From an uncultured Candidatus Saccharibacteria bacterium (GTDB lineage Bacteria; Patescibacteriota; Minisyncoccia; Minisyncoccales; GWA2-38-27), in assembly GCA_964506305.1 (NCBI GenBank), contig CAZDKD010000001.1:8031-72030 (forward strand): a stretch of DNA of 64,000 bases. Reading direction: 5' to 3'. Position 1 is the first letter of the stretch; every line of letters begins with the position of its first letter. Made by a program: the position numbers and the translations under genes. The notes beneath the pieces were generated by a model. The model saw only the letters and a list, made by a program, of their open reading frames with translations. It had not been told where the DNA came from and did not search any database. Shown here piece after piece: positions 1 through 64,000 of this stretch.

Positions 1-347
1 TGGAACTTTTTAAAAATCAAAATTTATTTTTTTTTCCTTTAAATCCAATTTTTCTTAATTTGCTGATTGGAGCAGTATTAATACTGCTTCTTTTTTTGTT
101 TTTTAAAACTTTAAAACAAGAAAACTTTTTACTAACAACCGGTTTTTCTCTGATTATTTTAGGAGGGCTGAGTAATTTTTTTGACAGAATTTATTTTGGC
201 TATGTAATCGATTGGCTCAGAATTTTTATTCTTCCTATTTCTATCTTTAATATTGCTGATATAATGATAATAGGAGGGATTATGTGTGTTATATTATTCT
301 TCGGGCAAATTATTTCGGGAGACACGCAGTCAGCCAAAAAGATATAA
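1..347 (+). CDS. lspA: lipoprotein signal peptidase II, C-terminal part (5' end outside window; frame open to position 3)
   Basis: Motifs GGLSNFFDRIYFGYVIDW and FNIADIMIIGG typical of LspA; upstream frame has no stop back to window edge; followed by lgt. Confidence 0.6.
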   Translation, partial: ELFKNQNLFFFPLNPIFLNLLIGAVLILLLFLFFKTLKQENFLLTTGFSLIILGGLSNFFDRIYFGYVIDWLRIFILPISIFNIADIMIIGGIMCVILFFGQIISGDTQSAKKI

Positions 348-480
348 TAAGTTATTCTCCGGCTGCTGCTATTTCTCACCGAGCCGTACATCCTTAGAGG
401 AAAATACAATGCTTTTCTGGGGCTCGGTTGCGAAGTGTCTCCCTTACCAATCTGCCCTCAAATAAATAAGAAATTTTATT

Positions 481-1257
481 ATGATTCCTTATTTTTGCTT
501 TGATAAAATCCAAATAGGCCCGATTACTTTTTATGTCTGGGGAATATTTTTAGCTTTGGCTTTTATAATCGGCTACTTTTTGGTTTTAAGGCAGGTTAAA
601 AAACAAAAAATTAATCCTGATATAATCTATAATTCATTTAGTTGGATAATTTTAGGAGCAATTATTGGCGCCAGGCTGGGTTATATCTTTCAATTCCCAA
701 AATATTATTTTAGCCAGCCCTTAGAAATTTTAAAAATTTGGGAAGGGGGATTAACTTTTCACGGAGGCTTTCTTGGAGTACTGATTACTTCTATTATTTA
801 TGCTAAGTTTGCCAAAATTAGCAAAAGATTATTTTTTCAGATAGCTGATTTAATAGCTTTAGTTCTTCCTATTTCCATTGCTATTGGGAGAATCGGCTGT
901 TCTTTAATCAATGATCATCAGGGAGCTGAAACTTCTTTGCCCTGGGGAATAGTTTGGCCTGACGGTATAGTTCGCCATCCGGTAGCTGAATATTTGATAA
1001 TTAGCGCCTTAATTCTATTTTTTGTTCTAAGGTTTCTGAAACCGAGATTAAAAGAGCCCGGCCGGTTGTTTTTTGCTTTTCTGCTCTTATATTCTATTTC
1101 CCGATTCTTCTTAGATTTTACCCGTTCTACCGGTATTTTATTGTCTGACCCTCGCTATTATTGGTTATCCACAGCTCAATGGTTATCTTTAACTATAATT
1201 TTAGGTATAATTATGAAAGAGCTAATATTCTTAAAAAGCCCTGTAGAGAAAATTTGA
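481..1257 (+). CDS. lgt: prolipoprotein diacylglyceryl transferase
   Basis: Multi-TM protein with GARLGY, W.GGL.FHGG and RIGCSLIN(D) Lgt signature blocks. Confidence 0.85.
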   Translation: MIPYFCFDKIQIGPITFYVWGIFLALAFIIGYFLVLRQVKKQKINPDIIYNSFSWIILGAIIGARLGYIFQFPKYYFSQPLEILKIWEGGLTFHGGFLGVLITSIIYAKFAKISKRLFFQIADLIALVLPISIAIGRIGCSLINDHQGAETSLPWGIVWPDGIVRHPVAEYLIISALILFFVLRFLKPRLKEPGRLFFAFLLLYSISRFFLDFTRSTGILLSDPRYYWLSTAQWLSLTIILGIIMKELIFLKSPVEKI

Positions 1258-1316
1258 CTGCCTTTGGCAAATAGTGTTTTGCTCTGCAAAACACCTGTCA
1301 AAATTCTTCTACGGGG
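1243..1316 (+). ncRNA. conserved ~70-nt structured element, copy 1 (outer stem GTAGAGAAAATTTGAC/GTCAAAATTCTTCTAC, inner hairpin GTGTTTTGC-TCT-GCAAAACAC, then GGGG)
   Basis: Second copy at 49542-49615 with pairing-preserving substitutions (aa->gt giving A-U/G-U pairs); overlaps last codons of lgt. Confidence 0.35.
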
Positions 1317-1357
1317 AAAGGTCGAAAAATTTGAATAGAAGTTAATATTTTAAATTT

Positions 1358-1816
1358 ATGAAAAAAATAATTTTTGTTGCTTCGGCTTTATTGGTATTAT
1401 CTCTGATTTTAATCGGCGGAGGATGTTTCCAAAAAAGCCCGGAAAGCTTTTATAAAAAAGTTTGCAAGGCTGGCATACCGTTTACCGAAAGAGCGGATGA
1501 TGCCTTTGACACGGGTAGCTCTGGCATATTTGGCGAGGAATACGACGATGATGAAATAGATGATTGTGTTGAAGATATGGTTGAGCAGGAAGAAGATATA
1601 AGGGAAGATTGCGAAGATGATGAAGATGATGATGTATGTGATGAAGTAATTAAGAATTACCGGGTAGCATCGACAAAAATGCTTACTCGCGAAGGATGTA
1701 AAATCATGTTTAGTATGAATTGTATGGGGTATGTGGCAATGAAGGACTTCGATGAAGTTAACGATTGCATGGAAGATGTGGATGAGGTTTGCAATCCTCT
1801 TCCAAAATCGTTTTAG
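1358..1816 (+). CDS. acidic Cys-rich putative lipoprotein
   Basis: Signal peptide with lipobox-like LIGGGC; D/E-rich with 10+ Cys; directly downstream of lspA-lgt. Confidence 0.5.
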   Translation: MKKIIFVASALLVLSLILIGGGCFQKSPESFYKKVCKAGIPFTERADDAFDTGSSGIFGEEYDDDEIDDCVEDMVEQEEDIREDCEDDEDDDVCDEVIKNYRVASTKMLTREGCKIMFSMNCMGYVAMKDFDEVNDCMEDVDEVCNPLPKSF

Positions 1817-1900
1817 AAGATAAGTTATAAGCAGAGAAATTTTAATTATTATAGACTTGTTTTTGATTAGACCGATCGGGATTAAAGGCCGTTTTAATAA

Positions 1901-2464
1901 ATGCCAAATTTTTGTCCAAGTTGTGGGAATAAAATAGAGCCCGGAGAAGATAAGTTTTGCCCTTCTTGCGGAGCAGAATTACCAGCCCAGCCGGTTTCAT
2001 CGGGAGTGGAAAATCTGAAGAGAGCTTTTGAGGAAATAAGATGCGAGCTTAGCTTAGATGAAATTTTTAACATTTTAGGGTGTGCAAAATCAGTCCTAAT
2101 TAATTGGCGGGAAGCGAGATGGAGCCGGAGGAGGGAAGAGGAATCAATACTTAGAGGGCTGTTTATTCTTACCAGAGAAAACATCTTTTTCTTAATAAAA
2201 GCAATTTGGCCCGGCAAACTGACCAAAAGGGCAATAGAGTCAACCACGATGGTAATCCCTGTTTCCACTATAAGAGAAGTTAAGGCCTCAAAAACTTTAT
2301 TTAGCCGCAAGTTTAAAATAATCAGGATTAAGGGTTTAGTAAAAAAAAGAGGGGCTTTCTTCAGAAAAGAGCGTTGGACCAGAGAGACATTCTACCTTGA
2401 AAATTCAGATCAGTTAGCTAAAGAGATAAGAACCTGCCTCGTTAAACGCTCGACAGAACCTTGA
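1901..2464 (+). CDS. N-terminal double-CxxC zinc-ribbon protein with bacterial PH-like C-terminal domain
   Basis: FCPSCGNKI...KFCPSCGAEL zinc ribbon; C-terminal basic beta-rich region resembling bPH/GRAM-like fold (inference). Confidence 0.4.
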   Translation: MPNFCPSCGNKIEPGEDKFCPSCGAELPAQPVSSGVENLKRAFEEIRCELSLDEIFNILGCAKSVLINWREARWSRRREEESILRGLFILTRENIFFLIKAIWPGKLTKRAIESTTMVIPVSTIREVKASKTLFSRKFKIIRIKGLVKKRGAFFRKERWTRETFYLENSDQLAKEIRTCLVKRSTEP

Positions 2465-2504
2465 TTCGCTAAAGTGGAGATATATAATCTTGAATTAAAG
2501 TTAC
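2431..2504 (+). promoter_or_regulatory. conserved promoter/operator cassette family R3, copy a (..CGCTCGACAGAACCTTGATTCGCTAAAG..ATATAATCTTGAATTAAA)
   Basis: -35 TTGATT, ~17 nt, -10 TATAAT-like; 5 related copies in window (24165, 48381, 49411, 62317). Confidence 0.5.
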
Positions 2505-2525
2505 TAAATCTAAACATTAAATAAT

Positions 2526-3107
2526 ATGAAAAAACTAAAAATTTTTATTCCAATATTACTTTTAGCGGTTTTGATTTTGACCGGGTTCAGCTGCGGGGAG
2601 GAATCAAAGCGGAAAAAAGATGAAGATGAAGAAAAAGACGAATTGGAGGATTACACTCTTTATAAAAATGAAGAGTGGGATTTTGAGATTTACTACCCCG
2701 AGGATTGGGAAAAAGAGATAGTATTTGATGAGATTGAGGGGATACAAGCGTATTTCACTTCTCCAGAACAAGGGCCAGCAGATGATTTTCAGGAAAGCGT
2801 TTTCTTGATGGTAGGAGAGCCGGATCCTTATACTGATTTTGACGAGTATGCGACAGACACAGTAGCGATGATGGAGGCGGATGAAGCGACGGAAATGATA
2901 AAATTTTCAAAAGAAACGATTAGCGGATACCCAGCTTATAAATTAGTTTATGCTCAATCTTCAGATTGGGGCGAGTATCAGTCTTTGGAGCATTTTCTGA
3001 ATACCGGCGATACATGGGCTTTAATATCTTATACTGCTAAGAAAGACCAGTATTCTGAGTTTTTAGACGAGGTTGAAATAATGGTTGATTCTTTTGAGAT
3101 AAAGTAA
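2526..3107 (+). CDS. acidic putative lipoprotein
   Basis: Signal peptide, LTGFSCG lipobox, D/E-rich mature part. Confidence 0.5.
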   Translation: MKKLKIFIPILLLAVLILTGFSCGEESKRKKDEDEEKDELEDYTLYKNEEWDFEIYYPEDWEKEIVFDEIEGIQAYFTSPEQGPADDFQESVFLMVGEPDPYTDFDEYATDTVAMMEADEATEMIKFSKETISGYPAYKLVYAQSSDWGEYQSLEHFLNTGDTWALISYTAKKDQYSEFLDEVEIMVDSFEIK

Positions 3108-3122
3108 TAATTAAATTTAAAA

Positions 3123-4004
3123 ATGGCAAAGTTTTGTCCTAAATGCGGAAAAGAATTAAAAGTTGGAGTTAAATTTTGTCCTTCTTGTGGAACGACGCTG
3201 AAAGGACAGTTTTTGAAACCTTCTCAAGAGAAGACTAAACAAGCCGAGCAGCCCGAAAAGAGTAAAAAAACCAAACAATCTAAAAAACTCAAAGGAGCCG
3301 AACTTAAAAAAGGGGCAGAGAAATCTATCCAGCCTGTTTCTTCGGCGCCGATTTCGCATTCTGCTCAGCTAGCCCGGCCGATTGCTCCAATCCAGCCAAG
3401 AAAACCAATTACTCCGCCTCGCCCTTCCTACTCTTCTGCGCCCTCGCCGAAAAAGAGCGGCGGTTTGGGTTGCGGAGCCGGATGCGGCATAGGCTGTTTA
3501 GTGGTAGTAATAATTGTCTTGCTAATTTTGGGTACTTTAGTCGGTTTTGGTTATTATTTTCTTTTTGTCAGAGACACGGGAGAAAGCGGAGGTTACTTTG
3601 ATATTGATAAAGATAAGGTCGGAAAAACGGTTAAATGCGGCGATTCTATAGCTTGTTTAGATACAAATCTTAAGGAGTGCGCTCGGGCTAAAGGTAAAAC
3701 AGAGATAGAAGATTTTGCCGAAGTAAGCTTTGAAGTACTGGGACCGAGCGAAGATACCAAAGATTCCTGCGTGGTTTTTGCCGAAGTCGATGAATTAAAA
3801 GGCTCTTTTTCTCAGTTAGAATCTCTTCCTTCTTTTCTCTCGGACAAAATAACAGAAGATTTATCTATAGAATGCCTAATTCCAGAGAAAGTTTATACTG
3901 AGGGAATAGAAAAGACCACAGAATATATTGCTGATAATATGTTTGAAGTTTGCAGGGGAAAAGCTCTTGATTTTTTAAGCAAATATGGAGTTGAAGAATA
4001 TTAA
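3123..4004 (+). CDS. zinc-ribbon membrane protein (N-term Zn ribbon, K/P/S-rich linker, one TM, Cys-containing extracytoplasmic domain)
   Basis: FCPKCGKEL...KFCPSCGTTL; low-complexity KKTKQSKK / PxxP linker; hydrophobic helix LVVVIIVLLILGTLVGFGYYFLF. Confidence 0.5.
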   Translation: MAKFCPKCGKELKVGVKFCPSCGTTLKGQFLKPSQEKTKQAEQPEKSKKTKQSKKLKGAELKKGAEKSIQPVSSAPISHSAQLARPIAPIQPRKPITPPRPSYSSAPSPKKSGGLGCGAGCGIGCLVVVIIVLLILGTLVGFGYYFLFVRDTGESGGYFDIDKDKVGKTVKCGDSIACLDTNLKECARAKGKTEIEDFAEVSFEVLGPSEDTKDSCVVFAEVDELKGSFSQLESLPSFLSDKITEDLSIECLIPEKVYTEGIEKTTEYIADNMFEVCRGKALDFLSKYGVEEY

Positions 4005-4057
4005 AAAATACTAAAAAAGGTCGAATTTCGAGATTAATATAAGCCGTAATAATTAAG

Positions 4058-4852
4058 ATGAAAATATTTAATAGAATTGTTTTATCGGTTTTAGTTCTCG
4101 GAGGAGCATTTTTTCTTACCGGTCAGGCTTTAGCAAGTTTAGACCTTATATTTTGTATTGATCTTACCGGCAGTATGTGGGACGATATTGATGAAGTTCA
4201 AAAGGAGGCCTCGGAAATAGTTGACGAAATATCGGAGATTTCAGGTTTCCGAGTAGCTATTGTTGGATATAGAGATTTCTCGGATGATACAATGTTTGAG
4301 GACTATGAATTTTCAGATGATAAAGAAGAAATTTTAGACAACATAGATGATTTAACGGTAAGCGGAGGGGGTGATATGCCCGAAGCTGTTTATGAAGCTC
4401 TGCTCAGAGCTATTAACACGGAGGAAATTGGGAGTTGGAGAGACGGTGTTTCCAAAATGATAATTCTTATGGGAGACGCGCCTCCTCATGAGAAAGGAGA
4501 CGCTGAGGTTTATAAGTATACCTTAGAAGATGTTGCTAAAGCTGCTTATGAAGTAGATCCTGCTAATATTTATTCGATTGTGATAGGAGACGATGAGCTT
4601 ACTGCTGAGAAGTTTGAAGAGCTTTCTGACGAGACGGATGGTGACTTTTTCTTAGCCGCGGAGGCTAAAGACCTACCGGGCGAGATTAAAAAAGCTACCC
4701 AAAAAATAGTAGAGGAAGTAGAAAAAAGAGAGGAGGAAGAGATTGATTGGAAGAAGATTATATTATTTGTGGTCATAGGATTAGGAGTTGCTTTGGTGGT
4801 TTTGATAGTAATTATAGTAGTGGTTGTTATAATCTTGAAAAAGAAGAAATAG
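4058..4852 (+). CDS. von Willebrand factor type A (vWA) domain protein with C-terminal membrane anchor
   Basis: Signal peptide; MIDAS-like DLTGSM motif; C-terminal hydrophobic helix followed by KKKK. Confidence 0.65.
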   Translation: MKIFNRIVLSVLVLGGAFFLTGQALASLDLIFCIDLTGSMWDDIDEVQKEASEIVDEISEISGFRVAIVGYRDFSDDTMFEDYEFSDDKEEILDNIDDLTVSGGGDMPEAVYEALLRAINTEEIGSWRDGVSKMIILMGDAPPHEKGDAEVYKYTLEDVAKAAYEVDPANIYSIVIGDDELTAEKFEELSDETDGDFFLAAEAKDLPGEIKKATQKIVEEVEKREEEEIDWKKIILFVVIGLGVALVVLIVIIVVVVIILKKKK

Positions 4853-4942
4853 AATTTAAATTAAATTCGAAATAATCTAAAAGGTCGTATCTAGCCCGAT
4901 TCTGTGGGGCTAATTAATTAGAGTAGGCTAATCCAAAAATTT

Positions 4943-5455
4943 ATGGATGCACTTCCTTTAATTTTGAGTTTTGTATACGCTTTCTTTTTTCTGATTTTTT
5001 ATGTTTACAATGCAATTTGCTTAATGGCAATAGCTAAAAAGACCGCAGTTTCTAACGGCTGGATGGCTTGGATCCCGATTCTGAATTTATATTTAATGTG
5101 TAGGGTGGCTGGTAAATCTGGTGCTTGGATACTCTTACTTTTACTTCCTGTTATAAATATTATCGCTATTGTTGTTTTATGGATGGCTATTTCTGAGAGA
5201 TGTGGCAAGCCAGGCTGGTGGGGAATATTAATGCTGATTTCGCCGGTGAACTTTATAATAATGGGGGTTTTAGCTTTTTCTAAAAGTCCGGTTGTTCCAA
5301 TGCCGCCTCCGGCGGCAGCTGCTCCATTGCCTTCTCAACCTCAGTCTCAAATTCCCGCTTCCGGACCCGCTGGAGGCAGAAGATTTTGTTCTCAATGCGG
5401 GACGCCGATTGGGCCTGCTGACAGATTTTGCCCAAACTGCGGAGCTAGGATGTAA
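4943..5455 (+). CDS. multi-TM membrane protein with C-terminal double-CxxC zinc ribbon
   Basis: 3-4 TM helices; C-terminus RFCSQCGTPIGPADRFCPNCG. Confidence 0.5.
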   Translation: MDALPLILSFVYAFFFLIFYVYNAICLMAIAKKTAVSNGWMAWIPILNLYLMCRVAGKSGAWILLLLLPVINIIAIVVLWMAISERCGKPGWWGILMLISPVNFIIMGVLAFSKSPVVPMPPPAAAAPLPSQPQSQIPASGPAGGRRFCSQCGTPIGPADRFCPNCGARM

Positions 5456-5503
5456 GATAAACAAAAGATCGCCCTTTCGGCGATTTTTTGTTAAAATGTA
5501 TTT

Positions 5504-6187
5504 ATGACATTGTATATCATTGCTACTCCAATAGGAAATCTTAATGACTTGAGTATCCGAGCTCTTAGAATTTTAAAAGAGGTTGATTTAATCTTGTGCG
5601 AGGATACCAGGGTGACTCAGAAGTTATTAGCATATTACAGCATAAGAAGGCCAGTCTTAAGCTATCATCAGCATAGCGGCTTGCAAAAAATAAGCCATAT
5701 TTTAGACCTCTTAAAACAAGGGAAGAATTTAGCTTTAGTTTGTAATGCTGGAACTCCGGGGATTTCTGATCCTGGCAGTAAGTTGATTAGCGAAATTCTT
5801 AAAGACAGCCAGTTAGAGAATATTAGAATTATTCCTATTCCCGGACCATCGGCTGTAATTGCTGCAGCTAGCGTTTCCGGTTTTCCGATGGATAAGTTTA
5901 TTTTTATGGGATTTCCGCCGACAAAAAAGAAAAGAAAGAAATTCTTTGAAGAAGCGGTAAACTCAAAATATCCGGTAATTTTCTACGAATCTCCCCACCG
6001 GATTTTAAAAACTTTGGCTGAGTTGAAAAATGTTTCCCAGAAACTGAAAATTGTTCTCTGCCGGGAACTAACTAAAAAGTTTGAGACAATTTATCGGGGA
6101 AAAATTGAAGAAGTAACTAAAGAATTAAAAAAGGGAGAGATTAGAGGAGAGTTCGTGGTGATTATAGGCGGGGCTTTTCATTCTTGA
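5504..6187 (+). CDS. rsmI: 16S rRNA (cytidine1402-2'-O)-methyltransferase
   Basis: N-terminus MTLYIIATPIGNLNDLS, LILCEDTR; tetrapyrrole-methylase-fold RsmI pattern. Confidence 0.85.
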   Translation: MTLYIIATPIGNLNDLSIRALRILKEVDLILCEDTRVTQKLLAYYSIRRPVLSYHQHSGLQKISHILDLLKQGKNLALVCNAGTPGISDPGSKLISEILKDSQLENIRIIPIPGPSAVIAAASVSGFPMDKFIFMGFPPTKKKRKKFFEEAVNSKYPVIFYESPHRILKTLAELKNVSQKLKIVLCRELTKKFETIYRGKIEEVTKELKKGEIRGEFVVIIGGAFHS

Positions 6188-6254
6188 CAATGGAATTTTA
6201 TGCTAAAATATATAAAAAGGTTGTGGATAACTAAATAAGCAATATTTTAAAAAA

Positions 6255-6559
6255 ATGAAAAAGGTTACTTCAATAATAATTCCAATAATAGCCGTAGTTA
6301 TTTTGATTTTGATTATTAGCGGGGTAACTCTCTGGTGATTTTACTCGGCGCAACTTTTTCTGCCACTTATTCTGATATTGGAGAAACCATTTCCGGAACA
6401 GGCAATATAAATCAGAATCCTTCATTTGTCGGCGGCGGGAACTATCATCTCCAGGGCGGTTCTCCTTGTATTAACGCCGGTAATCCGGCTGTCCAGTATA
6501 ATGATACCAACGGTACAAGAAATGATATGGGAGCTTATGGAGGTCCGGGAGGCAGCTAA
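6255..6559 (+). pseudogene. frameshifted/truncated remnant: 27-aa TM peptide (6255-6338) then, in another frame, a C-terminal fragment of a parallel beta-helix type surface protein
   Basis: MKKVTSIIIPIIAVVILILIISGVTLW stop; next frame GTG-started 74 aa ending NYHLQGGSPCINAGNP...DMGAYGG, the typical C-terminal motif of beta-helix repeat proteins. Confidence 0.3.
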
Positions 6560-6596
6560 ACCCCGCACTCTAAATTATTTTTGCTGTAATTTCTTA

Positions 6597-6629
6597 AATC
6601 AGTCCCGCTTAGCAGCGGGACTGATTTTT
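6597..6629 (+). terminator. rho-independent terminator
   Basis: AATCAGTCCCGCT-tagc-AGCGGGACTGATTTTT. Confidence 0.6.
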
Positions 6630-6688
6630 ATCTGTTATAACTTGACAAATTCTTAAAAGTTGCTAAAAATACATCATAATATATTATT

Positions 6689-7843
6689 ATGAGAAACAAT
6701 ACCAAAATTTCATATTTTTTGAAAATAGGGCTTTTTATTGGAATAATCTTACTGTTCTGCCTATTTGGTTTATTTGTAGTTGCTAAAGGCGACCATCCCT
6801 GCTCTTCTAACTCGCGTTTAGAATATCCCTCTCTTAAGACAATATCTTCGTTTGATGTTTTTTGCGGCTATGTAAAGTGCAGAGGCGAAAAACCTCAATG
6901 GTATTGTCCAAGAGGGGACAATCTTTCCGAGCCTAATAACGGAGGGTCAGAACCCTCGTCAAGTTCTTGCGAGTGTTCTTCAGGGCCATGCTGCGATGGC
7001 TGTGATTATAAGCCATCTACTTCTATCTGCGATTTTAAAATTGAAACTCTATACAGTTGTCCTTGGGGATCAGGCTGCGGGGCAAATGTTGCTAAAAAAA
7101 CCAGAACCAGATTTAAATATTGTTCTGGTAAAAGCGATGAATGTACCGAAGAATGGAGTGGCTGGTCAAACTGGTCCAGCTGGAGAGTTGCTGATAGTTG
7201 TGGGTCCAACGAAGTTTGCCGGACCGGTAATTCCCAATGTCAATATAGCTCAAGTTGTGTGACTTGTACCCCGAAGCCCGAACCTGAATCCTGTTTGGAA
7301 TGCGAAAGCTTTAATGCTCTTATGGTTTCTCTTTCGGCAAAAAAAGAGGAAAATTCCGGAGAGTGGGAAGAAGAGATAAAAGCAAGATCAGGAGAAAAGA
7401 TTACTTTTCTTTTAGTTATAGCTAATAGCAGCCAAGAAGATTTTGATAACATCTCCTTGAAAGTGGAACTTCCTTCAGAAATAATTTACAAGGATGATTT
7501 AAAAATTGGGGAAGAATCTTCCGAAGAAAACATAACCGAAAGTTTTTATATAGATTCTTTATCTGGAGGCGCGATGACGACGGTTGTTTTCAAAGGAGAA
7601 GTGTCTTTAGAGATTGAGGAAGGAGAAAAAAGTGTTACAGCAAGCGCTAATAAAGAAGATTTATCTGTTTCTGATTCAGTTAAAGTTGTTTTTGAAAAAT
7701 CTCCGGAGCCGTCACCGGCCGCTGCCGCTGTTTCTGCTGCCGGTTTTTCACTGGGAGGACTTCTGAAAAAATGGTATTTCTGGGTTTTATTAATCCTTGG
7801 AATAATCGTCGTATTTTATTTTATAATATCCAAAAACAAATAG
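6689..7843 (+). CDS. Cys-rich cell-surface protein with N-terminal signal/TM and C-terminal TM anchor
   Basis: 30+ Cys in first 200 aa, C-terminal Pro/Ala-rich region and hydrophobic helix FWVLLILGIIVVFYFII. Confidence 0.5.
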   Translation: MRNNTKISYFLKIGLFIGIILLFCLFGLFVVAKGDHPCSSNSRLEYPSLKTISSFDVFCGYVKCRGEKPQWYCPRGDNLSEPNNGGSEPSSSSCECSSGPCCDGCDYKPSTSICDFKIETLYSCPWGSGCGANVAKKTRTRFKYCSGKSDECTEEWSGWSNWSSWRVADSCGSNEVCRTGNSQCQYSSSCVTCTPKPEPESCLECESFNALMVSLSAKKEENSGEWEEEIKARSGEKITFLLVIANSSQEDFDNISLKVELPSEIIYKDDLKIGEESSEENITESFYIDSLSGGAMTTVVFKGEVSLEIEEGEKSVTASANKEDLSVSDSVKVVFEKSPEPSPAAAAVSAAGFSLGGLLKKWYFWVLLILGIIVVFYFIISKNK

Positions 7844-7898
7844 TTTTTTCTAAGGAGCAGAAAAACTTAACCCTTCACCTTTGGTTAAAAGTAAAGGG

Positions 7899-7926
7899 TT
7901 GACAGAATTATCTGTTTTGTTAAAAT
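7899..7926 (+). promoter_or_regulatory. sigma70-like promoter (TTGACA-16-TAAAAT) driving the downstream structured RNA
   Basis: ttgacagaattatctgttttgttaaaat. Confidence 0.5.
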
Positions 7927-7932
7927 TAGAAT

Positions 7933-8168
7933 ATCCTTGAAAATTACTAAAACCGATGAATCGGGTAGATGGGCCCGATGAGGTGGCTTCTGCGTTAGTG
8001 GAAGCCCGGCTTCCTCCGTAATCAGAGGATAACTGTTAAACCCCGCTTAGCGGGGCGAGTCAGTGAAAGATGCCCCCGCCATGGCGGGGGAATCAGGGTG
8101 GTACCGCGGGAAAACTTCTCGTCCCTGTTGCATAGTTTATCTATGCCTTAGAGACGAGGAGTTTTTTT
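7933..8168 (+). ncRNA. unclassified ~240-nt structured RNA (or riboswitch-like leader of the 8224 gene) with several GC-rich hairpins, ending in an intrinsic terminator
   Basis: Hairpins CCCCGC-tta-GCGGGG, CCCCCGCC-at-GGCGGGGG, GGAAGCC-cgg-CTTCC, GCATAG-tttat-CTATGC; terminator ..GAGACGAGGAGTTTTTTT; sits between promoter and strong RBS of next gene; no coding potential. Confidence 0.3.
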
Positions 8169-8223
8169 AATACTCAAAAATAGTTCTTTAACAAAAATTA
8201 AAATTCAGTTAGGAGGTGTATAA

Positions 8224-8466
8224 ATGTGGAGCGTAGCCCTTTGTCCTAAATGCGGTTTATCTGGAGAATGTTATTGCCGTTGCCTTGGCAGCAGTATTTT
8301 GGATCGTTCTTATGAGTATGTTTTTATCTGTAAAAATTGCGGACATACTAAAACAATTAAAGAAAGCGGAGGATGTTGGAGTGGTCCGTCTACTAAGTGT
8401 CCATTTTGCGGAAAGAATTGTAATGTTCACCAAGAACCGCCGAAAGAATTCAAAGTTTCAAAGTAA
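8224..8466 (+). CDS. small Cys-rich zinc-finger protein
   Basis: Strong RBS AGGAGGTG; CPKCG..CYCRC..CKNCG..CPFCGKNC metal-binding pattern. Confidence 0.5.
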   Translation: MWSVALCPKCGLSGECYCRCLGSSILDRSYEYVFICKNCGHTKTIKESGGCWSGPSTKCPFCGKNCNVHQEPPKEFKVSK

Positions 8467-8475
8467 ACTAAAATA

Positions 8476-8509
8476 AAAAAGCCCGTGGTTAATACTTACG
8501 GGCTTTTAC
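8476..8509. terminator. bidirectional intrinsic terminator between convergent genes
   Basis: AAAAAAGCCCGT-ggttaatactt-ACGGGCTTTT. Confidence 0.6.
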
Positions 8510-8513
8510 TTAA

Positions 8514-8849
8514 TTAAGATAATTTTGACTCATCTTTTTTCCTTGACTCTAATTGATCAATCTGCACTCGGCAGGATTCAGAGAGAATGTAGTAGAAAAC
8601 TGCTTGGGCAAACATGTGGTTTAGGCCTTTTTCATCAGCCCATTCTTTTATCTGGCTTAGTCGTTTTTCTTCAATTTCAGGTCTTAGGATTGGTTGTTGA
8701 CCCTGAAGATTTTTACACTCTTCTACTTTTTTAGCTAGATCCATCCTTTCGGCCAAAAGATCAATTATTTGCTTGTCCACTTTTTTGATTCGAATTCCCA
8801 AATCCTCTAAACTTAATCCTTCATCCCTGTTCTCTGTTTTCTTATTCAT
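8514..8849 (-). CDS. chorismate mutase (AroQ class)
   Basis: LEDLGIRIKKVDKQIIDLLAERMDLAKKV...RPEIEEKRL helix pattern of AroQ chorismate mutases. Confidence 0.7.
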   Translation of the reverse strand: MNKKTENRDEGLSLEDLGIRIKKVDKQIIDLLAERMDLAKKVEECKNLQGQQPILRPEIEEKRLSQIKEWADEKGLNHMFAQAVFYYILSESCRVQIDQLESRKKDESKLS

Positions 8850-9033
8850 AATTCACCTCATTTCTTTTTAACTTATTAAAGATCTAATTAATTTCCTTAT
8901 CGAGCTTATATTATTTTGTCTTTTTTGTCAATTATTAAAGTTGACAAATTTTGTTATTATGTTAAAGTTCAGCAGTAAATTGTTTTTTGAAAATTGAATA
9001 ATTAAAAACTAAGTTTAAGAAAAGGAGAACGAA

Positions 9034-10104
9034 ATGAGTATTTCTGACAGGGTAAAATTGACTGATATGACGAGAAGCAGAGGAAGAGGAGTAATTGAAA
9101 AACTGTATCGAATGTTTTATTTGCAGGGACCAGGCGCTGGAACGTTTCTAGGGCTTCCTTTTGACCAGTTGGTTGAACACGGGCCCGGCCACGAATTTAA
9201 ATGGGAACATTGCGCTAAACCACGGTCAGTAATAGAATTAGCCAATCGGGGCAGAGAATATTTTTCAGCTCTAGTGTTATCCATAGGCCAGGCTCAGAAG
9301 TATCAGCACGATATTGACCATGCTATTCCCTTGATAGTAAAATTGGACGGTCATTTCTATACCGGCAAAGCTAACCAAGTTAATTATCCCCGGCACACTA
9401 TGTTTGGTTCGGTAGAAGATGCTTTGAAAATGGGAGCTTGTGCTGTAGGATTGAGTTTTTATCTGGGTTCAGAGCAAACCGGAGAAGACGTAGAAAGAAT
9501 AGCTTTTATAAGAGAGGAAGCTCACAATAACGGTTTGCCTCTGGTTTTATGGAGTTATCCTCGAGGACCTTTATTCGATACTATTCAGGCAAATAGTTTA
9601 TTGTCTTGCCATTACGCTGTTTCGGCTGCCGAGTCGTTAGGAGCTGATGTGGTAAAAACAAAATTTCCTAGCGTGGTCGCGCCAAAGTGCAGGGATGCCT
9701 ATGAGAAATTTATCAAAGAAGAATATTCTAAAAAGATCCCCGAGGCAACTAGGTATCTGGAGTTTGAGCCCGGAAAGAAAAAATTAGCAGCTTACGAAAA
9801 AAGAATGGAAGAAAAAGATAAAAATCCGAATTTTGATTCTCTTCTTGACAGGGCCCGGCATATTGAAAGAGCAAGAATAGTTGTCAGAGCCGCAACCAGA
9901 ACATTTGTAATATTTTCCGGAGGGCCCAGAACAACAGGTAGTGCAAAATCTGATTTAACCAAAAGTACTGAGATAATTATGGAAGCAGACGGCGAGGGAA
10001 GAATTATTGGCAGAAACCTCTGGGGAATCCCGGTTGAAGAAGGTCTTAAATTAGCGAAAGCTGTAACTGAGGTTATGCAAAAGGACGGATTTAAGAGATG
10101 GTGA
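9034..10104 (+). CDS. fbaB: class I fructose-bisphosphate aldolase, DhnA/FbaB type
   Basis: Blocks LPFDQLVEHGPG, IPLIVKLDGH, VEDALKMGACAVGLSFYLGSE, LVLWSYPRG, LGADVVKTK align with E. coli FbaB (350 aa). Confidence 0.8.
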   Translation: MSISDRVKLTDMTRSRGRGVIEKLYRMFYLQGPGAGTFLGLPFDQLVEHGPGHEFKWEHCAKPRSVIELANRGREYFSALVLSIGQAQKYQHDIDHAIPLIVKLDGHFYTGKANQVNYPRHTMFGSVEDALKMGACAVGLSFYLGSEQTGEDVERIAFIREEAHNNGLPLVLWSYPRGPLFDTIQANSLLSCHYAVSAAESLGADVVKTKFPSVVAPKCRDAYEKFIKEEYSKKIPEATRYLEFEPGKKKLAAYEKRMEEKDKNPNFDSLLDRARHIERARIVVRAATRTFVIFSGGPRTTGSAKSDLTKSTEIIMEADGEGRIIGRNLWGIPVEEGLKLAKAVTEVMQKDGFKRW

Positions 10105-10120
10105 ATTTTTTAAAAACAAA

Positions 10121-10148
10121 AAGCGCCCCGTCAAGACGGAGCGCTTTT
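10121..10148 (+). terminator. intrinsic terminator
   Basis: AAGCGCCCCGTC-aa-GACGGAGCGCTTTT; near-identical copy at 16384-16413. Confidence 0.65.
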
Positions 10149-10152
10149 ATTC

Positions 10153-10180
10153 TTGACAAGACTTCATCGCTTGCTAAAAT
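10153..10180 (+). promoter_or_regulatory. U1 promoter TTGACA-16-TAAAAT
   Basis: ttgacaagacttcatcgcttgctaaaat. Confidence 0.5.
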
Positions 10181-10381
10181 AAAAGTAGTTCTTTGTTTTG
10201 TAAAAGAGAAGAGAGCCTTTTCAAAAACTTATTAAGATCAGGTTTAAGAGGGATTTACTCCCTATTATTTGTGGTGAATTTGAAAAATTGTTGATTCACA
10301 GCTCCCTCTATTTTGAGGTAAAATGAGCTCAAAAGTTTAAAAATTCTATTTACAGGCTCTCTTCTCTCTATTTGCTCTTTT

Positions 10382-10406
10382 AAAGAGGCTTAATTTAAGC
10401 CTCTTT
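10382..10406 (+). terminator. U1 terminator
   Basis: AAAGAGGCTTAA-t-TTAAGCCTCTTT. Confidence 0.5.
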
Positions 10407-10410
10407 GTTC

Positions 10411-10439
10411 TTGACAGATTCTTTTGATTGTCTTAGAAT
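10411..10439 (+). promoter_or_regulatory. U2 promoter TTGACA-17-TAGAAT
   Basis: ttgacagattcttttgattgtcttagaat. Confidence 0.5.
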
Positions 10440-10580
10440 AAAGGAAGTTTTGTGATAGAAAAGAGAGTCCCTGAAGAAAATTTTTGTGAAAAGAGTAAGG
10501 ATACTCATATCTCCTTTCTTTTTTAACCGGGAACTCGTTGTTTCCATCTTCATACTCTCTTCTCTTTCTTTTGTTCTTTC

Positions 10581-10609
10581 AAAGACCCCGCCTTGGCAGG
10601 GTCTTTTTT
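10581..10609 (+). terminator. U2 terminator
   Basis: AAAGACCCCGCC-ttgg-CAGGGTCTTTTTT. Confidence 0.55.
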
Positions 10610-10644
10610 AAATCAACTAGCAGGGGGACCGGGTTTTTTAAACC

Positions 10645-10672
10645 TTGACAAGATTTTTTAATTATGTAATAT
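10645..10672 (+). promoter_or_regulatory. U3 promoter TTGACA-16-TAATAT (near-identical to U5 promoter)
   Basis: ttgacaagattttttaattatgtaatat vs ttgacaagattttttaattatgctaaggt at 11289. Confidence 0.5.
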
Positions 10673-10848
10673 AAAAATTAGTTGTTTTAAAATATAAATA
10701 TTCCGGAAAGTTGGGGCTAGTCCTCCAATAGCAGGGCAGCGGTTTCGTCGGAAGACCGTGGTAAGAAGCTGGCGCGCTTATATTTGTGCCAGTCAACCCG
10801 CTAACAACTAGTTGGCAAACAATTTTTCAAGAAAGAAAGGTGGCTATT

Positions 10849-11043
10849 ATGAATAGTCCGATGAGTCCAAGAGGCCCGATGGGTCCGATGACAGCGAATA
10901 ATCTCTCGAATTGCCTTCAAGCTACGAAGGGTCCAATAATTCGTAAGAACTCTGCTGTCTACCAAGATGTAATTGGAAGAAGCCAGAAGATTCGTTTGAT
11001 GCCGGGTGAGGCCCAAGTGCTAAGGATGAAGTACGGTAAGTAG
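10849..11043 (+). CDS. 65-aa ORF with good RBS whose C-terminus resembles sigma-70 region 4.1 but lacks the 4.2 HTH
   Basis: RBS GAAAGGTGG 7 nt before ATG; ...IRLMPGEAQVLRMKYGK stop, compare RpoD LTAREAKVLRMRFG; may be fragment or decoy; weak. Confidence 0.2.
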   Translation: MNSPMSPRGPMGPMTANNLSNCLQATKGPIIRKNSAVYQDVIGRSQKIRLMPGEAQVLRMKYGK

Positions 11044-11065
11044 GCATGAAAATGCCAATAAGCAA

Positions 11066-11096
11066 AACGGAAGAGAAAATTCTCTTCCGTTTTTTA
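11066..11096 (+). terminator. U3 terminator
   Basis: AACGGAAGAGA-aaat-TCTCTTCCGTTTTTT. Confidence 0.55.
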
Positions 11097-11112
11097 TTAT
11101 TGAAGTTGAAGT

Positions 11113-11140
11113 TGACAATTTTTTTGGTTGTATTAAGATA
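11113..11140 (+). promoter_or_regulatory. U4 promoter TTGACA-16-TAAGAT
   Basis: ttgacaatttttttggttgtattaagat. Confidence 0.45.
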
Positions 11141-11288
11141 AATTCGTTTAAATATTATTGAGGGAGGGGAGTCCATTTCTAAGGGGGCGCTATCGCTACG
11201 GCTGCCTAATCTCCCTTTCCTCTATATTGTTCTTTTAAAGTTGAAAGGAGAGAGAAAATAAACCTTCAGCTAAAAAGTGCAATAGGGG

Positions 11289-11317
11289 TTGACAAGATTT
11301 TTTAATTATGCTAAGGT
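11289..11317 (+). promoter_or_regulatory. U5 promoter TTGACA-17-TAAGGT
   Basis: ttgacaagattttttaattatgctaaggt. Confidence 0.4.
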
Positions 11318-11545
11318 GTATTTATTGGATTTCATTATATATACAGTAAGAGGAAAGAGAACCTCTGGGATGTGAGACCTGATGGCAACCCGAAAGAAGT
11401 CCAAACAGGGCAATTCTATATTCTCTTTCCTCTACTTGTTAGTTCTTTATACCAATGCTTTTCATGGATGATGAGAGAGTTGCTTAATGGATTAAGTAAT
11501 TGGACTCGCTTTTTTAAAAAAAAGCGAGCCGACCAATTTACATTT

Positions 11546-11563
11546 TGCGAATGCGCGCATTCG
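11546..11563. repeat. perfect 18-bp palindrome GCGAATGCGCGCATTCGC
   Basis: Self-complementary; GC-rich island in AT-rich spacer; candidate operator or hairpin. Confidence 0.5.
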
Positions 11564-11599
11564 CCACTGCTATGCTCTCTTTCACATCCTTTATTCTTT

Positions 11600-11630
11600 A
11601 AAGACCCAAAACAATTTGGGTCTTTTCTTT
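11600..11630 (+). terminator. U5 terminator
   Basis: AAAGACCCAAA-acaa-TTTGGGTCTTTTCTTTTTT. Confidence 0.55.
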
Positions 11631-11817
11631 TTTCAAGAAATATATTAAGATAAATAAGACACGGGAAAAGAGAGTTTTGAAGACAAAATTAAAAGTTAAT
11701 ATCGGCTCTTCGTCTACAACGTTCTCAATGGTGAAACTTGTACATTTTTAAGCATGGAAACTCGTTGTTTCCAACTTCATACTCTCTTTTCCATTTATAG
11801 TTCTTTTGAGCCTAATT

Positions 11818-11836
11818 TTATTAGGCTCTTTTTTTT
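11818..11836 (+). terminator. U6 terminator
   Basis: GAGCCTAAT-ttt-ATTAGGCTCTTTTTTTT, runs directly into U7 -35. Confidence 0.5.
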
Positions 11837-11863
11837 GACAAATTTTCTGGTTTGATTTAAGAT
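11835..11863 (+). promoter_or_regulatory. U7 promoter TTGACA-17-TAAGAT for S8 peptidase gene
   Basis: ttgacaaattttctggtttgatttaagat. Confidence 0.5.
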
Positions 11864-11971
11864 GGGCCTACCTAAACACCGTCAAGGAAAGAAAGTTCCT
11901 ACCTTCGTCGCTGCGGCTGGTATACTCTCTTTCCTCATTTATTGTTCTTTAAAAATTGAAAGGGGATAGGA

Positions 11972-13093
11972 ATGTTTATCAAACAGAAATTTTTTCAAAA
12001 GGGTATGCTTGTTTTTGCTTTTTTATTGGAGGCTATTAATTTGTGCGGATGTACTAGAAATAAGAAGCCCAAAAGAAAAGTAGTTGTATTTGTGCTGGAT
12101 AGCTTTATAGAAGAAGAGAGCCACGGCGAGCTCGTGGCGGATATAATTGAAGAGAAATCTCTTTCTAAGTGTGAGATAAAAATTATAGATGTTTTCTTTT
12201 CAATAGGAGCAAAAAAGAACAAATATTTAAAGGCCTTAGCAGATGTTTCGGATTATGCAGATAAGCATCCGAATGAAGCAATTGTGGTGAATATAAGTTT
12301 GTGCAGCAAGAATTATAATCTATTAGAGCATTTAATGATTTCAGAGCTTTATGAAAAAGGAGTGATAGTTGTAGCTGCGGCGGGTAATGACGCTACTTCT
12401 AATAGGCGATATCCGGCAGCTTATAGAGAGACAATAGCGGTTGCTGCTTTACATTGGAAAAGGAAAGCTGATTATTCTAACTATGGCAGTCATATTGATT
12501 TAGCTACGTCTGGTTTTGGAAGCGAAAAGTTATTGAAAAAAGAAACATCTGGAGGAGGCCTTTTTATAGAGGAAACGAAGTATTACAGCGTAAGAGGCGG
12601 AACATCGTTTGCAACGCCAAGAGTTGCTGGCTTAATCGCTTATTTATTAAGGCAGAGGCCAGAGCTAAGCCCTAGAGAGATAGTTCATCTTGTAAAAGAA
12701 AATGCTACTCCTGTAAAGGACAAATTTGGGCGTTGTGGACTATTAGGCGCGAGAATCAATCCTTACGGCACTATCTTTGCTGTTGATCCTGTTTACCAAC
12801 GAGCCCTCGTTTTTCAAATTGCTTCCATTGTTGCAGTGTTAATTTTTTGGATTTTTTGCGATAGATTCTTTGATGCCAATGGCGGATTATTTTTTACAGG
12901 TTTGTTGCTATTCGGATTATTGCTAATAGCAGCAAATATTATTCTTATTCAGGCCTGGAATATCATATACGGCACTATTGCAGGCAGCACATTAATTTTA
13001 TTGGCTGGTCTTTGCCTTCCCATGATGTACTCTTTTAATAAAAAGAAAAAAGAAAAGGAAAAAATGGAAAGGCTTGGCGAATTTGAAACTTAA
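11972..13093 (+). CDS. subtilisin-like serine peptidase (S8) with C-terminal membrane anchor
   Basis: Asp block VVFVLDS, His block SHGELVADII, Ser block GGTSFATPRVAG; C-terminal TM helices. Confidence 0.8.
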   Translation: MFIKQKFFQKGMLVFAFLLEAINLCGCTRNKKPKRKVVVFVLDSFIEEESHGELVADIIEEKSLSKCEIKIIDVFFSIGAKKNKYLKALADVSDYADKHPNEAIVVNISLCSKNYNLLEHLMISELYEKGVIVVAAAGNDATSNRRYPAAYRETIAVAALHWKRKADYSNYGSHIDLATSGFGSEKLLKKETSGGGLFIEETKYYSVRGGTSFATPRVAGLIAYLLRQRPELSPREIVHLVKENATPVKDKFGRCGLLGARINPYGTIFAVDPVYQRALVFQIASIVAVLIFWIFCDRFFDANGGLFFTGLLLFGLLLIAANIILIQAWNIIYGTIAGSTLILLAGLCLPMMYSFNKKKKEKEKMERLGEFET

Positions 13094-13121
13094 AGCGGAG
13101 AATAATTCTCCGCTTTTTTTT
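13094..13121 (+). terminator. intrinsic terminator
   Basis: AGCGGAGAAT-a-ATTCTCCGCTTTTTTTT. Confidence 0.65.
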
Positions 13122-13203
13122 ATTTTAGCTTGAAAATAACCCAAAAAAGAGTTAGATTAAAAGTGGAAAAATTTCTTAAAAACTCAAATAATAAAATAAA
13201 AAC

Positions 13204-13716
13204 ATGAACATAACTTTAATTGGTATGGCAGGTGTAGGTAAAAGTTCTGTAGGAAAAAAGTTGGCAAAAAAATTAAACTATAAGTTTCTGGATATAGATA
13301 AAATAATTGAAAAGAGGACCAAGTTAAGGTTGCAACAAATAATAGATAATTTTGGAGAGGACAGGCTTTTAAAGATTGAAGAAGAAATGATTTTAGGATT
13401 AGGCGAACTTAATAATTGTATAATCTCTCCAGGAGGCAGTGCGATATATTCAACAAAAGCAATGGAAGCTCTTAAGAAAAAATCTGTTATTGTTTTTTTG
13501 AATACCCCATTTAAAAACATAGAAAGAGTGATTACAGAACGAGAGAAAAAAACGAGAGGGATTGTTGGATTAAAAAAGAAAAGCTTAAAAGCTCTTTTTA
13601 ACGAAAGGTTGGTCCTTTATCGGAAATATGCAGATGTAGTGGTAGAAATATCAGAAAGGTTTAACGCTAAGTTTATTATAAAAGACATAATTCAAAAGAT
13701 AACTCATATAAGTTAA
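13204..13716 (+). CDS. aroK: shikimate kinase
   Basis: Walker A GMAGVGKSSVGKKLA, DID..IEKR, ISPGGS pattern of shikimate kinases. Confidence 0.7.
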   Translation: MNITLIGMAGVGKSSVGKKLAKKLNYKFLDIDKIIEKRTKLRLQQIIDNFGEDRLLKIEEEMILGLGELNNCIISPGGSAIYSTKAMEALKKKSVIVFLNTPFKNIERVITEREKKTRGIVGLKKKSLKALFNERLVLYRKYADVVVEISERFNAKFIIKDIIQKITHIS

Positions 13717-13734
13717 ACCCGAGATAGAAAAATC

Positions 13735-13763
13735 AAAGACCCCGCCAAGGCGGGGCCTTTTTT
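13735..13763 (+). terminator. intrinsic terminator (GC hairpin family)
   Basis: AAAGACCCCGCC-aa-GGCGGGGCCTTTTTT. Confidence 0.65.
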
Positions 13764-13765
13764 AA

Positions 13766-13841
13766 TTGACAAACTCCTAATTCTGTGATATTTTTCATTA
13801 GTGATTAAATGTTCATTTAAAATTTAGAAAGGAGATAGAAA
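13766..13841 (+). promoter_or_regulatory. conserved promoter+5'UTR cassette R5 copy A (TTGACAAACTCCTAATTCTGTGATATTTTTCATTAGT.ATTAAAT.GTTC.TTTAAAA...GGAGAT)
   Basis: -35 TTGACA, extended -10 TGTGATATT, AT-rich UTR, SD GGAGAT; four near-identical copies (13766, 14875, 16419, 17100). Confidence 0.55.
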
Positions 13842-14831
13842 ATGAAAAAGATGATAGAGGTAGGTATTGTAGGATTTGGCAATGTTGGGCGAGGTGTTTT
13901 TAAGGCAGTTGAAAAGAATTCGGACATGGAAGTAGGTGCAATTTTTACACGAAGGCCGGATGTGGTCCGCAAAGAATTAAAAGGGGTTTTTGTTTTTGAC
14001 ACAGAACAAGCTTTTTATACTCCCGGTGCTAGGATTGATGTGATGATTCTTTGTGGGGGATCAAAAGAAGATTTACCGGTTCAGGGGCCAAAGTTTGCCC
14101 AAAAATTTAATACTGTTGACAGTTTTGATACCCATGATGACATTCCTGATTATTTTGAGGCAATGAAACTTTGTTCCGAAGAGGGAAACAACGTATCTGT
14201 TATTTCTGCCGGCTGGGATCCGGGAATTTTTTCTTTAGAGAGAGTTTTTGGAGACGCTTTTCTTCCTCTGGATAATAAAACGTATACTTTTTGGGGAAAG
14301 GGCGTTAGCCAAGGGCATTCGGACGCAGCAAGAAAAGTGAACGGCGTAGCGGACGCCAGGCAATATACGATTCCCTTAGAGAATAGCTTGGAGAAAGTAA
14401 GAAAAGGGGAGAGCCCCACTTTTACCAAGAGGCAAATGCATAAGCGCCTTGTTTACGTTGTTCCTGAAGAAGATGCAGACTTGGAAAGCATTGAAAAGAG
14501 TATAGTATTAATGCCTAATTATTTTAACGAGTATGATACAGAGGTAGTTTTCATTAGTAAAGAAGAAATGAAGAAGAGTCATAGCGATTATACCCATGGA
14601 GGTTTTGTTTTAACATCAGGGGAAACAGGGGAAGGAAATAATCAAATACTGGAATACAAGTGCCATTTGGAAAACAACCCCGAGTTTACAGGAAGTGTTT
14701 TAGCGGCTTGTGCAAGAGCTGCCTCTAAATTAAACAGAGTGGGGAGGAGAGGAGCTTTTACTATGTTAGATATTCCTCCTTGCTATTTAAGCCCCCATTC
14801 TTCATCTTTTTTAAGAAAGAAATTTATGTGA
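13842..14831 (+). CDS. ddh: meso-diaminopimelate D-dehydrogenase
   Basis: Near-colinear match to Corynebacterium Ddh: GIVGFGNVGRGV, DVMILCGGS, GWDPGIFS, TFWGKGVSQGHSDA, RQMHKRLVYVV, NPEFTG, GAFTMLDIPPCYLSP. Confidence 0.85.
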   Translation: MKKMIEVGIVGFGNVGRGVFKAVEKNSDMEVGAIFTRRPDVVRKELKGVFVFDTEQAFYTPGARIDVMILCGGSKEDLPVQGPKFAQKFNTVDSFDTHDDIPDYFEAMKLCSEEGNNVSVISAGWDPGIFSLERVFGDAFLPLDNKTYTFWGKGVSQGHSDAARKVNGVADARQYTIPLENSLEKVRKGESPTFTKRQMHKRLVYVVPEEDADLESIEKSIVLMPNYFNEYDTEVVFISKEEMKKSHSDYTHGGFVLTSGETGEGNNQILEYKCHLENNPEFTGSVLAACARAASKLNRVGRRGAFTMLDIPPCYLSPHSSSFLRKKFM

Positions 14832-14844
14832 TTTAACAATCTTT

Positions 14845-14873
14845 AAGCCCGAGAAAATTCCCGGGCTTTTTTT
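14845..14873 (+). terminator. intrinsic terminator
   Basis: AAGCCCGAG-aaaatt-CCCGGGCTTTTTTT. Confidence 0.6.
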
Positions 14874-14874
14874 A

Positions 14875-14944
14875 TTGACAAACTCCTAATTCTGTGATAT
14901 TTTTCATTAGTAATTAAATAGTTCTTTAAAAAAGGAGATTGATT
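14875..14944 (+). promoter_or_regulatory. promoter+5'UTR cassette R5 copy B
   Basis: ttgacaaactcctaattctgtgatatttttcattagtaattaaatagttctttaaaaaaggagatt, 96% identical to copy A. Confidence 0.55.
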
Positions 14945-15208
14945 ATGAATGACAAACAGATATATCTAGTTATTGGGCTTATTATTTCAACTCTTATATT
15001 TGGTATGGGAGTAAACGCTATAGACAGCACAGTTTCTTCCATGGCAACAAAAAGCCCTGAATCATTAGAAGGTGTAGCAGAAACCTTATTTTTTAAGACA
15101 AGCTTTTCTTTTCAATATCACCTTGGTATGGTTCTGGTTTTCGTTAGCTTTATTTTAACTATCGGAATAATGTTGTGGTATTTTCAGAAAAAACCTACTA
15201 AAGAATAA
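14945..15208 (+). CDS. small membrane protein (start moved to ATG 7 nt after GGAG; track used upstream TTG)
   Basis: Two hydrophobic helices; MNDKQIYLVIGLIIS... Confidence 0.4.
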   Translation: MNDKQIYLVIGLIISTLIFGMGVNAIDSTVSSMATKSPESLEGVAETLFFKTSFSFQYHLGMVLVFVSFILTIGIMLWYFQKKPTKE

Positions 15209-15226
15209 AAATAGAAAGGAGAAGTC

Positions 15227-15847
15227 ATGTTTAAGAAAATTGATTTAGCTGTATTGTGTTTATTGTTAATGATTGCTGGGTGTGCTCAGTATGATGCAAC
15301 AAGTAATGTTAACGCTTATAGCAAGCTGCGTATATCTGAAGTCCGTTTTCCTCCTCCCGTAGGGTCTGTTTCTAATATTTCCTTAGGGCCTATTTCTTTA
15401 GGCTTTGGAGATTCTTCAGTAGAGGGCTATACAAGAGGGTGGTTTGTGATGTCCCAAGGCGGATATGGAGGTAGTTATATCACAACATCCCCCTTAGAAG
15501 GCATTCATTTAGCGTGTACATACAACGGTTTAAGCTTTATCAAAATAGGATGGGGTTGGAAGGGATCGACAGACAGAGGAATAAAGCTGGGTTCAACGAA
15601 AAAAAAGGTTAAAAAGGCTTATCCGGAAACAACCTCTGATTTCCTTGGTAATTTAGTATGGAAAATAGACAAAATAGATAACTCTGTGCCAGATAGTCCG
15701 GCCAAGTGGTGCGTAAGAGACCAAATAACCTTTGAGTTTATATTTGATAGGCTTTCTGGTATAAGAATAAACAGAAAAAAAGGCTATATTTATAAGGGAA
15801 AATTTACAATGGATTTTCAAAAAGTAGCTTCTGGGACGGATTGGTAA
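15227..15847 (+). CDS. putative lipoprotein
   Basis: Signal peptide with LMIAGCAQ lipobox; RBS AGGAGAAG. Confidence 0.5.
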   Translation: MFKKIDLAVLCLLLMIAGCAQYDATSNVNAYSKLRISEVRFPPPVGSVSNISLGPISLGFGDSSVEGYTRGWFVMSQGGYGGSYITTSPLEGIHLACTYNGLSFIKIGWGWKGSTDRGIKLGSTKKKVKKAYPETTSDFLGNLVWKIDKIDNSVPDSPAKWCVRDQITFEFIFDRLSGIRINRKKGYIYKGKFTMDFQKVASGTDW

Positions 15848-15856
15848 TAGCTTTAT

Positions 15857-15885
15857 AAGGCCCAACTTATGTTGGGTCTTTTTTA
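15857..15885 (+). terminator. intrinsic terminator
   Basis: AAGGCCCAAC-ttat-GTTGGGTCTTTTTT. Confidence 0.55.
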
Positions 15886-15896
15886 TTGCCTCCTAC

Positions 15897-15960
15897 TCCG
15901 TCCCGCTGAAAGCGGGACGGGGTTTATTATGCGACAGAGGTTTCGGGGAAATTTTGGATT
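15897..15960 (+). repeat. GC hairpin (GTCCCGC-tgaaa-GCGGGAC) + TTATTATGCGACAGAGGTTTCGGGGAAA element; second copy at 17016-17085
   Basis: 17016: CCCCTGCCCCCGCGGGGGCAGGGG then GTTATTATGCGACAGGGATTTTAGGGAAA. Confidence 0.45.
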
Positions 15961-16014
15961 GATTTTTGCTTAGAAAAGAGTTAGGGTGGAAAATAGAAAT
16001 AAAAAACAAAAACT

Positions 16015-16332
16015 ATGAATGAATTAAATGATCAAAATTTTGAAGAAGAAGTTATAAAAAGCGAAAAACCGGTTTTAGTGGATTTTTGGAGTCCAACCTG
16101 TCCTCCTTGTGTAATATTAGGGCCAATTATTGAGGAGATTGCTAAAGATTTTGAAGGGAAGGCAAAGGTTGGAAAATTAAATGTGATGGAAAACCCAGAA
16201 ACTGCTGGAAAATATAAAATTGTTGGCATTCCAACTATTATCATTTTCAAAAATGGAGAACCAATAGAAAGAGCAACCGGACTGCGCCCCAAAGAGGCAA
16301 TCGCAGATAAACTTAATTCTATAATATCCTAA
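16015..16332 (+). CDS. trxA: thioredoxin
   Basis: VLVDFWSPTCPPC active-site region (CxxC), KYKIVGIPTIIIFKNGEP. Confidence 0.75.
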   Translation: MNELNDQNFEEEVIKSEKPVLVDFWSPTCPPCVILGPIIEEIAKDFEGKAKVGKLNVMENPETAGKYKIVGIPTIIIFKNGEPIERATGLRPKEAIADKLNSIIS

Positions 16333-16383
16333 GCCACGGAAGGATGTTTAAAACTCCGTAAAAATTAAACCAATAATATCAAA

Positions 16384-16413
16384 AAACGCTCCGCCAAGAC
16401 GGAGCGCTTTTTG
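16384..16413 (+). terminator. intrinsic terminator (copy of 10121 terminator)
   Basis: AACGCTCCGCC-aa-GACGGAGCGCTTTTT. Confidence 0.65.
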
Positions 16414-16418
16414 TTTTA

Positions 16419-16497
16419 TTGACAAATTCATAATTTCGTGATATTTTTCACTAGCGTATTAAACAAACAGTTCTTTGAAAATTGAAAGGAGATTGAA
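16419..16497 (+). promoter_or_regulatory. promoter+5'UTR cassette R5 copy C (more diverged)
   Basis: ttgacaaattcataatttcgtgatatttttcactagcgtattaaacaaacagttctttgaaaattgaaaggagattgaa. Confidence 0.5.
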
Positions 16498-16965
16498 ATG
16501 CTTATAGATTGTGCAATTACTCTTGGGTCTGTTCAATCCGTCCTAGACAGAGGTGTGGATGGAATCACAATAATCTTACTCCTACTTTGTTTCATCGTTT
16601 TATTTGGCCTAATGTTTCTAAGCTTCTTTACAGGGTTGATTTCTGATCTAAAATCTCGCTGGCTAGATGATGAACATTTGGCGGGCATAGTAATTGGATC
16701 TTCTCTTCAAGCACTTGCCTCGCTTATTTTATTTGTATATTTTACAGAAATGGGCAGAGAGTTTTTTCAATCGATTGAAGTTTTTGGTATACTTACATTG
16801 TTTGGATTCCTCGTTTTAGGGAGTTTACTTCTTACACCAATTGCGGTCATAAATGTATTACTTTACCTTATAGGAAGGTTTTTGCGATATACTGTTTATT
16901 TTTCCGGAAAATTTCTTAGCCGGGGAAAGAAAAATAAAAGATGGGCCAGATGTCAAGTAAGATAA
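16498..16965 (+). CDS. integral membrane protein, unknown function
   Basis: 4 predicted TM helices. Confidence 0.4.
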   Translation: MLIDCAITLGSVQSVLDRGVDGITIILLLLCFIVLFGLMFLSFFTGLISDLKSRWLDDEHLAGIVIGSSLQALASLILFVYFTEMGREFFQSIEVFGILTLFGFLVLGSLLLTPIAVINVLLYLIGRFLRYTVYFSGKFLSRGKKNKRWARCQVR

Positions 16966-16979
16966 GTGAGCATTTATCA

Positions 16980-17008
16980 AAAGACCCAAAATAATTTGGG
17001 TCTTTTTT
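16980..17008 (+). terminator. intrinsic terminator
   Basis: AAAGACCCAAA-ataa-TTTGGGTCTTTTTT. Confidence 0.6.
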
Positions 17009-17099
17009 ATTCCCCTGCCCCCGCGGGGGCAGGGGAAGGATGTTATTATGCGACAGGGATTTTAGGGAAACCCTGGGTTGAATTTCGCTCAAAAAAGAA

Positions 17100-17170
17100 T
17101 TGACAAACTCATTTTTTTGTGATATTTTTCAGTAGGTATTAAATAGTTCTTTAAAAAAAGGAGATAGGAA
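17100..17170 (+). promoter_or_regulatory. promoter+5'UTR cassette R5 copy D
   Basis: ttgacaaactcatttttttgtgatatttttcagtaggtattaaatagttctttaaaaaaaggagatagga. Confidence 0.55.
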
Positions 17171-17812
17171 ATGTTAAAAAAAAGAGTAATTAGCGGCGCA
17201 GTGCTTATATTGTTGTTAATTGGCATGTTTTTTATAGGAAAACCCTGGTTTTACCTGTTATTGACGGTTATTACTGCTTGGGGGATAAGAGAAATTTGGC
17301 TGGTTAATAAGAATAAGCATGAGACAAAGGTTTCTTTTTACCTTTTCTTTATTCTGCCGGCTCTTTACCTTTTCTTCTCGCTTTTTTGGGTAGTTGGCGA
17401 GTTGCGGTGGGGAAGTAACATCTGGTGGCTTATTTCAGCGCTTATTGGAACTTCAGCTTATGACACCCTGGCTTATTTTATCGGTAAAAGCATAGGAAGG
17501 AATAAGATTACGCCAAAGACGAGCCCAAACAAAACATGGGAAGGAACAATGGGTGGCTTTTTAGGCCCGGTTTTAACTGTTGCGATAATAGGAAGATATT
17601 TTCTCTTTCTGAATTGGTTTGAAATAGCAGTTTTTTCTTTAATGATAGGAGTTTTAGCTTTTTTAGGGGATCTTATGGTCTCTTGGTATAAAAGAAGATT
17701 AGGAGTAAAAGACATAGGACATATTATTCCTGGTCATGGAGGTTTGCTTGATAGAATAGATAGTCATCTCCTTGTTTTTTTAGGAGTTTTTTGCTTTCAG
17801 GCGATGATTTAA
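17171..17812 (+). CDS. cdsA: phosphatidate cytidylyltransferase
   Basis: C-terminal signature SWYKRRLGVKDIGHIIPGHGGLLDRIDS. Confidence 0.75.
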   Translation: MLKKRVISGAVLILLLIGMFFIGKPWFYLLLTVITAWGIREIWLVNKNKHETKVSFYLFFILPALYLFFSLFWVVGELRWGSNIWWLISALIGTSAYDTLAYFIGKSIGRNKITPKTSPNKTWEGTMGGFLGPVLTVAIIGRYFLFLNWFEIAVFSLMIGVLAFLGDLMVSWYKRRLGVKDIGHIIPGHGGLLDRIDSHLLVFLGVFCFQAMI

Positions 17813-17918
17813 AAATCAAAGACTCAGCATAAGTTGGGTCTTTTTTATTATAAATTAGCTTGAGTTTTGCTTAAAAAAGAGTTAGTGTGAAAAATAAGAA
17901 AATTTATTTTATAAATCT

Positions 17919-19313
17919 ATGAAAAATCTTTGGATACTTTCAGAAGAACGGCCGAAGAAAGAAGTTATTGGTCAGATTGTAAGAAAGTTTGCTTCAGATA
18001 ATGATCTAAAAATTAAAATCAAGGATATTATAATATTACCCGTTTTTTCTGATAAAAAATTTGTATTTAGATATATTATTAAAGGCATAAATTGTAAAAA
18101 GATAAAAGATATATTTGTTAAATTGGTTAGTGGTAAATCAAGTTTCATCGATTTTTTATTATTCTATCAAGAGAAAGAACCCGATAAAGATTCTAATCCT
18201 TTGTATGCAATAGAAGAAACAAAAACGGATGATTCAGAATCGAGAAACACAGGTGTATACCAAAGATGTAGTAAATTTGTTTTTATTGATTTTTATTATC
18301 CAAAAATAAAAAAGCTAATGCTTTACAATTTACAAATACCTCAAAAAATAAAGGCGACAGAAACAAATATTTTTGGCACCAGGATGCTTTTAACTATTGG
18401 TGTAGAAATTTTAGGCAAGAAACTTGACGATTCTGTTATGAAACCCTTTAGAAGTATTGATGAACTTATCAAGTTTAAAGATTCGATGCGCATGCCTCCA
18501 AAAGGAAATGTGCCGATTAAAATCAAGAAAGAAAAAAATAAATTTTTCATCTCTGGTAAATTATATAAAGCAGGTGGCCTAAGCCATGATCCTAATATTG
18601 GAGCATTAACAATAATTGCGCTTTGCATTAGAAAATGGGAAAAGAAAAAGGATATTGTTATTACTAATCATGGCTTAAAACAAAATCACATTGGAAGAAA
18701 AAATAAATTTATTATTATCGCGAACAAACTTAACATAAAACTGCAAGGATTAAAATTGCCAAAAGCAAAAATAGAACAGCCCTATTGGCACTATGAAGTT
18801 AATGGTGAGAAAGTGGCCTCTATTTTTGTGCATTTAGCAGTCGAGGCATTTACTAATGGACAAATTATTTATGAAAATCATGCTGGCTGTGAAAGAGGTT
18901 ATTTTATTGATAAAAAATTAGGACCAATTGCGATAAAAAAATATAAAAAAGGAAAAAGATCCAAGTATAAGGCAGGCAATAAAAATGCGATTATTTATTT
19001 ACCAGATCTTATCATTTGTGATCCAAAAAGAAATGAGATTGTTAATATCGAAGGCAAAACTTATAGTAAACGCAAACAAGGTATTAGTGAATTAAAAAAT
19101 TACACCTATATCGAGAAAGAATATATAAAGCCGTCTTATCGATCATCAAGGATAAAAAGAGTTGTTGTAGTTTTTGGAGGGGGAAAGAATAAAATTAAAG
19201 AAAATAAAATAGCCTTTATGCTGAACGATAAAGGCGAGATTATCTTAGGTAAAAATCCTCCTGAAATAATAAAAGAAGCAGTAAAAAAACTATTTTCGTT
19301 GCAGAATAAATAG
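17919..19313 (+). CDS. Lys-rich PD-(D/E)XK-motif protein, candidate restriction endonuclease convergent on two adenine methyltransferases
   Basis: Textbook motif IIYLPDLIICDPKRNEIVNIEGK (PD-x14-E-G-K); no other recognisable domain. Confidence 0.35.
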   Translation: MKNLWILSEERPKKEVIGQIVRKFASDNDLKIKIKDIIILPVFSDKKFVFRYIIKGINCKKIKDIFVKLVSGKSSFIDFLLFYQEKEPDKDSNPLYAIEETKTDDSESRNTGVYQRCSKFVFIDFYYPKIKKLMLYNLQIPQKIKATETNIFGTRMLLTIGVEILGKKLDDSVMKPFRSIDELIKFKDSMRMPPKGNVPIKIKKEKNKFFISGKLYKAGGLSHDPNIGALTIIALCIRKWEKKKDIVITNHGLKQNHIGRKNKFIIIANKLNIKLQGLKLPKAKIEQPYWHYEVNGEKVASIFVHLAVEAFTNGQIIYENHAGCERGYFIDKKLGPIAIKKYKKGKRSKYKAGNKNAIIYLPDLIICDPKRNEIVNIEGKTYSKRKQGISELKNYTYIEKEYIKPSYRSSRIKRVVVVFGGGKNKIKENKIAFMLNDKGEIILGKNPPEIIKEAVKKLFSLQNK

Positions 19314-20354
19314 TTGTTCTTTTACCGCTTTTTTATGTTTTGAATCACCGTTATTGTTACTTTTAAATCTTGGATAATCTATTTCGATCACTTTTAGATT
19401 TCCGTATTTATTTAATACGGAAACTATTTTTTTCTGAGGCATGATGCCTTCTGAATTGTAGCTTAGAATTAGGAATTTATACCTTGCGCTTCTTGCAATC
19501 CTGTTGAGGGCAGAAAGTGCAGACTCTGGATTGCAGAATTCTGATTTTTGCTTATTATAATTCCTCATTCCTGTTTTGCCCTTGATTTTTGGATTATCAT
19601 ATTTTGCGATCGTTTCCAGCAGATGATAATTACTAGCATATTGCCTGTTATTGTAGGGAGGGTCTATATATAGAATATCAACATCCAAATTATCTATAAG
19701 CTCCATGCTATCTTTATTAAAGACAGAGTGTTTTTTGTTGCTTTTATATATTCTTATGGGTCTTATTTTGAATTTTTTTAAGGCTCTTGGGTCATAATTT
19801 TTTAGAAAAGCAGCATAAACACCGGATATATTTGCATAAAAGGGGACGCTTCCTATTAAGGATGCAAGCAATATAAAATATTCATTTTTATCAATCAGTT
19901 TTGTTTTTTTCCATTCTTTTATTTGTGTTCTTATCGCGTCAATTTTCATTCCATTCTTAGCAGTAAAATATTTTCTTTGAAATTTGTCATTCTTTGTTCC
20001 TTCTTCTGTATAGTTTTTATAAATAAAGCCCTTAGTTTCCTTTAGGTTATTCAAATAATCTTGAACTAATTCTAATGACGAAACAAAAAAGCTATTTTTT
20101 GGTAGTGGGACAATCTTATCTAATAATCTTTGGAAGCTTGGCTCTTTATTGTTTTGGATATATGCCTTTTGTAAAATATAAGAGAAATACAAAACATCAG
20201 AGGAAATGATCCTGAATCCTTTTTGCTTAAAAAATCTGCCGACACTACTTGTTCCTGAAAAAAAATCGCAGAATATTCCTTCTGTTGTGCCGGTTGATAT
20301 TACTGCTTGATATATATAATCAAGCAGTTTTTCTTTACTGCCTATAAACCTCAT
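19290..20354 (-). CDS. D12-class N6-adenine DNA methyltransferase (second MTase of the pair)
   Basis: N-terminus MRFIGSKEKLLDYI, SAM-binding region FCDFFSGTSSVG, catalytic ILYIDPPYNN. Confidence 0.75.
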   Translation of the reverse strand: MRFIGSKEKLLDYIYQAVISTGTTEGIFCDFFSGTSSVGRFFKQKGFRIISSDVLYFSYILQKAYIQNNKEPSFQRLLDKIVPLPKNSFFVSSLELVQDYLNNLKETKGFIYKNYTEEGTKNDKFQRKYFTAKNGMKIDAIRTQIKEWKKTKLIDKNEYFILLASLIGSVPFYANISGVYAAFLKNYDPRALKKFKIRPIRIYKSNKKHSVFNKDSMELIDNLDVDILYIDPPYNNRQYASNYHLLETIAKYDNPKIKGKTGMRNYNKQKSEFCNPESALSALNRIARSARYKFLILSYNSEGIMPQKKIVSVLNKYGNLKVIEIDYPRFKSNNNGDSKHKKAVKEQLFILQRK

Positions 20355-20355
20355 T

Positions 20356-21924
20356 TTAATAATTTGTGATAAGTAGTTCTGAAACTTTTCCTCGTTTGTC
20401 TTTTTTACAATTTAGAGACCTATTTGATAACATTTCATGTATTTTATAGTTGTGATATAAATTATTTATAAATTTGCAATCTGAATTAGATAGCATTATC
20501 TTAACTTTCTTTTTAGTAAGTTTATCTATAGCTTTTTTTAGTCTTTCTTGGTCTTCTTTATAGAATTTTTCTTTTGTATATCTATTAAAGTCTGAGTATT
20601 TTGAAACAGGGAAATAGGGGGGATCTAGATAGATAAAATCATCTTTATTAGCTTCTTCTAGAATTTTTTCGAAGTCTGCGCATTTTATACTTGTATTTTC
20701 TAAAACTTGGCTTACTTTTTGGATATTGTCCTTATCACAAATTAATCTATTGAGAGAACTCCCAATAGGCACATTAAATTGTCCTTGTTTATTAACCCTA
20801 TATAAAGCATTGAATCCTGTTTGGTTCAAATAAATCATTCTTGCTGCTATCTCGGCGTTATTTAATTTATCAAAGATATTTATTTCTCTATCTAGGTTAC
20901 GAACTTTTATATGGAGATCTTTTGAATGTCTTATTTTTAGTCCTCTTAATAGTTTAGCCACCCGTTCCGGATTATCTCTAACGCCCTGATAAGTTTTAAT
21001 CAATTCAGCGTTATTATCTCTCAAAACTGCTTTAGATGGTTTTAGATAAAAAAACATCGCCCCTCCTCCAAGAAAGGGCTCGTAATAAGTTTTGAACTTT
21101 TTAGGTAGGAATTTTTTATATTGAGAAATCATTTCTCTTTTTCCTCCTACCCATTGAAGAAATGGTTTCGCTTCCCTGTTTGCAGATGAACCGTTTAAGC
21201 GCTTTGCGTTTTTAGTAAATGGAGAGGCATTAATTATTTTAGTAAGCGGACTATTTTCTTTTAACTGTGATTCAAGGCTTCTTATAATTTCTACAACAAT
21301 TCCTTTTACTTCTACTTCCTTTCTGAAAATGGGGAACAGTGTTGGATTCGCCGGTTGTAATCTTATCCTGTTTTTTTCGTGATATATTTTTTTAAGAGTT
21401 GCCTCGTTGTCATCAATAATAGCTACTATTGTTTGTCCATCTTCAGCTGTTTGTTGTTCTTGGATTATAACTATATCTCCGTCAAAGATACCTTCTCCAA
21501 TCATGCTATCGCCTTCTACTCTTAAGGCGTAATGTTTAGTATGATTGTTAATTTGTTTTCTGGGAACGGTAATTACTTCATCTGGAATTTCAAAAGTCTC
21601 AAATGGTTTACCGGCTGCTATTATTCCAAGTAGGGGAATTTCTACTAGACCTGCAGGTTTTTTATTATCTGATATTTCTATTGATCGGGCGTGATAGTTG
21701 GTTTTATTTAGATATCCTTTGGATTTTAGTGATTCAATATGCTGGTGGACAGTGGATACAGAAGACAATTTAAAATGCTCCTTTATTTCCTCTAGGGAAG
21801 GAGCATAATCATTTTTTTTAATGAATTTTGTAATATAATCTAGTATTTGTTTTTGCCTTTTTGTTAACATAATTTGGGTTAAGAGTTTTCCACAACCTTG
21901 ACGGGTTGACCTAGTTTTCCCCAT
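20356..21924 (-). CDS. LexA repressor (wHTH + S24 peptidase) fused in-frame to a Dam-family N6-adenine DNA methyltransferase
   Basis: LexA: DBD LTKRQKQILDYI...SSVSTVHQHIESLKSKGYL, cleavage site GIIAAGKPF, Ser EGDSMIG, Lys EATLKKIY; Dam: LQWVGGK, EPFLGGGAMFF, LNQTGFNALYRVNKQGQFNVPIG, FIYLDPPYFP, IMLSNSD; single 522-aa ORF, stop overlaps start of next MTase. Confidence 0.75.
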   Translation of the reverse strand: MGKTRSTRQGCGKLLTQIMLTKRQKQILDYITKFIKKNDYAPSLEEIKEHFKLSSVSTVHQHIESLKSKGYLNKTNYHARSIEISDNKKPAGLVEIPLLGIIAAGKPFETFEIPDEVITVPRKQINNHTKHYALRVEGDSMIGEGIFDGDIVIIQEQQTAEDGQTIVAIIDDNEATLKKIYHEKNRIRLQPANPTLFPIFRKEVEVKGIVVEIIRSLESQLKENSPLTKIINASPFTKNAKRLNGSSANREAKPFLQWVGGKREMISQYKKFLPKKFKTYYEPFLGGGAMFFYLKPSKAVLRDNNAELIKTYQGVRDNPERVAKLLRGLKIRHSKDLHIKVRNLDREINIFDKLNNAEIAARMIYLNQTGFNALYRVNKQGQFNVPIGSSLNRLICDKDNIQKVSQVLENTSIKCADFEKILEEANKDDFIYLDPPYFPVSKYSDFNRYTKEKFYKEDQERLKKAIDKLTKKKVKIMLSNSDCKFINNLYHNYKIHEMLSNRSLNCKKDKRGKVSELLITNY

Positions 21925-22006
21925 ATTATAAAATTATAACATACCGAAAGAAAAGCGAAAGTGGAAAACTTTTAAAGGTCGTAAAATAATCAAAATAAAA
22001 AATACT

Positions 22007-22303
22007 ATGGTAAAATTTAATCGAACACAAAAATTTACGAAAGCTAATATTGAAAAAGCGCCTAGGGATAAATCCATTGTTTATAAGTTGAAGAATACGA
22101 CCGGGAAAAATTTATATACGGGCATAGCAGGTCGTGGGAGGACACAAGATAGACTGCTAGAACATAAAGAATTGAAGCGAGAAAAAATCCCTGGCGCAAC
22201 TCAATTTCAGTTTGCTCAAGTAAAAAATAAAGATAGAGCAGAACAGGTTGAAAAGCAAATAATTCGAAAAGAGCAGCCAAAGTTTAATGAGCAAAATAAA
22301 TAA
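22007..22303 (+). CDS. GIY-YIG nuclease-like small protein
   Basis: VYKLKNTTGKNLYTGIAGRG...RLLEH resembles GIY-(10)-YIG with downstream R and E. Confidence 0.4.
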   Translation: MVKFNRTQKFTKANIEKAPRDKSIVYKLKNTTGKNLYTGIAGRGRTQDRLLEHKELKREKIPGATQFQFAQVKNKDRAEQVEKQIIRKEQPKFNEQNK

Positions 22304-22501
22304 TCACGGGATCTTGATTTTTGTTAAAAAATATTTTATAATGTCAATATAAAAATCAAAAGAGGGGCGATAAGCCCCGACTAGAACGGTTACTTAGTAA
22401 TTAGTCCAAGCCGGGGTTTCCCGGCTTGTTTTTATAAAAGTCAAAAAATTAATTGTCCCGTCACTACCAAAATTTGGTGTGAGGGCAAAAAATAAAATTT
22501 T

Positions 22502-22945
22502 ATGAGTCAAGTAATAAATTCATTAATAGCTGCAGTAATTGGTGGTGGAGTGGTGGCATTTGTTAATAATTTATTAAGAAAAAGAGAAAAGCGGTATTTT
22601 GAGGAAATTAAATATAGACGTAAGTCTTATACTGATTTACTTAATAATGTACGAGGATTTTTGAGTGATCCGAATGTGCTAGATGCAGAGAAACGCATAA
22701 TGCGACAAAATTTTCTTAAAAAATATTATAATGAAATTTGGCTTTATGCATCGCCATCAGTGATTAAAAAAATGAACAAATTTTTTCAAAATGTTACTAT
22801 ATCTAAAGCAAATCCTGACGAAAAGACCAAAGCTTTAGGAGAAACAATGTTGGCTATAAGAAAATCTTTGGGGAGTAAAAATGCCAATTTTTTATTTTTT
22901 AATAAATTAAAATCTGAAGATTACGAAATCTATTCATCAAAATAG
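22502..22945 (+). CDS. hypothetical protein (N-terminal TM)
   Basis: ORF with good coding periodicity; no recognisable motif. Confidence 0.35.
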   Translation: MSQVINSLIAAVIGGGVVAFVNNLLRKREKRYFEEIKYRRKSYTDLLNNVRGFLSDPNVLDAEKRIMRQNFLKKYYNEIWLYASPSVIKKMNKFFQNVTISKANPDEKTKALGETMLAIRKSLGSKNANFLFFNKLKSEDYEIYSSK

Positions 22946-22963
22946 AAGTTATAAATAAAATTT

Positions 22964-23590
22964 ATGGATGAAAAACAAAAAGAACAACTAGAAAAATTCA
23001 GAAAACTTACAAGATGGATGTATGCTGATTCAAAAGAGGCAATGTTTTGCGCGAGAGCAAATTTTTTAGTTGCAATGGGATTATTTGACTACACCGAAAC
23101 ATTAGGTACATTTCTGATTGGATATTTTCAGAAGAATGAGAGTGGTCAAGTTTTAAAAGGCCCAAAAGGGAAAAAGATAAAAACACAGTCAAAAAATAGG
23201 TTTAACGCATTTTTCTCTTATTTAGGTCAAGATTACAAAAATCTATTAGATAGACACCCCGAAGTTTACGATGAGTTAAGATGTGGTTTAACCCATGAAT
23301 ATTTGCCCCGAAAGCGTAAATTTTGTGTCTATGGAATATCGAAAAGATTAACAGAGGAACAAATGGATAATTTAGTAAATGATATCGATGGCTCTAGAGT
23401 AAACTGTGGGATAATATTTTTATCTCAGGGTCAAAATGACATATGGCAAATATTTACCCCTAAATTTTTAATAGATTTTGAAAGAGGTGTCAAAAGATTA
23501 ATAAAAGAAATCGAGGACGAGAAAGATAAAAAATTAATGCTAAAATTTTTTGAGGCCGCCGATCAAATTAATTTAGAAAACTTTAGGTAA
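22964..23590 (+). CDS. hypothetical protein with possible HEPN-type Rx4H motif
   Basis: RCGLTHEY (R-x4-H) in helical context; weak. Confidence 0.3.
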   Translation: MDEKQKEQLEKFRKLTRWMYADSKEAMFCARANFLVAMGLFDYTETLGTFLIGYFQKNESGQVLKGPKGKKIKTQSKNRFNAFFSYLGQDYKNLLDRHPEVYDELRCGLTHEYLPRKRKFCVYGISKRLTEEQMDNLVNDIDGSRVNCGIIFLSQGQNDIWQIFTPKFLIDFERGVKRLIKEIEDEKDKKLMLKFFEAADQINLENFR

Positions 23591-23616
23591 ATTATAGAAT
23601 TTAAAAAATAAAATCC

Positions 23617-24012
23617 ATGAAAAAGAATATAGAAAAAATTAAAAAAATTGCGAAGGATGTGTATAAAACTTTAGGATCGGGACATCCTGAAGTTGTTTAT
23701 GATAAAGCTATGCGAATAGGTTTGCGGCTCACCGGCATTAAGTATGAGAGCCAGAAAGTAGTAGAGTTAAAGTACAAGGGACATTATGTCGGAGAAGGTT
23801 ATCCTGATATTGTGCTTCATTTCGGTAAAAAGAAATTAATTATTGAACTAAAAGCAGTTGGCGGCGAGATGGGCGCTCCCGAGGAACAACAGTTGCTGAA
23901 TTACATGAAGATTTTAGGTATTAAATATGGCCTTTTAATTAATTTCCAACAGCCAGGCAGAGTAAAAGATAAAAAAATACAGAAACCCGAAATTAAAGAA
24001 ATTTCTTTTTAG
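23617..24012 (+). CDS. GxxExxY-family PD-(D/E)XK nuclease-like protein
   Basis: GSGHPEVVYDKAM...GYPDIVL...IIELKAV matches GxxExxY family pattern. Confidence 0.6.
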   Translation: MKKNIEKIKKIAKDVYKTLGSGHPEVVYDKAMRIGLRLTGIKYESQKVVELKYKGHYVGEGYPDIVLHFGKKKLIIELKAVGGEMGAPEEQQLLNYMKILGIKYGLLINFQQPGRVKDKKIQKPEIKEISF

Positions 24013-24065
24013 TATTGTGTTTCGCCAATAAATAATCTTATGAAAAAGCTAATAAAAAGTTGACT

Positions 24066-24152
24066 AACGCAAAACTAAACGCAAAACTAAACTCGGTTTA
24101 GTTTTAAGAGTGAGAAGTCGTTGACGACAGTCGTCAACGAAAATCAAAAAAT
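24066..24152. repeat. composite palindromic repeat R1 copy a: (ACGCAAAACTAA)x2-ACTCGGTTTAGTTTTAAGAGTGAGAAG-TCGTTGACGACAGTCGTCAACGA-AAATCAAAAAATT
   Basis: Two perfect hairpins (AAACTAAAC-tcg-GTTTAGTTT; TCGTTGACGAC-a-GTCGTCAACGA); copies at 25385, 28465(partial), 29465, 31378(partial). Confidence 0.6.
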
Positions 24153-24164
24153 TGATTGAGAAAT

Positions 24165-24230
24165 AAGAACCCCCCGCTTAGCGGGGGAACCTTAATTCGT
24201 TAATGTATAAATATATAATCTTGAATTAAA
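24165..24230 (+). promoter_or_regulatory. promoter cassette R3 copy b, interrupted by an inserted GC hairpin CCCCCGCTTAGCGGGGG
   Basis: aagaac|cccccgcttagcggggg|aaccttaattcgttaatgtataaatatataatcttgaattaaa. Confidence 0.45.
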
Positions 24231-24234
24231 ATTT

Positions 24235-24441
24235 ATGTTTAAAAAGTTAGTAATTTTATTAAACATTATTGTTTTCGGTTTATTTGTTGTACAATTCTTT
24301 ACTACCTCAGGTATTGTTTTCTTTTTAACTGCAAACAGAGCGGGCTTAATAGGAAAAATCTCAGATTTGTTCTATATGGCTTTACTTTTTTTTACTCCAC
24401 TATTAAGTATTATTTTGCTTTTGAAATATAAATCTAAATAA
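24235..24441 (+). CDS. small membrane protein
   Basis: Two TM helices, C-terminal KYKSK. Confidence 0.35.
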   Translation: MFKKLVILLNIIVFGLFVVQFFTTSGIVFFLTANRAGLIGKISDLFYMALLFFTPLLSIILLLKYKSK

Positions 24442-24543
24442 GAAAATAGGACCAATTCTATTTTTTAAAAAACCCACCCCGCCAGGGCGGGGCAAGCAAG
24501 CAATTTTAGCCTCGCGTCAAACGCGGGTAGTCAAAGTATTTTA

Positions 24544-24999
24544 ATGATTATCAATTTTAATGAATTAAAAGTTTTTATAACCGAGGCAAGGAAAAATACT
24601 TATGCTGGAGATGGAAAACGAACGGAAAATCCTTTTTTAGCAAGTTCGGTACAGCTTGAATATAAGAAAGGAGAGTATTTTTACCGGGATATCTATTTTG
24701 GAGGGGAGAAGAATTTTGTTGGCCAAGAAGTTGTTTATCAAAGCGATAAACCAGTTTGGAGTATGGTTTACTGCGGCTCTGCGGAGCCACCAGAAGTCAC
24801 TGGTTTTCTTAAGAAATCACTATTGAATTTATCTGAAAAATGCCGATTTGGTGGGAAGTGCGAATTTGAAGAAAATGATTTAAAATATAAAGACGAGGGG
24901 GAAGGAACAATAGAACGATTTGATGGAGAAGAAAAGATTTTTATAAAAGAGAAAAATGTTTATAAATTAAAATATCAAGGAGGTTTAATTTTAAAATAA
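24544..24999 (+). CDS. hypothetical protein
   Basis: Preceded by GC hairpin elements; no recognisable motif. Confidence 0.4.
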   Translation: MIINFNELKVFITEARKNTYAGDGKRTENPFLASSVQLEYKKGEYFYRDIYFGGEKNFVGQEVVYQSDKPVWSMVYCGSAEPPEVTGFLKKSLLNLSEKCRFGGKCEFEENDLKYKDEGEGTIERFDGEEKIFIKEKNVYKLKYQGGLILK

Positions 25000-25043
25000 A
25001 CTCCCCGCCGAGGCGGGGCGGGCAAAGATAATTAAAATTTTTT

Positions 25044-25379
25044 ATGGAAAATATTAAACTTCTACCAAAAACTAAATTAGGCAAATGGTCGGTTGGATTG
25101 ATAATCGCTATGTTCTCATTATTTTTTCTTGGCATGTCATTTTTTCTAAAAGTATATACATCTGTTTCAGCAGGAGAAACTATTTTAAAAGATATTGTTG
25201 CAAGGCCGTGTTTAGCGTTATCGATGCTTTCTGGCTTTGCTTCCGGTATCATTGCTTTTATCACGGGGCTTACTGCGATTATAAAAAATAAAGAAAGGTC
25301 TATTTTGGTGTTTATCGCAACAATTATTGGTGCCTTGCTTATTTTATTCCTTACGGCAGAAATAACATCCCCGCATTAA
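25044..25379 (+). CDS. membrane protein, paralog 1 (96% nt identity to 29119-29457)
   Basis: 3 TM helices; MENIKLLPKTKLGKWSVGLIIAMFSLFFLGMSFF... Confidence 0.5.
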   Translation: MENIKLLPKTKLGKWSVGLIIAMFSLFFLGMSFFLKVYTSVSAGETILKDIVARPCLALSMLSGFASGIIAFITGLTAIIKNKERSILVFIATIIGALLILFLTAEITSPH

Positions 25380-25384
25380 ACAAT

Positions 25385-25458
25385 CACAAAACTAAACTCG
25401 GTTTAGTTTTAAGAGTGAGAAGTCGTTGACGACAGTCGTCAACGAAAATCAAAAAATT
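25385..25458. repeat. composite palindromic repeat R1 copy b
   Basis: aaaactaaactcggtttagttttaagagtgagaagtcgttgacgacagtcgtcaacgaaaatcaaaaaatt identical to copy a core. Confidence 0.6.
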
Positions 25459-25662
25459 AATAAAGATTATAGAATGTAAAAAAGAAGAAAATATAAAAGA
25501 TTGCCCATGTACTTATGATTGCGACAAAAAGGGAATGTGTTGCGAATGTGTAAAATATCATTTAGAAAGAAGAGAGCTGCCGGCTTGCTTTTTTTCTAAG
25601 GAAGCGGAAAAGACCTTTGACCGTTCAATTGAAAAATTCATAGAAGATCAAAAAAGTTTATG
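25430..25662 (+). CDS. cysteine-rich small domain protein (CPCxYxC...CCxCVxYH...PAC), no canonical in-frame start codon; stop overlaps mscS start (ATGA)
   Basis: Frame open from 25430; ...KDCPCTYDCDKKGMCCECVKYHLERRELPACFF...; only in-frame ATG is internal (MCCECV...); R1 repeat sits exactly where the start should be. Confidence 0.35.
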
Positions 25663-26703
25663 AATACAGTAAAAGTTTTAATTTCAAATGAATATTTTCA
25701 GGCCTTGTTGATTGTGATTGGGGCAGTGATTTTGGCTAAGGTTTTGCATTTCATATTAAAAGGATATATTCAAAAGTTAACCGAAAGAACAAAGAGCGAT
25801 ATTGATAACGCCATATTGAAAATTATCACAAAGCCCCTCTATATTTTTGTTATTGTCTTAGGTATTTGGATTGGGCTGAGACTTTTATCTTGTATTAAAC
25901 CTTATCTTTTTTGGATAGACGGACTCTTTTTTGTGCTTTCTGTTTTTATAGCTTCTCTTGTTATCTCCAGAATTCTTGCTCTTTTTATCACTCGTTGGCT
26001 AAAAGTTCAGAGACGATTTGAAAAGACGCCTCAATTGATTGCTAAGATTGTCAGCGTGATTGTTTATCTTGTTGCAATTTTGATAATTTTAGACCGCCTT
26101 AACGTTGAGATAACTCCTTTAATTGCCAGCTTGGGTCTTGGGGGAGTGGCTATTGCTTTGGCTCTTCAGAGCACTCTCTCAAATCTTTTTGCCGGGCTTC
26201 ATATTATATCTGACCGGCCTATAAACATTGGCGATTATATTGAGATTGAAGGAGGACTTTCCGGCTATGTGGAAGATATTGGCTGGAGGTCAACAAGAAT
26301 AAGAACCAGAGTTAATAATTTTGTTATTGTTCCTAATTCAAAATTGGCTGAAAGTATAATCGTTAATCTTTCAACTCCCCAGAAAGAAACAACAATAGTG
26401 GTTGAATGCGGGGTTAGTTATGAGTCAGACCTTGAAAAAGCAGAGAGAGTAACAATAGAGGCAGCAAGAGAGATTCAAGAGAATATCAAGGGAGCAGTAA
26501 AGGGCTTTGAACCACTTTTTCGATATCACACATTCGGGGATTCAAATATTAGTTTTTCGATATATCTTAGGGTTGAAAAACCAATTGATAAATTTTTAGT
26601 GACGCACAAATTTATAAAAGCTCTCAAGAAAAGATACGACCAAGAAGGCATTGAAATTTCCTGGCCAGTTCTAAAGATTTATTATCCGAAGCAAAGCGAC
26701 TAA
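25660..26703 (+). CDS. mscS: small-conductance mechanosensitive channel
   Basis: 3 TM + GLGGVAIALALQSTLSNLFAGLHIISDRPINIGDYIEIEG...VIVPNSKL MscS beta-domain pattern. Confidence 0.8.
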   Translation: MNTVKVLISNEYFQALLIVIGAVILAKVLHFILKGYIQKLTERTKSDIDNAILKIITKPLYIFVIVLGIWIGLRLLSCIKPYLFWIDGLFFVLSVFIASLVISRILALFITRWLKVQRRFEKTPQLIAKIVSVIVYLVAILIILDRLNVEITPLIASLGLGGVAIALALQSTLSNLFAGLHIISDRPINIGDYIEIEGGLSGYVEDIGWRSTRIRTRVNNFVIVPNSKLAESIIVNLSTPQKETTIVVECGVSYESDLEKAERVTIEAAREIQENIKGAVKGFEPLFRYHTFGDSNISFSIYLRVEKPIDKFLVTHKFIKALKKRYDQEGIEISWPVLKIYYPKQSD

Positions 26704-26766
26704 ATCCTACCAAAAAATCACCCCTTGGGCAATTTTTTGATAGAATAGAAAAAACTAAAGAAAATT

Positions 26767-28464
26767 ATGACTCAACAAGAAGCATTAGATATATTAAAAC
26801 TAGGGCATAATATCTATTTAACGGGTCCGCCGGGAAGCGGGAAAACTTTTTTGTTAAATAAATATATTGATTATTTGAAAAAAAATCACAGAGGGGTGGC
26901 AATAACTGCCTCTACTGGAATTGCTGCCACCCATATGCAGGGAGTTACTATTCATTCTTGGTCAGGTATGGGCATTAAAGAAAAACTTACCGAGAGAGAT
27001 CTCGGAAAACTTCTGAAGAAATCTTATCTTAGGAAAAGATTTAGAAATACCGGGGTGCTTATTATTGATGAGATATCAATGCTTCATGCTTTTCAGTTTG
27101 ATTTAATAAATTTTATCTGTCAGGCATTTAAAAATAGCGCAAAGCCTTTTGGCGGAATGCAGGTGGTATGTTCGGGTGATTTTTTCCAGCTTCCTCCTGT
27201 GCAGAAAGGAGAAAAGCCGAAATTTGTCACCGAATCAAAGGCATGGGAAAATGTGAATATGAAAATATGTTATCTTGAAGAACAGTATCGTCAAGAGGAA
27301 AATGGCGCATTACTCACCTTGTTAAATCATATTCGAAATAATGAGATTAATGAGGCAAAGGAGTTATTAGCCGACATAGACAGCGAAGAAAAAGTATGTT
27401 CAACCAAGCTTTATACTCATAATGTGGATGTTGCAGCTATTAATAATTCTGAATTAGTCAAAATAGACGGGGAGGAGTTTGGGTATGATATGCGCTCCGA
27501 GGGCAATAAAGATATTGTGGTTATGCTCAAGAAGGGTTGTTTGGCGCCCGAAAAGTTGATTCTTAAAAAAAAGGCCAAAGTAATGTTTGTAAAAAATAAT
27601 TTCGATAAGGGCTATGTAAATGGCACTCTTGGCGAGGTAATTGGTTTTGATGTTGATGGGTTGCCTGTTATAAAAATTACTGGGGGCGAACATATTGTTG
27701 CCAGACCTGCAAGCTGGACTATTGAGGAAGATGATGTTGTTAAAGCTGAAATTAGTCAAATTCCTCTTCGTCTGGCCTGGGCCATAACGGTGCATAAAAG
27801 CCAGGGCATGAATCTTGATGCTGCTGAAATTAATCTTTCTAAATCATTTGTTGAAGGAATGGGGTACGTGGCCCTTTCCAGGCTGCGTTCGCTTGCAGGG
27901 TTGAAACTTATGGGAATAAATGAGTTAGCTCTTACGGTCAATCAAGAGGTTTCGGAGTTAGATAGGGTATTAAAACAGATGTCGCAGGAAGTGACTGAAT
28001 ATTTTAAAAAAATGAAAATATGGGAGAAAAATAAGAAACAAAGACAATTTTTAGATTTTCTCCCCAGAGTTGAACCCGGCAAAAGAGATAAAAAAGAAAA
28101 AAAGAGGCTTGGGCCAACTTATGAAGAGACCAAAATTCTAGTTCGTCAAAAGCTTCCGATTAAAGAAATTGCCGAACATAGATGTTTGAGCGAAGAAACT
28201 ATTATAAGCCATTTAGAGAAATTAAATGCTCGCAAAGAAGAAATTGATTTAGGATATTTACAATTACCGGAAGAACGTTTTAAGAAAATTAAGATGGTCT
28301 TTCAGCAAACCGGTGATTTTAAATTATCTCCGGTTAAACAGATACTTGGTAAAGATTTTTCTTTTCAAGAGATAAGATTAACTCGTTTATTTATAAAAAA
28401 AGATAAAGAAGTTGAAAAATTTGCTGAAAAGGAAGAAGTTTCACAATTAAAAAAATACAAATAA
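26767..28464 (+). CDS. PIF1/RecD-like ATP-dependent DNA helicase
   Basis: Walker A LTGPPGSGKTFLL, ITASTGIAAT, LIIDEISML, GDFFQLPPV, ITVHKSQG; C-terminal HTH-like tail. Confidence 0.75.
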   Translation: MTQQEALDILKLGHNIYLTGPPGSGKTFLLNKYIDYLKKNHRGVAITASTGIAATHMQGVTIHSWSGMGIKEKLTERDLGKLLKKSYLRKRFRNTGVLIIDEISMLHAFQFDLINFICQAFKNSAKPFGGMQVVCSGDFFQLPPVQKGEKPKFVTESKAWENVNMKICYLEEQYRQEENGALLTLLNHIRNNEINEAKELLADIDSEEKVCSTKLYTHNVDVAAINNSELVKIDGEEFGYDMRSEGNKDIVVMLKKGCLAPEKLILKKKAKVMFVKNNFDKGYVNGTLGEVIGFDVDGLPVIKITGGEHIVARPASWTIEEDDVVKAEISQIPLRLAWAITVHKSQGMNLDAAEINLSKSFVEGMGYVALSRLRSLAGLKLMGINELALTVNQEVSELDRVLKQMSQEVTEYFKKMKIWEKNKKQRQFLDFLPRVEPGKRDKKEKKRLGPTYEETKILVRQKLPIKEIAEHRCLSEETIISHLEKLNARKEEIDLGYLQLPEERFKKIKMVFQQTGDFKLSPVKQILGKDFSFQEIRLTRLFIKKDKEVEKFAEKEEVSQLKKYK

Positions 28465-28494
28465 CGCAAAACTAAACTCGGTTTAGTTTTAAAA
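28465..28494. repeat. R1 partial copy c (first palindrome only)
   Basis: acgcaaaactaaactcggtttagttttaaaa. Confidence 0.5.
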
Positions 28495-28497
28495 TAT

Positions 28498-28833
28498 ATG
28501 AACTTTAAAACACTTTTTCTTGCTCATACTCCTGATGCAGAACCAGAAAAGCACAGGTGTGAGATTGAAACATCTAAATACAAGCTCTTTGTGGTATTGG
28601 TTGGAAATCAATCTCAAGCTCTTGAAGTATCTAAAAAGTTTGCTGAAGAAGAAGGAATTCATTCTATTCTTCTCTGTCCTGGATTTACTCACAAAGATAT
28701 TGCAGAGATATCAGAAGCAGTTGGAGAAAATGTTGGTGTTTCTGTAGCCAGAGGAGATGGCCCGAGTAATAAAATTGCTATGAGGGCGATGAGAAGAGCA
28801 GGCTGGTTTCCGGAAAAAAAGGAGAAGGAGTAA
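28498..28833 (+). CDS. hypothetical protein
   Basis: Soluble 111-aa ORF; no recognisable motif. Confidence 0.4.
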   Translation: MNFKTLFLAHTPDAEPEKHRCEIETSKYKLFVVLVGNQSQALEVSKKFAEEEGIHSILLCPGFTHKDIAEISEAVGENVGVSVARGDGPSNKIAMRAMRRAGWFPEKKEKE

Positions 28834-28881
28834 TTTTAGCCCCGCGTCAAGCGCAGGCAGGAGTACAGTATTGATGGAGGG

Positions 28882-29094
28882 TTGATAGACAACTTGTTGA
28901 CAACTTTAAATTTGGGAGATATAACAAAGTTGTCAACTAATGATTTTAAGGGTGTTAAAACCATCGGCCAGGCTTTTGCCGATGAAGTTTTTCGTGTTTG
29001 GCAGAATCACCACCAGAATATTGAGATTATTTATAAAAATGCCGACAAGAATGTTTTATTTATGATTAAAAAAGCCTTGAGTGTAAATAAGTGA
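28882..29094 (+). CDS. hypothetical small protein
   Basis: ORF only. Confidence 0.3.
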   Translation: MIDNLLTTLNLGDITKLSTNDFKGVKTIGQAFADEVFRVWQNHHQNIEIIYKNADKNVLFMIKKALSVNK

Positions 29095-29109
29095 ATAATT
29101 TAAATTTTA

Positions 29110-29457
29110 ATGGAAAATTTCATGAAAAATATTAAACTTCTACCAAAAACTAAATTAGGCAAATGGTCGGTTGGATTGATAATCGCTATGTTCTCATTAT
29201 TTTTTCTTGGCATGTCATTTTTTCTAAAAGTATATACATCTGTTTCAGCAGGAGAAACTATTTTAAAAGATATTGTTGCAAGGCCGTGTTTAGCGTTATC
29301 GATGCTTTCTGGCTTTGCTTCCGGTATCATTGCTTTTGTCACGGGGCTTACTGCGATTATAAGAAAAAAAGAAAGGTCTATTTTGGTGTTTATTTCAACA
29401 ATTATTGGTGCGTTGCTTATTTGGTTTCTTGCGGCACAAATAATGTCCCCGTGTTAA
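29110..29457 (+). CDS. membrane protein, paralog 2 of 25044 gene
   Basis: Near-identical protein (A->V, K->R, I->S changes only). Confidence 0.5.
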   Translation: MENFMKNIKLLPKTKLGKWSVGLIIAMFSLFFLGMSFFLKVYTSVSAGETILKDIVARPCLALSMLSGFASGIIAFVTGLTAIIRKKERSILVFISTIIGALLIWFLAAQIMSPC

Positions 29458-29464
29458 ATTATTA

Positions 29465-29524
29465 ACGCAAAACTAAACTCGGTTTAGTTTTAAGATTGAG
29501 AAGTCGTTGATGACTGTCGCCAAA
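29465..29524. repeat. R1 copy d (second palindrome degenerated: GTCGTTGATGACTGTCGCC)
   Basis: acgcaaaactaaactcggtttagttttaagattgagaagtcgttgatgactgtcgcc. Confidence 0.55.
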
Positions 29525-29528
29525 ATTT

Positions 29529-29765
29529 ATGGAAAGGAAAATTTGTAAATGGTATGAGGTTTGTCCAATGAAGAGATTTTACGAGGAAGAAAAATTAGAT
29601 AAAAAATGGGTTGAGAATTATTGTTTCCGTAATGGAGAGAATTGTAAGAGATTTGAAATGGAAGAAAAGGGAATTTCTCATCCAGATAATATGCTTCCTA
29701 ATGGCGAGATTGATGATAGTTTAAAACAATATGGGAACAATAAAAATATACTGCCAGAATTGTAG
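29529..29765 (+). CDS. small Cys-rich protein, paralog of 62391 gene (CKWY..CP...KW.E.YC...C.RF.MEE.G..HPDNM.P.G)
   Basis: MERKICKWYEVCPMKRF...NCKRFEMEEKGISHPDNMLPNG vs MACKWYNLCPLREL...NCKRFQMEEEGKFHPDNMMPDG. Confidence 0.45.
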   Translation: MERKICKWYEVCPMKRFYEEEKLDKKWVENYCFRNGENCKRFEMEEKGISHPDNMLPNGEIDDSLKQYGNNKNILPEL

Positions 29766-29958
29766 AGCTCTTCTTTATAAATATCAAAAAGACAAACCGG
29801 GCCATTTGATTAAATGCTACAAGAATAAGATTTTAAAAGATTATACTGAAGAAAATTTAAAATGTCCCAAATGCGGACAGCGGTTTGCCAGAGAGGCACT
29901 GATTCACGGGAAACCGGCTAATAAAATTATTCAGGGTAAAGTTTTTGTAAAAAAATAA
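29731..29958 (+). CDS. small zinc-ribbon protein
   Basis: YCQNC...CPKCG four-Cys pattern; overlaps previous gene by 35 nt in another frame. Confidence 0.35.
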   Translation: MGTIKIYCQNCRALLYKYQKDKPGHLIKCYKNKILKDYTEENLKCPKCGQRFAREALIHGKPANKIIQGKVFVKK

Positions 29959-29960
29959 AA

Positions 29961-30347
29961 ATGGCGCAAAATAATAATCGGAGAAAGAAAAATATTTTTT
30001 TGAGTTTTCAGAATGCCCAGAGGGGGTTATGGAAAGTTCTTGTTCGAGAGCCGGCATTTAAATATATGGCAGCAGCGGCCCTGCTGGTTGTTGGAGCAAT
30101 GCTTTATTTCCCGACGAGCAGAACGGAAAAAGCCGTACTCTTAGTAACGATTTTTTCCGTGCTTGGATTAGAAATGATTAATTCCATTATGGAGCGTTTT
30201 CTGGACTTTTTGCAGCCAAGTTATGACCCGCGTGTTAAAATAATAAAAGACTTGCTTTCAGGTTTTGTATTCTTGGTTGTTTTAGGCACAGTGATTATTG
30301 GCATTCTTATTTTTTGGCCCTATCTAAAAACAGTTATCAATTTTTAA
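29961..30347 (+). CDS. dgkA: diacylglycerol/undecaprenol kinase
   Basis: LGLEMINSIMERFLDFLQPSYDPRVKIIKDLLSGFVFLVV matches DgkA core (E..NSAIE...D...H...KD..S.AV). Confidence 0.7.
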   Translation: MAQNNNRRKKNIFLSFQNAQRGLWKVLVREPAFKYMAAAALLVVGAMLYFPTSRTEKAVLLVTIFSVLGLEMINSIMERFLDFLQPSYDPRVKIIKDLLSGFVFLVVLGTVIIGILIFWPYLKTVINF

Positions 30348-31096
30348 ACCCCGTTAGAGATTATAAAGACAAAAAGAAAGCAAAAAGAGAGCGAATCTCT
30401 AACGGGGTAAAAATAGAATGGCTAAAAACAAAGCAATTTTAGCCCACCCCGCCCTGGCGGGGGGGGCAGGCAAAGATAGAAAAATCTCCCTTCGGGCAGT
30501 TTTTTTGTTGACAAATATGAATAATTAGTATATAATATAAGTAGTAGGTTAAAAGAATAAATAACGATTTTTCAATGAAAGGAGTGAATATGAATAGTCA
30601 AGATTTTAGGAATGCTTGGGAAGATTATGTTTTCTGTCACGATCAAAAAAAGAAAGAAGCCGCTTTATAACGAGTAGTAGGGCTCGCAACCACAATCAAC
30701 CAGTGGTTACTGATTCAGGAGTCTACTAAAAATAGAGACGATATCCAAAAAAAGGCTAAAGAACAACTGAGTAAGTTATTTTCTCAAAGAAAGATATCGC
30801 CATCTCTCCTTGCGAAGTTTGCAGAACAGACCGCTAAATAAAACAAAATTAAAGTCCACAGAGATTACTCCGTGGACTTTTTTATTGACACGAGCGAGGG
30901 AAAAATGAAAGTTTACTTTCATTTTAACCGAGCGACGTGTTAATATAGTAAGGAGGGTGTAGCCCTCCTCCTACTCTATTCCTCGGCGCGTATTCTCGCG
31001 CGTTATGCTGAGATGATGAAAAATCGCCCTTTGAGCGATTTTTTGGTAGAATGAAATATAAAGGTCATTAATTAAAATTAAGAAAGGAATTAAAAT

Positions 31097-31378
31097 ATGT
31101 TATCACAAATACCTATTAATCTTGAGAAAATAAAAAAAGAGGATTTAGATAAAGAGATATTAAGAATTGGAATGATAGCTGAATTGGATGCTGTTTCTCT
31201 TTACGAACAATTAGCCGCAATGACCGAGAACGAAACTTTTAAAAAAGTTCTTTTGGATATAGCCAAAGAAGAAAAAACTCACATGGGGGAATTCCAATCC
31301 TTATTACTTCAAATAGATTCGGAGCAAGCAAGCGAGTTGGAAGAAGGCAAAAAAGAAGTTGAAGAATTAACAAATTAA
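31097..31378 (+). CDS. ferritin-like/rubrerythrin-like half-domain protein
   Basis: ELDAVSLYEQLA ... AKEEKTHMGEF : E-x-x-H di-iron-type ligand spacing in helical protein. Confidence 0.4.
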   Translation: MLSQIPINLEKIKKEDLDKEILRIGMIAELDAVSLYEQLAAMTENETFKKVLLDIAKEEKTHMGEFQSLLLQIDSEQASELEEGKKEVEELTN

Positions 31379-31406
31379 CGTAAGACTAAACTCGGTTTAG
31401 TTAAAC
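31378..31406. repeat. R1 partial copy e
   Basis: acgtaagactaaactcggtttagttaaac. Confidence 0.45.
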
Positions 31407-31442
31407 TATGCCCTGCCGCCCTGGCGGCAGGGCAGGGTAAAG

Positions 31443-31871
31443 ATGAAATTTATGGAATGTCCATTTTGTAATATTAATAAAAAGAGAAATACAATTATTA
31501 AATATTATAAGAATGTTTTTGTTATGTTTAGCAATCCGAGATTGATGGAAGGGCATTTATTAGTTATTCCTAAAAGACATGTTGAGAAATTATCAGAATT
31601 AAACGAAGAGGAAAGAAAAGAGTTATTAGATGTTGTTGTAGAGTATGAGGAAAAGATATTAAAAAATATATCTCCCGGATGCGATATCGGGCAGCATTAT
31701 AGGCCCTTTTTAGAACAAAGCGAATTAAAAATTGACCATTTGCATATTCATTTACAACCTAGAAGACTTGAAGATGACTTGCATCGCAAATTACAGTTTT
31801 TTGGTAAAAATGTTTTTAAAAAATTAACAAAAGAGGAAATCGATAAAATTCTTTCAAAATTAGCTAAATAA
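31443..31871 (+). CDS. HIT-family hydrolase
   Basis: HLLVIPKRHV and histidine triad HLHIHLQP. Confidence 0.75.
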   Translation: MKFMECPFCNINKKRNTIIKYYKNVFVMFSNPRLMEGHLLVIPKRHVEKLSELNEEERKELLDVVVEYEEKILKNISPGCDIGQHYRPFLEQSELKIDHLHIHLQPRRLEDDLHRKLQFFGKNVFKKLTKEEIDKILSKLAK

Positions 31872-31982
31872 AAGAACTAGACAACCTTAGCTGAAAACAA
31901 AAGGTCGGACCCCAATGGTACCCCGCCAAGGCGGGGACTACGGGCCAAGGAAAATAATAATCAATTAAATTAATTTAAGAAT

Positions 31983-32783
31983 ATGACAACTACAATCTCA
32001 ATAATTTTAGGAATAATTATCTTTATTGTTTTGATTTCTATCAAGCAGATTAATCAGTATCAAAAAGGGGTAAAGTTTATGCTGGGCAAGTATATCGGTT
32101 TAATGAATCCCGGATGGAGGTTGGTTTTTCCCATTATTCAGTCCTATATGAAGGTGGATTTAAGAGTAAAAGCAGTAGATGTGCCAAGTCAGGAAGCAAT
32201 AACTGGGGATAATATTTCAGTGAGCGTTAATGCCGTTATTTACTATAAAGTGCGAAACGCTGATAAGGCAGTTTTAGAAGTAGAAAAGTTTAATTACGCT
32301 ATTTCTCAGTTGGCTCAGACAACAATGCGAAATGCTGTAGGCCAGGTAGATTTAGATGAACTTCTTTCCGCGAGAGATAGGGTCTCAGAAAACATAAGAA
32401 TTATTGTAGACAAAGCCACTGACCCTTGGGGAATTGAAGTTATCAATGTTGAGTTGAAAGATATAACCCTGCCCGAAGAAATGAAGAGAGTAATCGGCAA
32501 GCAAGCCGAAGCAGAAAGAGAAAAAAGAGCAATAATTATTAAAGCTCAGGGAGAGGTGATTGCTGCTGATAATATGGCCAAAGCCGCTAAAACTTTATCA
32601 GGATCAAGCGGAGCCCTGCATTTAAGGACTCTTCAGTCAGTTAACGATATAAGCTCTGACCAGTCAAATACCATTGTTTTTGCGATACCCCTGGAAGTTT
32701 TAAGGGCTTTTGAAGGATTTGGTAAGAAATTCCTGAAAGAAGACAAAAATGAGGAAGAGAATAAAGCTCAGCCTCAGCTCTGA
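31983..32783 (+). CDS. SPFH/band-7 (stomatin/prohibitin-like) membrane protein
   Basis: N-terminal TM, then band-7 core ...VDLRVKAVDVPSQEAITGDNISVSVNAVIYYKV...; coiled-coil tail. Confidence 0.8.
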   Translation: MTTTISIILGIIIFIVLISIKQINQYQKGVKFMLGKYIGLMNPGWRLVFPIIQSYMKVDLRVKAVDVPSQEAITGDNISVSVNAVIYYKVRNADKAVLEVEKFNYAISQLAQTTMRNAVGQVDLDELLSARDRVSENIRIIVDKATDPWGIEVINVELKDITLPEEMKRVIGKQAEAEREKRAIIIKAQGEVIAADNMAKAAKTLSGSSGALHLRTLQSVNDISSDQSNTIVFAIPLEVLRAFEGFGKKFLKEDKNEEENKAQPQL

Positions 32784-32818
32784 TTTTTAAAACCAAAGAA
32801 TTTTAGCTATTAAAATTT

Positions 32819-33340
32819 ATGGAAGTAGAATTAGAGAGAACTTTTTTATTAAAGAAAATACCAGAGGGGCTAGAGGATTGTAAATCTATTGAGATTTTTG
32901 ATATTTACATTCCTCGGTCAGTTCATCATCCCATTTTAAGAATTCGGAAAAGGGGAGAGGTTTTTGAGATGACTAAGAAAGCGCCAATAGAAAATGATTC
33001 TTCGGAGCAGGAAGAGCAAACCATTTCTTTATCAAAAGAAGAGTTTTCTGAGTTATCAACTCTTAGTGGTAAGAAATTAAGGAAAATCCGCTACTTTTAT
33101 CCTATAAACAACAGGACAGCGGAAATAGATATTCATTTAGATAATTTAGAGGGGCTTGCTACTGCAGATTTTGAGTTTAGTTCTTCTGAAGAAAAGTCAA
33201 ATTTCACAATGCCGGATTTCTGTTTAGCGGAAGTTACTCAGGAAGAGTTTGCGGCAGCTGGCTATTTGTCAGGAAAGAAATATGAGGATATTCAATCTTT
33301 TTTAGAAAAATATAATTACAAAAAGGTTAAATTAGAATAA
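32819..33340 (+). CDS. CYTH-like domain protein (triphosphate tunnel family)
   Basis: MEVELERTFLLKKIP...ILRIRKRGEVFEMTKK pattern of CYTH N-terminus (ExExK). Confidence 0.4.
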   Translation: MEVELERTFLLKKIPEGLEDCKSIEIFDIYIPRSVHHPILRIRKRGEVFEMTKKAPIENDSSEQEEQTISLSKEEFSELSTLSGKKLRKIRYFYPINNRTAEIDIHLDNLEGLATADFEFSSSEEKSNFTMPDFCLAEVTQEEFAAAGYLSGKKYEDIQSFLEKYNYKKVKLE

Positions 33341-33368
33341 ATAAAAATTAACTTAAGTTCATAGTACT

Positions 33369-34271
33369 ATGCACAACAAAGGCGCTTCTACTTTTTTAGT
33401 AATAACGATAGTGGTAATGACAGTCGTATTATTAGCTGTTCTTATTACTGGAGGAGTTATATATTATAAATATTATTATCAAGAAGCAGAGGAAAAAGAA
33501 GAAAAGGAAGAAGAGGAAGAAGAACTTTTTGAAATAATAGAAACAGGAGATATTCCTTATGAAGAAAAATATACTTTTAGCATAGAAACAGCTGAATTTA
33601 TAGTTTATCCCCCGAACTTTGACAGCTTTGAATTTGGCTATTTTGAGGCATATAATAAAGGCGAAAAGATTTATGCTTCAGAGCCGATATATATGATTAT
33701 GGATTTGTTTTCCTTCCGGTATAAAGAAAACAAATATATTGTTGTGAGTGATTATTCTGGCGGAGCCCATTGTTGTTCCGAAGCGTATGTTTTCTTATTA
33801 GACAAAGACAATGATCTAAAGCTTATAGAAACTTTGCCTTTAGGTAATACTAGTATTTCAGAGGATAGTTTGATTATGGAAGATGATGATTTGTACCTAG
33901 CGGTATTTGATGATAGATTCGCTTATTTCTATACATTTTATGCCAACTCCTATTTCTTTGTCCGTTACTTAAAAGTAGAAGACGACAAACTTATCTCCAG
34001 CAATGATGCATTTCAAGAAAGCTATCTTGAGGAAGCAGTAAGATGCGAGGGCGAGCTGGAAGAGCAATTGAAAACAGGAGAAGATGATTTTGAATTCTAT
34101 TCTCCTTTCTTAGTCTGTATCACGGTTAATTATATGCTTGCCGGACAGGAAGCTAAGGCCTGGCAGAAGTTTAATGAGTATTCCTCAGAAGTGCCGCTAA
34201 CATACTATGGGGGGGCAATAGATTTGGAAGAGTTTAAAAAAGGATTAGAAGATATGATGAGAAGCCTGTGA
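33369..34271 (+). CDS. membrane-anchored hypothetical protein with acidic region
   Basis: N-terminal TM, EEKEEKEEEEEE stretch. Confidence 0.4.
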   Translation: MHNKGASTFLVITIVVMTVVLLAVLITGGVIYYKYYYQEAEEKEEKEEEEEELFEIIETGDIPYEEKYTFSIETAEFIVYPPNFDSFEFGYFEAYNKGEKIYASEPIYMIMDLFSFRYKENKYIVVSDYSGGAHCCSEAYVFLLDKDNDLKLIETLPLGNTSISEDSLIMEDDDLYLAVFDDRFAYFYTFYANSYFFVRYLKVEDDKLISSNDAFQESYLEEAVRCEGELEEQLKTGEDDFEFYSPFLVCITVNYMLAGQEAKAWQKFNEYSSEVPLTYYGGAIDLEEFKKGLEDMMRSL

Positions 34272-34283
34272 ACAGAGGCATAA

Positions 34284-34598
34284 GTGCTTAGTTTTGAGTT
34301 AGGAATTATGGAAAAATCTAAAAAATATTGGTCTGATAAGGTGACGAAATACAGCAACGCGCTTGATTTAGAACAAGGAGTTTTCACTTTTAAAAATCCG
34401 AAAAAGATTGCTTTGTCTTTAAAAAAATCTGCAGAAGAAAGTAATAGGCGAAAAGCAAAGCCGTTTCAATCTGCAATGTCTATGTTAAATTTTTACATTA
34501 ATCGCGCCGGCAAAAATTTACCTGAAAGCCAAAAGAAAATTTTAGAGCAGGCAAAAACAGAGCTTCGTAAAGTTTTTAATAAACCCACTCCGCCCTAG
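34284..34598 (+). CDS. DUF3175-like protein
   Basis: ALDLEQGVFTF...KKIALSLKKSAEESNRRKAKPFQSAMSMLNFYINRAGKNLP resembles DUF3175 core (recollection). Confidence 0.4.
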   Translation: MLSFELGIMEKSKKYWSDKVTKYSNALDLEQGVFTFKNPKKIALSLKKSAEESNRRKAKPFQSAMSMLNFYINRAGKNLPESQKKILEQAKTELRKVFNKPTPP

Positions 34599-34720
34599 CG
34601 GGGTGGGCAAGCAATTTCCGTCCGTTAAATCATTGACAGAACAAATAAAATATGTTATACTGAGATAGATAAAGGATAGTTCTTTAAAGCCAAAATTATT
34701 AGAAAGGAAGGGATAAAAGC

Positions 34721-35227
34721 ATGGATAAAAAAGATAAGATAATCAGTATAACAGCAACAACAATAGAGGATGATATAATCAGTGTTATAGAATCCGACTA
34801 CATTTACACTCTTAAAAGTTTCTATGAAGAATGGAGCGAAATGGCTGAAAAAGAAGGAGAAAGCCTATTCGCAGCGTTGTGTCCAGAGAAAGATGTAGAG
34901 AATATAGTTATTGCAGGAGGAATGGTTAAGGAAGTTTTCGAAAGAGTTGAAAGTAGAATGATTAAACGATTTAGAGTATTCTTTGATAGTTTTTTCAAGA
35001 AACTTATGGCTGAAGAAAAAGAGTCTTTCTGGGATGTTAGCAGAAGGTTTATAAGGTACTACCAAGAAGTTATCGAAAGGCTGGATTCCGGAGAAATTAA
35101 ATTAGGCACTCCTTATGGATTAGAGTACTTTATCCCAGATCCAGAGATGTGGGTATTTACTTCTTTCTATTTAGCTGCTTTAAAAGATGTATTCAAGCGA
35201 CTCGAGTTTGAGTACGAAGTAACTTAA
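34721..35227 (+). CDS. hypothetical protein
   Basis: RBS GAAAGGAAGGG; no recognisable motif. Confidence 0.4.
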   Translation: MDKKDKIISITATTIEDDIISVIESDYIYTLKSFYEEWSEMAEKEGESLFAALCPEKDVENIVIAGGMVKEVFERVESRMIKRFRVFFDSFFKKLMAEEKESFWDVSRRFIRYYQEVIERLDSGEIKLGTPYGLEYFIPDPEMWVFTSFYLAALKDVFKRLEFEYEVT

Positions 35228-35278
35228 CTTCAAAAAATACGACTAAACAAATAAAGCCCTGAAATAATTCAGGGCTTT

Positions 35279-36283
35279 TTATATTGAAAATTTCTTTAGT
35301 TTGATCAAGGCAATAATCGCAAAAGAGTGAGCCCATGCTAAGGGAGTGTTTTTGTTAGGGGTTCCGTTGCAAAACAGTTCAGTTATACAGTCATGCCTTA
35401 TTTGGTCAAGTCCTTTAGATAGCCACTTTTCTGCTTCTTTAATATTACCTCTTTGAAATTCTACTATGGAAAGCCAGAAAAACCCCAATGGCCATTCTCC
35501 AGAAATACCATTTTCCGATCTATAGTAGCTGTCATCTAAATATCTGTTTAATCCATGTTCTTGCACCAATTTTTCTGTTATTCTTGTGATAACAATATCA
35601 GATGTTTTTCTTGAAATAATGTTATATGGCCATATAAGAGATAATTGAGACATATTTACTTCTTGATCAGGTGATTCATTAGGAAGAATATTATTTAATG
35701 TTTTTCTCCCTGATTTTATCATCGATTTTGGCACAGTTAGATGTTTTTTTATATGGTAAAGACCAGCTAGAACTGCTCCAACAGACGATGAATGAAGATT
35801 TAGCTTTTCTTCCCACATTCCGTTGTCTGGTTTTTCCCAATACTTGACTGAAAGCAGGTAAAAAACCAAAATCTGGATCAGCTTTATATCTTTCTTCCTT
35901 ATGATTTTTATTCCTTGAAATTCGAAGAAGGCAGAGAGATAAAGAAGCAAGCCAATTACATCTAATTGATGATGTCCCCAATTTTTAGTTACCTCATTAA
36001 AAGTGTTGGCATTGACTTTTGCATGTATATATTGATCAGATTCGGTCGGCGCGATAGATACTGCTTTATCAATTTTCCAAAGGTATCTATGCAATATATC
36101 AAATGCTACATAAAAACCTTTTTTTAATTTAGGAATATCTCCTAAATAATAGTAACAAAGTGTACAGTAAAGATGATCTCTTAACCAGCAATCTCCATAT
36201 TCGTTGCTTGGAGCAGCAATAAAAGCATTGGATGGCATGCAGAGTTTTTCTAATTCATATAAGAGTTTTCTTATTAAGTTCAT
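35279..36283 (-). CDS. glycoside hydrolase family 15-like (glucoamylase/trehalase-related)
   Basis: CWLRDH, WGHHQLDVIGLLLY, GMWEE, WPLGFFWLS, LAWAHSFAIIAL alpha/alpha-toroid GH15 pattern. Confidence 0.6.
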   Translation of the reverse strand: MNLIRKLLYELEKLCMPSNAFIAAPSNEYGDCWLRDHLYCTLCYYYLGDIPKLKKGFYVAFDILHRYLWKIDKAVSIAPTESDQYIHAKVNANTFNEVTKNWGHHQLDVIGLLLYLSAFFEFQGIKIIRKKDIKLIQILVFYLLSVKYWEKPDNGMWEEKLNLHSSSVGAVLAGLYHIKKHLTVPKSMIKSGRKTLNNILPNESPDQEVNMSQLSLIWPYNIISRKTSDIVITRITEKLVQEHGLNRYLDDSYYRSENGISGEWPLGFFWLSIVEFQRGNIKEAEKWLSKGLDQIRHDCITELFCNGTPNKNTPLAWAHSFAIIALIKLKKFSI

Positions 36284-36386
36284 TGTTTGATCCTTTCAAT
36301 TTTAAAAGAGCTTTTTTTTATATTATCCAGGGTTGTTATAAAAGTCAATTATTGAAAACTTGTAGCAGTAAGGGTAGAATGTAAAT

Positions 36387-37121
36387 ATGAAAGAAAATAA
36401 AAAGTTTGTTATTGCATTAGGAGGCTCGGTTATTTGCCCTAAAGAAATTGACAAAGATTACCTTAAGCGCTTTTTTCAGTTTATAAAAAAGGAAGTAAAG
36501 AAAGGGCGTAAATTTATTATTGTAACTGGGGGAGGATATACTGCCAGGAATTATCAGGCGGTTTCTACCGGAATTAGTCGTGTTTCAAAAAAAGACAGGG
36601 ATTGGCTGGGAGTTTACGCTACTAGGCTCAATGCTCGCCTATTAAAAGCGATTTTCAAGAAAGAAGCCCACCCGTTTATTTTTGATAAACGTTTCAAGAT
36701 TAAAACTTTTGGCAAGCACTCTGTGATTATTGGTTCTGGCTGGCAGCCGGGAAATTCGACAGACTATGTGGCCGTTCGGATTGCCGGTGATTTTAAAATC
36801 AAAAGAGTAATTATTTTAGGCAAACCGGATCATGTCTATACTGGTGATTTTGAAAAGGACAAAAAAGCTAGGCCAATTAAAAAAATAACCTGGAAAGATT
36901 ATTTGAAACTTGTTCCTTCTTCTTGGCTGCCCGGCCTTTCCGCGCCAATTGACCCTATTGCGGCCAGATTGGCAAAAAAAGAAAACATGGAAGTGATAGT
37001 AGCTAACGGCAAAGATTTAAATAATCTAAAAATGATTTTAGAAGAGAAGAAATTTAAAGGAACTATTGTAAAACCAAAACATTATGAAAGTTATATTCTT
37101 AGGAGTGGGAGAAGCCTTTGA
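36387..37121 (+). CDS. pyrH: amino-acid-kinase fold protein, archaeal-type UMP kinase
   Basis: FVIALGGSVI, IIVTGGGYTARNY, GVYATRLNARLL, IGSGWQPGNSTDYVA, IDPIAARLA blocks parallel archaeal PyrH. Confidence 0.55.
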   Translation: MKENKKFVIALGGSVICPKEIDKDYLKRFFQFIKKEVKKGRKFIIVTGGGYTARNYQAVSTGISRVSKKDRDWLGVYATRLNARLLKAIFKKEAHPFIFDKRFKIKTFGKHSVIIGSGWQPGNSTDYVAVRIAGDFKIKRVIILGKPDHVYTGDFEKDKKARPIKKITWKDYLKLVPSSWLPGLSAPIDPIAARLAKKENMEVIVANGKDLNNLKMILEEKKFKGTIVKPKHYESYILRSGRSL

Positions 37122-37836
37122 TGAGAATAATCCAAATAATTCTCATTTAGTTTTAAGCGGTAAAACAAGCTTGTTGTTAGATTGCGGTTTTGTAGCTCCT
37201 TATCAGCTTTGGAAATATAATAATAATCAATCATTTTTAGACGGAGTGTATATTACTCATCCTCATGCCGATCATTATTTTGGATTACCCGCTTTATTAG
37301 TGAGAATGTGGGAGGAGAAAAGAAAAAGGCAGTTTACTATTATTTGCCAGAAGGGTTTTAAAAAGGTTGTTAAGGAAGTATTAGATTATGCCTATAAAGG
37401 GTGTCTTTCTAATTTTAAGTTCAAATTAAACTTTATAGAAATTGAACCGGGCCAGAATATTAAGTTTAAGAATTTAAAACTGTCTTTTGCCTTGGGGCAG
37501 CATTTTGTAAAAAACGTAGCCATTAAAATAAGCGATGGAGAAAAGATTCTTTGCTATAGCGGCGACGGGATAGTTACCAAGCAAACAAAAGAGCTGTATA
37601 ATAGTTCTGATTTGCTTATTCATGAAGCATATTTGTATAATAAACCATATATATATGATAAGAAGAACCACGCAGCTATTGTTGATTTGATAAAAATGGC
37701 TGAAAAGAATAATATTAAATGTTTAGCTTTGACTCATATTAACCGGCGCGTAAGGAAAGGATTGACTAAGAAAAAGATTTTTAGTAAAAAAGTTAAAGTA
37801 ATTGTTCCCAATCCCTTGGAAGAGTATAAATTATAA
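37084..37836 (+). CDS. metallo-beta-lactamase fold hydrolase (RNase Z-like)
   Basis: YITHPHADHYFGLP (HxHxDH), later HEAY and LTHI; overlaps pyrH end in another frame. Confidence 0.6.
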   Translation: MKVIFLGVGEAFDENNPNNSHLVLSGKTSLLLDCGFVAPYQLWKYNNNQSFLDGVYITHPHADHYFGLPALLVRMWEEKRKRQFTIICQKGFKKVVKEVLDYAYKGCLSNFKFKLNFIEIEPGQNIKFKNLKLSFALGQHFVKNVAIKISDGEKILCYSGDGIVTKQTKELYNSSDLLIHEAYLYNKPYIYDKKNHAAIVDLIKMAEKNNIKCLALTHINRRVRKGLTKKKIFSKKVKVIVPNPLEEYKL

Positions 37837-37849
37837 TTTTTAGAGATTT

Positions 37850-38461
37850 ATGAAAAAATATTGTATCATAATAATAATATTAATAATTTTAATTTTGGGG
37901 GGTTATTTTCTCTTTGTCCGAGACGGGGGAGAAAAGGAGCCGGCGGACAATAGCGGTGTAACTCAACCCGCTGATAATATGATTGCGACAATACAAACTA
38001 ACTTTGGCGAGATTAAAATAGAACTTTTCTCGTCTGACGCGCCGAAGACAGTAGAGAACTTTATAAAACTTGCTGAAGGCGGTTTTTATGACGGCACAAA
38101 GTTTCACAGAGTAATAAAGGGGTTTATGATTCAGGGAGGAGATCCTCTTACCAAAGACGATTCTCTCAAAGATAGATGGGGGACAGGCGGGCCAGGCTAT
38201 AGTTTTGCCGACGAGATTCATTCAAACAACCATAATGTTGCTGGCACAATTGCTATGGCTAACGCCGGGCCAAACACTAACGGCAGCCAGTTTTTTATAA
38301 ACACTAATGATAATGATTTTCTTGATACAAAACATACTGTTTTTGGCAAGATAATAGAGGGAATGAATGTTGTTGGAAGCATTGAAAATGTTGCTACAGA
38401 AGGTCCGGATCGCCCGGTTGAGGATATGGTCATTGAGAATATTAAGATGTCAGGCGATTAA
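37850..38461 (+). CDS. peptidyl-prolyl cis-trans isomerase, cyclophilin type, membrane-anchored
   Basis: FHRVIKGFMIQGGDP, NGSQFFI, HTVFGKIIEGMNVV. Confidence 0.85.
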   Translation: MKKYCIIIIILIILILGGYFLFVRDGGEKEPADNSGVTQPADNMIATIQTNFGEIKIELFSSDAPKTVENFIKLAEGGFYDGTKFHRVIKGFMIQGGDPLTKDDSLKDRWGTGGPGYSFADEIHSNNHNVAGTIAMANAGPNTNGSQFFINTNDNDFLDTKHTVFGKIIEGMNVVGSIENVATEGPDRPVEDMVIENIKMSGD

Positions 38462-38617
38462 AATTAATATGTTAAAGAATAAAAAAAATCAGAGAAAGAT
38501 AAAAACAAGATATTTTATGTCTTTTCCCTCGCGGCTTAAGGGAAAAGCAGCGAGGGTTCAGTTTAAGCCCGTTCGCAAAAAATCCAAAAAAAAGTAGTTA
38601 AGTTTAAAAAGTTAAAA

Positions 38618-38839
38618 ATGCTAATTAAGATTAAGGTTTTTCCATATTCAAAAAAGGAAGAGATAACAAAAAAAGCTGAAGATAGCTTTGAAATTAAGGT
38701 GAAGGAAAAACCAATTAGGGGAGAGGCGAACAGAAGGGTGGTTGAAGTTTTATCTTTATATTTTAAAATTCCCGGAGCAAAAATAAGATTAATTAAAGGA
38801 TTTAAGGAGAGAAATAAAATTTTCGAAATTAAAAATTAA
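38618..38839 (+). CDS. DUF167 (YggU-like) protein
   Basis: VKEKPIRGEANRRVVEVLSLYFKIPGAKIRLIKGFKERNKIFEI matches YggU pattern. Confidence 0.55.
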   Translation: MLIKIKVFPYSKKEEITKKAEDSFEIKVKEKPIRGEANRRVVEVLSLYFKIPGAKIRLIKGFKERNKIFEIKN

Positions 38840-38843
38840 ATCT

Positions 38844-39173
38844 ATGAATTTTGAAGAATATCAAAAACTTTCAAGAAAAACCGCTATTTATCCTGACAAG
38901 GATAATAATTTTGTTTATCCGACATTGGGATTAGTTGGCGAGGCGGGCGAAGTGGCTGAAAAAATTAAAAAAGTTTTTAGGGATAATAAGGGAATTCTTG
39001 ACGAAGCGAGAAAAGAGGAATTAAAGAAAGAACTCGGCGATGTTTTGTGGTATCTCGCTCAGCTTTCTAGTGAGTTAGGATTGTCCTTTGACGAGGTTGC
39101 TTGTTTAAATATTGAGAAATTAGCTTCAAGAAAAGAAAGAGGCACTCTTTCGGGAGACGGAGATAATAGGTAA
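38844..39173 (+). CDS. MazG-like nucleotide pyrophosphohydrolase
   Basis: LGLVGEAGEVAEKIKK...LGDVLWYLAQLSSELGLSFDEV. Confidence 0.7.
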   Translation: MNFEEYQKLSRKTAIYPDKDNNFVYPTLGLVGEAGEVAEKIKKVFRDNKGILDEARKEELKKELGDVLWYLAQLSSELGLSFDEVACLNIEKLASRKERGTLSGDGDNR

Positions 39174-39343
39174 GCCCAACAAGGGGTTGACTAGTTTTTA
39201 TTTACATGCTAAACTTATTTTAAGTTTCTGATGAAAAGGTGGTCGAGTTTCTTTAAGAGCTAGGATTTTAAGGTTAAGACCTACTATGCAGTAGGTCTAA
39301 AATTTTAAAATCATTTATTAATTTTATTTTTTAATTTGTAACC

Positions 39344-39541
39344 ATGGAAGGAACTATTAAAAAGCTTACAGACAAAGGATTTGGATTTATTGCCGTTGAA
39401 GGTGAAGAGAAAGATTTATTCTTTCACCAAAATGAACTTCAAGGCGTAAGTTATGAAGAGCTTAAGGAAGGTGATAAAGTATCTTTCGAAAAAGCTGATT
39501 CTCCAAAAGGACCTAATGCGGTAAATGTAACACGCATTTAA
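39344..39541 (+). CDS. cspA: cold-shock protein
   Basis: GTIKKLTDKGFGFIAVEG...DLFFH RNP motifs; long AT-rich 5'UTR. Confidence 0.85.
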   Translation: MEGTIKKLTDKGFGFIAVEGEEKDLFFHQNELQGVSYEELKEGDKVSFEKADSPKGPNAVNVTRI

Positions 39542-39609
39542 TTGTCTAAAGTAAAAATTTTGATTTTTCACCCGGTGTAAATCTTACATCGGGTTTTTTC
39601 TTGAGCTAT

Positions 39610-39646
39610 GAAAAAACTGCCAAGTTAATTGGCAGTTTTTGTTTTT
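39610..39646. terminator. bidirectional intrinsic terminator
   Basis: AAAAAACTGCCAA-gttaa-TTGGCAGTTTTTGTTTTTT. Confidence 0.6.
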
Positions 39647-39963
39647 TGTTTTTTTGCTCTTTGTATTTTCTTCCATTTTTTACTGAAGAGGAAAGTCTTA
39701 TCGCGTATTTTTCCGTGATGTCCCTGCTTGCCCCAAATTTTGAAGTGCAGATTAAAGCTCTCCTTGCTTTCTATTGAGGACATTGCAAATTGATAAGAGC
39801 ATGTCCATAAGTTATGCTTTCTTCCGTCGGCGCAGGCTATTTCACTATTGAAATCACTTGCTGGCAGTTGCTGGGCAATTACTTCATTGGTATCGCTGTT
39901 CAACGGTTCTACAAACCAAATGTATTCTCTTTCTGTCATTTTTTCTCCTTTTTTAAAGAACAA
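39625..39963 (-). CDS. hypothetical protein
   Basis: ORF on minus strand between two terminators; likely true start at internal MTEREY. Confidence 0.35.
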   Translation of the reverse strand: MFFKKGEKMTEREYIWFVEPLNSDTNEVIAQQLPASDFNSEIACADGRKHNLWTCSYQFAMSSIESKESFNLHFKIWGKQGHHGKIRDKTFLFSKKWKKIQRAKKQKTKTAN

Positions 39964-40072
39964 TTAATATAAATATATTAACAATTTTATTTGAATATGT
40001 CAAGGTTGGCTGACGAATTGAGGATTTTCTGGTAGAATAAAGTATTATAAAATAATTTAAGGAAACGAAATT

Positions 40073-40837
40073 ATGTCACTTTTTTATAACCCCAAGCGAA
40101 CTCGCAATTTATTTGATCCCGCCTCAAAAGAGCCGTTTAATTTGAGCCGTTCAAAGCTGGAACTTTTTTTGGAGTGCCCGAGATGTTTTTATTTGGATCG
40201 GCGGCTCGGCATAGGCCGGCCCTCGGGCCCGTCTTTTAGCTTGAACTCAGCAGTTGACTCGCTGCTGAAAAAAGAATTTGACGCTCACCGGGCTGAAGGC
40301 AGAGAACATCCATTAATGAAGGCTTATGGTGTCAAAGCAGTGCCCTTTCAGCATGAAAAATTGGACGATTGGCGCCATGTTTTTAATGGAATTCGGGTTT
40401 TACATCCTCAGACAAACTTCTTGCTTTTTGGCGCAATCGACGATATTTGGTTCAGCAATGAAAACAAAGAACTTTTAATTGTTGATTACAAGGCGACAAG
40501 CACCGAAAAAGAGATTACTCTTGATGACAAGTGGAAAGGAGTTTATAAAAGGCAGATGGAAATTTATCAATGGCTTGCCAGGCACAATATGGATTTAAAA
40601 GAATACAAAATTTCTGATACTGGCTATTTCGTTTATTGCAACGGTAAAAAAGACAGAAAGGCCTTTGATGGAAAGTTGGAGTTTGATATTGTTTTGATAC
40701 CCTATAAGGGGAGCGATGATTGGGTGGAGGAAAAAGTTATGGAAGCCCATGAATGTCTTATGGGGGATACTATTCCCGAGATGGCAGAGGATTGCGATTT
40801 CTGCCGTTACAGGAAGGAGATTACAAAAGTGGAATAA
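40073..40837 (+). CDS. PD-(D/E)XK nuclease family protein with C-terminal Cys cluster (Cas4/RecB-like)
   Basis: N-terminal CPRCFYL, IDDIW...LLIVDYKAT (D...D/E-x-K), QMEIYQWL, C-terminal CxxC. Confidence 0.55.
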   Translation: MSLFYNPKRTRNLFDPASKEPFNLSRSKLELFLECPRCFYLDRRLGIGRPSGPSFSLNSAVDSLLKKEFDAHRAEGREHPLMKAYGVKAVPFQHEKLDDWRHVFNGIRVLHPQTNFLLFGAIDDIWFSNENKELLIVDYKATSTEKEITLDDKWKGVYKRQMEIYQWLARHNMDLKEYKISDTGYFVYCNGKKDRKAFDGKLEFDIVLIPYKGSDDWVEEKVMEAHECLMGDTIPEMAEDCDFCRYRKEITKVE

Positions 40838-40993
40838 GTATGAAGAAATTAGGCCTAAAAGTAAGGTTGCTGATATTGATAATAACGGGATTTTTGGTTT
40901 TACTCGGTTGGTTTTTGTATTATTATGTTCTTCTCCGTATATAAAAAGCGTCTGGATAAAGAACGAGTCTCTGTGATTTTAAAAAAGAATTAA

Positions 40994-41032
40994 AAAGAAG
41001 CCCGAGTTAATTTATTTTCTCGGGCTTTTTAA
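40994..41032. terminator. bidirectional intrinsic terminator
   Basis: AAGAAGCCCGAG-ttaatttattttct-CGGGCTTTTT. Confidence 0.55.
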
Positions 41033-41817
41033 ATTTTTAATTTTAATTTTTTTTCTTTCAGTTTGAGCGTTTCGTGCCTTCTTATTCTTTCCAGAGCGTC
41101 TCTGACAATCTGCCGGATTCTTTCCCGGCTGCAGTCCATTTTCTGGCCGATTTCTTCTAAGGTGTAAGGCATGCCATTTTCTAAACCAAACCTCATTTTA
41201 ATAATTTTTTCCTCTCTTGTTGTTAATACTACTTCTAAATCATTTTTTATTTCTTCTACTAAGATATTATTAGAAGCCGTTGTTACTGGAGAAGGAATTT
41301 TTTTATCTTCAATAAATTCTCTAAAAGCAGTATCTTCATTTTCTCCCATCATTATATTTAAGGGAATAATGTTTGGAAAAAATTGGAAAACTTTTTTTAT
41401 TCGCTGGACTCTAATAATTTCAACTTTCATTTCTCTTGCTATTTCTTTTTCTGTGGGTTCTCGGTTTAATTTTCTCTTGAGTTTTTTCTCGCTTTTGGTG
41501 TATTTATTTAAGTGCCCAATCATGTGAGCGGGGAGACGGATTGTTCTTCCTTTATTAATTAAAGCTCTAGTTACGGCTTGTCTTATCCACCAAGTGGCGT
41601 AAGTTGAAAACCTATATTCTTTTTGATGGTCAAATCTTTCTGCTGCGGCAAATAAGCCGAGGATGCCTTCTTGAATTAGGTCTTCAAGAGTTAAGTCCGG
41701 AGATCTGCCAATGTATTTTTTAGCGATAAAAACCACTAATCCTATATGCTCTCGGTAGAATTTTTCCTTTTCAGAAATTGATAAGTTTCGAGTTTTAAGT
41801 ATTTTTTTTCTTCCCAT
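41029..41817 (-). CDS. RNA polymerase sigma-70 family factor (regions 2, 3, 4)
   Basis: Region 2 LIQEGILGLFAAAERFDHQKEYRFSTYATWWIRQAV, region 4 LEEIGQKMDCSRERIRQIVRDALERIR. Confidence 0.8.
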   Translation of the reverse strand: MGRKKILKTRNLSISEKEKFYREHIGLVVFIAKKYIGRSPDLTLEDLIQEGILGLFAAAERFDHQKEYRFSTYATWWIRQAVTRALINKGRTIRLPAHMIGHLNKYTKSEKKLKRKLNREPTEKEIAREMKVEIIRVQRIKKVFQFFPNIIPLNIMMGENEDTAFREFIEDKKIPSPVTTASNNILVEEIKNDLEVVLTTREEKIIKMRFGLENGMPYTLEEIGQKMDCSRERIRQIVRDALERIRRHETLKLKEKKLKLKI

Positions 41818-41960
41818 TTTCTGTACCCTTTCTAAAAGATATTTTGTAAAAGAACTTAGCGTATCATATAAATTAAATTACAAACTGTCAATTTTTTAAA
41901 AGATGGTTGAAATTTTTATTATTGCTCTTGCCAATAGATTTATAGCGGGGTAAAATAAAA

Positions 41961-42323
41961 ATGAGGAAAAGGTCGGGTAAGCCCGATAAAGGGCAAAGAA
42001 TAAAAGATCGGAATTACAATCTTATGAAGAGCATATTAATGTTTATAACAGTTATTGTAATAGGGCTTGGCGTTATTGCTACTGTTTGTTATATTCTTTT
42101 ATCAGAGGAACCTTTAACATTTCAGCCTCCCGTTGGAATAAAAAGTGGGACAGTCCCGCTACCGGCAACCGGCAATATAGATGATGCGGTAGATACTCTG
42201 CTGAGAGAATTAGTTGATGAAGAATCGTTATATGAAGAAGAAGGATATGATGTAGAAATACTAATAAGCGATATAGAAGAGATTAGTGATTTTGGTCAAT
42301 CTATAGATGAAAGTGAATTGTAA
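41961..42323 (+). CDS. membrane-anchored acidic hypothetical protein
   Basis: One TM then D/E-rich tail. Confidence 0.35.
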   Translation: MRKRSGKPDKGQRIKDRNYNLMKSILMFITVIVIGLGVIATVCYILLSEEPLTFQPPVGIKSGTVPLPATGNIDDAVDTLLRELVDEESLYEEEGYDVEILISDIEEISDFGQSIDESEL

Positions 42324-43158
42324 AAAAACACTTACAATTGGGGTTTTGATGATTGCTATAGCTGCTATTTTAGTGCCTGTTTTGATTTTGGCTCAGCCCA
42401 AGGGTAATGGTAGCGGTAATGGCGATGGCAAAGGTGATGGTAAGCCCGAAGACACTGGTAAGCCTGAGGATGCTGGTAATGGAGGAAAGGGTTTTTGTGA
42501 TAGGATTTCAACAATTTATTCTAATATCGAAAATAGATATGGCAATCGTAATGGCAAGCTTGAAGAGAAAAGAAATCAAATAGAAAATAGGATTAGCGAA
42601 CGCCGAAGCGAGCGCGATGCCAAACTTGTTGAAAAGCGAGCAAAATGGAATGAAAATCGTACCCAGCATTTCGAAAAATTAGAAGAAAAAGCTGGAACCG
42701 ATGAACAAAAGCAGGCAGTATTGGCATTTGTCCAAGCAGTTGAAGAGGCTATCGTAGCTCGTCGAGTGGCAATTGATGAAGCAACCCAGGAGTTTCGAGA
42801 AGGCGTTGATGAGCTAAAAGCTTCACGCAAATCATCTGCTAATGCTTTGCTTACAACTTATAGGAATACCATTAGATTGGCCACTGAAAAAGCTGAGTCT
42901 GATTGCGCGGACGGCATGGATCCGAATACTGTTCGTGAGAATTTGCGCTCTCAATTTAGAGCAGCCCAGGGAGATTTTGAGAGTGGCACAGAGAAAATTG
43001 AAGGGTTAAAAGATCAGATGGAATTGCTTATTATTGCTAAAAAGGAAGCAATAGAACAAGCAACTGATAGTTTCAAGACGGCATTAGAAGAAGCGCGAGA
43101 TGAGTTCAAAGCTACTATAAGAGAGCCAGGCGAAGAGGAAGAAGAGGAGGAAGGATAA
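42307..43158 (+). CDS. secreted coiled-coil protein
   Basis: Signal peptide, GNGSGNGDGKGDGK repeats, long helical K/E/R region, C-terminal EEEEEEG. Confidence 0.4.
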   Translation: MKVNCKKTLTIGVLMIAIAAILVPVLILAQPKGNGSGNGDGKGDGKPEDTGKPEDAGNGGKGFCDRISTIYSNIENRYGNRNGKLEEKRNQIENRISERRSERDAKLVEKRAKWNENRTQHFEKLEEKAGTDEQKQAVLAFVQAVEEAIVARRVAIDEATQEFREGVDELKASRKSSANALLTTYRNTIRLATEKAESDCADGMDPNTVRENLRSQFRAAQGDFESGTEKIEGLKDQMELLIIAKKEAIEQATDSFKTALEEARDEFKATIREPGEEEEEEEG

Positions 43159-43252
43159 ACTGCGTTTTTAAACTTGACAGAGATTTTTTAATATGTTATA
43201 TAGAAATATACGAAAGTTTTAATTAATAATAAATAAACTTAAATAAAAATCT

Positions 43253-43624
43253 ATGGATAAAGAAGTTTTAAAATCAATAGTTTCTTTAGTAATAATTGGC
43301 GCAGTTTTTCTTATTTCTGCCGGTTTTATTTTTCAGCAACAGTATGAATTGGATAAACAGATAGCGGCTATAGTTTCTTTTCCAGAACCTGAAGAAGACG
43401 GGGGAGCAAGCGGCCAACTAACAGGTAGGCTTGCGGGCCAGGCAAAAAAGATATTTTTATCAAATTGTCTCAATAATGCTTTTGATAATTTTGAAAATCT
43501 TTGGAACCAGGAATGTGAAAAACAAGGATTAGAAGAGAAGTGCAGTTTACCTGACGAAGTTGCTAAGAAGTTGATAGATGATTATCAACAGGTTAAAGAT
43601 GACTGCTATAAAAAGTATAACTAA
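43253..43624 (+). CDS. membrane-anchored hypothetical protein
   Basis: N-terminal TM; 4 Cys. Confidence 0.35.
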   Translation: MDKEVLKSIVSLVIIGAVFLISAGFIFQQQYELDKQIAAIVSFPEPEEDGGASGQLTGRLAGQAKKIFLSNCLNNAFDNFENLWNQECEKQGLEEKCSLPDEVAKKLIDDYQQVKDDCYKKYN

Positions 43625-43872
43625 TTAGTTAAGCCGAGCAAATAAAATTTCTCAGAAATTTTTACCCTCATGCTATTGAGGGTTTTTTGTTGCGTGGTAA
43701 TTATGTTACAATAAAATAGTTGGGTATAATATAAACAAGCTTATGGAGGAAAAAAGTAGAAAAGGTGTTAAAGTAATGGCTTTGATGACCGGGCTGTTGG
43801 TTGGCTTGGCTTTTCTTCAGGTAATAATAGCGCTCTTTCAAATGGTGTTAATATTATTTAAATTATAAAAAC

Positions 43873-44865
43873 ATGAAAATTTCTTTAAGGGTTAAGTTAA
43901 TAACGCTAGCTGTAATCTGCACTATTATCTCGTTAGAAATAGTCGCGGTGCTTTTCTATTATCGGGATAAGCTAGTTCCGGATTTTGATACGATTTCCCA
44001 GATATTTGAAAAAGACGAAGAAGGAAAAAGTTTCACCCTTAAAGAGAAAGAATCTGTTACGGACGAAGAAACCCGAAAAAGAATTGAGGATCTGGAAGAT
44101 AAAATTAAGGAACTGGAAGATGAGCAAAGAGTTCCTTTTCCTGATGACGGTTCGGCTCCTCCGCTGACTAAGGATCAAATTAGCACTATAGTTCAGCTTT
44201 GGTGTCCCGATGATGATTATAATTCCAGTGGATTTATCAGCATTGGATCCGGCACCATTGTTGATCTCGAAGGGGTTATTATTACTAATAGGCATGTTGT
44301 TTCAAATTACGACTGGAGCGTTATTAGATCCTCGCCGACTTGTTATGTTGCTGTTACCGAAAATATTGCCTATCCTCCTGAAATAAAATATATGGCAGAT
44401 TTGGTGGCTTACGCTCCTCCGCCGGCAGGTTATCCTAATGTTGAGAATTTTGATTATGATGTGGCAGTTTTATATATTTTTGATGTCTGTCATGAATGTG
44501 AGGGAGCGCCTAAAGCTCTTCCTCCAAATTTTTCTTATTTGAAATTAGGTTATTCTGATATTCTCAAGCCCGGAGATTATGTAGCGATTGCCGGTTATCC
44601 TCAAATAGGAGCGGGAACTTTTAATTTTACCGAGGGGATAATTAGCGGAAGGGTGGGAGAGTTTGTTTTAAAAACTGATGCTAAAATAGATTCTGGGAAT
44701 TCCGGAGGATCTGTTTTAGATAATAAAAATCGGCTTGTTGGCATTCCCACTTGGACAATAAGCGGGCCAGCCGAGAGTATGGGTTATGTTATTGGGATTG
44801 ATCAAATTTTAGAATGGTGGGAGGAAAAAGTTTTACCTTCCGAATCATTAGATGTGCCTTACTAA
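43873..44865 (+). CDS. trypsin-like serine protease (S1 family), membrane-anchored
   Basis: His block GVIITNRHVV, Asp block YDVAVLYI, Ser block DSGNSGGSVL. Confidence 0.7.
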   Translation: MKISLRVKLITLAVICTIISLEIVAVLFYYRDKLVPDFDTISQIFEKDEEGKSFTLKEKESVTDEETRKRIEDLEDKIKELEDEQRVPFPDDGSAPPLTKDQISTIVQLWCPDDDYNSSGFISIGSGTIVDLEGVIITNRHVVSNYDWSVIRSSPTCYVAVTENIAYPPEIKYMADLVAYAPPPAGYPNVENFDYDVAVLYIFDVCHECEGAPKALPPNFSYLKLGYSDILKPGDYVAIAGYPQIGAGTFNFTEGIISGRVGEFVLKTDAKIDSGNSGGSVLDNKNRLVGIPTWTISGPAESMGYVIGIDQILEWWEEKVLPSESLDVPY

Positions 44866-44893
44866 CAAGGCAAATAATTTTAGAATATAAGAT

Positions 44894-45115
44894 ATGAAAA
44901 AAATATCAAAAGTTTTAGCAATATATACTATTTTGATTTCTCTTTTTATTATAGGAGCTAATTTTGTTTTAATAGACCAAGAGATGTCTGTCAATTCTCG
45001 AATGGCTTGGATATCCTTAATAGTTATGGCTCCGGTTATTATATTTTCCGCCTTGGTAATTTTTTACTCAAGAGGAAAAAAAGAAGAAAAACCAGAAGAG
45101 CCAATGGAAGAATAG
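44894..45115 (+). CDS. small membrane protein
   Basis: Two TM helices. Confidence 0.35.
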   Translation: MKKISKVLAIYTILISLFIIGANFVLIDQEMSVNSRMAWISLIVMAPVIIFSALVIFYSRGKKEEKPEEPMEE

Positions 45116-45121
45116 AAAAAC

Positions 45122-45958
45122 ATGGTTTCTTTGTATGTTACAAAATTTAACGGAGGAAGAGAGCTTTTTTCTGTTAAGAAAGTATTCTGGTCAGCCAGGC
45201 GAGTTGGCGCTTCCAAAAAACTAGCTGAGGAAATTGCTGAAACTATTAAAAAAGAGGCATACCCCGAAATTAAAACTTCTGAGATTTTTAAGAGAATAAA
45301 AAAAATACTTCAGAAGAAGGTTCCCCGGGCTGCTATAAAATTCAATCTTAAAAAAGGAATAAGGAAGCTTGGGCCTACCGGATTTCCTTTTGAAAAATAC
45401 ATCGGAGCAGTTTTTTCTAAACAGGGTTATAAGGTGGAATTGAACCGGCATATTCCCGGTTTTTGCTGTCGGGAATACGAAATAGATTTTTTAGCTAGAA
45501 AAAACAGCTTGCTTTATATCGGCGAATGCAAATACCGTAATTTACCTAAGCATAAAATTCATTCAGATACTGCTTTAGCAAACTATGCTCGCTTCTTAGA
45601 CATTAAAAAAGGTTGTGGTTTGGGAAAAGATGTTAAAGTTAAAAGTTTACTAATTACTAATACTAAGTTTACAACTAAGGCTGTTAGGTATTCTGAATGC
45701 GTGGGAGTTGAGATTTTAGGCTGGAATTATCCCAAAGGCAAGGGATTAGAGTATGTGATAGATAGCCAGAAATTATACCCGATTACGGTTCTCCCTTCTT
45801 TAAATCGGTATTTGGCTAAGATTTTTGCTTTAAAGAAAATTATGCTGGTTCAGGATATTCTAAAGATTAATGTCGGAAGTTTTGCTAAAACAACAAAGAT
45901 ACCTAAAAAACGCCTTCAATCTTTAATAAAAGAAGCAGAGGTTTTATTAAAATTATGA
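45122..45958 (+). CDS. ATP-cone domain fused to Mrr-like restriction-endonuclease (PD-(D/E)XK) domain
   Basis: ATP-cone: VTKFNGGRELFSVKKV...IAETIKK; nuclease: FEKYIGAVFSKQGY...EIDFLA...LLYIGECKYRN. Confidence 0.5.
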   Translation: MVSLYVTKFNGGRELFSVKKVFWSARRVGASKKLAEEIAETIKKEAYPEIKTSEIFKRIKKILQKKVPRAAIKFNLKKGIRKLGPTGFPFEKYIGAVFSKQGYKVELNRHIPGFCCREYEIDFLARKNSLLYIGECKYRNLPKHKIHSDTALANYARFLDIKKGCGLGKDVKVKSLLITNTKFTTKAVRYSECVGVEILGWNYPKGKGLEYVIDSQKLYPITVLPSLNRYLAKIFALKKIMLVQDILKINVGSFAKTTKIPKKRLQSLIKEAEVLLKL

Positions 45959-46284
45959 AATATACAGATTTTAAGGAAATTTTAGAAGTGATTGCTGGTT
46001 CTGCCAGAAAAAAGGAAACGGTAGAAATTTATTATCCTAAAACGGAAAATAATCCCGAGGGTTGGCGGGAAGTTGAACCTTATAGTTTGGCTACTGACCT
46101 TGCTCCGGAGGGAGAACACTTAATTTATGGGAAAGATCGCTTGAGTCCCGGTCATATTTTCAACGGGTATACAGTAGGAAGTTATGATAAGCATTGCGAT
46201 TCTTTTATTATTGGCAAAATTAAAGCGGCTAGAGTTGGCGGAAAGAAATTTAGTCCCAGAAATAATTGGCAGGTGGAGTTTTAG
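45955..46284 (+). CDS. hypothetical protein
   Basis: ORF, start overlaps previous stop (ATGA). Confidence 0.4.
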   Translation: MKYTDFKEILEVIAGSARKKETVEIYYPKTENNPEGWREVEPYSLATDLAPEGEHLIYGKDRLSPGHIFNGYTVGSYDKHCDSFIIGKIKAARVGGKKFSPRNNWQVEF

Positions 46285-46362
46285 CTTGTTTTCTAATCTC
46301 TAATAGAGTAAAATGTTAAAAAAGGTCGATTTTGTTTTATCGGCTAAAACCTTTTTTTTAAA

Positions 46363-46596
46363 ATGGTGAAAAAAATAAAATTTTTCTTAATATTTGTAAT
46401 TGGGCTTCTTTTTGGTTTACTTGTGCACGGACTTATTGAGATAGTGTCTATCTGGGTCTTATTAAACTGGTTAGAAGATTTTTTCTATGCAGTTTCCTGG
46501 GGCACTTGGGTGTGGGTTCATTTGATTTCTATGATAGCGCTCGAAATTGTAGGGTTGATTATTGCTGTTTGGATTTTTATAAGGTATGAAAAATAG
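46363..46596 (+). CDS. small membrane protein
   Basis: Two TM helices, Trp-rich. Confidence 0.35.
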   Translation: MVKKIKFFLIFVIGLLFGLLVHGLIEIVSIWVLLNWLEDFFYAVSWGTWVWVHLISMIALEIVGLIIAVWIFIRYEK

Positions 46597-46680
46597 GGAA
46601 GATTTCCCGGAGAATTTTGTGATTATTTACCAGAAAATCGCCCAAAAGGCGATTTTCTGGACTAATGAGATTTGTAATTT

Positions 46681-47592
46681 ATGATTAAATATCTTAAACG
46701 AACAATTAAAGATAGGTCCATAAAAACTATTTCTGGTTTGGAAATAGGCTGTTGGGTTGATGTAATAAGTCCCTCCCCGGAGGAGATAGAATATTTGGTT
46801 AAAAAATTTCGGCTTGATGAAAGAAACTTAGAATCAGGAATGGACCAAAACGAGATTCCTCATATTGATTTTGTTAATGGCGATATTTACTTTTTTGCCA
46901 AAAATGTTCCGGCTCGCCAGAAGAAAGAAATAGAAACATATTTGATAGTAATCAGTAAAAGGTTTATTCTTACGCTTTCTAAAACCGAACCCGATTTTGT
47001 AAAAGAAATTTCAGAGGGAAAAACCAATCTTGTTACCACTCAAAAATTGAAATGTCTTATTAGGCTTTTTTCTTTAATGAACGAAAGTTTTGAAAGATTA
47101 ACTGTGGAAGTAGTGAAAACGGTCCAAACCGGAAGGAAGTCATTTACCGAACTGGAAGAAAAACAGATCAATGCTTTATTAGAGCAAGAAAATACTCTTA
47201 ATAATCTCGTTTCCGCTTATTACTATATGAATTTATTGTATGAACGGGCAATTCGGAGAATAAAGTTTTTTGAGCAGGATAAAGAAATTATAGAAGACCT
47301 TACTATTGAGGCAACCCAGGGTCTTAATCTTTGCAAATCATCCTTAAAAGCAATTTCCAATGTGAGAAATTATTATGTGGTTTTTCTTTCTAATAAATTA
47401 AATAAGATTATTACTGTTCTTACTGTATTTACTATTGTTATCAGCATACCGGCTGCAATTTCCGGGCTTTACGGAATGAATGTTTTGCTTCCTTTTGCCG
47501 AAAATCCTCGGGTTTTTTACTATCTGGTAATATTAATAACAGGAACCTGGCTGGGTTTCATTTTGTACTTAAAGAGAAAGAGAATTCTTTAA
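46681..47592 (+). CDS. corA: CorA-family magnesium transporter
   Basis: C-terminal two TM with GLYGMNV motif. Confidence 0.7.
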   Translation: MIKYLKRTIKDRSIKTISGLEIGCWVDVISPSPEEIEYLVKKFRLDERNLESGMDQNEIPHIDFVNGDIYFFAKNVPARQKKEIETYLIVISKRFILTLSKTEPDFVKEISEGKTNLVTTQKLKCLIRLFSLMNESFERLTVEVVKTVQTGRKSFTELEEKQINALLEQENTLNNLVSAYYYMNLLYERAIRRIKFFEQDKEIIEDLTIEATQGLNLCKSSLKAISNVRNYYVVFLSNKLNKIITVLTVFTIVISIPAAISGLYGMNVLLPFAENPRVFYYLVILITGTWLGFILYLKRKRIL

Positions 47593-47646
47593 AACAAAAT
47601 AGAATTAAAAGCCCTGTTTTGACGGGGGTTTTTTATTTTTTTAGAT

Positions 47647-48348
47647 ATGGTAAAATACAAGTACTGTGCTGATATTAAAATGATTACTTTAACTCAAGTA
47701 AAAAAGAATCCTCGAATTTCGGAATTCATTAGCCGGACCGAAGTCGTTTTGGCTAAACTTTCTTATACTGATCACGGGTTTAGGCATGCTAATTTGGTGT
47801 CCACTAGGGCAAGGAAAATTGCTCAAGAGCTTGGTTTACCTAAGAAAGAAGAGGAAATGGCTGCAGTCGCTGCTTATTGCCACGACATGGCAAACTTTAT
47901 GAGCCGGAGCCATCATAATTATTTTGGCGCTTTGCTTTTTCATCAAGTTTTTCAGAATGAATCTGATCCGAAAGAATTGGTAACTATTATGCAAGCTATT
48001 ACTAATCATGATAAGAAGGCTGAAGACATGAGTTTTGAAAGTCCGGTTTCAGCCATTGTTCTTTTAGCAGATAAATCTGATGTTCACCGCTCGAGAGTTA
48101 CTGTTAAAATCATGAAAGAGATAAAAGCCGATATTCACGACCGGGTTAATTATGCTACGAAAATGAGTCGCGTGGAAGTTGATAAAAAGAAAAAAAGAAT
48201 TACCTTGAGGCTGAAAATTGACACTAATTTTGTTCCAATACTGGAATATTTTGAGATTTTTGTCCAAAGAATGGGTTTTTGCCGAAAAGCAGCAAAATTC
48301 CTGGATTATGATTTCGGTTTAATAATTAATAAATTTAGGTTATTATAA
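47647..48348 (+). CDS. HD-domain phosphohydrolase
   Basis: HGFRHANLV ... AAYCHDMANF (H...HD). Confidence 0.65.
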   Translation: MVKYKYCADIKMITLTQVKKNPRISEFISRTEVVLAKLSYTDHGFRHANLVSTRARKIAQELGLPKKEEEMAAVAAYCHDMANFMSRSHHNYFGALLFHQVFQNESDPKELVTIMQAITNHDKKAEDMSFESPVSAIVLLADKSDVHRSRVTVKIMKEIKADIHDRVNYATKMSRVEVDKKKKRITLRLKIDTNFVPILEYFEIFVQRMGFCRKAAKFLDYDFGLIINKFRLL

Positions 48349-48380
48349 TATACCGAGAACCTGATATGGAACAATATTTA

Positions 48381-48450
48381 TAAGAACCTGCTCGCTCTGC
48401 TCGCAGAACCTTGATTCGCTAAGGTATGGAACATATGATCTTAAATTTAG
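48381..48450 (+). promoter_or_regulatory. promoter cassette R3 copy c
   Basis: taagaacctgctcgctctgctcgcagaaccttgattcgctaaggtatggaacatatgatcttaaattta. Confidence 0.5.
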
Positions 48451-48632
48451 AAAATTCATGGATTTTTTTGTTAATAGCTCTCTGGACATTGCCTTGGAAG
48501 GGGGTGGCCTTATGGAAATCTGCTAAAAATAAACAAGTAGGATGGTTTGTTGCCATGCTGATTTTAAATACTCTTGCTATATTGGAAATCATTTATATTT
48601 TTTATTTCAGTAAAAAGAAAAAAATAGTATGA
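48426..48632 (+). CDS. small membrane protein (WKG.ALWKSAKN..W.W pattern)
   Basis: Two TM; driven by R3c; stop overlaps next start. Confidence 0.4.
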   Translation: MEHMILNLENSWIFLLIALWTLPWKGVALWKSAKNKQVGWFVAMLILNTLAILEIIYIFYFSKKKKIV

Positions 48633-49144
48633 ATATTTATGAAGCAATTGAAAAAAGAAGAAGCGTTCGATCTTTTAGAGATGAAGATATTTCAGAAAAA
48701 AAATTAAAAAGAGTGCTGGAAGCGGGAATATTAGCTCCCTCAGCCCATAATTCTCAGGAGTATAAATTTGTAGTAGTGAAAGATGCTGAGAAAAGGAAAG
48801 CTTTAGGGGAGGCAGCTTCGGGCCAAAGATTTGTAGGAGAAGCTCCAATAGTTATCGCAGCCGTGTCTTTAAATCCGGGAAATTTAATGAGTTCGGAAGT
48901 TCCCGCTTACGCTCTTGACTTAGCCATTGCTTTAGACTATATGACTTTGGCTGCGGTAGAAGAGGAATTGGGTACTTGCTGGGTGGGCGCTTTTTCCCAG
49001 GAGAAAGTGAAAAAGGTTTTAAATGTTCCCGCTCCTTATAAAGTAGCTGCCCTTTTACCTCTTGGCATTCCTGATGATCGGTCAGCTCCTAAATCCAGAA
49101 AAAAATTGGACGAATTAGTCTGCTCTGAAGAATTTTTTGAATAA
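48629..49144 (+). CDS. nitroreductase family protein
   Basis: EAIEKRRSVRSF, LAPSAHNSQ, characteristic nitroreductase N-terminus. Confidence 0.75.
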   Translation: MNIYEAIEKRRSVRSFRDEDISEKKLKRVLEAGILAPSAHNSQEYKFVVVKDAEKRKALGEAASGQRFVGEAPIVIAAVSLNPGNLMSSEVPAYALDLAIALDYMTLAAVEEELGTCWVGAFSQEKVKKVLNVPAPYKVAALLPLGIPDDRSAPKSRKKLDELVCSEEFFE

Positions 49145-49169
49145 TTAAAGCCAAGCCCGGCAAACAAAT

Positions 49170-49415
49170 ATGTTTGATAAATTAAAACAAATTGGAAAAT
49201 TAAGAGAGGTTCAAAAATCTTTGGAAGACGAAAAAGTTGAGATAGAAAAAAATGGAACTCGGGTTGTGATAAACGGCAATCTTAAGGTTTTGAGCGTTAG
49301 TTTAAATTCGGGGTTGGAGAAAGAAGAGCAGGAAAAAGTTTTGAGCGAATGCTTTAATGAGGGCATGGAAAAGGTCAAACTTGCCATGGCTCAGAAATTT
49401 CAGGGGATGATATAA
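49170..49415 (+). CDS. ybaB: YbaB/EbfC nucleoid-associated protein
   Basis: MFDKLKQIGKLREVQ...VVINGNLKVLSVSLN pattern. Confidence 0.7.
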   Translation: MFDKLKQIGKLREVQKSLEDEKVEIEKNGTRVVINGNLKVLSVSLNSGLEKEEQEKVLSECFNEGMEKVKLAMAQKFQGMI

Positions 49416-49485
49416 GAACCATGACTCGTTTCACTCGTCAGAATCTTGATTCGCTGATGTAAAACATATAGTCTTGAATTAGAAA
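49411..49485 (+). promoter_or_regulatory. promoter cassette R3 copy d
   Basis: tataagaaccatgactcgtttcactcgtcagaatcttgattcgctgatgtaaaacatatagtcttgaattagaaa. Confidence 0.45.
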
Positions 49486-49541
49486 TTTTTTTAAAAAACA
49501 ACGAGCGGATTAGTAAAACTAATCCGCTTTTTTCTTGCCTC

Positions 49542-49615
49542 GTAGAGAAAATTTGACTGCCTTTAACAGGAAGTATTTTGCTAAGCAAAACATCTGTCAA
49601 GTTTCTTCTACGGGG
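49542..49615 (+). ncRNA. conserved ~70-nt structured element, copy 2
   Basis: gtagagaaaatttgactgcctttaacaggaagtattttgctaagcaaaacatctgtcaagtttcttctacgggg; preceded by terminator 49499-49535. Confidence 0.35.
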
Positions 49616-49725
49616 TTGACAGGAGATAGTTATGGGTATATATTTAAAATAGATATACACTATAAATAGGTATACACTAAAGGTCGATATTATGTTAAAA
49701 TAAATTAATTAAATCGCAAACTAAC

Positions 49726-50106
49726 ATGCCATTTGGAAATCAAACAGGCCCAATGGGCCAAGGTCCGATGACCGGAAGAGGAGCAGGCTACTGCGCAGGA
49801 TATGATAGACCAGGTTATGCTAATTCAGTTCCCGAAAGAGGAGTTGGTTTTGGACGAGGCTTAGGCAGAGGAAGAGGATATAGAAATTGGTATAGAGCTA
49901 CCGGTCTTCCGGGCTGGCAAAGAACCCAGATGGGTTATCCTGCCTGGGGAGGCAGGGGATATTATCCTCCAGCTCAACCAACAGTTAAAGAAGAGAAGGA
50001 GATGATTAAAGAGGAAAAGGAAATGGTTCAAGGAGAAATGAGCGCTTTAAAAGATCAAATGAAAGCTCTTGAAGACCGTTTTAAGGAATTAATTAAGAAA
50101 AAATAA
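49726..50106 (+). CDS. DUF5320-like Gly/Arg-rich protein with C-terminal coiled coil
   Basis: [26 protein letters not shown]...; paralogous N-terminus in next gene. Confidence 0.5.
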
Positions 50107-50117
50107 GAAAAAATATT

Positions 50118-50345
50118 ATGTCACCATTAGGAAATGGAACAGGTCCTGCTGGCCAGGGGCCAGGAACAGGCCAAGGTTTGGGTAAAGGAGGCGGCCGGGG
50201 CCGCCAGCCCGGCGGTTTTGGTTTAGGAGCTGGCGGTGAGTGTGTTTGCCCCAAATGCGGTACGAATGCTCCTCATCAACAGGGGGTGCCTTGTTATGAA
50301 CAAAAATGTCCTAAATGCGGTAGTCCGCTGACTAGAAAAAGATAA
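50118..50345 (+). CDS. DUF5320-like Gly-rich protein with C-terminal zinc ribbon
   Basis: [20 protein letters not shown]...CVCPKCG...CPKCGSP. Confidence 0.5.
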
Positions 50346-50352
50346 AAAATTT

Positions 50353-50847
50353 ATGAAAATTTGTATTACCAGCAATGGTCCTAATTTAAATTCTTTAGTT
50401 GACCCGCGTTTTGGCAGGTGCCTTTATTTTATATTTATTGACGATGAAAAACCGGATAAGTTTGAGGCTGTTCAGAATGCTGGTATAAACGCTATAAGGG
50501 GAGCGGGGGTTCAAGCAGCTCAAAGTGTAGTTGACCAGGGAGCAGAAATAGCTATCACTGGAAATGTCGGGCCCAATTCTTTTGGAGCCTTAAACGCTTC
50601 CGGGGTAAGAATTTTTCAGGCGATGCCAGGAACAAAAATAAAAGATGCCTTAGCTGCTTTTAAACAAAATCAGCTGCTGGAAATAACTCGTCCCGTTGGA
50701 GCCGGATTTGGGGCTCCGGGCGGCGGAGGAGGTTTTAGTCCGGGAGGACCTGCTGGTGGAGGAAGAGGTCCTGGAGGAGGAGCTGGATCTTCTGGTTCTG
50801 CCAGAAGGAGTGGCGGTTTCGGCGCTGGCAGAGGGAGAGGCAGATAA
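50353..50847 (+). CDS. NifX/NifB-like (dinitrogenase FeMo-cofactor-binding fold) protein with Gly-rich tail
   Basis: MKICITSNG...VDPRFGRC..F..ID......FEAVQN..........AAQSVVDQGAEIAITGNVGPN. Confidence 0.6.
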   Translation: MKICITSNGPNLNSLVDPRFGRCLYFIFIDDEKPDKFEAVQNAGINAIRGAGVQAAQSVVDQGAEIAITGNVGPNSFGALNASGVRIFQAMPGTKIKDALAAFKQNQLLEITRPVGAGFGAPGGGGGFSPGGPAGGGRGPGGGAGSSGSARRSGGFGAGRGRGR

Positions 50848-50912
50848 TAATAAGGCCTAACCTCGGAAGTTAAAGTTAGATAAAAAGAGAGTTTTTGTAA
50901 TTTTTAAAAAAC

Positions 50913-52151
50913 ATGGCAGATATTTTTAAACAAGGACAAAAAACTACAATGGTAGCAACTTTAGCTACCATTACTTTTGCTTTGGCGAAAGCAATAGTTG
51001 GGCTTATTTCGGGTAGCGTAGTGTTATTAGGTGATGCTGTGCATAGTTTTGCTGATTCTTTTTCTAGTTTTGCTGCTTGGTTTGGCTTGAAAATCGCTAA
51101 AAAAGAACCCACCCAGAAATTTCCTTACGGTTTTTATAAAGCAGAAAGTGTAGCCGCTTTTTTAATTTCTCTTTTAATTTTATTTGCCGGTTACACCATT
51201 GTAAAAGAAAGCATAAGTAAGCTTTTTGTAGAACACCAGCTTTCTATCCCAGTAGTAGCAATAACTGTAGCTTTTTTAGATGCTATAGTAATGTTTTTAA
51301 TTGGATCTTATGAAATAAAAACTGGTAAGAAAATTAATTCTCAAAGCTTGATTGCAGATGGTAAGGAATCAAGAATGCACTTATTATCTTCTTCAATTGT
51401 TTTAGTGGGTATTATTTCTGTTTTATTTGGTATTCCTTATCTTGAGGGGGGAGCAGGAGTTTTGATATCTCTTTTTATTTTTTACGCGGGATTTGAATCG
51501 GCTAAAAATTCTATTTTTTCTTTAATGGATGTTTCTCCAGATCCTGAGGTTGAAAAGAAGATTAAGAAGATTTTAAATCAAATATCTGGATTAAGAGATT
51601 TTGAAAATTTGAAATTAAGAAAGTCAGGCCCTTTTGTGTTTGGAGAGGTTGAGGTGAAGATAGGAAAGGCAGTAAGCATGGATAAGGCAAACGAAATCTC
51701 AAGAAATATTGAAAGAGAAATTAAAAAGAAAATAAAAACAGTGGACTCTTTTACAGTTTCTTTCAGACCCTTTGAAACAAAAAAACAAAAGATTTGCATT
51801 CCAGTTGAGGTAGACAAAGGTTTGGAATCTGAAATCTCATTACATTTTGGCAGAGCTCCTTTGTTTATGTTTTTAGAAATAGAAGAGGGAGAAGTAAAAC
51901 GTTCTTATATTAAAAAAAACCTTTATCAGAAAGAAGAGGTGAGGGCAGGGCTTGCAGCATGTGAGTTTGTTATTCAAGAAAAAATTGATTCTATAATTAC
52001 TAAAGAAATGGGACCTATTTCCCTTCATACTTTAAGAGATAATATTGTCGATGTCTATAGGGGGATTGATAAAACAGTTAAACAAGCTATCCAAAATTAT
52101 TCTCAGGGAAAATTAAATTTTCTCAAAGAACCAACCAGAGAAAAAACCTAG
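50913..52151 (+). CDS. cation diffusion facilitator transporter fused to C-terminal NifX-like domain
   Basis: CDF TM core HSFADSFSSFAAWFG...YGFYKAESVAAF; C-term KICIPVEVDKGLESEISLHFGRAPLFMFLEI. Confidence 0.65.
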   Translation: MADIFKQGQKTTMVATLATITFALAKAIVGLISGSVVLLGDAVHSFADSFSSFAAWFGLKIAKKEPTQKFPYGFYKAESVAAFLISLLILFAGYTIVKESISKLFVEHQLSIPVVAITVAFLDAIVMFLIGSYEIKTGKKINSQSLIADGKESRMHLLSSSIVLVGIISVLFGIPYLEGGAGVLISLFIFYAGFESAKNSIFSLMDVSPDPEVEKKIKKILNQISGLRDFENLKLRKSGPFVFGEVEVKIGKAVSMDKANEISRNIEREIKKKIKTVDSFTVSFRPFETKKQKICIPVEVDKGLESEISLHFGRAPLFMFLEIEEGEVKRSYIKKNLYQKEEVRAGLAACEFVIQEKIDSIITKEMGPISLHTLRDNIVDVYRGIDKTVKQAIQNYSQGKLNFLKEPTREKT

Positions 52152-52210
52152 CTAAAACGGAGAGCGGGTCTCCTTTAACCTTTAATTTTTAAAGATATTA
52201 AAACTTAGTT

Positions 52211-53050
52211 ATGAGAAAAATAGCAATAACCGGTGGCAAAGGTGGAACTGGAAAAAGCACTGTTGCCGTTTTGACGGCAAATAAATTAATTAAAGAAGGC
52301 AAGAGAGTTGTTTTGGTGGACTGCGATGTGGAATGTCCTAATGATTATTTGCTTTTAGGTAAAAAATTAAAAAAATCGATCAAAAAGGTTTTTACTGATT
52401 TTCCGGTTTTAGATAAGAAAAAATGCCAGAAGTGCGGCCTTTGCGTGAGAACTTGTAGAGAAAATGCTATATTTCAACCACGGGATAAAAATGGAAAGCC
52501 GGATTACCCAATTTTTATTAAAGATTTATGTTCTGCTTGCGGGGCTTGTTGGATTGTTTGTCCCAATAAGGCCATTAAAACAAAGAAAGAAGAGATTGGA
52601 AAAGTATATCTGAACAAAGAACAAAATTTTTGGCTGGTTACCGGAGTAGCTAAAGCGGGATTAGAGGAAACAGGGCCGGTAGTTACAGAAACTAAAAAGA
52701 TTGCCCTAAGCCTTGCTAAGAAAATAAAAGCGGATTATATCTTATTTGATACGGCGGCTGGAACTCATTGTCCGGTAATCTCTGCTTTGATGGGTTGTGA
52801 CTTAGCTTACTGTGTTACCGAGCCGACTCCGATGGGTAAGTATGACTTAAGTTTGATTTTAGACCTTTGCAAAAAACTTAAGATTCCTGCTAAAATAGTA
52901 TTAAATCAGGCAGATTTGGGCAATAAAAAAGGAATTCAGGAGATTGCTAAAAAATATAAAATAAAAATTAGAAGAGAAATTCCTTATTCCAAGAAACTTG
53001 TTGAAGCTTATTCTAAAGGGAAGTTGTTAAATTTTCAATTTAATTACTAA
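52211..53050 (+). CDS. Mrp/MinD-family P-loop ATPase with inserted 2x[4Fe-4S] ferredoxin domain
   Basis: Walker A GGKGGTGKST; CQKCGLCVRTCRENA and CSACGACWIVCPNKA. Confidence 0.7.
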   Translation: MRKIAITGGKGGTGKSTVAVLTANKLIKEGKRVVLVDCDVECPNDYLLLGKKLKKSIKKVFTDFPVLDKKKCQKCGLCVRTCRENAIFQPRDKNGKPDYPIFIKDLCSACGACWIVCPNKAIKTKKEEIGKVYLNKEQNFWLVTGVAKAGLEETGPVVTETKKIALSLAKKIKADYILFDTAAGTHCPVISALMGCDLAYCVTEPTPMGKYDLSLILDLCKKLKIPAKIVLNQADLGNKKGIQEIAKKYKIKIRREIPYSKKLVEAYSKGKLLNFQFNY

Positions 53051-53053
53051 GAA

Positions 53054-54712
53054 ATGAAAAAAGATTTTTCAATTTTAATAGGAGGCGCGGCCGGACAAGG
53101 ATCCCGGAAAGCCGGTCTTATAATCGCCAAGTTATTTTCTGAACTTGGTTATAAGATTTTTATTTATGATGATTATCAATCTTTAATCAGGGGCGGTCAC
53201 AGCTTTTCCCATATTAGGGCTTCGAACGAAAAAGTTTTATCTCATCGAGAGAAAGTTGATTTTCTTTTGGCTTTAAATAAAGAGGTTATTGAAAAACACA
53301 AAAAGAAGCTGGATAAAAAGGGAATTGTTATTTATAACAGTGATGAAATTTCTTTTTCGGGGAAAGATTCTGAAGGAATAGCTATGAAAACAATTGTCAA
53401 AGAAGCCGGTGGGATTCCGATAATGGGGAATACTGCCCTTATTGCCGGTTTTGCAAAAATTATTGGGATTGACTGGAAAATTTTAGAAAAGGTTTTAAAA
53501 AAAGAATTTAAAAAATTCCGAGAGCTTAATTTAAAAATAGCTAAAAGAGCTTTTAGCGAAGCAGAAAGCCTGGTTAAAATTAAGAAATTAAATCAAAAAG
53601 GATTTCCTCTTTTAACTGGTAACGAAGCTCTTTCTTTGGGAGCGGTTAAGGCCGGACTCGATCTTTATATTGCTTATCCAATGACTCCGGCAACAGGAGT
53701 TTTGCATTATTTAGCTAAACATAAAGAAGATTTTAATATAGCTGTTGCTCAATTAGAAAACGAGGTAGGAATTGTAAATGCAGCTGTCGGCGCGGCTTAT
53801 GCTGGGGCTAGAACTATGGTAGGAACTTCCGGAGGCGGTTTTGCTTTAATGACAGAGGGGCTTAGCTTAGCTGCTCAGAGTGAAAATCCTTTAGTAATAG
53901 TAGAAAGCCAGAGGATGTCTCCCGGGACTGGAGTAGCGACTTATAACGGCCAGGGCGATTTATTATTTGCTTTAACCGCCGGACATGGAGATATAGTAAG
54001 ATTTGTTATTGCTCCCGGCGATGCTGACGAGGCCTGTTTTTGGAGCGGGAAAATATTAAATCTTTCCTGGAAATACCAAACTCCCTCAATCTTATTAATA
54101 GATAAGGAGATTTCTGAAAGTACATTTAGTTTTGATGAAAGTATTTTAGATGAAATTAAGCGCGAGGAACCATTGCTTTGGAATAAAAAAGGAAAATATT
54201 TGAGGTATAAAAATACAAAAAACGGAATTTCTCCCCTTGCACTTCCCGGAGAGAAAAATGTAATTTCTAAATCAAATAGTTATGAGCATGATGAATTTGG
54301 TATTACCGTGGAGGATGGAAAAAGTACGGAAGAAATGCAGAATAAAAGATTAAGAAAATTTGAAGAAATGAAAAAAGAAGTGGATAAATTAAAGGCAGTT
54401 AAGGTTTGCGGGAAAAAAGGATCTAAAAAAGCGATTATTATTTGGGGTTCAACAAAGGGGCCGGCGAAGGAAGCAGCCGAAAAATTAGGCATTAAAATGA
54501 TTCAGCCGATTATCCTTGAGCCGTTTCCTGAGAAACAAATGAAGCGCGCCCTAAAAGGAGTTAAAAAAATTGCTTTAGTTGAAACAAATGGCTTAGGGCA
54601 AATGGAAAAGGTCTTAAATTGTTACGGGATAAAGGTGGACAAGAAAGTTCTAAAATATGATGCCAGGCCTTTTTTGCCGGAGGAGATAGAAAGAAAGTTA
54701 AGAAAATTTTAA
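53054..54712 (+). CDS. 2-oxoacid:ferredoxin oxidoreductase, fused gamma-alpha subunit
   Basis: Gamma-like N-term ILIGGAAGQGS...; alpha: LTGNEALSLGAVKAGLDLYIAYPMTPATGVL, GTSGGGFALMTEGL. Confidence 0.75.
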   Translation: MKKDFSILIGGAAGQGSRKAGLIIAKLFSELGYKIFIYDDYQSLIRGGHSFSHIRASNEKVLSHREKVDFLLALNKEVIEKHKKKLDKKGIVIYNSDEISFSGKDSEGIAMKTIVKEAGGIPIMGNTALIAGFAKIIGIDWKILEKVLKKEFKKFRELNLKIAKRAFSEAESLVKIKKLNQKGFPLLTGNEALSLGAVKAGLDLYIAYPMTPATGVLHYLAKHKEDFNIAVAQLENEVGIVNAAVGAAYAGARTMVGTSGGGFALMTEGLSLAAQSENPLVIVESQRMSPGTGVATYNGQGDLLFALTAGHGDIVRFVIAPGDADEACFWSGKILNLSWKYQTPSILLIDKEISESTFSFDESILDEIKREEPLLWNKKGKYLRYKNTKNGISPLALPGEKNVISKSNSYEHDEFGITVEDGKSTEEMQNKRLRKFEEMKKEVDKLKAVKVCGKKGSKKAIIIWGSTKGPAKEAAEKLGIKMIQPIILEPFPEKQMKRALKGVKKIALVETNGLGQMEKVLNCYGIKVDKKVLKYDARPFLPEEIERKLRKF

Positions 54713-54726
54713 ATTGATTTAAAATT

Positions 54727-55551
54727 ATGAAATTAGAAACTTATGCTAAAAATACTTGGTGTCCGGGATGCAGCAACTTCGGAATTTTAGCTGCTCTAAA
54801 AGGGGCAATTTCTGCAATAATAACAAGCGGGACGCCGAAAGAGAATATAGTGGTGGTAAGCGGAATCGGCTGCAGTTCAAAAATTATTGATTATTTGGAT
54901 TTGAATACTTTTTCTTCTTTACATGGCCGGCCGGTTATTTCTGCCGAAGGAATTAAATTAGGAAATCCAAAACTTAAGGTCATAGTAGCTGCCGGAGACG
55001 GAGGCAATTATAACGAAGGAATTTCTCATTTAATTCATGCTGCCAAAAGAAACATTGATATTACGGTTTTAGTTCACGATAATAGAAATTTTGCTTTAAC
55101 TACTAGCCAGTTTACAGCCACTTCGCCTAAAGGATTTAAAGGAAGATCAACCCCAAGAGGAAGTGTTGAAGAGCCGTTTGATCCCTTGGAATTAATGCTT
55201 GCCTCAAAAGCAAGTTTTATAGCCAGAGGATATTCTATGAAATTAAATCATCTTAAGGGATTAATAGAAGAGGGGATTAAATACAAAGGATTTTCTTTTA
55301 TTGAAATTCTTCAGCCCTGTATTACATTTTTTGATACCACTGATTCTTATAACAAGAGAGTTTATGAAATGAAAGAGAGTAATTTAACTTCTAAGAAAGA
55401 AGCAATGAAAAAAATTGAAGAGTGGGATTATAACAAGGATAATTCTAAAATTCCCCTTGGTATTTTCTATAAAATTCAAAAACCTGTCTATGAAAAGGAG
55501 CTATTAAAAGAATCAAATCCTTCAAAAAGAAGCAAAAGGGTTGATTTATAA
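54727..55551 (+). CDS. 2-oxoacid:ferredoxin oxidoreductase beta (TPP-binding) subunit
   Basis: WCPGCSNFGIL, SGIGCSSKI, AAGDGGNYNEG. Confidence 0.8.
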   Translation: MKLETYAKNTWCPGCSNFGILAALKGAISAIITSGTPKENIVVVSGIGCSSKIIDYLDLNTFSSLHGRPVISAEGIKLGNPKLKVIVAAGDGGNYNEGISHLIHAAKRNIDITVLVHDNRNFALTTSQFTATSPKGFKGRSTPRGSVEEPFDPLELMLASKASFIARGYSMKLNHLKGLIEEGIKYKGFSFIEILQPCITFFDTTDSYNKRVYEMKESNLTSKKEAMKKIEEWDYNKDNSKIPLGIFYKIQKPVYEKELLKESNPSKRSKRVDL

Positions 55552-55557
55552 AGTCTT

Positions 55558-55749
55558 ATGTCTTATAAAGTTAATAAAGAAAAATGCATAGGTTGCGGAA
55601 GTTGCGTCCAAGCTTGCGAGGGAGCAATAGAGTTAGGAGATGACGGAAAAGCAAAAGTTATAAACCAGGAAAAACTTGAACAGTGCGGGGGAGAAAGCGT
55701 TTGTCCTTTTGGAGCGATAGAAAAGATAGAAGAAGAGAAAAAGTGTTAA
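55558..55749 (+). CDS. 4Fe-4S ferredoxin (oxidoreductase delta-like)
   Basis: CIGCGSCVQACEG ... CGGESVCPFGAIE. Confidence 0.75.
   Translation: MSYKVNKEKCIGCGSCVQACEGAIELGDDGKAKVINQEKLEQCGGESVCPFGAIEKIEEEKKC
55693..55748 (+). repeat. direct repeat copy A (3' end of ferredoxin gene) flanking a 2-gene insertion; copy B at 56809-56862
   Basis: gaaagcgtttgtccttttggagcgatagaaaagatagaagaagagaaaaagtgttaa vs taaagcgtttgtctttttggggcgatagaaaagacagaagaagagaaaaaataa (~90% id). Confidence 0.6.
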
Positions 55750-55882
55750 AAGAAGTTTCTAAGAGAATAAGTCAATCTTTTGACAAGGTTTGGGAATTTG
55801 AAGAAGAGAAAGGTATTTCCTCGGGAGAGGCAGTTTTTTTTATTTAGTCTTAATAAAATAGTAAAAGATATTAAATAAAAAA

Positions 55883-56209
55883 TTGAGAATGAAAAAAGAA
55901 ATTGATAATACAATAGATACATCTAATGTTGTATTAAAATGGAGTCCTGACCCAAAAGGATATTTTACAATAAAACCTTTTCCTTCTAAAAAGAAAATTT
56001 TTGTAAGGTATTATAATTCAAAGAATATTTTAAAGCATACTTTTGCCGGAACAATTACATTACAGATAATGCAAGCGATTATTAAGAGAAAATTAATTTC
56101 AAAATTAGACCATGCTGCTTATCTTGGAAAAGAGATTGAAAAGGCCATAATTGCGTTAAAAAACAATCTTAATTACGTTCAGGATAAAGAGTTAAAATTA
56201 AAAAAATAA
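55883..56209 (+). CDS. hypothetical protein (DUF4346-like; ...DHAAYLGKEIEKA)
   Basis: Motif recollection only. Confidence 0.3.
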   Translation: MRMKKEIDNTIDTSNVVLKWSPDPKGYFTIKPFPSKKKIFVRYYNSKNILKHTFAGTITLQIMQAIIKRKLISKLDHAAYLGKEIEKAIIALKNNLNYVQDKELKLKK

Positions 56210-56271
56210 AAATAGTTGAGAAATGTAATAAAGAAGAGAGAGGTGGTATAATTTTAAATTAATTTAAATTA

Positions 56272-56811
56272 ATGAATCTTGTAGCAAGAGTGCTTAATAA
56301 AGAAGCGAAGCGGGGCAAGCCGAAATTAATTTTGGAAAAATTAGGATTGAAACCATTTCAGAAGGTAGCTGATATTGGAGCAGGTGGAGGGTATTTCGCT
56401 TTCCAGTTTGCCAAAGAAGTTGAAAAAGTTTATACTTTAGACGTAAGACAAAGTTTTTTAGATTATATTAATGAAAAAATTAAGAAAGAAGGTATAGATA
56501 ATATTGAAACTATTCTAATTAAAGATAAGGTTTTATTACCTGAAAAAGTTGATTTGATTTTTTTAAGGAACGTCTATCATCATTTAAAAGTAGAAAATAG
56601 AATTGAGTATCTTAGAAAATTAAAAGAGTATTTAAAGAAAGAAGGCAAATTGGTAATTGTAGAATACGAGAAAGCTAAAATATTAATCCATGGGACTCAA
56701 AAACGAACTATTTTAGATGAATTAGAAAAGGCGGGATATAGAATTGTAAAAGAATGTAATATTTTACCAAAACAGAATTTTTTGATATTTGAAAGCGAAG
56801 AAGAGATATAA
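56272..56811 (+). CDS. class I SAM-dependent methyltransferase
   Basis: Motif I VADIGAGGGYFAFQFA, post-I VYTLDV. Confidence 0.7.
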   Translation: MNLVARVLNKEAKRGKPKLILEKLGLKPFQKVADIGAGGGYFAFQFAKEVEKVYTLDVRQSFLDYINEKIKKEGIDNIETILIKDKVLLPEKVDLIFLRNVYHHLKVENRIEYLRKLKEYLKKEGKLVIVEYEKAKILIHGTQKRTILDELEKAGYRIVKECNILPKQNFLIFESEEEI

Positions 56812-56868
56812 AGCGTTTGTCTTTTTGGGGCGATAGAAAAGACAGAAGAAGAGAAAAAATAAGTTACT

Positions 56869-57708
56869 ATGTTTAAATCAAAAATTATACTTTTTAGTCT
56901 TTTAGCTATAATATTAGCGAGTGTTTGTTTTGGAGATTTTTCAGAAGCTTCAGAAACTAGGGAAAATTGTATTTGCCTTGTTTATATTACCGGGGTTGGC
57001 TGTCCTAATTGCGCGGTTACCGATCCGGTTGTTCTTTCAGAATGGACTTTGAAGTATCCGAATTTGGTAGCAATAGAGTACGAAATTTACGAAAATAACG
57101 AAGAAAATTATCCCACAGCCGATGAATATTTTGAAAACTATATTTCTTCGGGTGTCCGTCCCGGCATCCCCTTTTTGATATTAGATAAAGACAATGTTTC
57201 TCTCGGACGTTTTGAAGTTTTAGAAGCTGAGAAAAGAATTGAAAATTTATGCGAAAATAAGCTTCCATTACCAGATAATTCTTGTCAGAAGTTTGAAGAT
57301 TTAGATATAAATAATTTGCCGGGAAAACCTAATATTTGGGTGAATGGGAGAGTTTTAACGCCCGTAGGAGAAAAAAAGGCGGATGATGAGTTATTGAAGA
57401 AGCTTTTATTTGAAGATGATATTCTATCTGTATTGGAGGGATTAGATTATACGATAATAGTTCCCGAGCTTGTTTCTTTCTCAAATGGGGAGGTAAATTT
57501 TGATAATGCTTTACTGATAGACGGCTGGAGGTTCCAGTGGAACGGGGAAGGTTTAGATAATTCTCTTCCGATTAACGCTACTGCTTTAGCAGGTTTGAGC
57601 AATAAAATAAATTGGTCAAAGATTTTTTATCCGGCATTAATAATAATCTTCGTTTTAATTTTTATAACCTCAGTTTATAAAAAAAAGAAAAGTGAGCCAG
57701 CTACATAA
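56869..57708 (+). CDS. exported CxxC (thioredoxin-like) protein with C-terminal TM anchor
   Basis: Signal peptide; VYITGVGCPNCAV. Confidence 0.4.
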   Translation: MFKSKIILFSLLAIILASVCFGDFSEASETRENCICLVYITGVGCPNCAVTDPVVLSEWTLKYPNLVAIEYEIYENNEENYPTADEYFENYISSGVRPGIPFLILDKDNVSLGRFEVLEAEKRIENLCENKLPLPDNSCQKFEDLDINNLPGKPNIWVNGRVLTPVGEKKADDELLKKLLFEDDILSVLEGLDYTIIVPELVSFSNGEVNFDNALLIDGWRFQWNGEGLDNSLPINATALAGLSNKINWSKIFYPALIIIFVLIFITSVYKKKKSEPAT

Positions 57709-58555
57709 AAAAATTATTACCGCAATTTTTGCAATTGCGTTTTTAGTTACCCTCTTTTTTTTGACAAAGAACGCCGATCCCGAGTATTTTAAAAACTTAG
57801 GCCTGACTCTTTCTTTGCCCTTGTTTACTTTTTTAATTGCCATAATTGACGGTTTTAATCCTTGCACGATGTGGCTTTTAACTTTTTTGCTTGTTTTGCT
57901 TATTTCTGTTTCCGAAAGTAGAAAAAGAATATTTATAGTAGGATTTAGTTTTGTTTCAGTAGTTTTTATAATTTATTTTTTATTTACAGCTGCTTGGCTA
58001 AACATATTTCGTTATATAGGCTTTATTGATCCTTTAAGAATAACTATTGGAATTATTGCCCTGGTTGCCGGTTTTTATAATTTAAAGTCTTATTTTTTTT
58101 CAAAAACGAGTGTTTGTGTTGGCGGTGTTTGCGAGGCTCAGGACGAATCAAAAGAGAGTTTTTTAAAGAAAGCTATATTCGGGAAAATTAGAAAAATTAC
58201 CGAAATTATAAAAAAAGGATCGATACCTGCCCTAATAATAGCTTCTATTACCATGGCTGTTTTTTCTTCCTTGGTTGAACTGCCTTGTACTGCGGGTTGG
58301 CCTATAATTTATACCGGTGTTCTTTCTTCAAAGTTTTTTGTTCAAACTTTCAATTATTATGCTTACTTGTTTCTTTATAATATCTTTTATGTAGTTCCGC
58401 TTTCAATAATAATATTATTGTTTGGTTGGCTTTTTAAAGGAAAAGGAATTTCCAAGAACCAAATGCAAATGATAAAACTTGGCGGGGGTTTGATTATGAT
58501 TTTTTTAGGAATAATTCTTTTGTTTAATCCAGAATTGCTTATGTTGGTTGAATGA
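57692..58555 (+). CDS. polytopic membrane protein with two conserved Cys (NPC / LPCTAGW), possible thiol-disulfide partner of upstream CxxC protein
   Basis: 7-8 TM; DGFNPCTMW and ELPCTAGWP. Confidence 0.35.
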   Translation: MSQLHKKIITAIFAIAFLVTLFFLTKNADPEYFKNLGLTLSLPLFTFLIAIIDGFNPCTMWLLTFLLVLLISVSESRKRIFIVGFSFVSVVFIIYFLFTAAWLNIFRYIGFIDPLRITIGIIALVAGFYNLKSYFFSKTSVCVGGVCEAQDESKESFLKKAIFGKIRKITEIIKKGSIPALIIASITMAVFSSLVELPCTAGWPIIYTGVLSSKFFVQTFNYYAYLFLYNIFYVVPLSIIILLFGWLFKGKGISKNQMQMIKLGGGLIMIFLGIILLFNPELLMLVE

Positions 58556-58633
58556 AAAGAGTGCGAGGAAAGTCTACGAAGCTGATTCAAAAAGTCGTTT
58601 GTTAAAATTAACTCTTAATTTTTTTTAAATTCT

Positions 58634-59146
58634 ATGGCTATTATAAAATCGTTAGAGAAAAATGAAGTTGAGGAAACAGCTAAAGAGGTTTATGAAAAAT
58701 TTGAAAAAGATTCCGGAAAAGTTCCAGAATGGGTAAAAGTAATGGCTCATAACCCGAAAGTGGTAAAGGAGTTTACCGAATTATTTAAAGTAATAATGAA
58801 AGAAGGGTATATAGAGCCTTCTTTAAGATGGAAAATAGCTTATATTGTTTCCAACACTTTAAAGTGTCCTTTTTGTGTGGATGTAACCGGTAAGATGCTT
58901 GAAACTATGGGTGCCTCAAGCGAGGTTTTGGAGCAAATAAAAGAAGGCAAAGATCTTCCGGAAGAAGAAAAGCAAGTGTTAGAACTCGTAAAAGAAGTAA
59001 CTGCTAAAGCTACTTGTAATACGGAGCTTCTGGAAAAACTAAAGGCGAAGTTTTCAGAAGCAGAGCTGGTAGAAATTGTTTCAATTATCGGCTTGTTTAA
59101 TTATATCAACCGTTTCAACAATACTTTTTGCATTCTTCCTGAATAA
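58634..59146 (+). CDS. carboxymuconolactone decarboxylase/AhpD-like protein
   Basis: IAYIVSNTLKCPFCVDVTG (CxxC in AhpD-like helix). Confidence 0.6.
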   Translation: MAIIKSLEKNEVEETAKEVYEKFEKDSGKVPEWVKVMAHNPKVVKEFTELFKVIMKEGYIEPSLRWKIAYIVSNTLKCPFCVDVTGKMLETMGASSEVLEQIKEGKDLPEEEKQVLELVKEVTAKATCNTELLEKLKAKFSEAELVEIVSIIGLFNYINRFNNTFCILPE

Positions 59147-59148
59147 TA

Positions 59149-59787
59149 ATGAAAGTCACCATTATCTATGACAATACTGCTTTCAAAAAAGACCTTCAAT
59201 CTAATTGGGGCTTTTCTGTATTAGTTGAGGTAAAAAATACTCCAAGAATTTTGTTTGATACTGGCGGAGATGGAAAAATTTTGCTCGGTAATATGAAAAA
59301 GTTAGGAATAAATCCAACTTCAATTGATGAGGTTTTTATTTCTCATGCTCATTTTGACCATACCGGAGGACTTTCTGAATTTCTGAATGTAAATAAAAAA
59401 GCTAAAATTTACATCCCGTCCTCATTTCATGGACTAAAAAATAGAGAAGTTGTTGTTATAGAAAAGCCGACAAAAATTCACGAAAATGTTTTCTCTACCG
59501 GAGAGCTGGAGGGAATTGAACAGAGTATGGCAGTTTCAACCGACAAAGGAATAGTTTTGATTGTAGGTTGCTCCCATCCTTATATGGGTCATATTTTAGA
59601 TGCAGCTAGAAAATTTGGGCAAATCTATGCGGTTATTGGAGGAATGCATGGATTTTCTGAATTTGAATTATTTAAAGATTTAGAATTAATTTGTCCTACT
59701 CATTGTACTCAACACAAAGCCGAGCTCAAAAAGTTATATCCCCAAAAATATATTGAAGGCGGAGCAGGCCAAATAATTGATATTTAA
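59149..59787 (+). CDS. metallo-beta-lactamase fold hydrolase
   Basis: ISHAHFDHTGGL. Confidence 0.65.
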   Translation: MKVTIIYDNTAFKKDLQSNWGFSVLVEVKNTPRILFDTGGDGKILLGNMKKLGINPTSIDEVFISHAHFDHTGGLSEFLNVNKKAKIYIPSSFHGLKNREVVVIEKPTKIHENVFSTGELEGIEQSMAVSTDKGIVLIVGCSHPYMGHILDAARKFGQIYAVIGGMHGFSEFELFKDLELICPTHCTQHKAELKKLYPQKYIEGGAGQIIDI

Positions 59788-59789
59788 TT

Positions 59790-60371
59790 ATGGAAAATGA
59801 TATTTTAAGAATAGTAAAAGAAGATCTTTTAGAAGAATTGAAAAGAAAAAATGATAAGCTTTCGTCCTTACTGATAGAGCCTGAGATTAAAGTTTCCCGT
59901 TTTTTTATATCTAAAGCGATTGGAGAATTAAAGAAGGAAGATTTGATACAAACTAAAGGAGAGTTGATTTTTTTAACCGAACAAGGAAACAAAAAAGCGG
60001 AAAGCATTGTTAGAAAACATTCTATTATTGAGAATTATTTTAAAAAGACAAGAAGTAAAGAAGAAGCCTGGAAAGCTGCTAGTATTCTTGAACATTATGT
60101 TTCTATGAAAGTTATTGATAATATAAAAAAGTTATCTACGTTCAGAAAAGAGGGTGCTCCTTTAACAGAATTTAAACAAAAGGAAGGATTAATTACCGAT
60201 ATTATTTTTAATGTTGGATTATTTGAGAGAGTAGTTAGTATGGGAATATGTCCCGGAGAGAAAATAAAGATAACCAATAAACTTCCAGATAGTATTATTG
60301 TTGAAATAGAAAATAAAAAGTTTGCCTTAGATTTATCTATAGCAAAAAAAATTAAAGTATTAAAAAGGTGA
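59790..60371 (+). CDS. DtxR-family metal-dependent regulator with C-terminal FeoA domain
   Basis: N-terminal wHTH, FeoA-like ITDIIFNVGLFERVVSMGICPGEKIKI; immediately upstream of feoB with 4-nt overlap. Confidence 0.55.
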   Translation: MENDILRIVKEDLLEELKRKNDKLSSLLIEPEIKVSRFFISKAIGELKKEDLIQTKGELIFLTEQGNKKAESIVRKHSIIENYFKKTRSKEEAWKAASILEHYVSMKVIDNIKKLSTFRKEGAPLTEFKQKEGLITDIIFNVGLFERVVSMGICPGEKIKITNKLPDSIIVEIENKKFALDLSIAKKIKVLKR

Positions 60372-62251
60372 AAAAACTCAAAATACTTTTAGTTGGTCAA
60401 CCAAACGTAGGGAAATCAGTACTACTCAACGCTTTAGTTGGCCCAAGGGGTTTGGTTTCCAATTATCCTGGCACCACGGTTGAAATAACTCAGGCAGAGA
60501 AAATTTTTGGCGATACAAGAATAAGTTTTGTTGATACTCCTGGAGTATATTCTATATCTGACAGGTCAGAGGAAGAAAAAGTCACCGAAAAGGCTTTATT
60601 TGAACAAAAAATAGATGGAGCAATAGTAATCGCTGATGCTACTTCTCTTGAAAGAAGTCTTTATGTGTTACTGCAAATATTAGAGGCTCGAATTCCTGTT
60701 GTTTTGGCTCTTAATTTTGTAGAAGACGGTGAAAAGAGGGGAATAAAGATTAATTGTGAAAAGCTAAAGAAACTTCTCGGGATTTCAGTTGTTCCTATCA
60801 ATCCTTTAACCAGAAGAGGAATAGCTGAATTGGTAAAGAAAATATTGATTATTCAACAGGTGGCAAGACCTAGATTTAGAACAAATTATGACGATGATAT
60901 CGAAAGAGCAATAAATATAGTTTCTGAACAGGTTAAAGATACTCTACCTCAAAGATTTATTGCCCTAAGAGTTTTGGAAGAGGATGAAGATTTTTATAGT
61001 TATTTAAAAAATAAAGAAGTAATTGGAGAAATTAAACGAAGTTTAAAGAATCACCCCGAAATTTCCAAAGATATATCTATAACTAGATACGGCACAGCCT
61101 CGTTTATAGCCAGAGAAGTCACTAATATAGTTTCTTTAAAAAGTAAAAAAAAGTTATTAGAGGAGAGAATCGATGATATTCTATTGCATAAAATCTGGGG
61201 TCCAATTACTACTGGAATATCTTTTTTGGCAATATTCGGGATTTTATTGTATCTAGGCAGTTGGATGCAAGGTTTATTGATGAAATGGGCAGAGAAGTTT
61301 TTATCTTCTTTTGCTCCAGCAGATTCGGTATTTTCTATAATCCTAGTTCAAGGTTTAACTGGGTTAACAGCTGGTATTGCTATTGCCTTGCCATATGTAT
61401 TATTGTTCTATTTGCTTTTGGGTTTATTGGAAGACATAGGTCTTCTTTCCAGATTTATTGTTAATACGGATAGATTTTTAAAAAAATTGAGTCTTTCTGG
61501 GAAATCATTTATTCCTTTAGCTCTGGGTTTGGGTTGTACGGTGCCGGCAATTCGAGCTACTAGAGTTTTATCTTCCAAAAAGGAACAGCATTATACTTCA
61601 ACATTATTCGCCTTTGTTCCCTGTTCTAGTAGAATAGCTATAATAATGGGGATAGTCGGTTTTTATGGAGGGATAAAGTTAGCTTTTTCTGTTTTCATTA
61701 CTTTGTTTATTGCTGGCTTGATATGGATTCTTGTGATAAAACAAATTTTCCATATAAAGAGTGAACCCCTGCTTTTAGAGTTGCCTCCGTACCGAAAGCC
61801 CTTGGTTAAAGGCACTTTGGTAAAAAGCTGGCTCAGGATGAAAGATTTTGTATATATAGTTGTGCCTTTGTTAGCAGTAGGGGGGATAGTTTATGGAATT
61901 CTTAAGATGACAGGCCTTACCGAAGTTATAGTAGGTCCTCTTTCCCCGATTACTAATTGGTTAGGTTTGCCGGCTGCTCTCGTAATTCCTTTAGCATTTG
62001 GATTTTTGCAAAAAGATTTAACCGGAGCAATGCTGATATCGGTTTTAGGCAGTGATGTTTCTTCTATTCTCAGTCCTCTCCAGATTTATACATTTGGCAT
62101 AGCTGCCACTATTGGTATTCCTTGCATAATCGCTTTGGGAATGTTAGCAAAAGAATTTGGATTAAAGAAAGCATTAATTTTAACCGTATGTTCTGTAGGT
62201 TATGGGCTTTTATTCGCCGGTTTAATGTGGAGGGTAATCTCTGTTTTCTAA
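60368..62251 (+). CDS. feoB: ferrous iron transporter B
   Basis: G-domain LVGQPNVGKSVLLNALVG, DTPGVYS, then gate/nucleoside-recognition polytopic membrane region. Confidence 0.85.
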   Translation: MKKLKILLVGQPNVGKSVLLNALVGPRGLVSNYPGTTVEITQAEKIFGDTRISFVDTPGVYSISDRSEEEKVTEKALFEQKIDGAIVIADATSLERSLYVLLQILEARIPVVLALNFVEDGEKRGIKINCEKLKKLLGISVVPINPLTRRGIAELVKKILIIQQVARPRFRTNYDDDIERAINIVSEQVKDTLPQRFIALRVLEEDEDFYSYLKNKEVIGEIKRSLKNHPEISKDISITRYGTASFIAREVTNIVSLKSKKKLLEERIDDILLHKIWGPITTGISFLAIFGILLYLGSWMQGLLMKWAEKFLSSFAPADSVFSIILVQGLTGLTAGIAIALPYVLLFYLLLGLLEDIGLLSRFIVNTDRFLKKLSLSGKSFIPLALGLGCTVPAIRATRVLSSKKEQHYTSTLFAFVPCSSRIAIIMGIVGFYGGIKLAFSVFITLFIAGLIWILVIKQIFHIKSEPLLLELPPYRKPLVKGTLVKSWLRMKDFVYIVVPLLAVGGIVYGILKMTGLTEVIVGPLSPITNWLGLPAALVIPLAFGFLQKDLTGAMLISVLGSDVSSILSPLQIYTFGIAATIGIPCIIALGMLAKEFGLKKALILTVCSVGYGLLFAGLMWRVISVF

Positions 62252-62316
62252 TTGAAACCGGTCTTAAAATACTTTAGTAAGGCACATCGAAGGAGGAGCA
62301 GGAAGAATAATAGAAT

Positions 62317-62392
62317 TATAAGAACCTACTCGCTTCGCTCGCAGAACCTTGATTCGCTAAGGAATAAATACATAATCTTGAAATAAATTATT
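62317..62392 (+). promoter_or_regulatory. promoter cassette R3 copy e
   Basis: tataagaacctactcgcttcgctcgcagaaccttgattcgctaaggaataaatacataatcttgaaataaa. Confidence 0.5.
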
Positions 62393-62597
62393 GAAATTTA
62401 AAATGGCCTGTAAATGGTACAACCTTTGTCCGTTAAGAGAATTGGAAAGAGAAGGAAAGATTAGTGACAAATGGAAAGAGGAATATTGTGAGACAAATGA
62501 TAATTGGAGGAATTGTAAAAGGTTCCAAATGGAAGAAGAAGGAAAATTTCATCCCGACAATATGATGCCGGACGGGAGTATCAAGGAGTTGGAATAA
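62391..62597 (+). CDS. small Cys-rich protein, paralog of 29529 gene
   Basis: MACKWYNLCP...CKRFQMEEEGKFHPDNMMPDG. Confidence 0.45.
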   Translation: MKFKMACKWYNLCPLRELEREGKISDKWKEEYCETNDNWRNCKRFQMEEEGKFHPDNMMPDGSIKELE

Positions 62598-62610
62598 ATA
62601 GAATTTAAAG

Positions 62611-63234
62611 ATGAATATAGAGCAAGAGCTTAAGAAAATTAAAGATGAGGTTGTAAGTTGTAAGAAATGTCCTTTGTATAAAAGTAGATATTTGCCGGTT
62701 ATTGGCGAGGGTAGTCACCAAGCTAAAATAATGTTTATAGGGGAAGCACCGGGAGCTCAAGAAGATAAAACCGGCCGGCCTTTTTGCGGGGCAGCAGGGA
62801 GGATTTTAGACGAACTTTTAGAATCAGCGGGGATTAAAAGAAAAGAAGTTTACATCTGTAATCTTTTAAAGTGCCGTCCGCCACAAAACCGCGATCCTCA
62901 GGCAGATGAAATTGAAGCATGCGTTCCTTATTTGGAAAAGCAGATTGAAATTATTGGCCCAAAAGTAATTTGTCCTTTGGGGAGGCATTCAATGGAATTT
63001 TTAATGAAGAAATTTGGATTAAAAGATGTGATTGAACCAATCAGCAAAATTCACGGGAAAGTATTTGAACCTCAGATTATTGCAGAAGATCTTCAGAATT
63101 CTCTTTTTGAACAAAAAAGAAAAGGGATTAAACAAATAAAAATCATTCCCCTTTATCATCCAGCAGTAGCAACCTATAATCCAAACATGAAAGAAGTTTT
63201 AAAAAAAGATTTTAAAGTTTTAAAAAAAATATGA
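62611..63234 (+). CDS. uracil-DNA glycosylase, family 4
   Basis: CKKCPL (Fe-S Cys), GEAPGAQEDKTGRPFCGAAGRILDELL, later HPA. Confidence 0.8.
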   Translation: MNIEQELKKIKDEVVSCKKCPLYKSRYLPVIGEGSHQAKIMFIGEAPGAQEDKTGRPFCGAAGRILDELLESAGIKRKEVYICNLLKCRPPQNRDPQADEIEACVPYLEKQIEIIGPKVICPLGRHSMEFLMKKFGLKDVIEPISKIHGKVFEPQIIAEDLQNSLFEQKRKGIKQIKIIPLYHPAVATYNPNMKEVLKKDFKVLKKI

Positions 63235-63674
63235 AAACTGCAAATAAAATAATTGAGATTAAATCAAAAGAGCAATTTGATATCATTGACTTAACTGATA
63301 GAATAACAGCTTTTGTTGAAGAGAGTAATATTAAAAACGGCTTGGTTAATATTCAAAGTCTCCATACTACTACTGCTGTTTTCGTTCAAGAAAACGAGCC
63401 CCTGCTTTTACAGGATATTAAGAAGCATTTAAATAGAATTGCTCCTCAAGATCTAAACTATAATCACGATGATTTTAGCCGTCGAACGGTAAATCTTTGT
63501 GATGACGAGTACCGTAACGGACATAGCCATTGCAAGGCTTTGAATTTACCAACCACTATCACTATAAATCTGATAAACAACGAAATTCAGCTTGGTAAAT
63601 GGCAAAAGATTTTATTTATCGAATTAGACAGAGCGAGAGAAAGAAAAGTCCAAATTCAAATTATAGGAGAATGA
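63231..63674 (+). CDS. yjbQ: YjbQ-family (secondary thiamine-phosphate synthase) protein
   Basis: HTTTAVFVQENE ... NGHSHCKALNLPTTITI pattern. Confidence 0.7.
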   Translation: MKTANKIIEIKSKEQFDIIDLTDRITAFVEESNIKNGLVNIQSLHTTTAVFVQENEPLLLQDIKKHLNRIAPQDLNYNHDDFSRRTVNLCDDEYRNGHSHCKALNLPTTITINLINNEIQLGKWQKILFIELDRARERKVQIQIIGE

Positions 63675-63758
63675 ATATTGACTCGTCAAAGGGTTGACTT
63701 TTTCAAAAAAATGTTCTAAAAAAGATAGTAATTTTAAAAATTTAAAAAAGGAGATAAA

Positions 63759-64000
63759 AATGCCTGAGATAAATAAAAAAGAATTTGAAGAACTAAAAAG
63801 GTTAAGATTAGTAGAACAATCAGTGATGGCAGGTTTAAAAGAAGCTGGATTTTCGGACAAAGCCCTCGAATTTTTTGGATACAAAAAGAATTTTTTGCTT
63901 GATGAAGATCCCTTAAAAGAAAAGGCAAATGCAACTGGTGGGTTTACCGGTGCTTGCGGAGACCATGTGGATATTTATTTGAAGATTGAAGGGAATATAA
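63759..64000 (+). CDS. IscU/NifU-like Fe-S scaffold protein, N-terminal part (3' end outside window)
   Basis: RBS AAGGAGAT; ...ATGGFTGACGDHVDIYLKIEGN resembles IscU GAPACGDVMKLQIKV block. Confidence 0.45.

Follow-up and report, generated by a model that had tools for sequence, protein, structure and literature searches.

What are the five copies of a promoter-like cassette that recur on the + strand of a 64,000-nt stretch of DNA (the window) from an uncultured Candidatus Saccharibacteria bacterium? The original prediction took each for a promoter joined to an operator for a dedicated regulator. The five copies themselves lie on the + strand where it had placed them: a search with the 19-mer GAACCTTGATTCGCTAAGG, allowing up to three mismatches, returned exactly five window sites against 0.02 expected from shuffled sequence, and the pattern TAAGAACC-N9-30-GAACC matched four of the five (expected 0.05). 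The blocks TAAGAAC, AA(C/T)C, TT(G/A)ATT, CG(C/T)T(A/G)A.G. and CTT(G/A)AA, together with a hexamer resembling TATAAT, are common to all copies. A near-consensus sigma-70-type pair of boxes is found in every copy, with departures from the proposed TTGATT/TATAAT core in four of them (TTAATT in copy b, TATGAT in c, TATAGT in d, CATAAT in e). The promoter-like half of the prediction is supported, and the operator half, as detailed below, is not.

In order, the unit consists of TAA-GAAC, a hairpin (HP1), (G)AAC-C-TTGATT-CGCTAAGGT, 6-8 AT-rich nt and TATAAT-CTTGAA-(T/A)TAA. It is non-coding, modular and interspersed, and about 60-75 bp long (typically about 66). The features in the window are as follows.

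2427-2498, + strand: copy a, whole unit, inserted into the 3'-terminal part of the zinc-ribbon gene (1901-2464)
2434-2456, + strand: copy a, HP1 CTGCCTCGTTAAACGCTCGACAG, supported by family covariation
2461-2488, + strand: copy a, putative promoter, -35-like TTGATT (2461-2466), 16-nt spacer, -10-like TATAAT (2483-2488)
24164-24229, + strand: copy b, whole unit, 5 nt before the ATG (24235) of a 68-aa membrane protein
24171-24187, + strand: copy b, HP1 in a perfect GC-rich version, CCCCCGC-TTA-GCGGGGG
24192-24219, + strand: copy b, putative promoter, TTAATT, 16-nt spacer, TATAAT
48365-48382, + strand: likely former start of the DUF5652 gene, ATGGAACAATATTTA (MEQYL), severed by the TAA of copy c
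48381-48449, + strand: copy c, whole unit, within which the DUF5652 ORF (48426-48632) begins
48388-48406, + strand: copy c, HP1, CTGC-TC-GC-TCT-GC-TC-GCAG
48411-48439, + strand: copy c, putative promoter, TTGATT, 17-nt spacer, TATGAT, recovered by the consensus scan
49413-49482, + strand: copy d, whole unit, between the ybaB stop codon (its own TAA, 49413-49415) and the ybaB terminator
49420-49441, + strand: copy d, HP1 CATGACTCGTTTCACTCGTCAG
49446-49472, + strand: copy d, putative promoter, TTGATT, 15-nt spacer, TATAGT
49503-49529, + strand: intrinsic terminator directly 3' of copy d, the older ybaB terminator, outside the unit
55860-55885, + strand: empty site, where a 94%-identical relative (L200) has a unit between GATA and TAAGTAAAAATTGAG
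62319-62386, + strand: copy e, whole unit, in the spacer between feoB and a Cys-rich-protein gene (ATG 62403, 20 nt past CTTGAA)
62326-62344, + strand: copy e, HP1 CTACTCGCTTCGCTCGCAG
62349-62376, + strand: copy e, putative promoter, TTGATT, 16-nt spacer, CATAAT

Several details of the cassette now read differently. CTCGCT...GCTCGCAG, described earlier as direct repeats, form the arms of HP1, an imperfect hairpin whose outer pairs covary across the family, and the GC hairpin regarded as an extra insertion in copy b represents this module with a different sequence. Not every copy follows a stop codon, since the ORF upstream of copy a runs 37 nt into the cassette. A gene for a small membrane, secreted or Cys-rich protein had been expected behind each copy; three of the five do precede small proteins, but copy d is followed by a terminator and no gene. 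Because CTTGAA lies 31, 9 and 20 nt from the ATG in copies a (first ATG at 2526), b and e, while the cassette of copy c itself contains the ATG (48426) and no gene follows copy d, spacing to the start codon is not conserved.

The five sites belong to a much larger family, found in ultra-small Parcubacteria: contigs of Nealsonbacteria/Minisyncoccales/Parcubacteria contain over 200 copies. An nhmmer scan of genomes gave 96 matches at 53 loci, 50 of them in Patescibacteria, and a metagenome scan gave 150 pattern matches, 133 of which carry TTGATT even though that hexamer had been left free in the pattern; all scans together yielded 179 unique full-length copies. One metagenome locus (L205) carries a copy identical to window copy e. 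Viral contigs held zero copies, the window gave no match to Rfam 15 at gathering score, the element had none in three array-bearing loci even at E <= 1, and the unit sequence was not found in any paper.

A comparison of filled with empty orthologous sites reveals that units have been gained and lost. Every unit adjoins a TAA, with one on both sides, and very often the unit's TAA also terminates the preceding gene (31 of 85 cases). Between grpE and dnaK the empty site reads AAATTAATATG and the filled site AAAATAA[GAAC...CTTAAAATAA]TATG, and the rplB-rpsS junction holds zero, one or two units depending on the genome. In the window, the last 11 codons and the TGA stop of the zinc-ribbon gene are now element sequence of copy a: homologues of the protein end in ...KELNPNIKG*, the window protein in ...RTCLVKRSTEP*. 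Joining the flanks of copy a restores the conserved C-terminus, and empty sites are seen in L261 and L263. The empty counterpart of copy d (L258) reads ...ATG TAA AAATTTTC...terminator, and window positions 55860-55885 are themselves the empty counterpart of the L200 unit. Upstream of copy c, the segment 48365-48382 is likely the former start of the DUF5652 gene, as L256 begins with ATGGAACAGTATCTA (MEQYL) and both differences between the two are synonymous; alternatively, it could be a degenerate partial unit. TAA occurs on both sides at filled sites and once at empty sites, a count that a target-site duplication would give but that is equally expected if the unit brings its own TAA and inserts beside another without duplication, and the 3' triplet deviates in two window copies (TAG in d, TTA in c).

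Units also form head-to-tail arrays of up to five, in which near-identical units, all direct repeats, abut without a spacer. Array size differs between loci whose flanks are 100% identical, at five versus three units (L062/L170) and one versus three (L185/L129), and a 140-nt long variant with an insert in the "spacer" still spreads and forms arrays. CRISPR arrays and the RNA repeats of type III toxin-antitoxin systems were considered and rejected; there are no unique spacers, and the downstream genes differ between arrays. Like a MITE, the unit is small, non-coding, multi-copy and variably present at orthologous sites, but terminal inverted repeats, a further mark of MITEs, are absent from the aligned copies, which begin with TAAGAACC and end with ATCTTGAATTAA. 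A phmmer search of 1.8 Mb of element-bearing loci with approximate query sequences gave no match to an IS200/IS608-type TnpA, and no recurrent neighbour gene resembling a mobilising enzyme was seen among the ORFs of these loci.

We consider it probable, with moderate confidence, that the five window sites represent a family of small interspersed repeats that inserts next to TAA in Parcubacteria (Patescibacteria of the Nealsonbacteria/Minisyncoccales type), and that the canonical unit acts as a ready-made intergenic region with an outward promoter. The five "promoter cassettes" would then be portable pieces of intergenic sequence rather than sites at which a dedicated regulator docks.

The hairpin is the first of the two functional parts. 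Its third pair can form in 96 of 116 distinct versions (G-C 52, C-G 23, T-A 15, A-T 4) compared to 49 in shuffled sequences, and none of 2000 shuffles reached 96. RNAalifold finds compensatory changes at four pairs, and a TTCG loop is present in 50 of 115 versions, compared to about 10 in shuffles. The stem sequence is free while pairing is kept, and HP1 is maintained by compensatory substitutions; as in REP sequences, a tetranucleotide (GAAC) stands on both sides of the covarying stem. HP1 may have a role as RNA. Four of the five window units fold no better than shuffled sequence; the unit of copy b folds at -20 kcal/mol (z = -3.9). The stem is followed by AACCUUGAUUCG and a U-tract is absent, so HP1 is not a canonical terminator. 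Canonical terminators with T-runs occur elsewhere in the window.

The second part is the promoter module. Geometry compatible with sigma-70 was found in 90 of 126 unbiased copies (about 71%), most frequently with 16 nt between the boxes. TATAAT (49) and TATATT (32) lead the -10 hexamers of this set; across the family the hexamer varies mainly at its fifth position and A2 and T6 are kept, a pattern that would be expected for a real -10 box. Because this geometry is so frequent and many copies abut a start codon (in 34 of 61 cases CTTGAA and the next ATG are no more than 10 nt apart), outward promoter activity of the unit is likely. When the elements are masked, these genomes still show a leaderless-type peak of -10-like hexamers, 6-8 nt before ATG, and of 76 window genes only 16 have a Shine-Dalgarno motif in front. 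The unit has the boxes and spacing of a sigma-70 promoter but not its intolerance to large inserts: 19 of the 126 copies (15%) have insertions or truncations in the "spacer", some of them hairpins, and these together with the spreading 140-nt variant are more than a pure promoter would tolerate.

How could such a unit work? Both flanking genes are co-oriented with it at 65 of 129 non-redundant sites and both opposite at 10. We propose that the canonical unit is a ready-made intergenic region, which would provide the upstream message with a TAA stop (or preserve one) and with an RNA hairpin at its 3' end, and would supply an outward-facing sigma-70-type promoter with a start site within CTTGAAT|TAA, from which the downstream gene would be transcribed as a leaderless or very-short-leader mRNA. 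With stop, hairpin and promoter built in, insertions at tightly packed gene junctions would become tolerable. Such a function is conceivable for window copies a, b and e. For the other two we infer the behaviour of plain insertions: copy d, if active, would fire straight into a terminator, and copy c holds the start codon of its own gene.

Could the unit instead be primarily a structured nucleic acid, with the -35/-10 resemblance incidental, folding as RNA when read-through transcripts include it or as single-stranded DNA while it propagates? TAAG, GAAC, CTTG and CGCTAAGG would then be recognition or processing sites around HP1 and a second hairpin (HP2, TTGATTC paired with GAATTAA), and the unit could serve as a punctuation or processing signal between cistrons or as the substrate of an HUH-type single-strand nuclease. 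This has a minor but real share of the probability. The HP1 covariation and TTCG-loop enrichment fit it directly, as does the start of the unit at the upstream stop codon. TTGTTT variants are accompanied by GAAATAA in six of six cases (Fisher p = 5e-4), and short variants replace the -10 part with bases that extend the stem (CTTGATTCC-TTC-GGAATTAAG, CTTGAATGC-TTC-GCATTTAAG and CTTGATTAC-TTT-GTAATTAAG). Hairpin inserts of 20-130 nt are tolerated in the "spacer", in variants that form arrays, and promoter geometry is not better kept beside genes (81%, compared to 72% and 64% at other sites, p = 0.09), a result that also weighs against the main reading. However, the position-specific pattern of the -10 hexamer and a spacer of 16 +/- 1 nt in most copies argue for a true promoter, an A.A mismatch interrupts HP2 in 46 of 179 copies, the one column of HP2 that covaries may stem from a single sub-family, and no inner pairing covaries. 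The instability of most window units, the missing Rfam match and the lack of a Y1 transposase in the 1.8 Mb searched with approximate queries also speak against it.

A reading of the unit as a normal, immobile housekeeping promoter appears improbable; such a promoter would be strong and passed on vertically, would have a terminator-like hairpin upstream and would be conserved because the RNA polymerase of the lineage or a general factor reads it as an extended promoter. It would account for some 40 positions that are conserved in every copy despite diverged HP1 stems, for the presence of a unit upstream of rpmI in two genomes (L036 and L095) and for the many downstream genes of highly expressed kinds. 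It would also fit the divergence of copies, which is as large within a genome as between genomes: the similarity of dispersed copies is 0.80 within one contig and 0.79 across contigs, and there is thus no sign of recent bursts, while the conserved blocks seem to be under constraint throughout the family; this similarity also weighs against the repeat-family reading. Against the housekeeping promoter stand the clean presence and absence of units within the conserved grpE-dnaK and rplB-rpsS operons, the conserved C-terminus broken by copy a, the copies that face a terminator or convergent gene (copy d and about ten others), the 10 sites antisense to both neighbours and the varying copy number of identical units in arrays. 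A general factor may possibly bind the conserved CGCTAAGG or the GAAC blocks.

The dedicated operator, bound by a DtxR-like or sigma protein encoded nearby and controlling the small-protein genes, is very improbable: conservation does extend well past the hexamers (TAAGAAC, CGCTAAGGT, CTTGAATTAA) and small proteins follow three window copies, but the upstream block is a covarying hairpin of free sequence and not a fixed DNA site, the distance from TAAGAAC to the core (GAACC to GAACC) varies, being 20-26 nt in the window and reaching about 45 nt at other loci, and hence does not support an operator, window copies a and d are insertions without target-gene logic, and the genes downstream of units in many genomes are no functional set (r-proteins, dnaK, pgk, ftsA, nusG, secE, the pilus genes pilB/C, prfB, HIT, murI, small membrane proteins, or none).

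With an interspersed repeat family as the preferred reading, a comparison with known systems is informative. Correia elements (CREE/NEMIS) of Neisseria are small non-coding intergenic insertions of 100-155 bp with 26-bp terminal inverted repeats and a TA duplication, found in either orientation and present or absent between strains, whose outward promoters and transcribed hairpins can alter the expression of neighbours. The present unit shares the small size, non-coding and multi-copy nature, intergenic position, presence/absence polymorphism, promoter and hairpin; it differs in lacking inverted termini, in being TAA-flanked and strongly co-oriented with genes, and in its head-to-tail arrays.

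REP/BIME sequences, linked to RAYT transposases, usually occur as inverted pairs (REPINs) and are not known to carry a promoter, and the SMAG of Stenotrophomonas are GTAG-flanked palindromes. Common to these and our unit are the conserved tetranucleotide (here GAAC) beside a hairpin with a varying but pairing stem, the mosaic, modular build and the position just after stop codons, where the hairpins would form the 3' ends of transcripts from the preceding genes. In contrast to REPs, the present modules are all direct repeats and include a sigma-70-like promoter, and no Y1/RAYT was seen in the 1.8 Mb (approximate queries). BOX elements of Streptococcus pneumoniae (boxA-boxB(n)-boxC) resemble the unit in their modular build with a variable number of tandem internal modules, intergenic position, foldability and effects on neighbour expression, but their sequence is unrelated, and they are not known to target TAA or to include a consensus promoter as our unit does.

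The miniature elements derived from IS200/IS605 (PATEs) and other single-strand, HUH-driven elements are not known to have terminal inverted repeats; they carry strand-specific hairpins and insert beside a short specific sequence. Our unit resembles them in all three respects, as well as in its orientation bias and in the possibility of tandem insertion, by which its own end would recreate the target. It is much smaller, however, and contains a promoter, and no TnpA-type gene was detected in the 1.8 Mb of element-bearing DNA (approximate queries). Finally, putative mobile promoters, or promoter reuse (Nijveen, Matus-Garcia & van Passel 2012, PMC3575422), are groups defined by similarity only. 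As in our case, highly similar promoter sequences stand before unrelated genes within and between genomes; in comparison to these groups, the ends of the present unit are defined, it joins its target at a TAA, its hairpin covaries, it forms arrays, and both filled and empty sites are documented.

Searching the window with a 19-mer core at up to three mismatches returned exactly the five sites of the original prediction, against 0.02 expected by chance, and the pattern TAAGAACC-N9-30-GAACC matched four of the five (0.05 expected). All five lie on the + strand, which carries nearly all genes of this bacterial stretch (35% G+C):

2427-2498, + strand: copy a
24164-24229, + strand: copy b
48381-48449, + strand: copy c
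49413-49482, + strand: copy d
62319-62386, + strand: copy e

The anatomy of the unit, a repeat of about 66 bases, was derived from an alignment of these copies with about 200 relatives. Its first half consists of TAAGAAC, a hairpin of 13-34 nt (HP1), AACC, TTGATT and CGCTAAGGT, and its second half of 6-8 AT-rich nucleotides, TATAAT, CTTGAA and (T/A)TAA. The commonest version of HP1 is CTGC(C)-TC-GC-loop-GC-TC-(G)GCAG; other copies have a plain perfect hairpin instead, for example CTGACTTCGTCAG, CTCGCCTTCGGCGAG or CCCCCGCTTAGCGGGGG. The GC hairpin that had been described as an insertion in copy b is therefore the HP1 module itself, with none added, and the supposed direct repeats CTCGCT...GCTCGCAG are actually its two arms.

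Scanning one genome per species for the exact pattern gave 118 loci, and nhmmer on these found 96 matches in 53. Three of the 53 (two from Pseudomonas, one from Bacteroidetes) were weak partial chance matches and were set aside. The 50 that were kept carry the labels Candidatus Nealsonbacteria, Minisyncoccales, Parcubacteria or “Patescibacteria group”, with one automatically named MAG set labelled Saccharibacteria. The remaining loci of the 118 are chance 17-mer matches without other unit blocks. A metagenome scan anchored on TAAGAACC...GAACC-NNNNNN-CGCTAA, with the central hexamer left free, returned 150 matches, and the hexamer was TTGATT in 133 of them. The units form a widespread family in Parcubacteria and no local regulon. 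A set of phage promoters was rejected because the window is cellular, with lgt, feoB, ybaB, a nitroreductase, DUF5652 and 2-oxoacid:ferredoxin oxidoreductase, and because all 17 matches in the viral contigs scanned were chance matches without other blocks. These genes, together with the relatives of the window, assign it to Parcubacteria-type Patescibacteria. A known RNA family was likewise rejected, as no Rfam family matched the unit even at E <= 1; the window contains no Rfam matches and no tRNA genes. A literature search returned neither the unit sequence nor a description of such a repeat in Patescibacteria.

Comparison of flanks among all loci revealed orthologous junctions with and without the unit. 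Between grpE and dnaK, the sequence is ...GCAAAT TAA T ATG... in three genomes, whereas ...GCAAAA TAA [GAAC...CTTAAAA TAA] T ATG... stands in a fourth. Between rplB and rpsS, one genome has TAA-TT-ATG, and others carry one or two units between the TAA and T-ATG. In the window, the TAA of copy d is the stop codon of ybaB and a terminator lies 3' of the unit; in the relative L258, the ybaB gene (83% identical) has its TAA followed directly by the homologous AAATTTT...terminator, which makes it the empty site for copy d. The zinc-ribbon protein upstream of copy a ends in ...LAKEI-RTCLVKRSTEP*, its 11 C-terminal residues (2431-2464) being translated copy a sequence, whereas seven homologues end in ...(K/I)K.L(N/S)PNIKG*. 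Joining the flanks of copy a (GAGA + TAA + AGTTACTAAATCTAAACATTAAATAA) restores ...AKEIKLLNLNIK*, after which comes the T-ATG that starts the next gene. Of the five copies in the window, a and d are demonstrable insertions.

The start codon of the DUF5652 gene lies inside copy c, from which about eight N-terminal residues are translated; ME(H/Q) is common to this protein and that of L256, and the Pfam domain is covered from residue 4 onward. The original start (MEQYL, now before the TAA of the unit; region 48365-48449) was probably cut off by copy c. The window is itself the empty site for a unit in the 94%-identical relative L200, where an intact glutamate-dehydrogenase-type gene is followed by a unit of the family. 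At 55745-55870 the window retains the 3' end of such a gene as a non-coding fossil, fused behind a small ferredoxin gene. For copy b, the paralogous D3 repeats were aligned as a candidate internal empty site, and the alignment was uninformative.

In every filled/empty comparison the unit adjoins a TAA, and a TAA stands on both sides; this may reflect either a 3-bp duplication or a unit with its own TAA landing beside one. A 4-nt duplication (xTAA) was rejected, since the base before the TAA differs between the sides (the commonest combination being ATAA/TTAA). Long target-site duplications were rejected as well, as flanking direct repeats barely exceed those of shuffled sequences (mean longest match 6.0 vs 5.5) and long abutting repeats are absent at most sites. 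Perfect direct repeats do abut a unit or array at L095 (reverse strand 178-244; TAGACAGAGAA, 11 nt) and at L062 and L170 (TGTTACAATA, 10 nt).

In other genomes the units also stand head to tail without a spacer, as in five identical 66-bp units at L062. The junction reads ...CTTGAAT|TAAGAAC..., so that adjacent units have a single TAA in common. Between contigs with 100% identical flanks, the number of units varies (5 vs 3 and 1 vs 3). The periodicity of 66-68 nt had suggested a CRISPR-like array, which was ruled out because the units abut without spacers. The TAAGAAC-HP1-GAAC module is also found alone, and short units carry stem-extending bases in place of the -10 part (CTTGATTCC-TTC-GGAATTAAG, CTTGAATGC-TTC-GCATTTAAG and CTTGATTAC-TTT-GTAATTAAG). 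Some units have hairpins of 20-130 nt inserted between CGCTAAGG and TATAAT. One variant with an insert of about 75 nt at this position recurs in several genomes and forms arrays itself, including tandem pairs; its structured insert reads TGCGGC-TTC-GCCGCA, then TAATTAC...variable hairpin...GTAATTA:

L010, L133, L146, L153, L167, L182, L199 and L211 (e.g. L211 reverse strand 12902-13200): 140-nt variant of the unit

Mosaic modules at L046 (reverse strand 1300-1620) and L096 (6160-6220) have unit-like borders, AACCTT...CTTGAAATAAGAAC, and an interior that differs from the unit (CGTTTCTGCGCTCGCTCG, a long hairpin and CACTCGCTTGAAA). They suggest that a wider family of GAAC/CTTG-bordered hairpin modules exists.

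HP1 is maintained as a structure. Its third pair is G-C in 52, C-G in 23, T-A in 15 and A-T in 4 of 116 distinct versions, and the position is paired in 96 of the 116, compared to 49 in shuffled versions (none of 2000 shuffles reached as high). On 22 copies, RNAalifold reported compensatory double changes at four pairs. A TTCG loop is present in 50 of 115 versions, compared to about 10 in shuffles; in the light of what is generally known about UUCG tetraloops, this five-fold enrichment points to selection at the RNA level. Among the window copies, only copy b folds with better energy than shuffled sequence. A putative second stem, HP2, would pair TTGATTC with GAATTAA through a mid-stem G.T wobble, which is replaced by an A.A mismatch in 46 of 179 copies. 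All six full-length copies with TTGTTT have a GAAATAA-type partner (6/6; Fisher p = 5e-4); several of these have further rare bases in common, so they may represent one sub-family. The short stem-extended variants are the better argument for HP2. Taken together, these findings keep alive the idea that the unit functions, or gets copied, as a folded single strand. Inner pairing of AAGG/TCTT or ACCTT/AAGGT was rejected: by eye, the frequent AATGT and AAGGA variants are uncompensated, and RNAalifold predicted no such pairs on the 22 copies.

The original prediction had seen in the copies a promoter and suspected an operator for a dedicated regulator. The dedicated operator is not supported, and the promoter is plausible from its sigma-70-type hexamers and their spacing. 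The distance between TTGATT and the TATAAT-like box has its mode at 16 nt, and about 87% of the copies that could be scored fall within 15-17 nt; in the -10 box the fifth base is the most variable, and A2 and T6 are kept. Of the unbiased copies, 71% are sigma-70-compatible. ECF-sigma and sigma-32 readings of GAAC/CTTGAA were rejected for want of a matching -10 box. Among 129 non-redundant sites, 65 have the unit in the same orientation as both neighboring genes, and 10 have it opposed to both. In 31 of 85 cases the upstream gene uses the TAA of the unit as its stop codon, and in 14 more an upstream ORF runs into the unit. In 34 of 61 cases CTTGAA is followed within 10 nt by the next start codon, and forms like CTTGAATT-ATG recur. 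Among the genes downstream are rplU, rpsQ, rpsN, rpsS, rpmI, nusG, secE, pgk, ftsA, prfB, dnaK, pilB/C and many others.

Shine-Dalgarno sequences are rarely used and precede only 16 of 76 window genes. In 1035 ORFs of Parcubacteria loci, masking the elements leaves a peak of -10-like hexamers 6-8 nt before ATG start codons, which suggests frequent leaderless or nearly leaderless mRNAs in these genomes. Transcription starting within CTTGAAT|TAA would then yield leaderless or short-leader messages. About ten units point at a terminator and a convergent gene. Several observations speak against a purely promoter reading: promoter geometry is kept in 81% of units next to a gene and nearly as often, in 72% and 64%, elsewhere (p = 0.09), 15% of copies have large spacer insertions or truncations, copy c contains the start codon of DUF5652, and copy d aims into a terminator. 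Weighing the points on both sides, we consider it somewhat likely that canonical units have outward promoter activity.

More interesting, and outside the frame of the original prediction, is what seems to be an insertable “ready-made intergenic region” in Parcubacteria. The family is old, because dispersed copies are as diverged within a contig (0.80 identity) as between contigs (0.79), compared to 0.93 for tandem neighbors; either all copies would be constrained or turnover from conserved sources would be fast. We tentatively propose, as a possibility still short of probable, a previously undescribed, gene-less mini-element that homes to TAA and whose mobility would depend on an enzyme or route still unrecognized in Patescibacteria. 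It would home to TAA triplets, mostly stop codons of ultra-compact genomes, and as its own end would recreate the target, head-to-tail arrays would result. By bringing a whole intergenic kit of stop, RNA hairpin and promoter, it could split operons without killing the host. A candidate mover would be a single-strand HUH nuclease acting on GAAC/CTTG-flanked hairpins. The unit has no inverted termini, a phmmer search with IS200 and IS608 TnpA queries had no match among 6515 ORFs (1.8 Mb), and clustering of neighboring ORFs gave no recurrent family except housekeeping neighbors and no candidate mobilizing enzyme. GAAC and CTTG are similar to the targets of IS91 and to the CTTGATA nick site, but this IS91 or rolling-circle analogy was set aside because empty sites contain neither tetranucleotide.

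Four known systems resemble the unit. Correia elements of Neisseria are likewise inserted and carry with them promoters and hairpins that get transcribed; REP/BIME and SMAG repeats share the conserved tetranucleotide with a covarying hairpin 3' of stop codons; pneumococcal BOX elements are also modular with a variable tandem number; and IS200/IS605-derived miniature elements similarly lack inverted termini and have strand-specific hairpins and a short target adjoining the insertion. The unit departs from each in a defining feature: it has neither inverted termini nor inverted pairs, no Y1 gene was found among the ORFs searched, and in sequence it is unrelated to all four. To our knowledge, the combination of TAA junction, direct arrays, covarying hairpin and consensus promoter has not been described before. 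Also among the closest analogues are the groups of “mobile promoters” of Nijveen et al. (PMC3575422). We file the unit as a small interspersed insertional repeat carrying a putative promoter.

Most Patescibacteria are uncultured, with very small and densely packed genomes, and in Parcubacteria and other members the promoters, the transcript boundaries and any mobile DNA are, as far as we know, almost uncharacterized. The unit is a concrete candidate for a strong native promoter in genetic tools. Inserted units split conserved operons (S10/spc, grpE-dnaK) in these organisms, and the family explains contig breaks and variable tandem arrays in their metagenome assemblies. In annotation, gene callers can be misled by units that overlap the end of a gene, as copy a does, or its start, as copy c does. 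What copies a 66-bp unit without inverted repeats to TAA sites is the mechanistic question raised.

The window contains further repeats:

13754-13822, 14863-14931, 16407-16475 and 17088-17156: second promoter-like cassette family, four copies (TTGACAAACTCC...TGTGATATTTTTCA...)
24077-24110, 25382-25415, 28462-28495, 29463-29496 and 31376-31409: hairpin repeat AACGCAAAACTAAACTCGGTTTAGTTTTAAGAG, five copies
1238-1316 and 49537-49615: long imperfect palindrome of 79 nt, two copies, 84% identical (GCCC(T/C)GTAGAGAAAATTTGACTGCC...GTCAA..TTCTTCTACGGGG)

The second cassette family is unrelated to the unit; each copy has a canonical terminator on its 5' side and, on its 3' side, a gene whose ribosome-binding site is a strong AAAGGAG; the 8-18 kb block uses Shine-Dalgarno sequences, unlike most of the window. 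One AACGCAAAACTAAACTCGGTTTAGTTTTAAGAG hairpin lies immediately upstream of copy b, three of the five are extended to 85 nt by a second hairpin (GTCGTTGACGACAGTCGTCAAC), and the region contains restriction-modification-like, PD-(D/E)XK and helicase genes. A palindrome similar to the 79-nt one occurs in the relative L262, in the homologous gene spacer that matches the site of copy a, and promoter-like TTGACA-17-TATATT sites flank the copy at 49537-49615 on both strands. Finally, a 300-nt duplication with 97% identity (25040-25339 and 29118-29417) contains a gene for a small membrane protein (MENIKLLPKTKLGKWSVGLII...).

Follow-up and report, generated by a model that had tools for sequence, protein, structure and literature searches.

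Organization of the array and its transcription signals

The 1.8-kb gap between an fbaB-type aldolase gene and an S8 peptidase gene (Peptidase_S8, Pfam, E 1e-22) contained seven copies of a module, at positions 10143-11971 on the + strand of the window, that is, of the whole 64-kb stretch of DNA that was analyzed. Each copy comprised, in this order, a purine-rich arm (the 5' arm), a variable core, a pyrimidine-rich arm complementary to the first (the 3' arm), and a U-rich tail, GTTCTTTAAA. The modules are termed U1, U2, U4, U5, U5b, U6, and U7, and are listed here together with U3, a protein-coding unit inside the array:

U1, 10153..10412, + strand: promoter 10153-10180; 5' arm 10205-10218; core of ~135 nt; 3' arm 10354-10367; tail 10374-10385; terminator 10381-10406
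U2, 10411..10612, + strand: promoter 10411-10439; 5' arm 10457-10468; 3' arm 10554-10569; tail 10571-10583; terminator 10581-10610
U3, 10645..11100, + strand: protein-coding unit; promoter 10645-10672; leader of ~170 nt; 64-aa ORF 10849-11043, conserved in metagenome contig L137; terminator 11064-11093
U4, 11112..11262, + strand: promoter 11112-11139; complementary 5' arm 11156-11171 and 3' arm 11211-11226; tail 11227-11240; SD-like GAAAGGAGAGAG 11245-11256, with no ORF downstream
U5 and U5b, 11289..11632, + strand: two modules on one predicted transcript; promoter 11289-11317; terminator 11600-11625
U5, + strand: 5' arm 11349-11361; 3' arm 11421-11433; tail 11440-11450
U5b, + strand: 5' arm 11464-11479; 3' arm 11574-11590; tail 11591-11603
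U6, 11646..11836, + strand: -10-like TAAGAT 11646-11651; 5' arm 11663-11675; 3' arm 11781-11793; tail 11798-11808; terminator 11808-11828
U7, 11835..11974, + strand: 5'UTR of the S8 peptidase gene; promoter 11835-11863; 5' arm 11885-11897; 3' arm 11924-11936; tail 11940-11954; SD 11958-11967; ATG 11972

TTGACA hexamers on the + strand were located at 10153, 10411, 10645, 11112, 11289, and 11835, each of them 16-17 nt from a TAnnnT-like hexamer, and the array thereby held six of the 31 + strand TTGACA found in 64 kb. A scan returned 14 promoter-like sites, as compared with 6.3 ± 2.1 in shuffled sequences, and nine terminator-like sites, as compared with 2.7 ± 1.6. Specifically, the terminators at 11064-11093, 11600-11625, and 11808-11828 came from the scan, while those of U1 and U2 were seen in folds. 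An earlier, sequence-only reading of this DNA had described six TTGACA-type promoters and five intrinsic terminators, and these were all present, on the + strand; its two near-identical promoters are those at 10645 and 11289, which had 22 identical bases in common.

Among the modules, promoters were recognized for U1, U2, U4, U5, and U7, and terminators for U1, U2, U5b, and U6, in all cases as consensus matches. U5b had no promoter of its own, U6 had a -10-like box with a poor -35, and U4 had no terminator, for which reason its transcription probably runs on into U5. Four module-only transcripts are predicted from these signals (U1, U2, U5 with U5b, and U6), with an intrinsic terminator at the end of each.

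Coding potential

No purine/pyrimidine arms were found in U3. Its ORF, for which there was no Pfam match, was 57% identical over 84% of its length to a sequence in contig L137, and because of this conservation in another metagenome contig U3 is, as judged from the comparison, a real conserved gene and not a member of the RNA family. The previous dismissal of this ORF as weak and unconvincing was hence mistaken.

The modules themselves, in keeping with that reading, appeared to be noncoding and structured, in that their arms paired and the local ORFs were not conserved. A 93-aa ORF (11372-11653) without a Pfam match ran through the U5b terminator. The hairpin reported as common to U2 and U6, GGAACTCGTTGTTTCC, was recovered inside a 51-nt block shared by the two units at 84% identity; this block was read in different frames by two local ORFs, which likewise ran through terminators. 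Moreover, an ORF across the unit of contig L141, one of several relatives considered below, was absent in L144, L139, and L051b. We rejected coding readings of the units (small hydrophobic peptides, RiPP precursors beside the S8 peptidase, type I toxins) because the frames differed within conserved blocks, the ORFs crossed terminators, and orthologs did not keep them.

A covarying helix closes each module

Complementary purine and pyrimidine arms were present in all seven modules, including a 13/13 complementary arm repeat in the U5/U5b region, and searches of the remainder of the window exposed no other strict arm pair. The helix formed by the arms, P1, closed the minimum-free-energy fold of every unit, as the sequence-only reading had anticipated in describing paired arms. 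P1 was 11-16 bp long and had the consensus 5' GAGRAAAGAGAGU with 3' ACUCUCUUUYCUC. Fold z-scores ranged from -4.3 to -7.4 for U1, U2, U5b, and U6, and were weaker for U5 (-2.5), U4 (-1.4), and U7 (-0.9).

Comparison across related genomes, which had been suggested as a check on the arms, revealed compensatory changes. P1 pairs were counted in 15 units from seven genomes, using mini-sequences of the arms alone, linked through an artificial GAAA loop; this count was adopted in place of a covariance model because whole-unit MAFFT alignment shifted the 5' arm by one column. Across the 14 pairs, 87.6% of cells were paired, and eight pairs had changes on both sides, with none of 500 shuffles reaching the observed covariation or pairing and slid registers being at most 72% paired. 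Variants of the P1b portion included GAAGA:UCUUC, GAAAG:CUUUC, UAAGGG:CCCUUA, and AAAAGG:CCUUUU. All of the changes in P1 were transitions, which can arise via G-U intermediates among recent paralogs, and the covariation signal is therefore partly one of relatedness.

The count included 12 G-U cells versus four A-C cells, an excess with which pairing in + strand RNA, and only there, is consistent. Such one-stranded selection is not that of a DNA structure, and it bears on whether the array might be repetitive DNA of the MITE or REP type, with the arms as terminal inverted repeats and the promoters and terminators incidental. Inverted repeats around a short noncoding core, present in several copies, do have that appearance, and another palindromic element recurs in the window at 1239-1316 and 49538-49617. 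However, the cores differ completely between copies, the copies form one array in one orientation with none elsewhere in the 64 kb, in relatives a single diverged copy persists at this locus, and the fixed 18-nt spacing to the tail has no counterpart in a transposable element, such that we consider a repeat origin very improbable.

The cores measured 27-140 nt, and their sequences differed from copy to copy, so that no conserved sensor core was found among the units. Only U7 preceded a gene, the stand-alone terminators being followed by a new promoter. A riboswitch or other ligand-sensing leader was rejected on both grounds. By inspection, we also discarded a K-turn at the P1a/P1b internal loop, where tandem G-A pairs were absent, and a triple helix between the tail and P1, in which the tail did not covary with the purine strand, the register was Watson-Crick and not Hoogsteen, and the same tail occurred in mRNAs without P1.

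Relatives and the origin of the array

In four metagenome contigs (L138, L139, L141, and L144), with aldolases 77-84% identical to that of the window, the aldolase gene was immediately followed by one unit, which had a TTGACA promoter and a terminator of its own. Further units were present in at least three contigs (L026, L049, and L051), two of which, L049 and L051, had them in tandem; these were the real units among the matches listed from a metagenome pattern scan that returned mostly chance matches. Promoter and terminator signals, again as consensus matches, accompanied the units of all seven contigs. Relatives of the aldolase in GTDB species genomes (Atribacterota, Ratteibacteria, and others) were no more than 72% identical and had neither synteny, units, nor the leader box described below.

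A family profile of the 3' arm and tail, built from the units of relatives only and searched against the 64-kb window, placed units as its six best matches. E-values were 6.8e-6 for U7 (the best in the window), 3.7e-5 for U6, 7.4e-5 for U2, 6e-4 for U4, and 2e-3 for U1, and were weak for U5 and U5b (0.14 and 1.1). A 5' profile, likewise from relatives only, matched U2 at E 1.7e-3. The 5' leader of U1, TCTTTGTTTTGTAAAAGAG, was similar to the leaders of the L141 and L051b units and, by its location, U1 is the positional ortholog of the lone unit found behind the aldolase gene in relatives.

As judged from what the relatives keep, the ancestral form is a single stand-alone putative RNA gene just after the aldolase gene. 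Because four syntenic relatives carry this single unit and more contigs carry units, a conserved small-RNA gene has, by the same comparison, expanded locally to give the array of the window. This reverses the derivation proposed initially, in which the upstream units were orphan duplicates of a switch in the peptidase leader, and leaves the other option raised at that time, small RNAs with SD-like and anti-SD-like sequences, as the best fit to the comparative data.

The module in the peptidase leader

The sequence-only reading had recognized in the peptidase 5'UTR the same architecture as in the upstream units, and both the P1 fold of U7 and its leading rank in the profile search agree with this. 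It had further proposed an anti-anti-SD/anti-SD/SD switch. In silico, the alternative pairing works: with P1 intact the SD paired only weakly with the tail, and once the 5' arm was destroyed the SD was sequestered by the 3' arm, leaving it with P(unpaired) of ~0.01-0.1. The switching itself would need a trigger, P1 being much more stable than the alternative pairing, and none was evident, nor were cores conserved. An SD switch in U7 is only plausible in the folding models. The module in U7 probably acts in cis, with the SD only weakly masked by the tail because P1 would lock away the strong anti-SD.

One could take a cis-acting SD switch in U7 to be the main element, with the upstream units as nonfunctional or decaying duplicates of the peptidase leader. 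The module does lie directly before an SD in both U7 and U4, and the in silico removal of the 5' arm has the effect that such a switch calls for. U4, in which the tail and SD were 85% identical to those of U7, looks partly decayed, having an SD-like run and neither ORF nor terminator, as a degenerating copy would. The comparative evidence points elsewhere, since stand-alone units without SD or ORF are conserved in the four syntenic relatives and at least three more contigs, with compensatory changes. Furthermore, searches through S8 peptidase homologs returned no ortholog of the U7-peptidase arrangement, the closest (46-52% identical) being in unrelated genomes and contexts with no module upstream. 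In light of these results, of the differing cores, which imply that there is no conserved sensor, and of the unfavorable energetics of the switch, we consider this account improbable.

Known SD-sequestering leaders include the fourU and ROSE RNA thermometers and translational riboswitch platforms. U7 and many plain leaders resemble these in the weak pairing predicted between their tail sequence and the SD (U-A, U-G), and U7 additionally has the stronger latent anti-SD. The units differ in that they have no conserved ligand-binding core and in that P1, not an SD hairpin, is conserved. A real gene follows only one of the seven modules, U7; of the other six, five are without an SD and U4 has the SD-like run only. 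Another group, the 5' stabilizer stem-loops and STAB-SD elements found in mRNAs of Gram-positive bacteria (aprE leader, cryIIIA), act on the mRNA that carries them; U7 resembles these in that a protease mRNA has, close to its 5' end, a stable stem and a purine run similar to an SD, but the stand-alone terminated copies conserved across species would be left unexplained.

The tail is a leader box

The tail box (UUGUUCUUUAAA) was U-rich, conserved, and mostly unpaired, and lay ~18 nt downstream of the point where the 3' strand begins. Its P(unpaired) was 0.6-0.99 in 12 of 15 units, versus at most 0.17 for the 3' arm. The sequence-only reading had treated the tail as a feature of the units. It is a generic leader box, common in ordinary 5'UTRs: many ordinary mRNAs of the lineage had it 22-43 nt before the start codon, upstream of their SDs, which in this genome are of the AAGGAGA type, and a closely related box was kept by all relatives in their aldolase leader. 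In the window, 11 of 17 + strand copies of GTTCTTT fell within the noncoding 19%, and this intergenic enrichment was in the sense orientation. Within the window, potential targets complementary to the box were matched at chance level only. By inspection, the tail was also rejected as a CodY box and as a hidden promoter, the matches being poor and inconsistent.

Affiliation with known small RNAs and potential function

The units had been described as belonging to no recognized RNA family, and Rfam 15 bore this out: there was no match in the window at gathering score; at E ≤ 10 the region 9900-12300 gave terminator hairpins and chance matches only; and nothing credible was recovered from relatives L049, L051, L138, L146, and L137. 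A nearby T-box, found at E 3e-14, served as the positive control. By their predicted features, the units would be a new family of a known kind, that of sibling or multicopy small-RNA genes, in which a promoter and terminator (here consensus signals) and a covarying structure are found together, with no conserved ORF. We lean toward reading the region as a group of sibling small-RNA genes that arose by tandem duplication and divergence from one structured RNA specific to the lineage, and infer that the small RNAs would act at translation-initiation regions. Almost nothing is known of RNA-based regulation in uncultured sediment bacteria, and the locus offers a testable small-RNA family, with strong predicted promoters and terminators, a covarying helix, a position conserved beside a glycolytic gene, and a recent seven-fold amplification.

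How such RNAs might act can be considered through known siblings. The LhrC genes are partly adjacent to one another. Chaperone-binding modules of known small RNAs consist of an AU-rich single strand, a hairpin, and a U-tail, a layout that the units resemble. LhrC1-5 of Listeria monocytogenes, together with Rli22 and Rli33-1, bind SD regions through CU-rich single-stranded regions, and the units are similar in being homologous small RNAs from separate genes with CU stretches that possibly face AG-rich SD regions (PMC5880928). The csRNAs of Streptococcus pneumoniae (ccnA-E), several highly similar small RNAs of which two are encoded in tandem, pair between the SD and AUG (PMC4507080). Both likenesses have limits: the main CU-rich strand of the units is locked in a helix of 11-16 bp, leaving the U-rich box as the exposed conserved part, and their cores vary in length (27-140 nt), while csRNAs depend on one response regulator, have the known target comC, and are unlike the units in architecture. 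No sequence or covariance-model similarity of the LhrC type was detected, the sole Listeria match being that of the rli24/rli22 model to the U3 terminator hairpin (17 bits, E 5.6). Membership in LhrC, as defined by those models and three exposed UCCC-type regions, was rejected, the 3' arm of the units being nearly always paired.

On this precedent, the units may be antisense siblings of the LhrC, csRNA, or RoxS type, in which CU-rich stretches would block the SD regions of several mRNAs, with P1 and the box as a scaffold or chaperone site, an idea that we entertain as possible but doubtful. The candidate anti-SD would be the 3' arm or, in relatives, UUUUCUCC or CCUCC before the terminator. The pyrimidine-rich 3' halves of the units suit such a role, as do the presence of UUUUCUCC, UCCUCC, or CUCCAC between box and terminator in relatives and the AAGGAGA-type SDs that these would face. 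The case is weaker for the copies in the window, because they do not have the exposed CCUCC of relatives and the box abuts the terminator; in addition, the ensemble has the 3' arm paired nearly all of the time, no target was identified, and the invariant GUUCUUU is not an anti-SD for AAGGAG except via G-U pairs. Were the units only local paralogs of an ordinary antisense regulator, they would add one more family to the catalog.

Leader mimicry, in which the sibling RNAs would compete for the reader of the box, be it the 30S subunit, S1, or an RNA-binding protein, is favored as the mechanism because the box sits in many mRNA leaders and is the accessible conserved element of the units, although we advance it tentatively. 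Small RNAs that titrate proteins by mimicking leaders include CsrB and RsmX-Z for CsrA and CrcZ for Hfq/Crc, and RsmX genes can form tandem multicopy arrays. The units are comparable in carrying a same-sense motif of many mRNA leaders, but known protein-sponging RNAs offer many sites each, GGA or A-rich motifs, versus one GUUCUUUAAA box per module. Identifying the reader of the box could uncover something general about how this lineage initiates translation or controls that step. A more specific and rather unlikely version is that the GUUCUUUAAA box is the site of a lineage-specific global translation-initiation factor, either a protein or a ribosomal site, and that RNAs with P1 and the box are decoys titrating that factor. 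As decoys, the units would be a functional analog of the CsrA/CsrB or Hfq-Crc/CrcZ circuits made from entirely different parts, amplified here to seven copies, one of which would be wired into the mRNA of a secreted protease.

A cluster of non-coding modules between the aldolase and peptidase genes

The gap between the aldolase and S8 peptidase genes holds a cluster of siblings from an undescribed, putative small RNA (sRNA) family, with an unusual architecture that combines a long purine/pyrimidine closing helix with a box common to mRNA leaders. Six of the 31 forward-strand TTGACA boxes in the 64 kb fell between these genes, each followed at 16-17 nt by a -10-like hexamer, and a scan returned 14 promoter-like sites (6.3 ± 2.1 in shuffles) and nine terminator-like sites (2.7 ± 1.6). 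The six promoters claimed by the sequence-only reading were thereby recovered, as were the terminators of units U3, U5b, and U6 (by scan) and U1 and U2 (from folds). Overall, its observation was confirmed with corrections and its interpretation partly supported.

Genes and promoter boxes (window coordinates)
9034-10104, class I aldolase gene (PF01791)
10153, 10411, 10645, 11112, 11289, 11835, forward strand, TTGACA boxes
11972-13093, S8 peptidase gene (PF00082)

Seven modules shared one plan, in which a purine-rich 5′ arm preceded a copy-specific core (27-140 nt), a complementary pyrimidine-rich 3′ arm, and a U-rich tail, (U)UGUUCUUUAAA(G), beginning ~18 nt past the start of the 3′ arm. The tail was followed by an intrinsic terminator in U1, U2, U5b, and U6, by the next module (U5b) in U5, by an SD-like run without an ORF in U4, and by the genuine Shine-Dalgarno (SD) sequence and start codon of the peptidase in U7, the one copy built into the leader of an mRNA. 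U5b had no promoter, U6 only a -10-like box, and U4 no terminator. From these missing signals and what each tail runs into, we predict, roughly, the transcripts U1, U2, U3 mRNA, U4(+U5+U5b), U5+U5b, U6, and U7-peptidase mRNA. The promoters at 10645 and 11289 had 22 identical bases in common, and U2 and U6 shared a 51-nt block (84% identity). Across eight metagenome contigs the region was identical base for base except for one substitution, rendering strain variation uninformative.

U3 had no arms. Its 64-aa ORF, formerly dismissed as weak, matched, at 57% identity, an ORF on metagenome contig L137 whose context is unrelated, and is therefore a real, conserved small gene outside the sRNA family. 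In the window genome this gene has a G+C-rich leader of ~170 nt (10679-10848, forward strand) with a fold z-score of -1.4 and no Rfam match, for which a regulatory structure is not established; the leader of the L137 homologue is merely short and plain.

The modules themselves are structured and non-coding, and belong to no known RNA family. A protein-coding reading was rejected: the U2/U6 block lay in different frames of the two local ORFs, both of which read through terminators, and the ORF spanning the unit of contig L141 was not present in orthologous units. A 93-aa ORF over U5 and U5b had no Pfam match. Rfam returned no match at gathering score, and none credible at E ≤ 10, for the region or its relatives, while the same search detected a T-box 2 kb upstream (E 3e-14).

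Covariation of the closing helix

The paired arms proposed from sequence held up, in that their helix, P1, closed the minimum-free-energy fold of every module. Fold z-scores were -4.3 to -7.4 for U1, U2, U5b, and U6, and weaker for U5 (-2.5), U4 (-1.4), and U7 (-0.9). Across 15 aligned units (seven from the window, eight from other genomes), 87.6% of cells in the 14 P1 pairs were paired and eight pairs had changes on both sides, a covariation signal that partly reflects relatedness, since the changes were all transitions, which preserve the purine/pyrimidine asymmetry and can arise via G-U intermediates. None of 500 shuffles attained as much pairing or covariation as observed, a shift of the partner by 1-3 columns reduced pairing to 50-72%, and a separate count of our own gave the same picture. 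Cells with G-U outnumbered those with A-C (12 vs 4), indicating that pairing is selected in the plus-strand RNA, not in DNA. Beyond a small internal loop, variation in a second helix, P1b, was also compensated, as read from folds and the arm listing (GAAGA:UCUUC, GAAAG:CUUUC, UAAGGG:CCCUUA, AAAAGG:CCUUUU).

The SD switch earlier proposed for U7 is possible in silico, where removing the 5′ arm frees the 3′ arm to pair with and mask the SD, but no sensor or trigger is visible. With U7 as it stands P1 was strongly favored in silico, and its constitutive effect would thus probably be to withhold a potent anti-SD. Gene callers differed on the peptidase start (11972 or 12005; 373 or 362 aa). SD spacing favors the ATG at 11972, from which the N-terminus would include LCGC, a lipobox-like sequence that hints at a lipoprotein protease.

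Relatives and origin of the array

Species-level genomes with aldolases ≤72% identical (Atribacterota and others) had no synteny, units, or leader box, and peptidase homologues lay in unrelated contexts. A pattern scan of metagenome contigs returned mostly noise, with at least three real loci among the matches listed (L026, L049, L051), having arms, tail, and terminator as in the window; L049 and L051 had two or three tandem units. Searching with the aldolase protein exposed closer relatives (77-84% identity) in which the order of the upstream genes was preserved. Exactly one unit followed the aldolase terminator in L138, L139 (=L140), L141 (=L142, L143), and L144 (=L145, L146), each with its own TTGACA promoter and terminator, and none followed the aldolase in L147 (74%) or L149 (80%). 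U1 had its 5′ leader in common with these units, and is the positional orthologue of the relatives' single unit. The array thus represents a conserved RNA gene that has been amplified locally, the module's promoter- and terminator-like signals marking it as a putative gene of its own. A profile of the 3′ arm and tail built from relatives only recovered U7 (E 6.8e-6), U6 (3.7e-5), U2 (7.4e-5), U4 (6e-4), U1 (2e-3), and U5 (0.14) as the six best matches in the 64-kb window; U5b was marginal (1.1).

In relatives, 25-40 nt separated tail and terminator, with an exposed UUUUCUCC, UCCUCC, or CUCCAC stretch. Such a CCUCC-like stretch fits an antisense mechanism in which CU-rich stretches base-pair with SDs of the AAGGAGA type, the more usual mode of action (LhrC, PMC5880928; csRNAs, PMC4507080), but the segment has been lost from the window copies, which have no CCUCC-like stretch, and a target search in the window found none. 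We assign this explanation the same low confidence as the leader mimicry favored below.

A leader box shared with ordinary mRNAs

The tail, previously described as part of the units, proved to be a generic leader box. Many ordinary mRNAs have it in the same sense, 22-43 nt before their start codons, and it also occurs in L141 and L137.

Leader boxes in the window
14921, 16470, 17146, 34679, forward strand, before genes
39961, 41855, reverse strand, before genes
8183, after the T-box terminator

On the forward strand, 11 of 17 GTTCTTT copies lay in the intergenic 19% of the window, an enrichment in non-coding DNA. In all relatives, no part of the aldolase leader was better conserved than a close variant, AUUGUUUUUUGAAAAUUG, which was kept in L149 though that locus has no sRNA. 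In plain leaders and U7, box and SD were predicted to form a weak hairpin of U-A and U-G pairs. In the sRNAs the box was the accessible conserved element (unpaired probability 0.6-0.99 in 12 of 15 units), and the 3′ arm was almost never free (≤0.17).

We infer that the sRNAs act at translation-initiation regions. With low confidence, we favor leader mimicry, whereby the RNAs, presenting the leader box beside a stable helix, would rival mRNAs in binding whatever reads it. The box is the exposed, conserved part of the sRNAs and the mRNAs bear the same sequence, not its complement; against this, each RNA offers a single box site and the box has no known reader. The family would be of wider interest if the box proved to be recognized by a global factor.

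The T-box leader (7947-8129, forward strand; terminator to ~8170) scored 65.6 bits (E 3e-14), short of the Rfam gathering score (93) owing to a drastic shortening of Stem I (9 nt vs 74 in the model). Leader box ATAGTTCTTTAA (8180-8192) lies between its terminator and the SD of a gene (8224-8466) for a Cys-rich, 80-aa zinc-ribbon protein. Two upstream blocks recurred before various genes and across genomes: a ~65-nt promoter-plus-leader cassette, TTGACAAACTCCTAATTCTGTGATATTTTTCATTAGTAATTAAATAGTTCTTTAAAAAAGGAGA, whose TGTGA-N6-TCA(C/T) part overlaps the -10 and is similar to a palindrome of CRP/FNR type, and GCTTGAAAATAACCCAAAAAAGAGTTAGGGTGGAAAATAG (≤95% identity over 42 nt), which reads as a TTGAAA-N17-TAGGGT/TAGATT promoter.

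Recurrent upstream blocks
13766-13845, 14875-14947, 16419-16500, 17100-17173, window, forward strand, ~65-nt cassette before unrelated genes
~14140-14205, ~14500-14560, L141, ~65-nt cassette
~950-1020, L049, reverse strand, ~65-nt cassette
13128-13165, 15975-16005, 17855-17895, window, GCTTGAAAATAACCCAAAAAAGAGTTAGGGTGGAAAATAG block
705-745, 1710-1765, L051, GCTTGAAAATAACCCAAAAAAGAGTTAGGGTGGAAAATAG block
920-960, L137, GCTTGAAAATAACCCAAAAAAGAGTTAGGGTGGAAAATAG block

In L141 (13800-14750; = L142, L143), three small genes in a row (67, 68, and 61 aa) were each equipped with a separate promoter cassette, leader box, and SD, and tandem mini-cassettes thus seem a habit of the lineage.

Finally, a conserved, Y-shaped palindromic element of ~78 nt, without an Rfam match, occurred in two window intergenic regions (1239-1316, 49538-49617) and one related genome (L026, 7930-8007) at 80-85% identity. 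It comprised a ~20-bp closing stem and two inner hairpins, with fold z-scores of -4.0 to -6.6 on either strand and some compensatory-looking changes in the inner hairpin.

Follow-up and report, generated by a model that had tools for sequence, protein, structure and literature searches.

Four similar promoter-leader cassettes before non-homologous genes of an uncultured Candidatus Saccharibacteria bacterium and their probable origin by local copying

Cassettes and the units that they precede

The analyzed window (a stretch of 64,000 nt from an uncultured Candidatus Saccharibacteria bacterium) contains, on its + strand, four promoter-plus-leader cassettes of 70-79 nt, which start at positions 13766, 14875, 16419 and 17100. 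Each has a terminator on its 5′ side and a start codon on its 3′ side, and the unit common to them is a 53-58-nt module running from the −35 box through a GTTCTTT leader motif. The genes and terminators given in this section lie on the same strand. The locus is base-identical in at least seven independent metagenome assemblies, and it is therefore not an assembly artefact. A preliminary description of this DNA had placed four cassettes between 13766 and 17170, before ddh, a small membrane protein, a membrane protein and cdsA, which we confirmed; the 65-mer that it quoted as recurring was found only once (14875-14939), even with three mismatches allowed.

Cassette c1 (13766-13841; ATG of ddh at 13842) comprises the −35 hexamer TTGACA (13766-13771), a TG dinucleotide (13786-13787), the −10 hexamer TATTTT (13789-13794), a predicted transcription start at approx. 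13800, a degenerate leader motif (GTTCATTT, 13811-13818) and GGAG (13831-13834); in the family profile search (see below) it scored with nhmmer E values of 1e-11 to 1e-19. The corresponding parts of c2 (14875-14944; ATG at 14945), which precedes a two-gene unit, are a −35 box at 14875-14880, a −10 box at 14898-14903, a predicted start at approx. 14909, GTTCTTT at 14921-14927 and GGAG at 14934-14937. Cassette c3 (16419-16497; ATG at 16498) represents a "long" subtype with CGTATTAAACAAAC; its −35 box (16419-16424) and −10 box (16442-16447) are followed by a predicted start at approx. 16453, GTTCTTT (16470-16476) and GGAG (16488-16491). Finally, c4 (17100-17170; ATG of cdsA at 17171) has its −35 box at 17100-17105, −10 box at 17123-17128, predicted start at approx. 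17134, GTTCTTT at 17146-17152 and GGAG at 17160-17163.

A promoter scan revealed TTGACA/17/TATTTT with TG at −15/−14 in every copy, and all four display the features of a sigma-70 extended −10 promoter (−35 TTGACA, 17 ± 1-nt spacer, TG and T-12/A-11/T-7). This parse fits better than the −10 of TGTGATATT proposed earlier. Transcription is predicted to start 6-7 nt past the −10 box and to yield an AU-rich leader of 35-45 nt, with a strong Shine-Dalgarno sequence (AAAGGAGAT) located 6-7 nt 5′ of the ATG. On its sequence, the module is an extended −10 promoter of the housekeeping type with a short AU-rich leader that lacks structure and, behind it, a strong ribosome-binding site; its activity, strength and start sites are predictions based on the consensus.

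The first of the downstream genes is ddh (13842-14831), encoding a meso-diaminopimelate dehydrogenase of 329 aa (Pfam DAPDH_C, E = 1e-65). Cassette c2 precedes two genes with no terminator between them (unit 14945-15847), so the claim that every cassette drives a monocistronic gene ending in its own terminator does not hold for this copy. These two genes code for an 87-aa membrane protein with hydrophobic segments (14945-15208) and a 206-aa lipoprotein, whose lipoprotein-type signal ends in LMIAGC (15227-15847); neither product has a Pfam match. A 155-aa multi-pass membrane protein of no known family is encoded behind c3 (16498-16965), and c4 is followed by cdsA (17171-17812), the gene of a 213-aa phosphatidate cytidylyltransferase (Pfam CTP_transf_1, E = 7e-48). 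The five products are mutually non-homologous (all-against-all blastp, best E no better than 0.3), and their Pfam families differ or are absent. The products of all four units are envelope-related (diaminopimelate for peptidoglycan, CDP-diacylglycerol synthesis, membrane proteins, a lipoprotein), a regulon-like pattern.

Cassette c1 adjoins the intrinsic terminator of aroK (13735-13764), and c2 adjoins a terminator-like hairpin with a T-run after ddh (14845-14873), which was recognized by direct reading; it is missing from the automatic terminator scan because of one mismatch in the stem. The 206-aa gene is followed by a terminator at 15857-15886 and a second GC-rich hairpin (15895-15923), trx by a terminator that adjoins c3 (16380-16413), the 155-aa gene by a terminator at 16980-17009 and, again, a second GC-rich hairpin (17010-17037), and cdsA by a terminator at 17818-17849.

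The trx gene has a different promoter module, designated type B (TTGATT-17-TAGGGT with AAAAGAGTTAG; 15959-15987, + strand), sister copies of which precede aroK (13130-13158) and a 464-aa gene (17860-17888). From 13.1 to 19.3 kb seven transcription units follow one another, and all are served by either the cassette module (type A) or type B; in relatives, too, type B precedes trx and other genes.

Similarity of the copies and distribution of the module

The four copies had been described as near-identical over approx. 75 bp. Their pairwise identity in fact amounts to 76-94% over the 53-58-nt module (c1-c2 94%, c2-c4 87%, c1-c4 83%, c3-c4 81%, c2-c3 78%, c1-c3 76%) and to 76-85% over the whole cassette. 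As a background we used the 19 other intergenic TTGACA promoters of the window, which are 58.3 ± 6.3% identical to one another (maximum 79%) and, on average, 56% identical to the cassettes. By direct reading, the 53-nt modules of c1 and c2 differ by a single substitution between TTGACA and ATTAAAT, and their match spans the entire 17-nt spacer, a part of the promoter whose sequence is hardly constrained by promoter function. A search of the window for the 32-nt core TTGACAAAYTC-N4-TT-N2-GTGATATTTTTCA gave exactly four matches, where none is expected.

A profile built from eight family members retrieved just those eight (E ≤ 5e-10) from 187,649 nt of the clade, the next match having an E value of 0.39. 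In these 188 kb the members always lie near trx, ddh or cdsA. Four of them belong to the source genome (84 kb examined), all inside 3.4 kb; further copies elsewhere in this genome are possible. A scan of three public collections, none of which includes the source or its close relatives, gave no additional copies. The TTGAC, TG, TATTTTT and leader motif are invariant in all eight members, while the spacer varies freely. The sequence TATTTTTCAnTAG is common to the four window copies but not to the modules of relatives; concerted evolution or a host-specific constraint would explain this restriction.

The supposed more diverged versions at 8941, 30508 and 34633 proved not to be family members. 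The nhmmer search gave E = 7.4 for the first (8968-8998) and no match for the other two, and the identity of all three to the cassettes, 66% at most, is within the background. What they have in common with the cassettes is confined to generic sigma-70 hexamers, to which two of them add the widespread leader motif.

An operator of the CRP/FNR or Rex type, which has the conserved dyad TGTGA-N6-TCACA, was considered for the cassettes and rejected: a GTGA-N6-TCAC dyad is complete in c3 only, half present in c1, c2 and c4, and absent from the modules of relatives.

Promoters at orthologous loci in related genomes

It is clear from related genomes that the module took the place of other promoters. 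In three of them (L060, L063 and L066), ddh is preceded by another promoter, which is 89-94% identical among the three and 55-66% identical to the window cassettes; homology with the ddh leader of the window restarts only at TTTAAAAWTTAGAAAGG, at the Shine-Dalgarno-proximal end.

At cdsA, two close genome pairs could be compared, the window with L068 (CdsA 92.5% identical) and L065 with L063 (94.8%). In each pair one member (the window, L065) has the module before the gene and the other (L068, L063) lacks it, and GTTCTTTAAAAAA-SD-ATG is kept before the gene in all four. How many times, and in which direction, replacement took place at cdsA is ambiguous: two gains of the module are as parsimonious as two losses. 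Directly 5′ of c4 lies a type B promoter remnant (TTGAAT and a 17-nt spacer; 17078-17099, + strand). Alignment with the cdsA promoter of L068, an intact type B promoter (TTGAAT-17-TAAAGT), revealed that the −10 position of the remnant is now taken by the TTGACA of c4. Moreover, c4 shares 81-87% identity with its paralogues within the genome and only 72% with the corresponding module of L065.

Behind the long subtype lie the genes of three non-homologous proteins: a 155-aa protein in the window, one of 123 aa in L065 and one of 280 aa in both L060 and L063. The modules of L065 and L063 are 97% identical, and c3 is 86% identical to the module before the non-homologous 280-aa gene of L060. Homology within this subtype ends at TTGAC and, at the opposite border, at GTTCTTT.

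Origin of the module and the role of its leader

These observations suggest that the cassettes are probably copies of a reusable promoter-leader module of a small clade of uncultured CPR/Patescibacteria-type bacteria, spread by local copying and replacement, and that the four copies are alike because they were recently copied within the locus. Recent copying was one of two causes named in the preliminary description, the other being strong selection, and it is borne out by the 94% identity of c1 and c2 (spacer included), the different ddh promoter of relatives and the patchy occurrence of the module at cdsA. Under each module, one short unit would be transcribed strongly and largely without regulation and translated efficiently, with the terminator directly 5′ of the module as insulation. 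At ddh the module has overwritten a promoter whose conserved form persists in relatives, and at cdsA it sits on the stump of a type B promoter. Copies that lie near one another in direct orientation probably exchanged sequence by gene conversion or homologous recombination, in which the exchanged tract would extend from the terminator T-run and −35 box through the common GTTCTTT leader motif.

Promoter reuse is clear here, and it has a precedent. Closely similar promoters before unrelated genes were termed "putative mobile promoters" and defined by an identity of 80% or more across 50 nt or more of the sequences upstream of two genes in the same genome (Matus-Garcia, Nijveen and van Passel 2012, PMC3575422). 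The pairs c1-c2, c2-c4, c1-c4 and c3-c4 reach this identity, c1-c3 and c2-c3 fall just below it, and the downstream genes are non-paralogous. As in that survey, similar upstream DNA is found with no tie to any known mobile element, and other genomes contain related copies; the mechanism by which putative mobile promoters spread is unknown (PMC3575422). However, the survey covered positions −150 to −50 (PMC3575422), whereas the modules lie at approx. −77 to −25 and the cassettes extend to −1, so only the first 27 nt or so would fall inside. The cassettes also differ in including the −10 box, transcription start, leader and Shine-Dalgarno sequence, in the presence of four copies inside 3.4 kb, and in that close relatives allow actual replacement to be seen at orthologous loci.

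An account based on co-regulation would treat the conserved sequence at and 3′ of the −10 box (TGTGATATTTTTCAnTAG) as an operator, or as an element of a dedicated sigma factor, governing genes of envelope biogenesis. It draws on the envelope-related products of all four units, on a perfect GTGA-N6-TCAC dyad over the −10 box of c3 (half of which is found in the other copies) and on a group-3-like sigma-70 family gene at 41029-41817. We nevertheless consider it distinctly unlikely: the dyad is complete in one of the four copies and gives way to ATGA..TTAG or TGCT..TTAA in relatives, an inverted repeat common to the copies was looked for and not found, and the −35 box, spacing, TG and −10 box all fit the housekeeping consensus. 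Moreover, close relatives have orthologous ddh and cdsA genes without the module, and the same module drives unrelated genes in relatives. The suggestion that a specific factor or sigma reads a conserved spacer is likewise unsupported, as the spacer varies across the eight members and the hexamers fit housekeeping sigma-70. We conclude that recent local copying or promoter replacement, rather than a dedicated factor or sigma, accounts for the cassettes. The preliminary description had itself allowed that they might be a generic promoter present before most genes, which is at variance with the finding of just four copies in the 84 kb examined. Repeated convergence on an optimal promoter and leader of this organism is extremely improbable as an explanation of the cassettes, even though near-consensus TTGACA promoters are common in the intergenic DNA of the window and the GTTCTTT motif with a strong Shine-Dalgarno sequence is widespread. 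The 19 other TTGACA promoters are only approx. 56% identical to the cassettes, c1 equals c2 across a functionally unconstrained spacer, and full-length profile matches are confined to the four copies in 84 kb; convergence is already refuted for the promoter half and holds only for the Shine-Dalgarno-proximal leader.

The discrete limits of the module (TTGAC to GTTCTTT) and its presence in almost unchanged form (97% identity) before non-homologous genes in a pair of closely related genomes could also point to a tiny transposable or self-mobilizing element with an outward promoter. Correia, ERIC and REPIN elements (as cited in PMC3575422) are likewise short repeated intergenic DNA giving promoters to adjoining genes. 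Unlike them, the module is much shorter (53-58 nt) and has neither terminal inverted repeats nor target-site duplications, its flanks being a terminator T-run and a leader; the 84 kb examined contain four copies, all inside 3.4 kb, rather than a high dispersed number. The eight copies in 188 kb always lie near trx, ddh or cdsA, and the locus contains no transposase or integrase, which makes such an element very unlikely. A riboswitch or RNA thermometer, in which UUCUUU would pair with AAAGGA of the Shine-Dalgarno sequence, is highly improbable. This hairpin does appear in the minimum-free-energy folds of c2, c3, c4 and one unrelated leader, but it is worth approx. −2 kcal/mol, the pairing is broken in c1, and the motif also occurs before terminators with no Shine-Dalgarno sequence to pair with. 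The leaders do not have the stable conserved structure, hiding the ribosome-binding site, that such RNAs require: folding gave minimum free energies between −1.9 and −6.4 kcal/mol and z-scores near zero (−0.9 to +0.4), and an Rfam search with them gave no match.

Beyond the local copying preferred here, the intergenic regions of this CPR clade might be built from a few interchangeable standard parts, among them the promoter modules of types A and B, two or more additional promoter families and a shared GTTCTTTAAAA-SD leader, which recombination would exchange at fixed junctions. We regard this generalization as unlikely. The junctions would be the terminator T-run with the −35 box and the GTTCTTT motif, the latter doubling as a clade-wide regulatory signal, e.g. 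a NusG-type pause after every promoter and aptamer-like leader. If true, promoter swapping would be a main means of regulatory evolution in these genomes with few transcription factors.

The clade-wide form of the leader motif is (A/T)(A/T)GTTCTTTAAAA. GTTCTTT is approx. 3-fold enriched in intergenic DNA (38 of 90 occurrences in the 18.7% that is intergenic), and 24 copies lie ≤60 nt upstream of an ATG on the same strand, behind many different promoters. It is also found before terminators without a Shine-Dalgarno sequence, right after aptamer-like structures. The motif may act as an AU-rich translational enhancer, as in the T7 gene 10 leader, whose epsilon element has the sequence TTAACTTTAAGAAGGAGATATACATATG. 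In both, a short leader without structure contains an A/U-rich element of approx. 9 nt that ends in CTTTAA and lies immediately 5′ of a GGAGAT Shine-Dalgarno sequence (PMC8748333); the likeness goes no further than resemblance. Here the motif is also present at places with no Shine-Dalgarno sequence behind it, and the epsilon mechanism is itself disputed (PMC8748333). The other candidate role is that of a NusG-type pause signal. This signal is TTNTTT, read in the non-template strand at positions −11 to −6 relative to the pause, and the fmnP riboswitch of Bacillus subtilis uses the form TTCTTT itself (PMC11602163). The sense strand of c2, c3 and c4 carries TTCTTT, which fits TTNTTT, and c1 has TTCATTT, in which the motif is broken. 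Unlike in B. subtilis, conservation here reaches the upstream G and the downstream A-run, and NusG pausing is a candidate. As at sites of regulatory pauses, the motif of the window lies in 5′ leaders and also after aptamer-like structures ahead of terminators.

A clustered family of promoter-leader cassettes

Direct reading of positions 13500-17400 revealed four + strand cassettes, each composed of a promoter and a 5′ leader: c1 (13766-13841), c2 (14875-14944), c3 (16419-16497) and c4 (17100-17170). All of them start with TTGACA, 1 or 2 bases past the T-run of the preceding terminator, and extend to the ATG of the following gene. The repeat finder assigned them to a single four-copy family (D2), and a degenerate 32-nt core (TTGACAAAYTC-N4-TT-N2-GTGATATTTTTCA) gave exactly four matches versus zero in shuffled sequence, which confirms the preliminary description of four such cassettes preceding separate genes. 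The near-identity claimed there applies to the promoter half, the leaders being less alike: the copies share 76-94% identity over a 53-58-nt module running from TTGACA to the leader motif GTTCTTT (module A), and 76-85% over the full cassettes. The 65-mer that had been said to recur has a single occurrence, at 14875, even with three mismatches allowed. At least seven independent assemblies of metagenomes agree base for base over this locus, so that an assembly artefact can be dismissed as the origin of the repeats. The cassettes are also identical in the eight assemblies from the same population, whose differences (2 indels and 2 substitutions) all fall within coding regions and are uninformative on ongoing conversion.

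The genes located downstream are ddh (c1; Pfam DAPDH_C, 1e-65), a gene for an 87-aa hydrophobic protein followed by one for a 206-aa protein with a lipoprotein-type signal ending LMIAGC (c2), a gene for a 155-aa multi-pass membrane protein (c3), and cdsA (c4; Pfam CTP_transf_1, 7e-48). The products of the c2 and c3 units have no Pfam match, and no homology was detected among the downstream products (best blastp E-value 0.3); the Pfam and blastp results uphold the earlier gene calls. Terminators flank every unit, as initially proposed (detected by scanning, and by direct reading at 14845-14873 and 16980-17009). The units are monocistronic with the exception of that of c2, which comprises two genes with no terminator between them. 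The trx gene (16015-16332) lies within the cassette series, but uses a different promoter.

The cassettes constitute a distinct, low-copy, locally clustered promoter-leader family. The other intergenic promoters with a perfect TTGACA in the window (n=19) are 58.3 ± 6.3% identical to one another over the first 53 nt (maximum 79%); against the cassettes, their identity averages 56% and reaches at most 66%. Profiles built from the four copies, and later from eight family members, were used to search 187,649 nt, comprising the window, 10 kb beyond each of its ends and seven loci of relatives, and the full-length matches were confined to the family (eight members with E ≤ 5e-10; next match, E = 0.39). 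The 84 kb of the source genome that were searched contain four copies, clustered within 3.4 kb, and no further copies were found in the approx. 10 kb added on each side of the window. The alternative that the cassette is merely the generic consensus promoter of this organism is therefore refuted for the promoter half by the background identities and the profile searches, and holds for the Shine-Dalgarno (SD)-proximal leader only. The sequences at 8941, 30508 and 34633, previously regarded as more diverged versions, were not scored as members; what they have in common with the family is limited to generic hexamers and, for some of them, the leader motif. A scan with TTGACA-N14-GTGATATTTTTCA yielded 13 matches among genome contigs and 39 among metagenome contigs (collections that do not include the source genome), all of them single chance matches with flanks unlike the cassette, and two family-level patterns had no match in viral contigs.

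Promoter and leader anatomy

A consensus scan identified TTGACA, a 17-nt spacer and TATTTT in all four copies, with TG directly before the −10 hexamer. Judged by its sequence, the cassette promoter is of the extended −10, housekeeping sigma-70 type, and we infer that the module is an active strong promoter. The predicted transcription start lies in TCAnTAG, 6-7 nt downstream of the −10 hexamer. The implied leader of 35-45 nt contains ATTAAA, the motif (A/T)AGTTCTTTAAAA and then AAAGGAGAT, 6-7 nt before the ATG. When folded alone, the leaders gave −1.9 to −6.4 kcal/mol (z-scores −0.9 to +0.4 versus shuffles), and are thus predicted to be essentially unstructured, with no significant secondary structure. 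A UUCUUU:AAAGGA hairpin of six pairs appears repeatedly in the predicted folds; an RBS-sequestering hairpin or thermometer was nevertheless ruled out, since this hairpin is weak (approx. −2 kcal/mol), is broken in c1, and folding is no better than that of shuffled sequence. There were no Rfam matches in the window at gathering thresholds.

The preliminary description invoked a specific factor or sigma that would read the conserved spacer. All eight family members have TTGAC, TG, TATTTTT, AGTTCTTT and a small number of A/T positions past the start site in common, while the spacer is free to vary. No inverted repeat common to all four promoters was found, and a partial dyad, GTGA-N6-TCAC, is perfect in c3 only (ATGA..TTAG or TGCT..TTAA in relatives); on these grounds, a palindromic operator was rejected. 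The free spacer and the partial dyad argue against an operator or a spacer-reading factor, and the proposed factor or sigma is accordingly not supported. The products of all four units are envelope-related, an observation that favours a regulon; we nonetheless consider it improbable that the cassette promoters co-regulate these units. Taken together, the sequence comparisons argue for the module being an ordinary strong promoter, whose additional identity within this genome would be historical.

The proximity of a LexA-methyltransferase fusion gene prompted a look for a LexA-type box, to which the GTTC of the leader motif would be related; this reading was rejected by inspection, the GAAC-N4-GTTC arrangement being absent. 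The interval 19290-21924 (− strand) encodes this fusion, a 522-aa protein that joins a LexA DNA-binding domain to an S24 peptidase domain and a D12-class DNA methyltransferase, and next to it a second D12 methyltransferase; a similar LexA-S24-methyltransferase fusion occurs at the corresponding place in the related locus L060.

GTTCTTT occurs 90 times in 188 kb; 38 of these occurrences are in intergenic DNA, which makes up 18.7% of the sequence. Twenty-four copies precede an ATG on the same strand by no more than 60 nt (most frequently 22-30 nt, in the arrangement GTTCTTT-A(3-7)-GGAG). The promoters ahead of these copies are of many kinds, and the 3′ third of the cassette is thus a standard leader used clade-wide, not one peculiar to the module. 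GTTCTTT is also present 3′ of structured RNAs, just before terminators. It also resembles the A/U-rich enhancer of the T7 gene 10 leader. That enhancer is situated upstream of the SD sequence (PMC8748333). In B. subtilis, NusG-dependent pausing relies on the non-template-strand motif TTNTTT, which TTCTTT of the leader fits; about 300 of 1,600 pauses occur in 5′ leaders, and the fmnP riboswitch uses TTCTTT itself (PMC11602163). The clade-wide leader motif GTTCTTTAAAA is a candidate pause signal or translational enhancer.

Promoter replacement at ddh and cdsA

The module has replaced other promoters at orthologous genes, and it precedes unrelated genes. Loci of relatives were collected via Ddh and CdsA homologues, and the comparison of orthologous loci within the lineage, as suggested in the preliminary description, located the module at cdsA in two of four genomes and revealed its absence at ddh of three relatives (L060, L063 and L066). 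The Ddh proteins of these three are 71-73% identical to that of the window, and their genes are preceded by a different common sequence (TTGACRAAATGRTAATCTTTTGYTAYATT...GGTCTTT), which is 89-94% identical among them and 55-66% identical to the window's cassettes. The ddh leader of the window can be aligned with theirs only from TTTAAAAWTTAGAAAGG onward; 5′ of this point it carries the sequence of c2, with one substitution over the stretch TTGACA to ATTAAAT and the full 17-nt spacer identical (direct reading). Since the ddh promoter of the relatives differs, and c1 and c2 are near-identical including the spacer, ddh must have acquired the module recently.

Ddh identity between these genomes (71-83%) is well below that of CdsA or Trx (81-95%), and its best named matches outside the clade are from Dehalococcoidales and ANME-1 archaea (approx. 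65%). This suggests that ddh is a horizontally exchanged accessory gene, with a ribosome-binding site of its own that is retained through changes of promoter.

CdsA identity groups the window with L068 (92.5%) and L063 with L065 (94.8%), and the module precedes cdsA in the window and L065, being absent in L068 and L063, where the promoters are TTGAAT-17-TAAAGT and TTGAAA-17-TAAGAT, respectively. GTTCTTT(T)AAAAAA-SD-ATG is kept before cdsA in all four. In the window and L065, TTGACA of the module occupies the expected −10 position of type B, a second promoter module, the −35 hexamer and spacer of which are still recognizable upstream (17078-17099 in the window). These sequences point to either two gains or two losses of the module; in both cases a promoter was replaced twice among close relatives. 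CdsA also gave a graded series of relatives, the first named match being Candidatus Nealsonbacteria at only 37%; a CdsA of 55% identity is encoded on L070, an 844-kb contig whose ribosomal protein S2 is 77-80% identical to that of Candidatus Staskawiczbacteria. Judged from this distant relative, the clade most likely belongs to the Parcubacteria-type candidate phyla radiation (CPR)/Patescibacteria. The source was recovered from JGI sediment metagenomes and has a G+C content of 35%.

A long subtype of the module (CGTATTAAACARAYAGTTCTTT, as in c3) precedes genes for proteins of 155 aa (window), 123 aa (L065) and 280 aa (L060 and L063), which are unrelated (local alignment scores ≤ 32). The long-subtype modules of L065 and L063 are 97% identical, and the homology is limited exactly by TTGAC and GTTCTTT. 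Within the source genome, c4 is 81-87% identical to its paralogues, versus 72% to its positional counterpart in L065, and TCAnTAG is common to all four window copies and lacking in the relatives. Such in-genome similarity is the pattern that would be expected from copying or concerted evolution within one genome. The recent copying proposed earlier is thus supported by the ddh and cdsA ortholog comparison, the c1-c2 spacer identity and the in-genome similarity.

Copying probably proceeded via gene conversion or by recombination between direct copies that lie 0.7-1.5 kb from one another, with the T-run/−35 box on one side and the GTTCTTT leader on the other as flanking homology. Small variable genes scattered among trx, ddh and cdsA are ordered differently in every relative, and their gain and loss could also be mediated by the module repeats. 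The closest described phenomenon is promoter reuse, or 'putative mobile promoters' (PMC3575422); the module agrees with their definition in identity and non-paralogy, and lies nearer the start codon than the −150 to −50 interval specified. The module is unlikely to be a transposon-like miniature repeat, since it lacks terminal repeats and target duplications, and is present in few copies in the sequence searched.

The genomes of CPR bacteria are very small, and to our knowledge the way in which their expression levels are set is almost wholly undescribed; a literature search on CPR/Patescibacteria promoters gave nothing relevant. The locus provides a concrete, datable case of promoter replacement, in which the expression signals of one CPR lineage appear as stereotyped modules, copied and exchanged at orthologous genes between close relatives, with each gene keeping the ribosome-binding end of its leader. 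The predicted promoter, leader and ribosome-binding site may supply native parts for emerging CPR genetics. More intriguing leads than the cassettes are the modular intergenic DNA of the clade and an adjoining cluster of unclassified structured RNAs.

Other repeated elements in the window

The almost gene-free 1.9-kb stretch at 10150-11975 contains at least five promoter-led structured RNAs without an Rfam match; a permissive Rfam scan of 10050-12000 gave nothing credible (best, PyrR, 27 bits versus a threshold of 54). Each has a closing 10-12-bp helix with a GA-rich 5′ strand and a CU-rich, anti-SD-like 3′ strand; TTGTTCTTT lies approx. 10 nt further on, ahead of a terminator or SD sequence, in a riboswitch-like arrangement. 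The folds range from −25 to −36 kcal/mol (z-scores −1.5 to −4.0). One family has a CGCTRCGGCTG core at 11194 and 11909, the latter copy being the leader of an S8 peptidase gene, and another (GGAAACTCGTTGTTTCC...CTTCATACTCTCTT) is found at 10529 and 11756; neither was seen in the relatives' loci compared.

The type B module (TTGAWWWT...AAAAGAGTTAGNGTGAAA) serves aroK (13130-13158), trx (15959-15987; TTGATT-17-TAGGGT) and a gene for a 464-aa protein (17860-17888), with the remnant at 17078-17099, and modules A and B together account for all seven consecutive transcription units at 13.1-19.3 kb. In L060, L063, L065 and L068, type B precedes trx, purD and other genes. A repeat, TTATTATGCGACAGRG..TTT..GGGAAA, follows a double terminator just before type B promoter sequence at 15924-15958 and 17043-17077; relatives carry related GC-richer versions (..CGCAGGGGAT..CGTCGTCG..) at the same position.

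A third conserved promoter-like module, GAACCTTGATTCGCTAWWGTATAAATATATAATCTTGAATTAA, precedes several small genes (2460, 24185, 48410, 49445 and 62348; approx. 1270 and 18760 in L060) and, in a relative, a gene for an RRM-domain protein. Another small promoter family, TTGACAAGATTTTTTAATTATG (10645, 11289 and 43174), is the source of the highest pair identity (79%) among the background promoters. The repeated unit AAAACTAAACTCGGTTTAGTTTTAAGAG (24077-24161, 25382-25466, 28462, 29463 and 31376; 16300-20750 in L060) is often followed by AAAATCAAAAAATTGATTAA directly before an ATG, without an SD sequence, as is the case for at least five consecutive genes of L060; this context may reflect a different, SD-independent initiation. 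A 300-nt direct repeat (25040-25339 and 29118-29417; 97% identical, 4 kb apart) overlaps ORFs of 111 and 115 aa. Finally, a 79-nt repeat (1238-1316 and 49537-49615; 84% identical), in which a palindromic GCAAAACA...TGTTTTGC core is flanked by convergent TTGACA boxes, may be a divergent promoter or operator.
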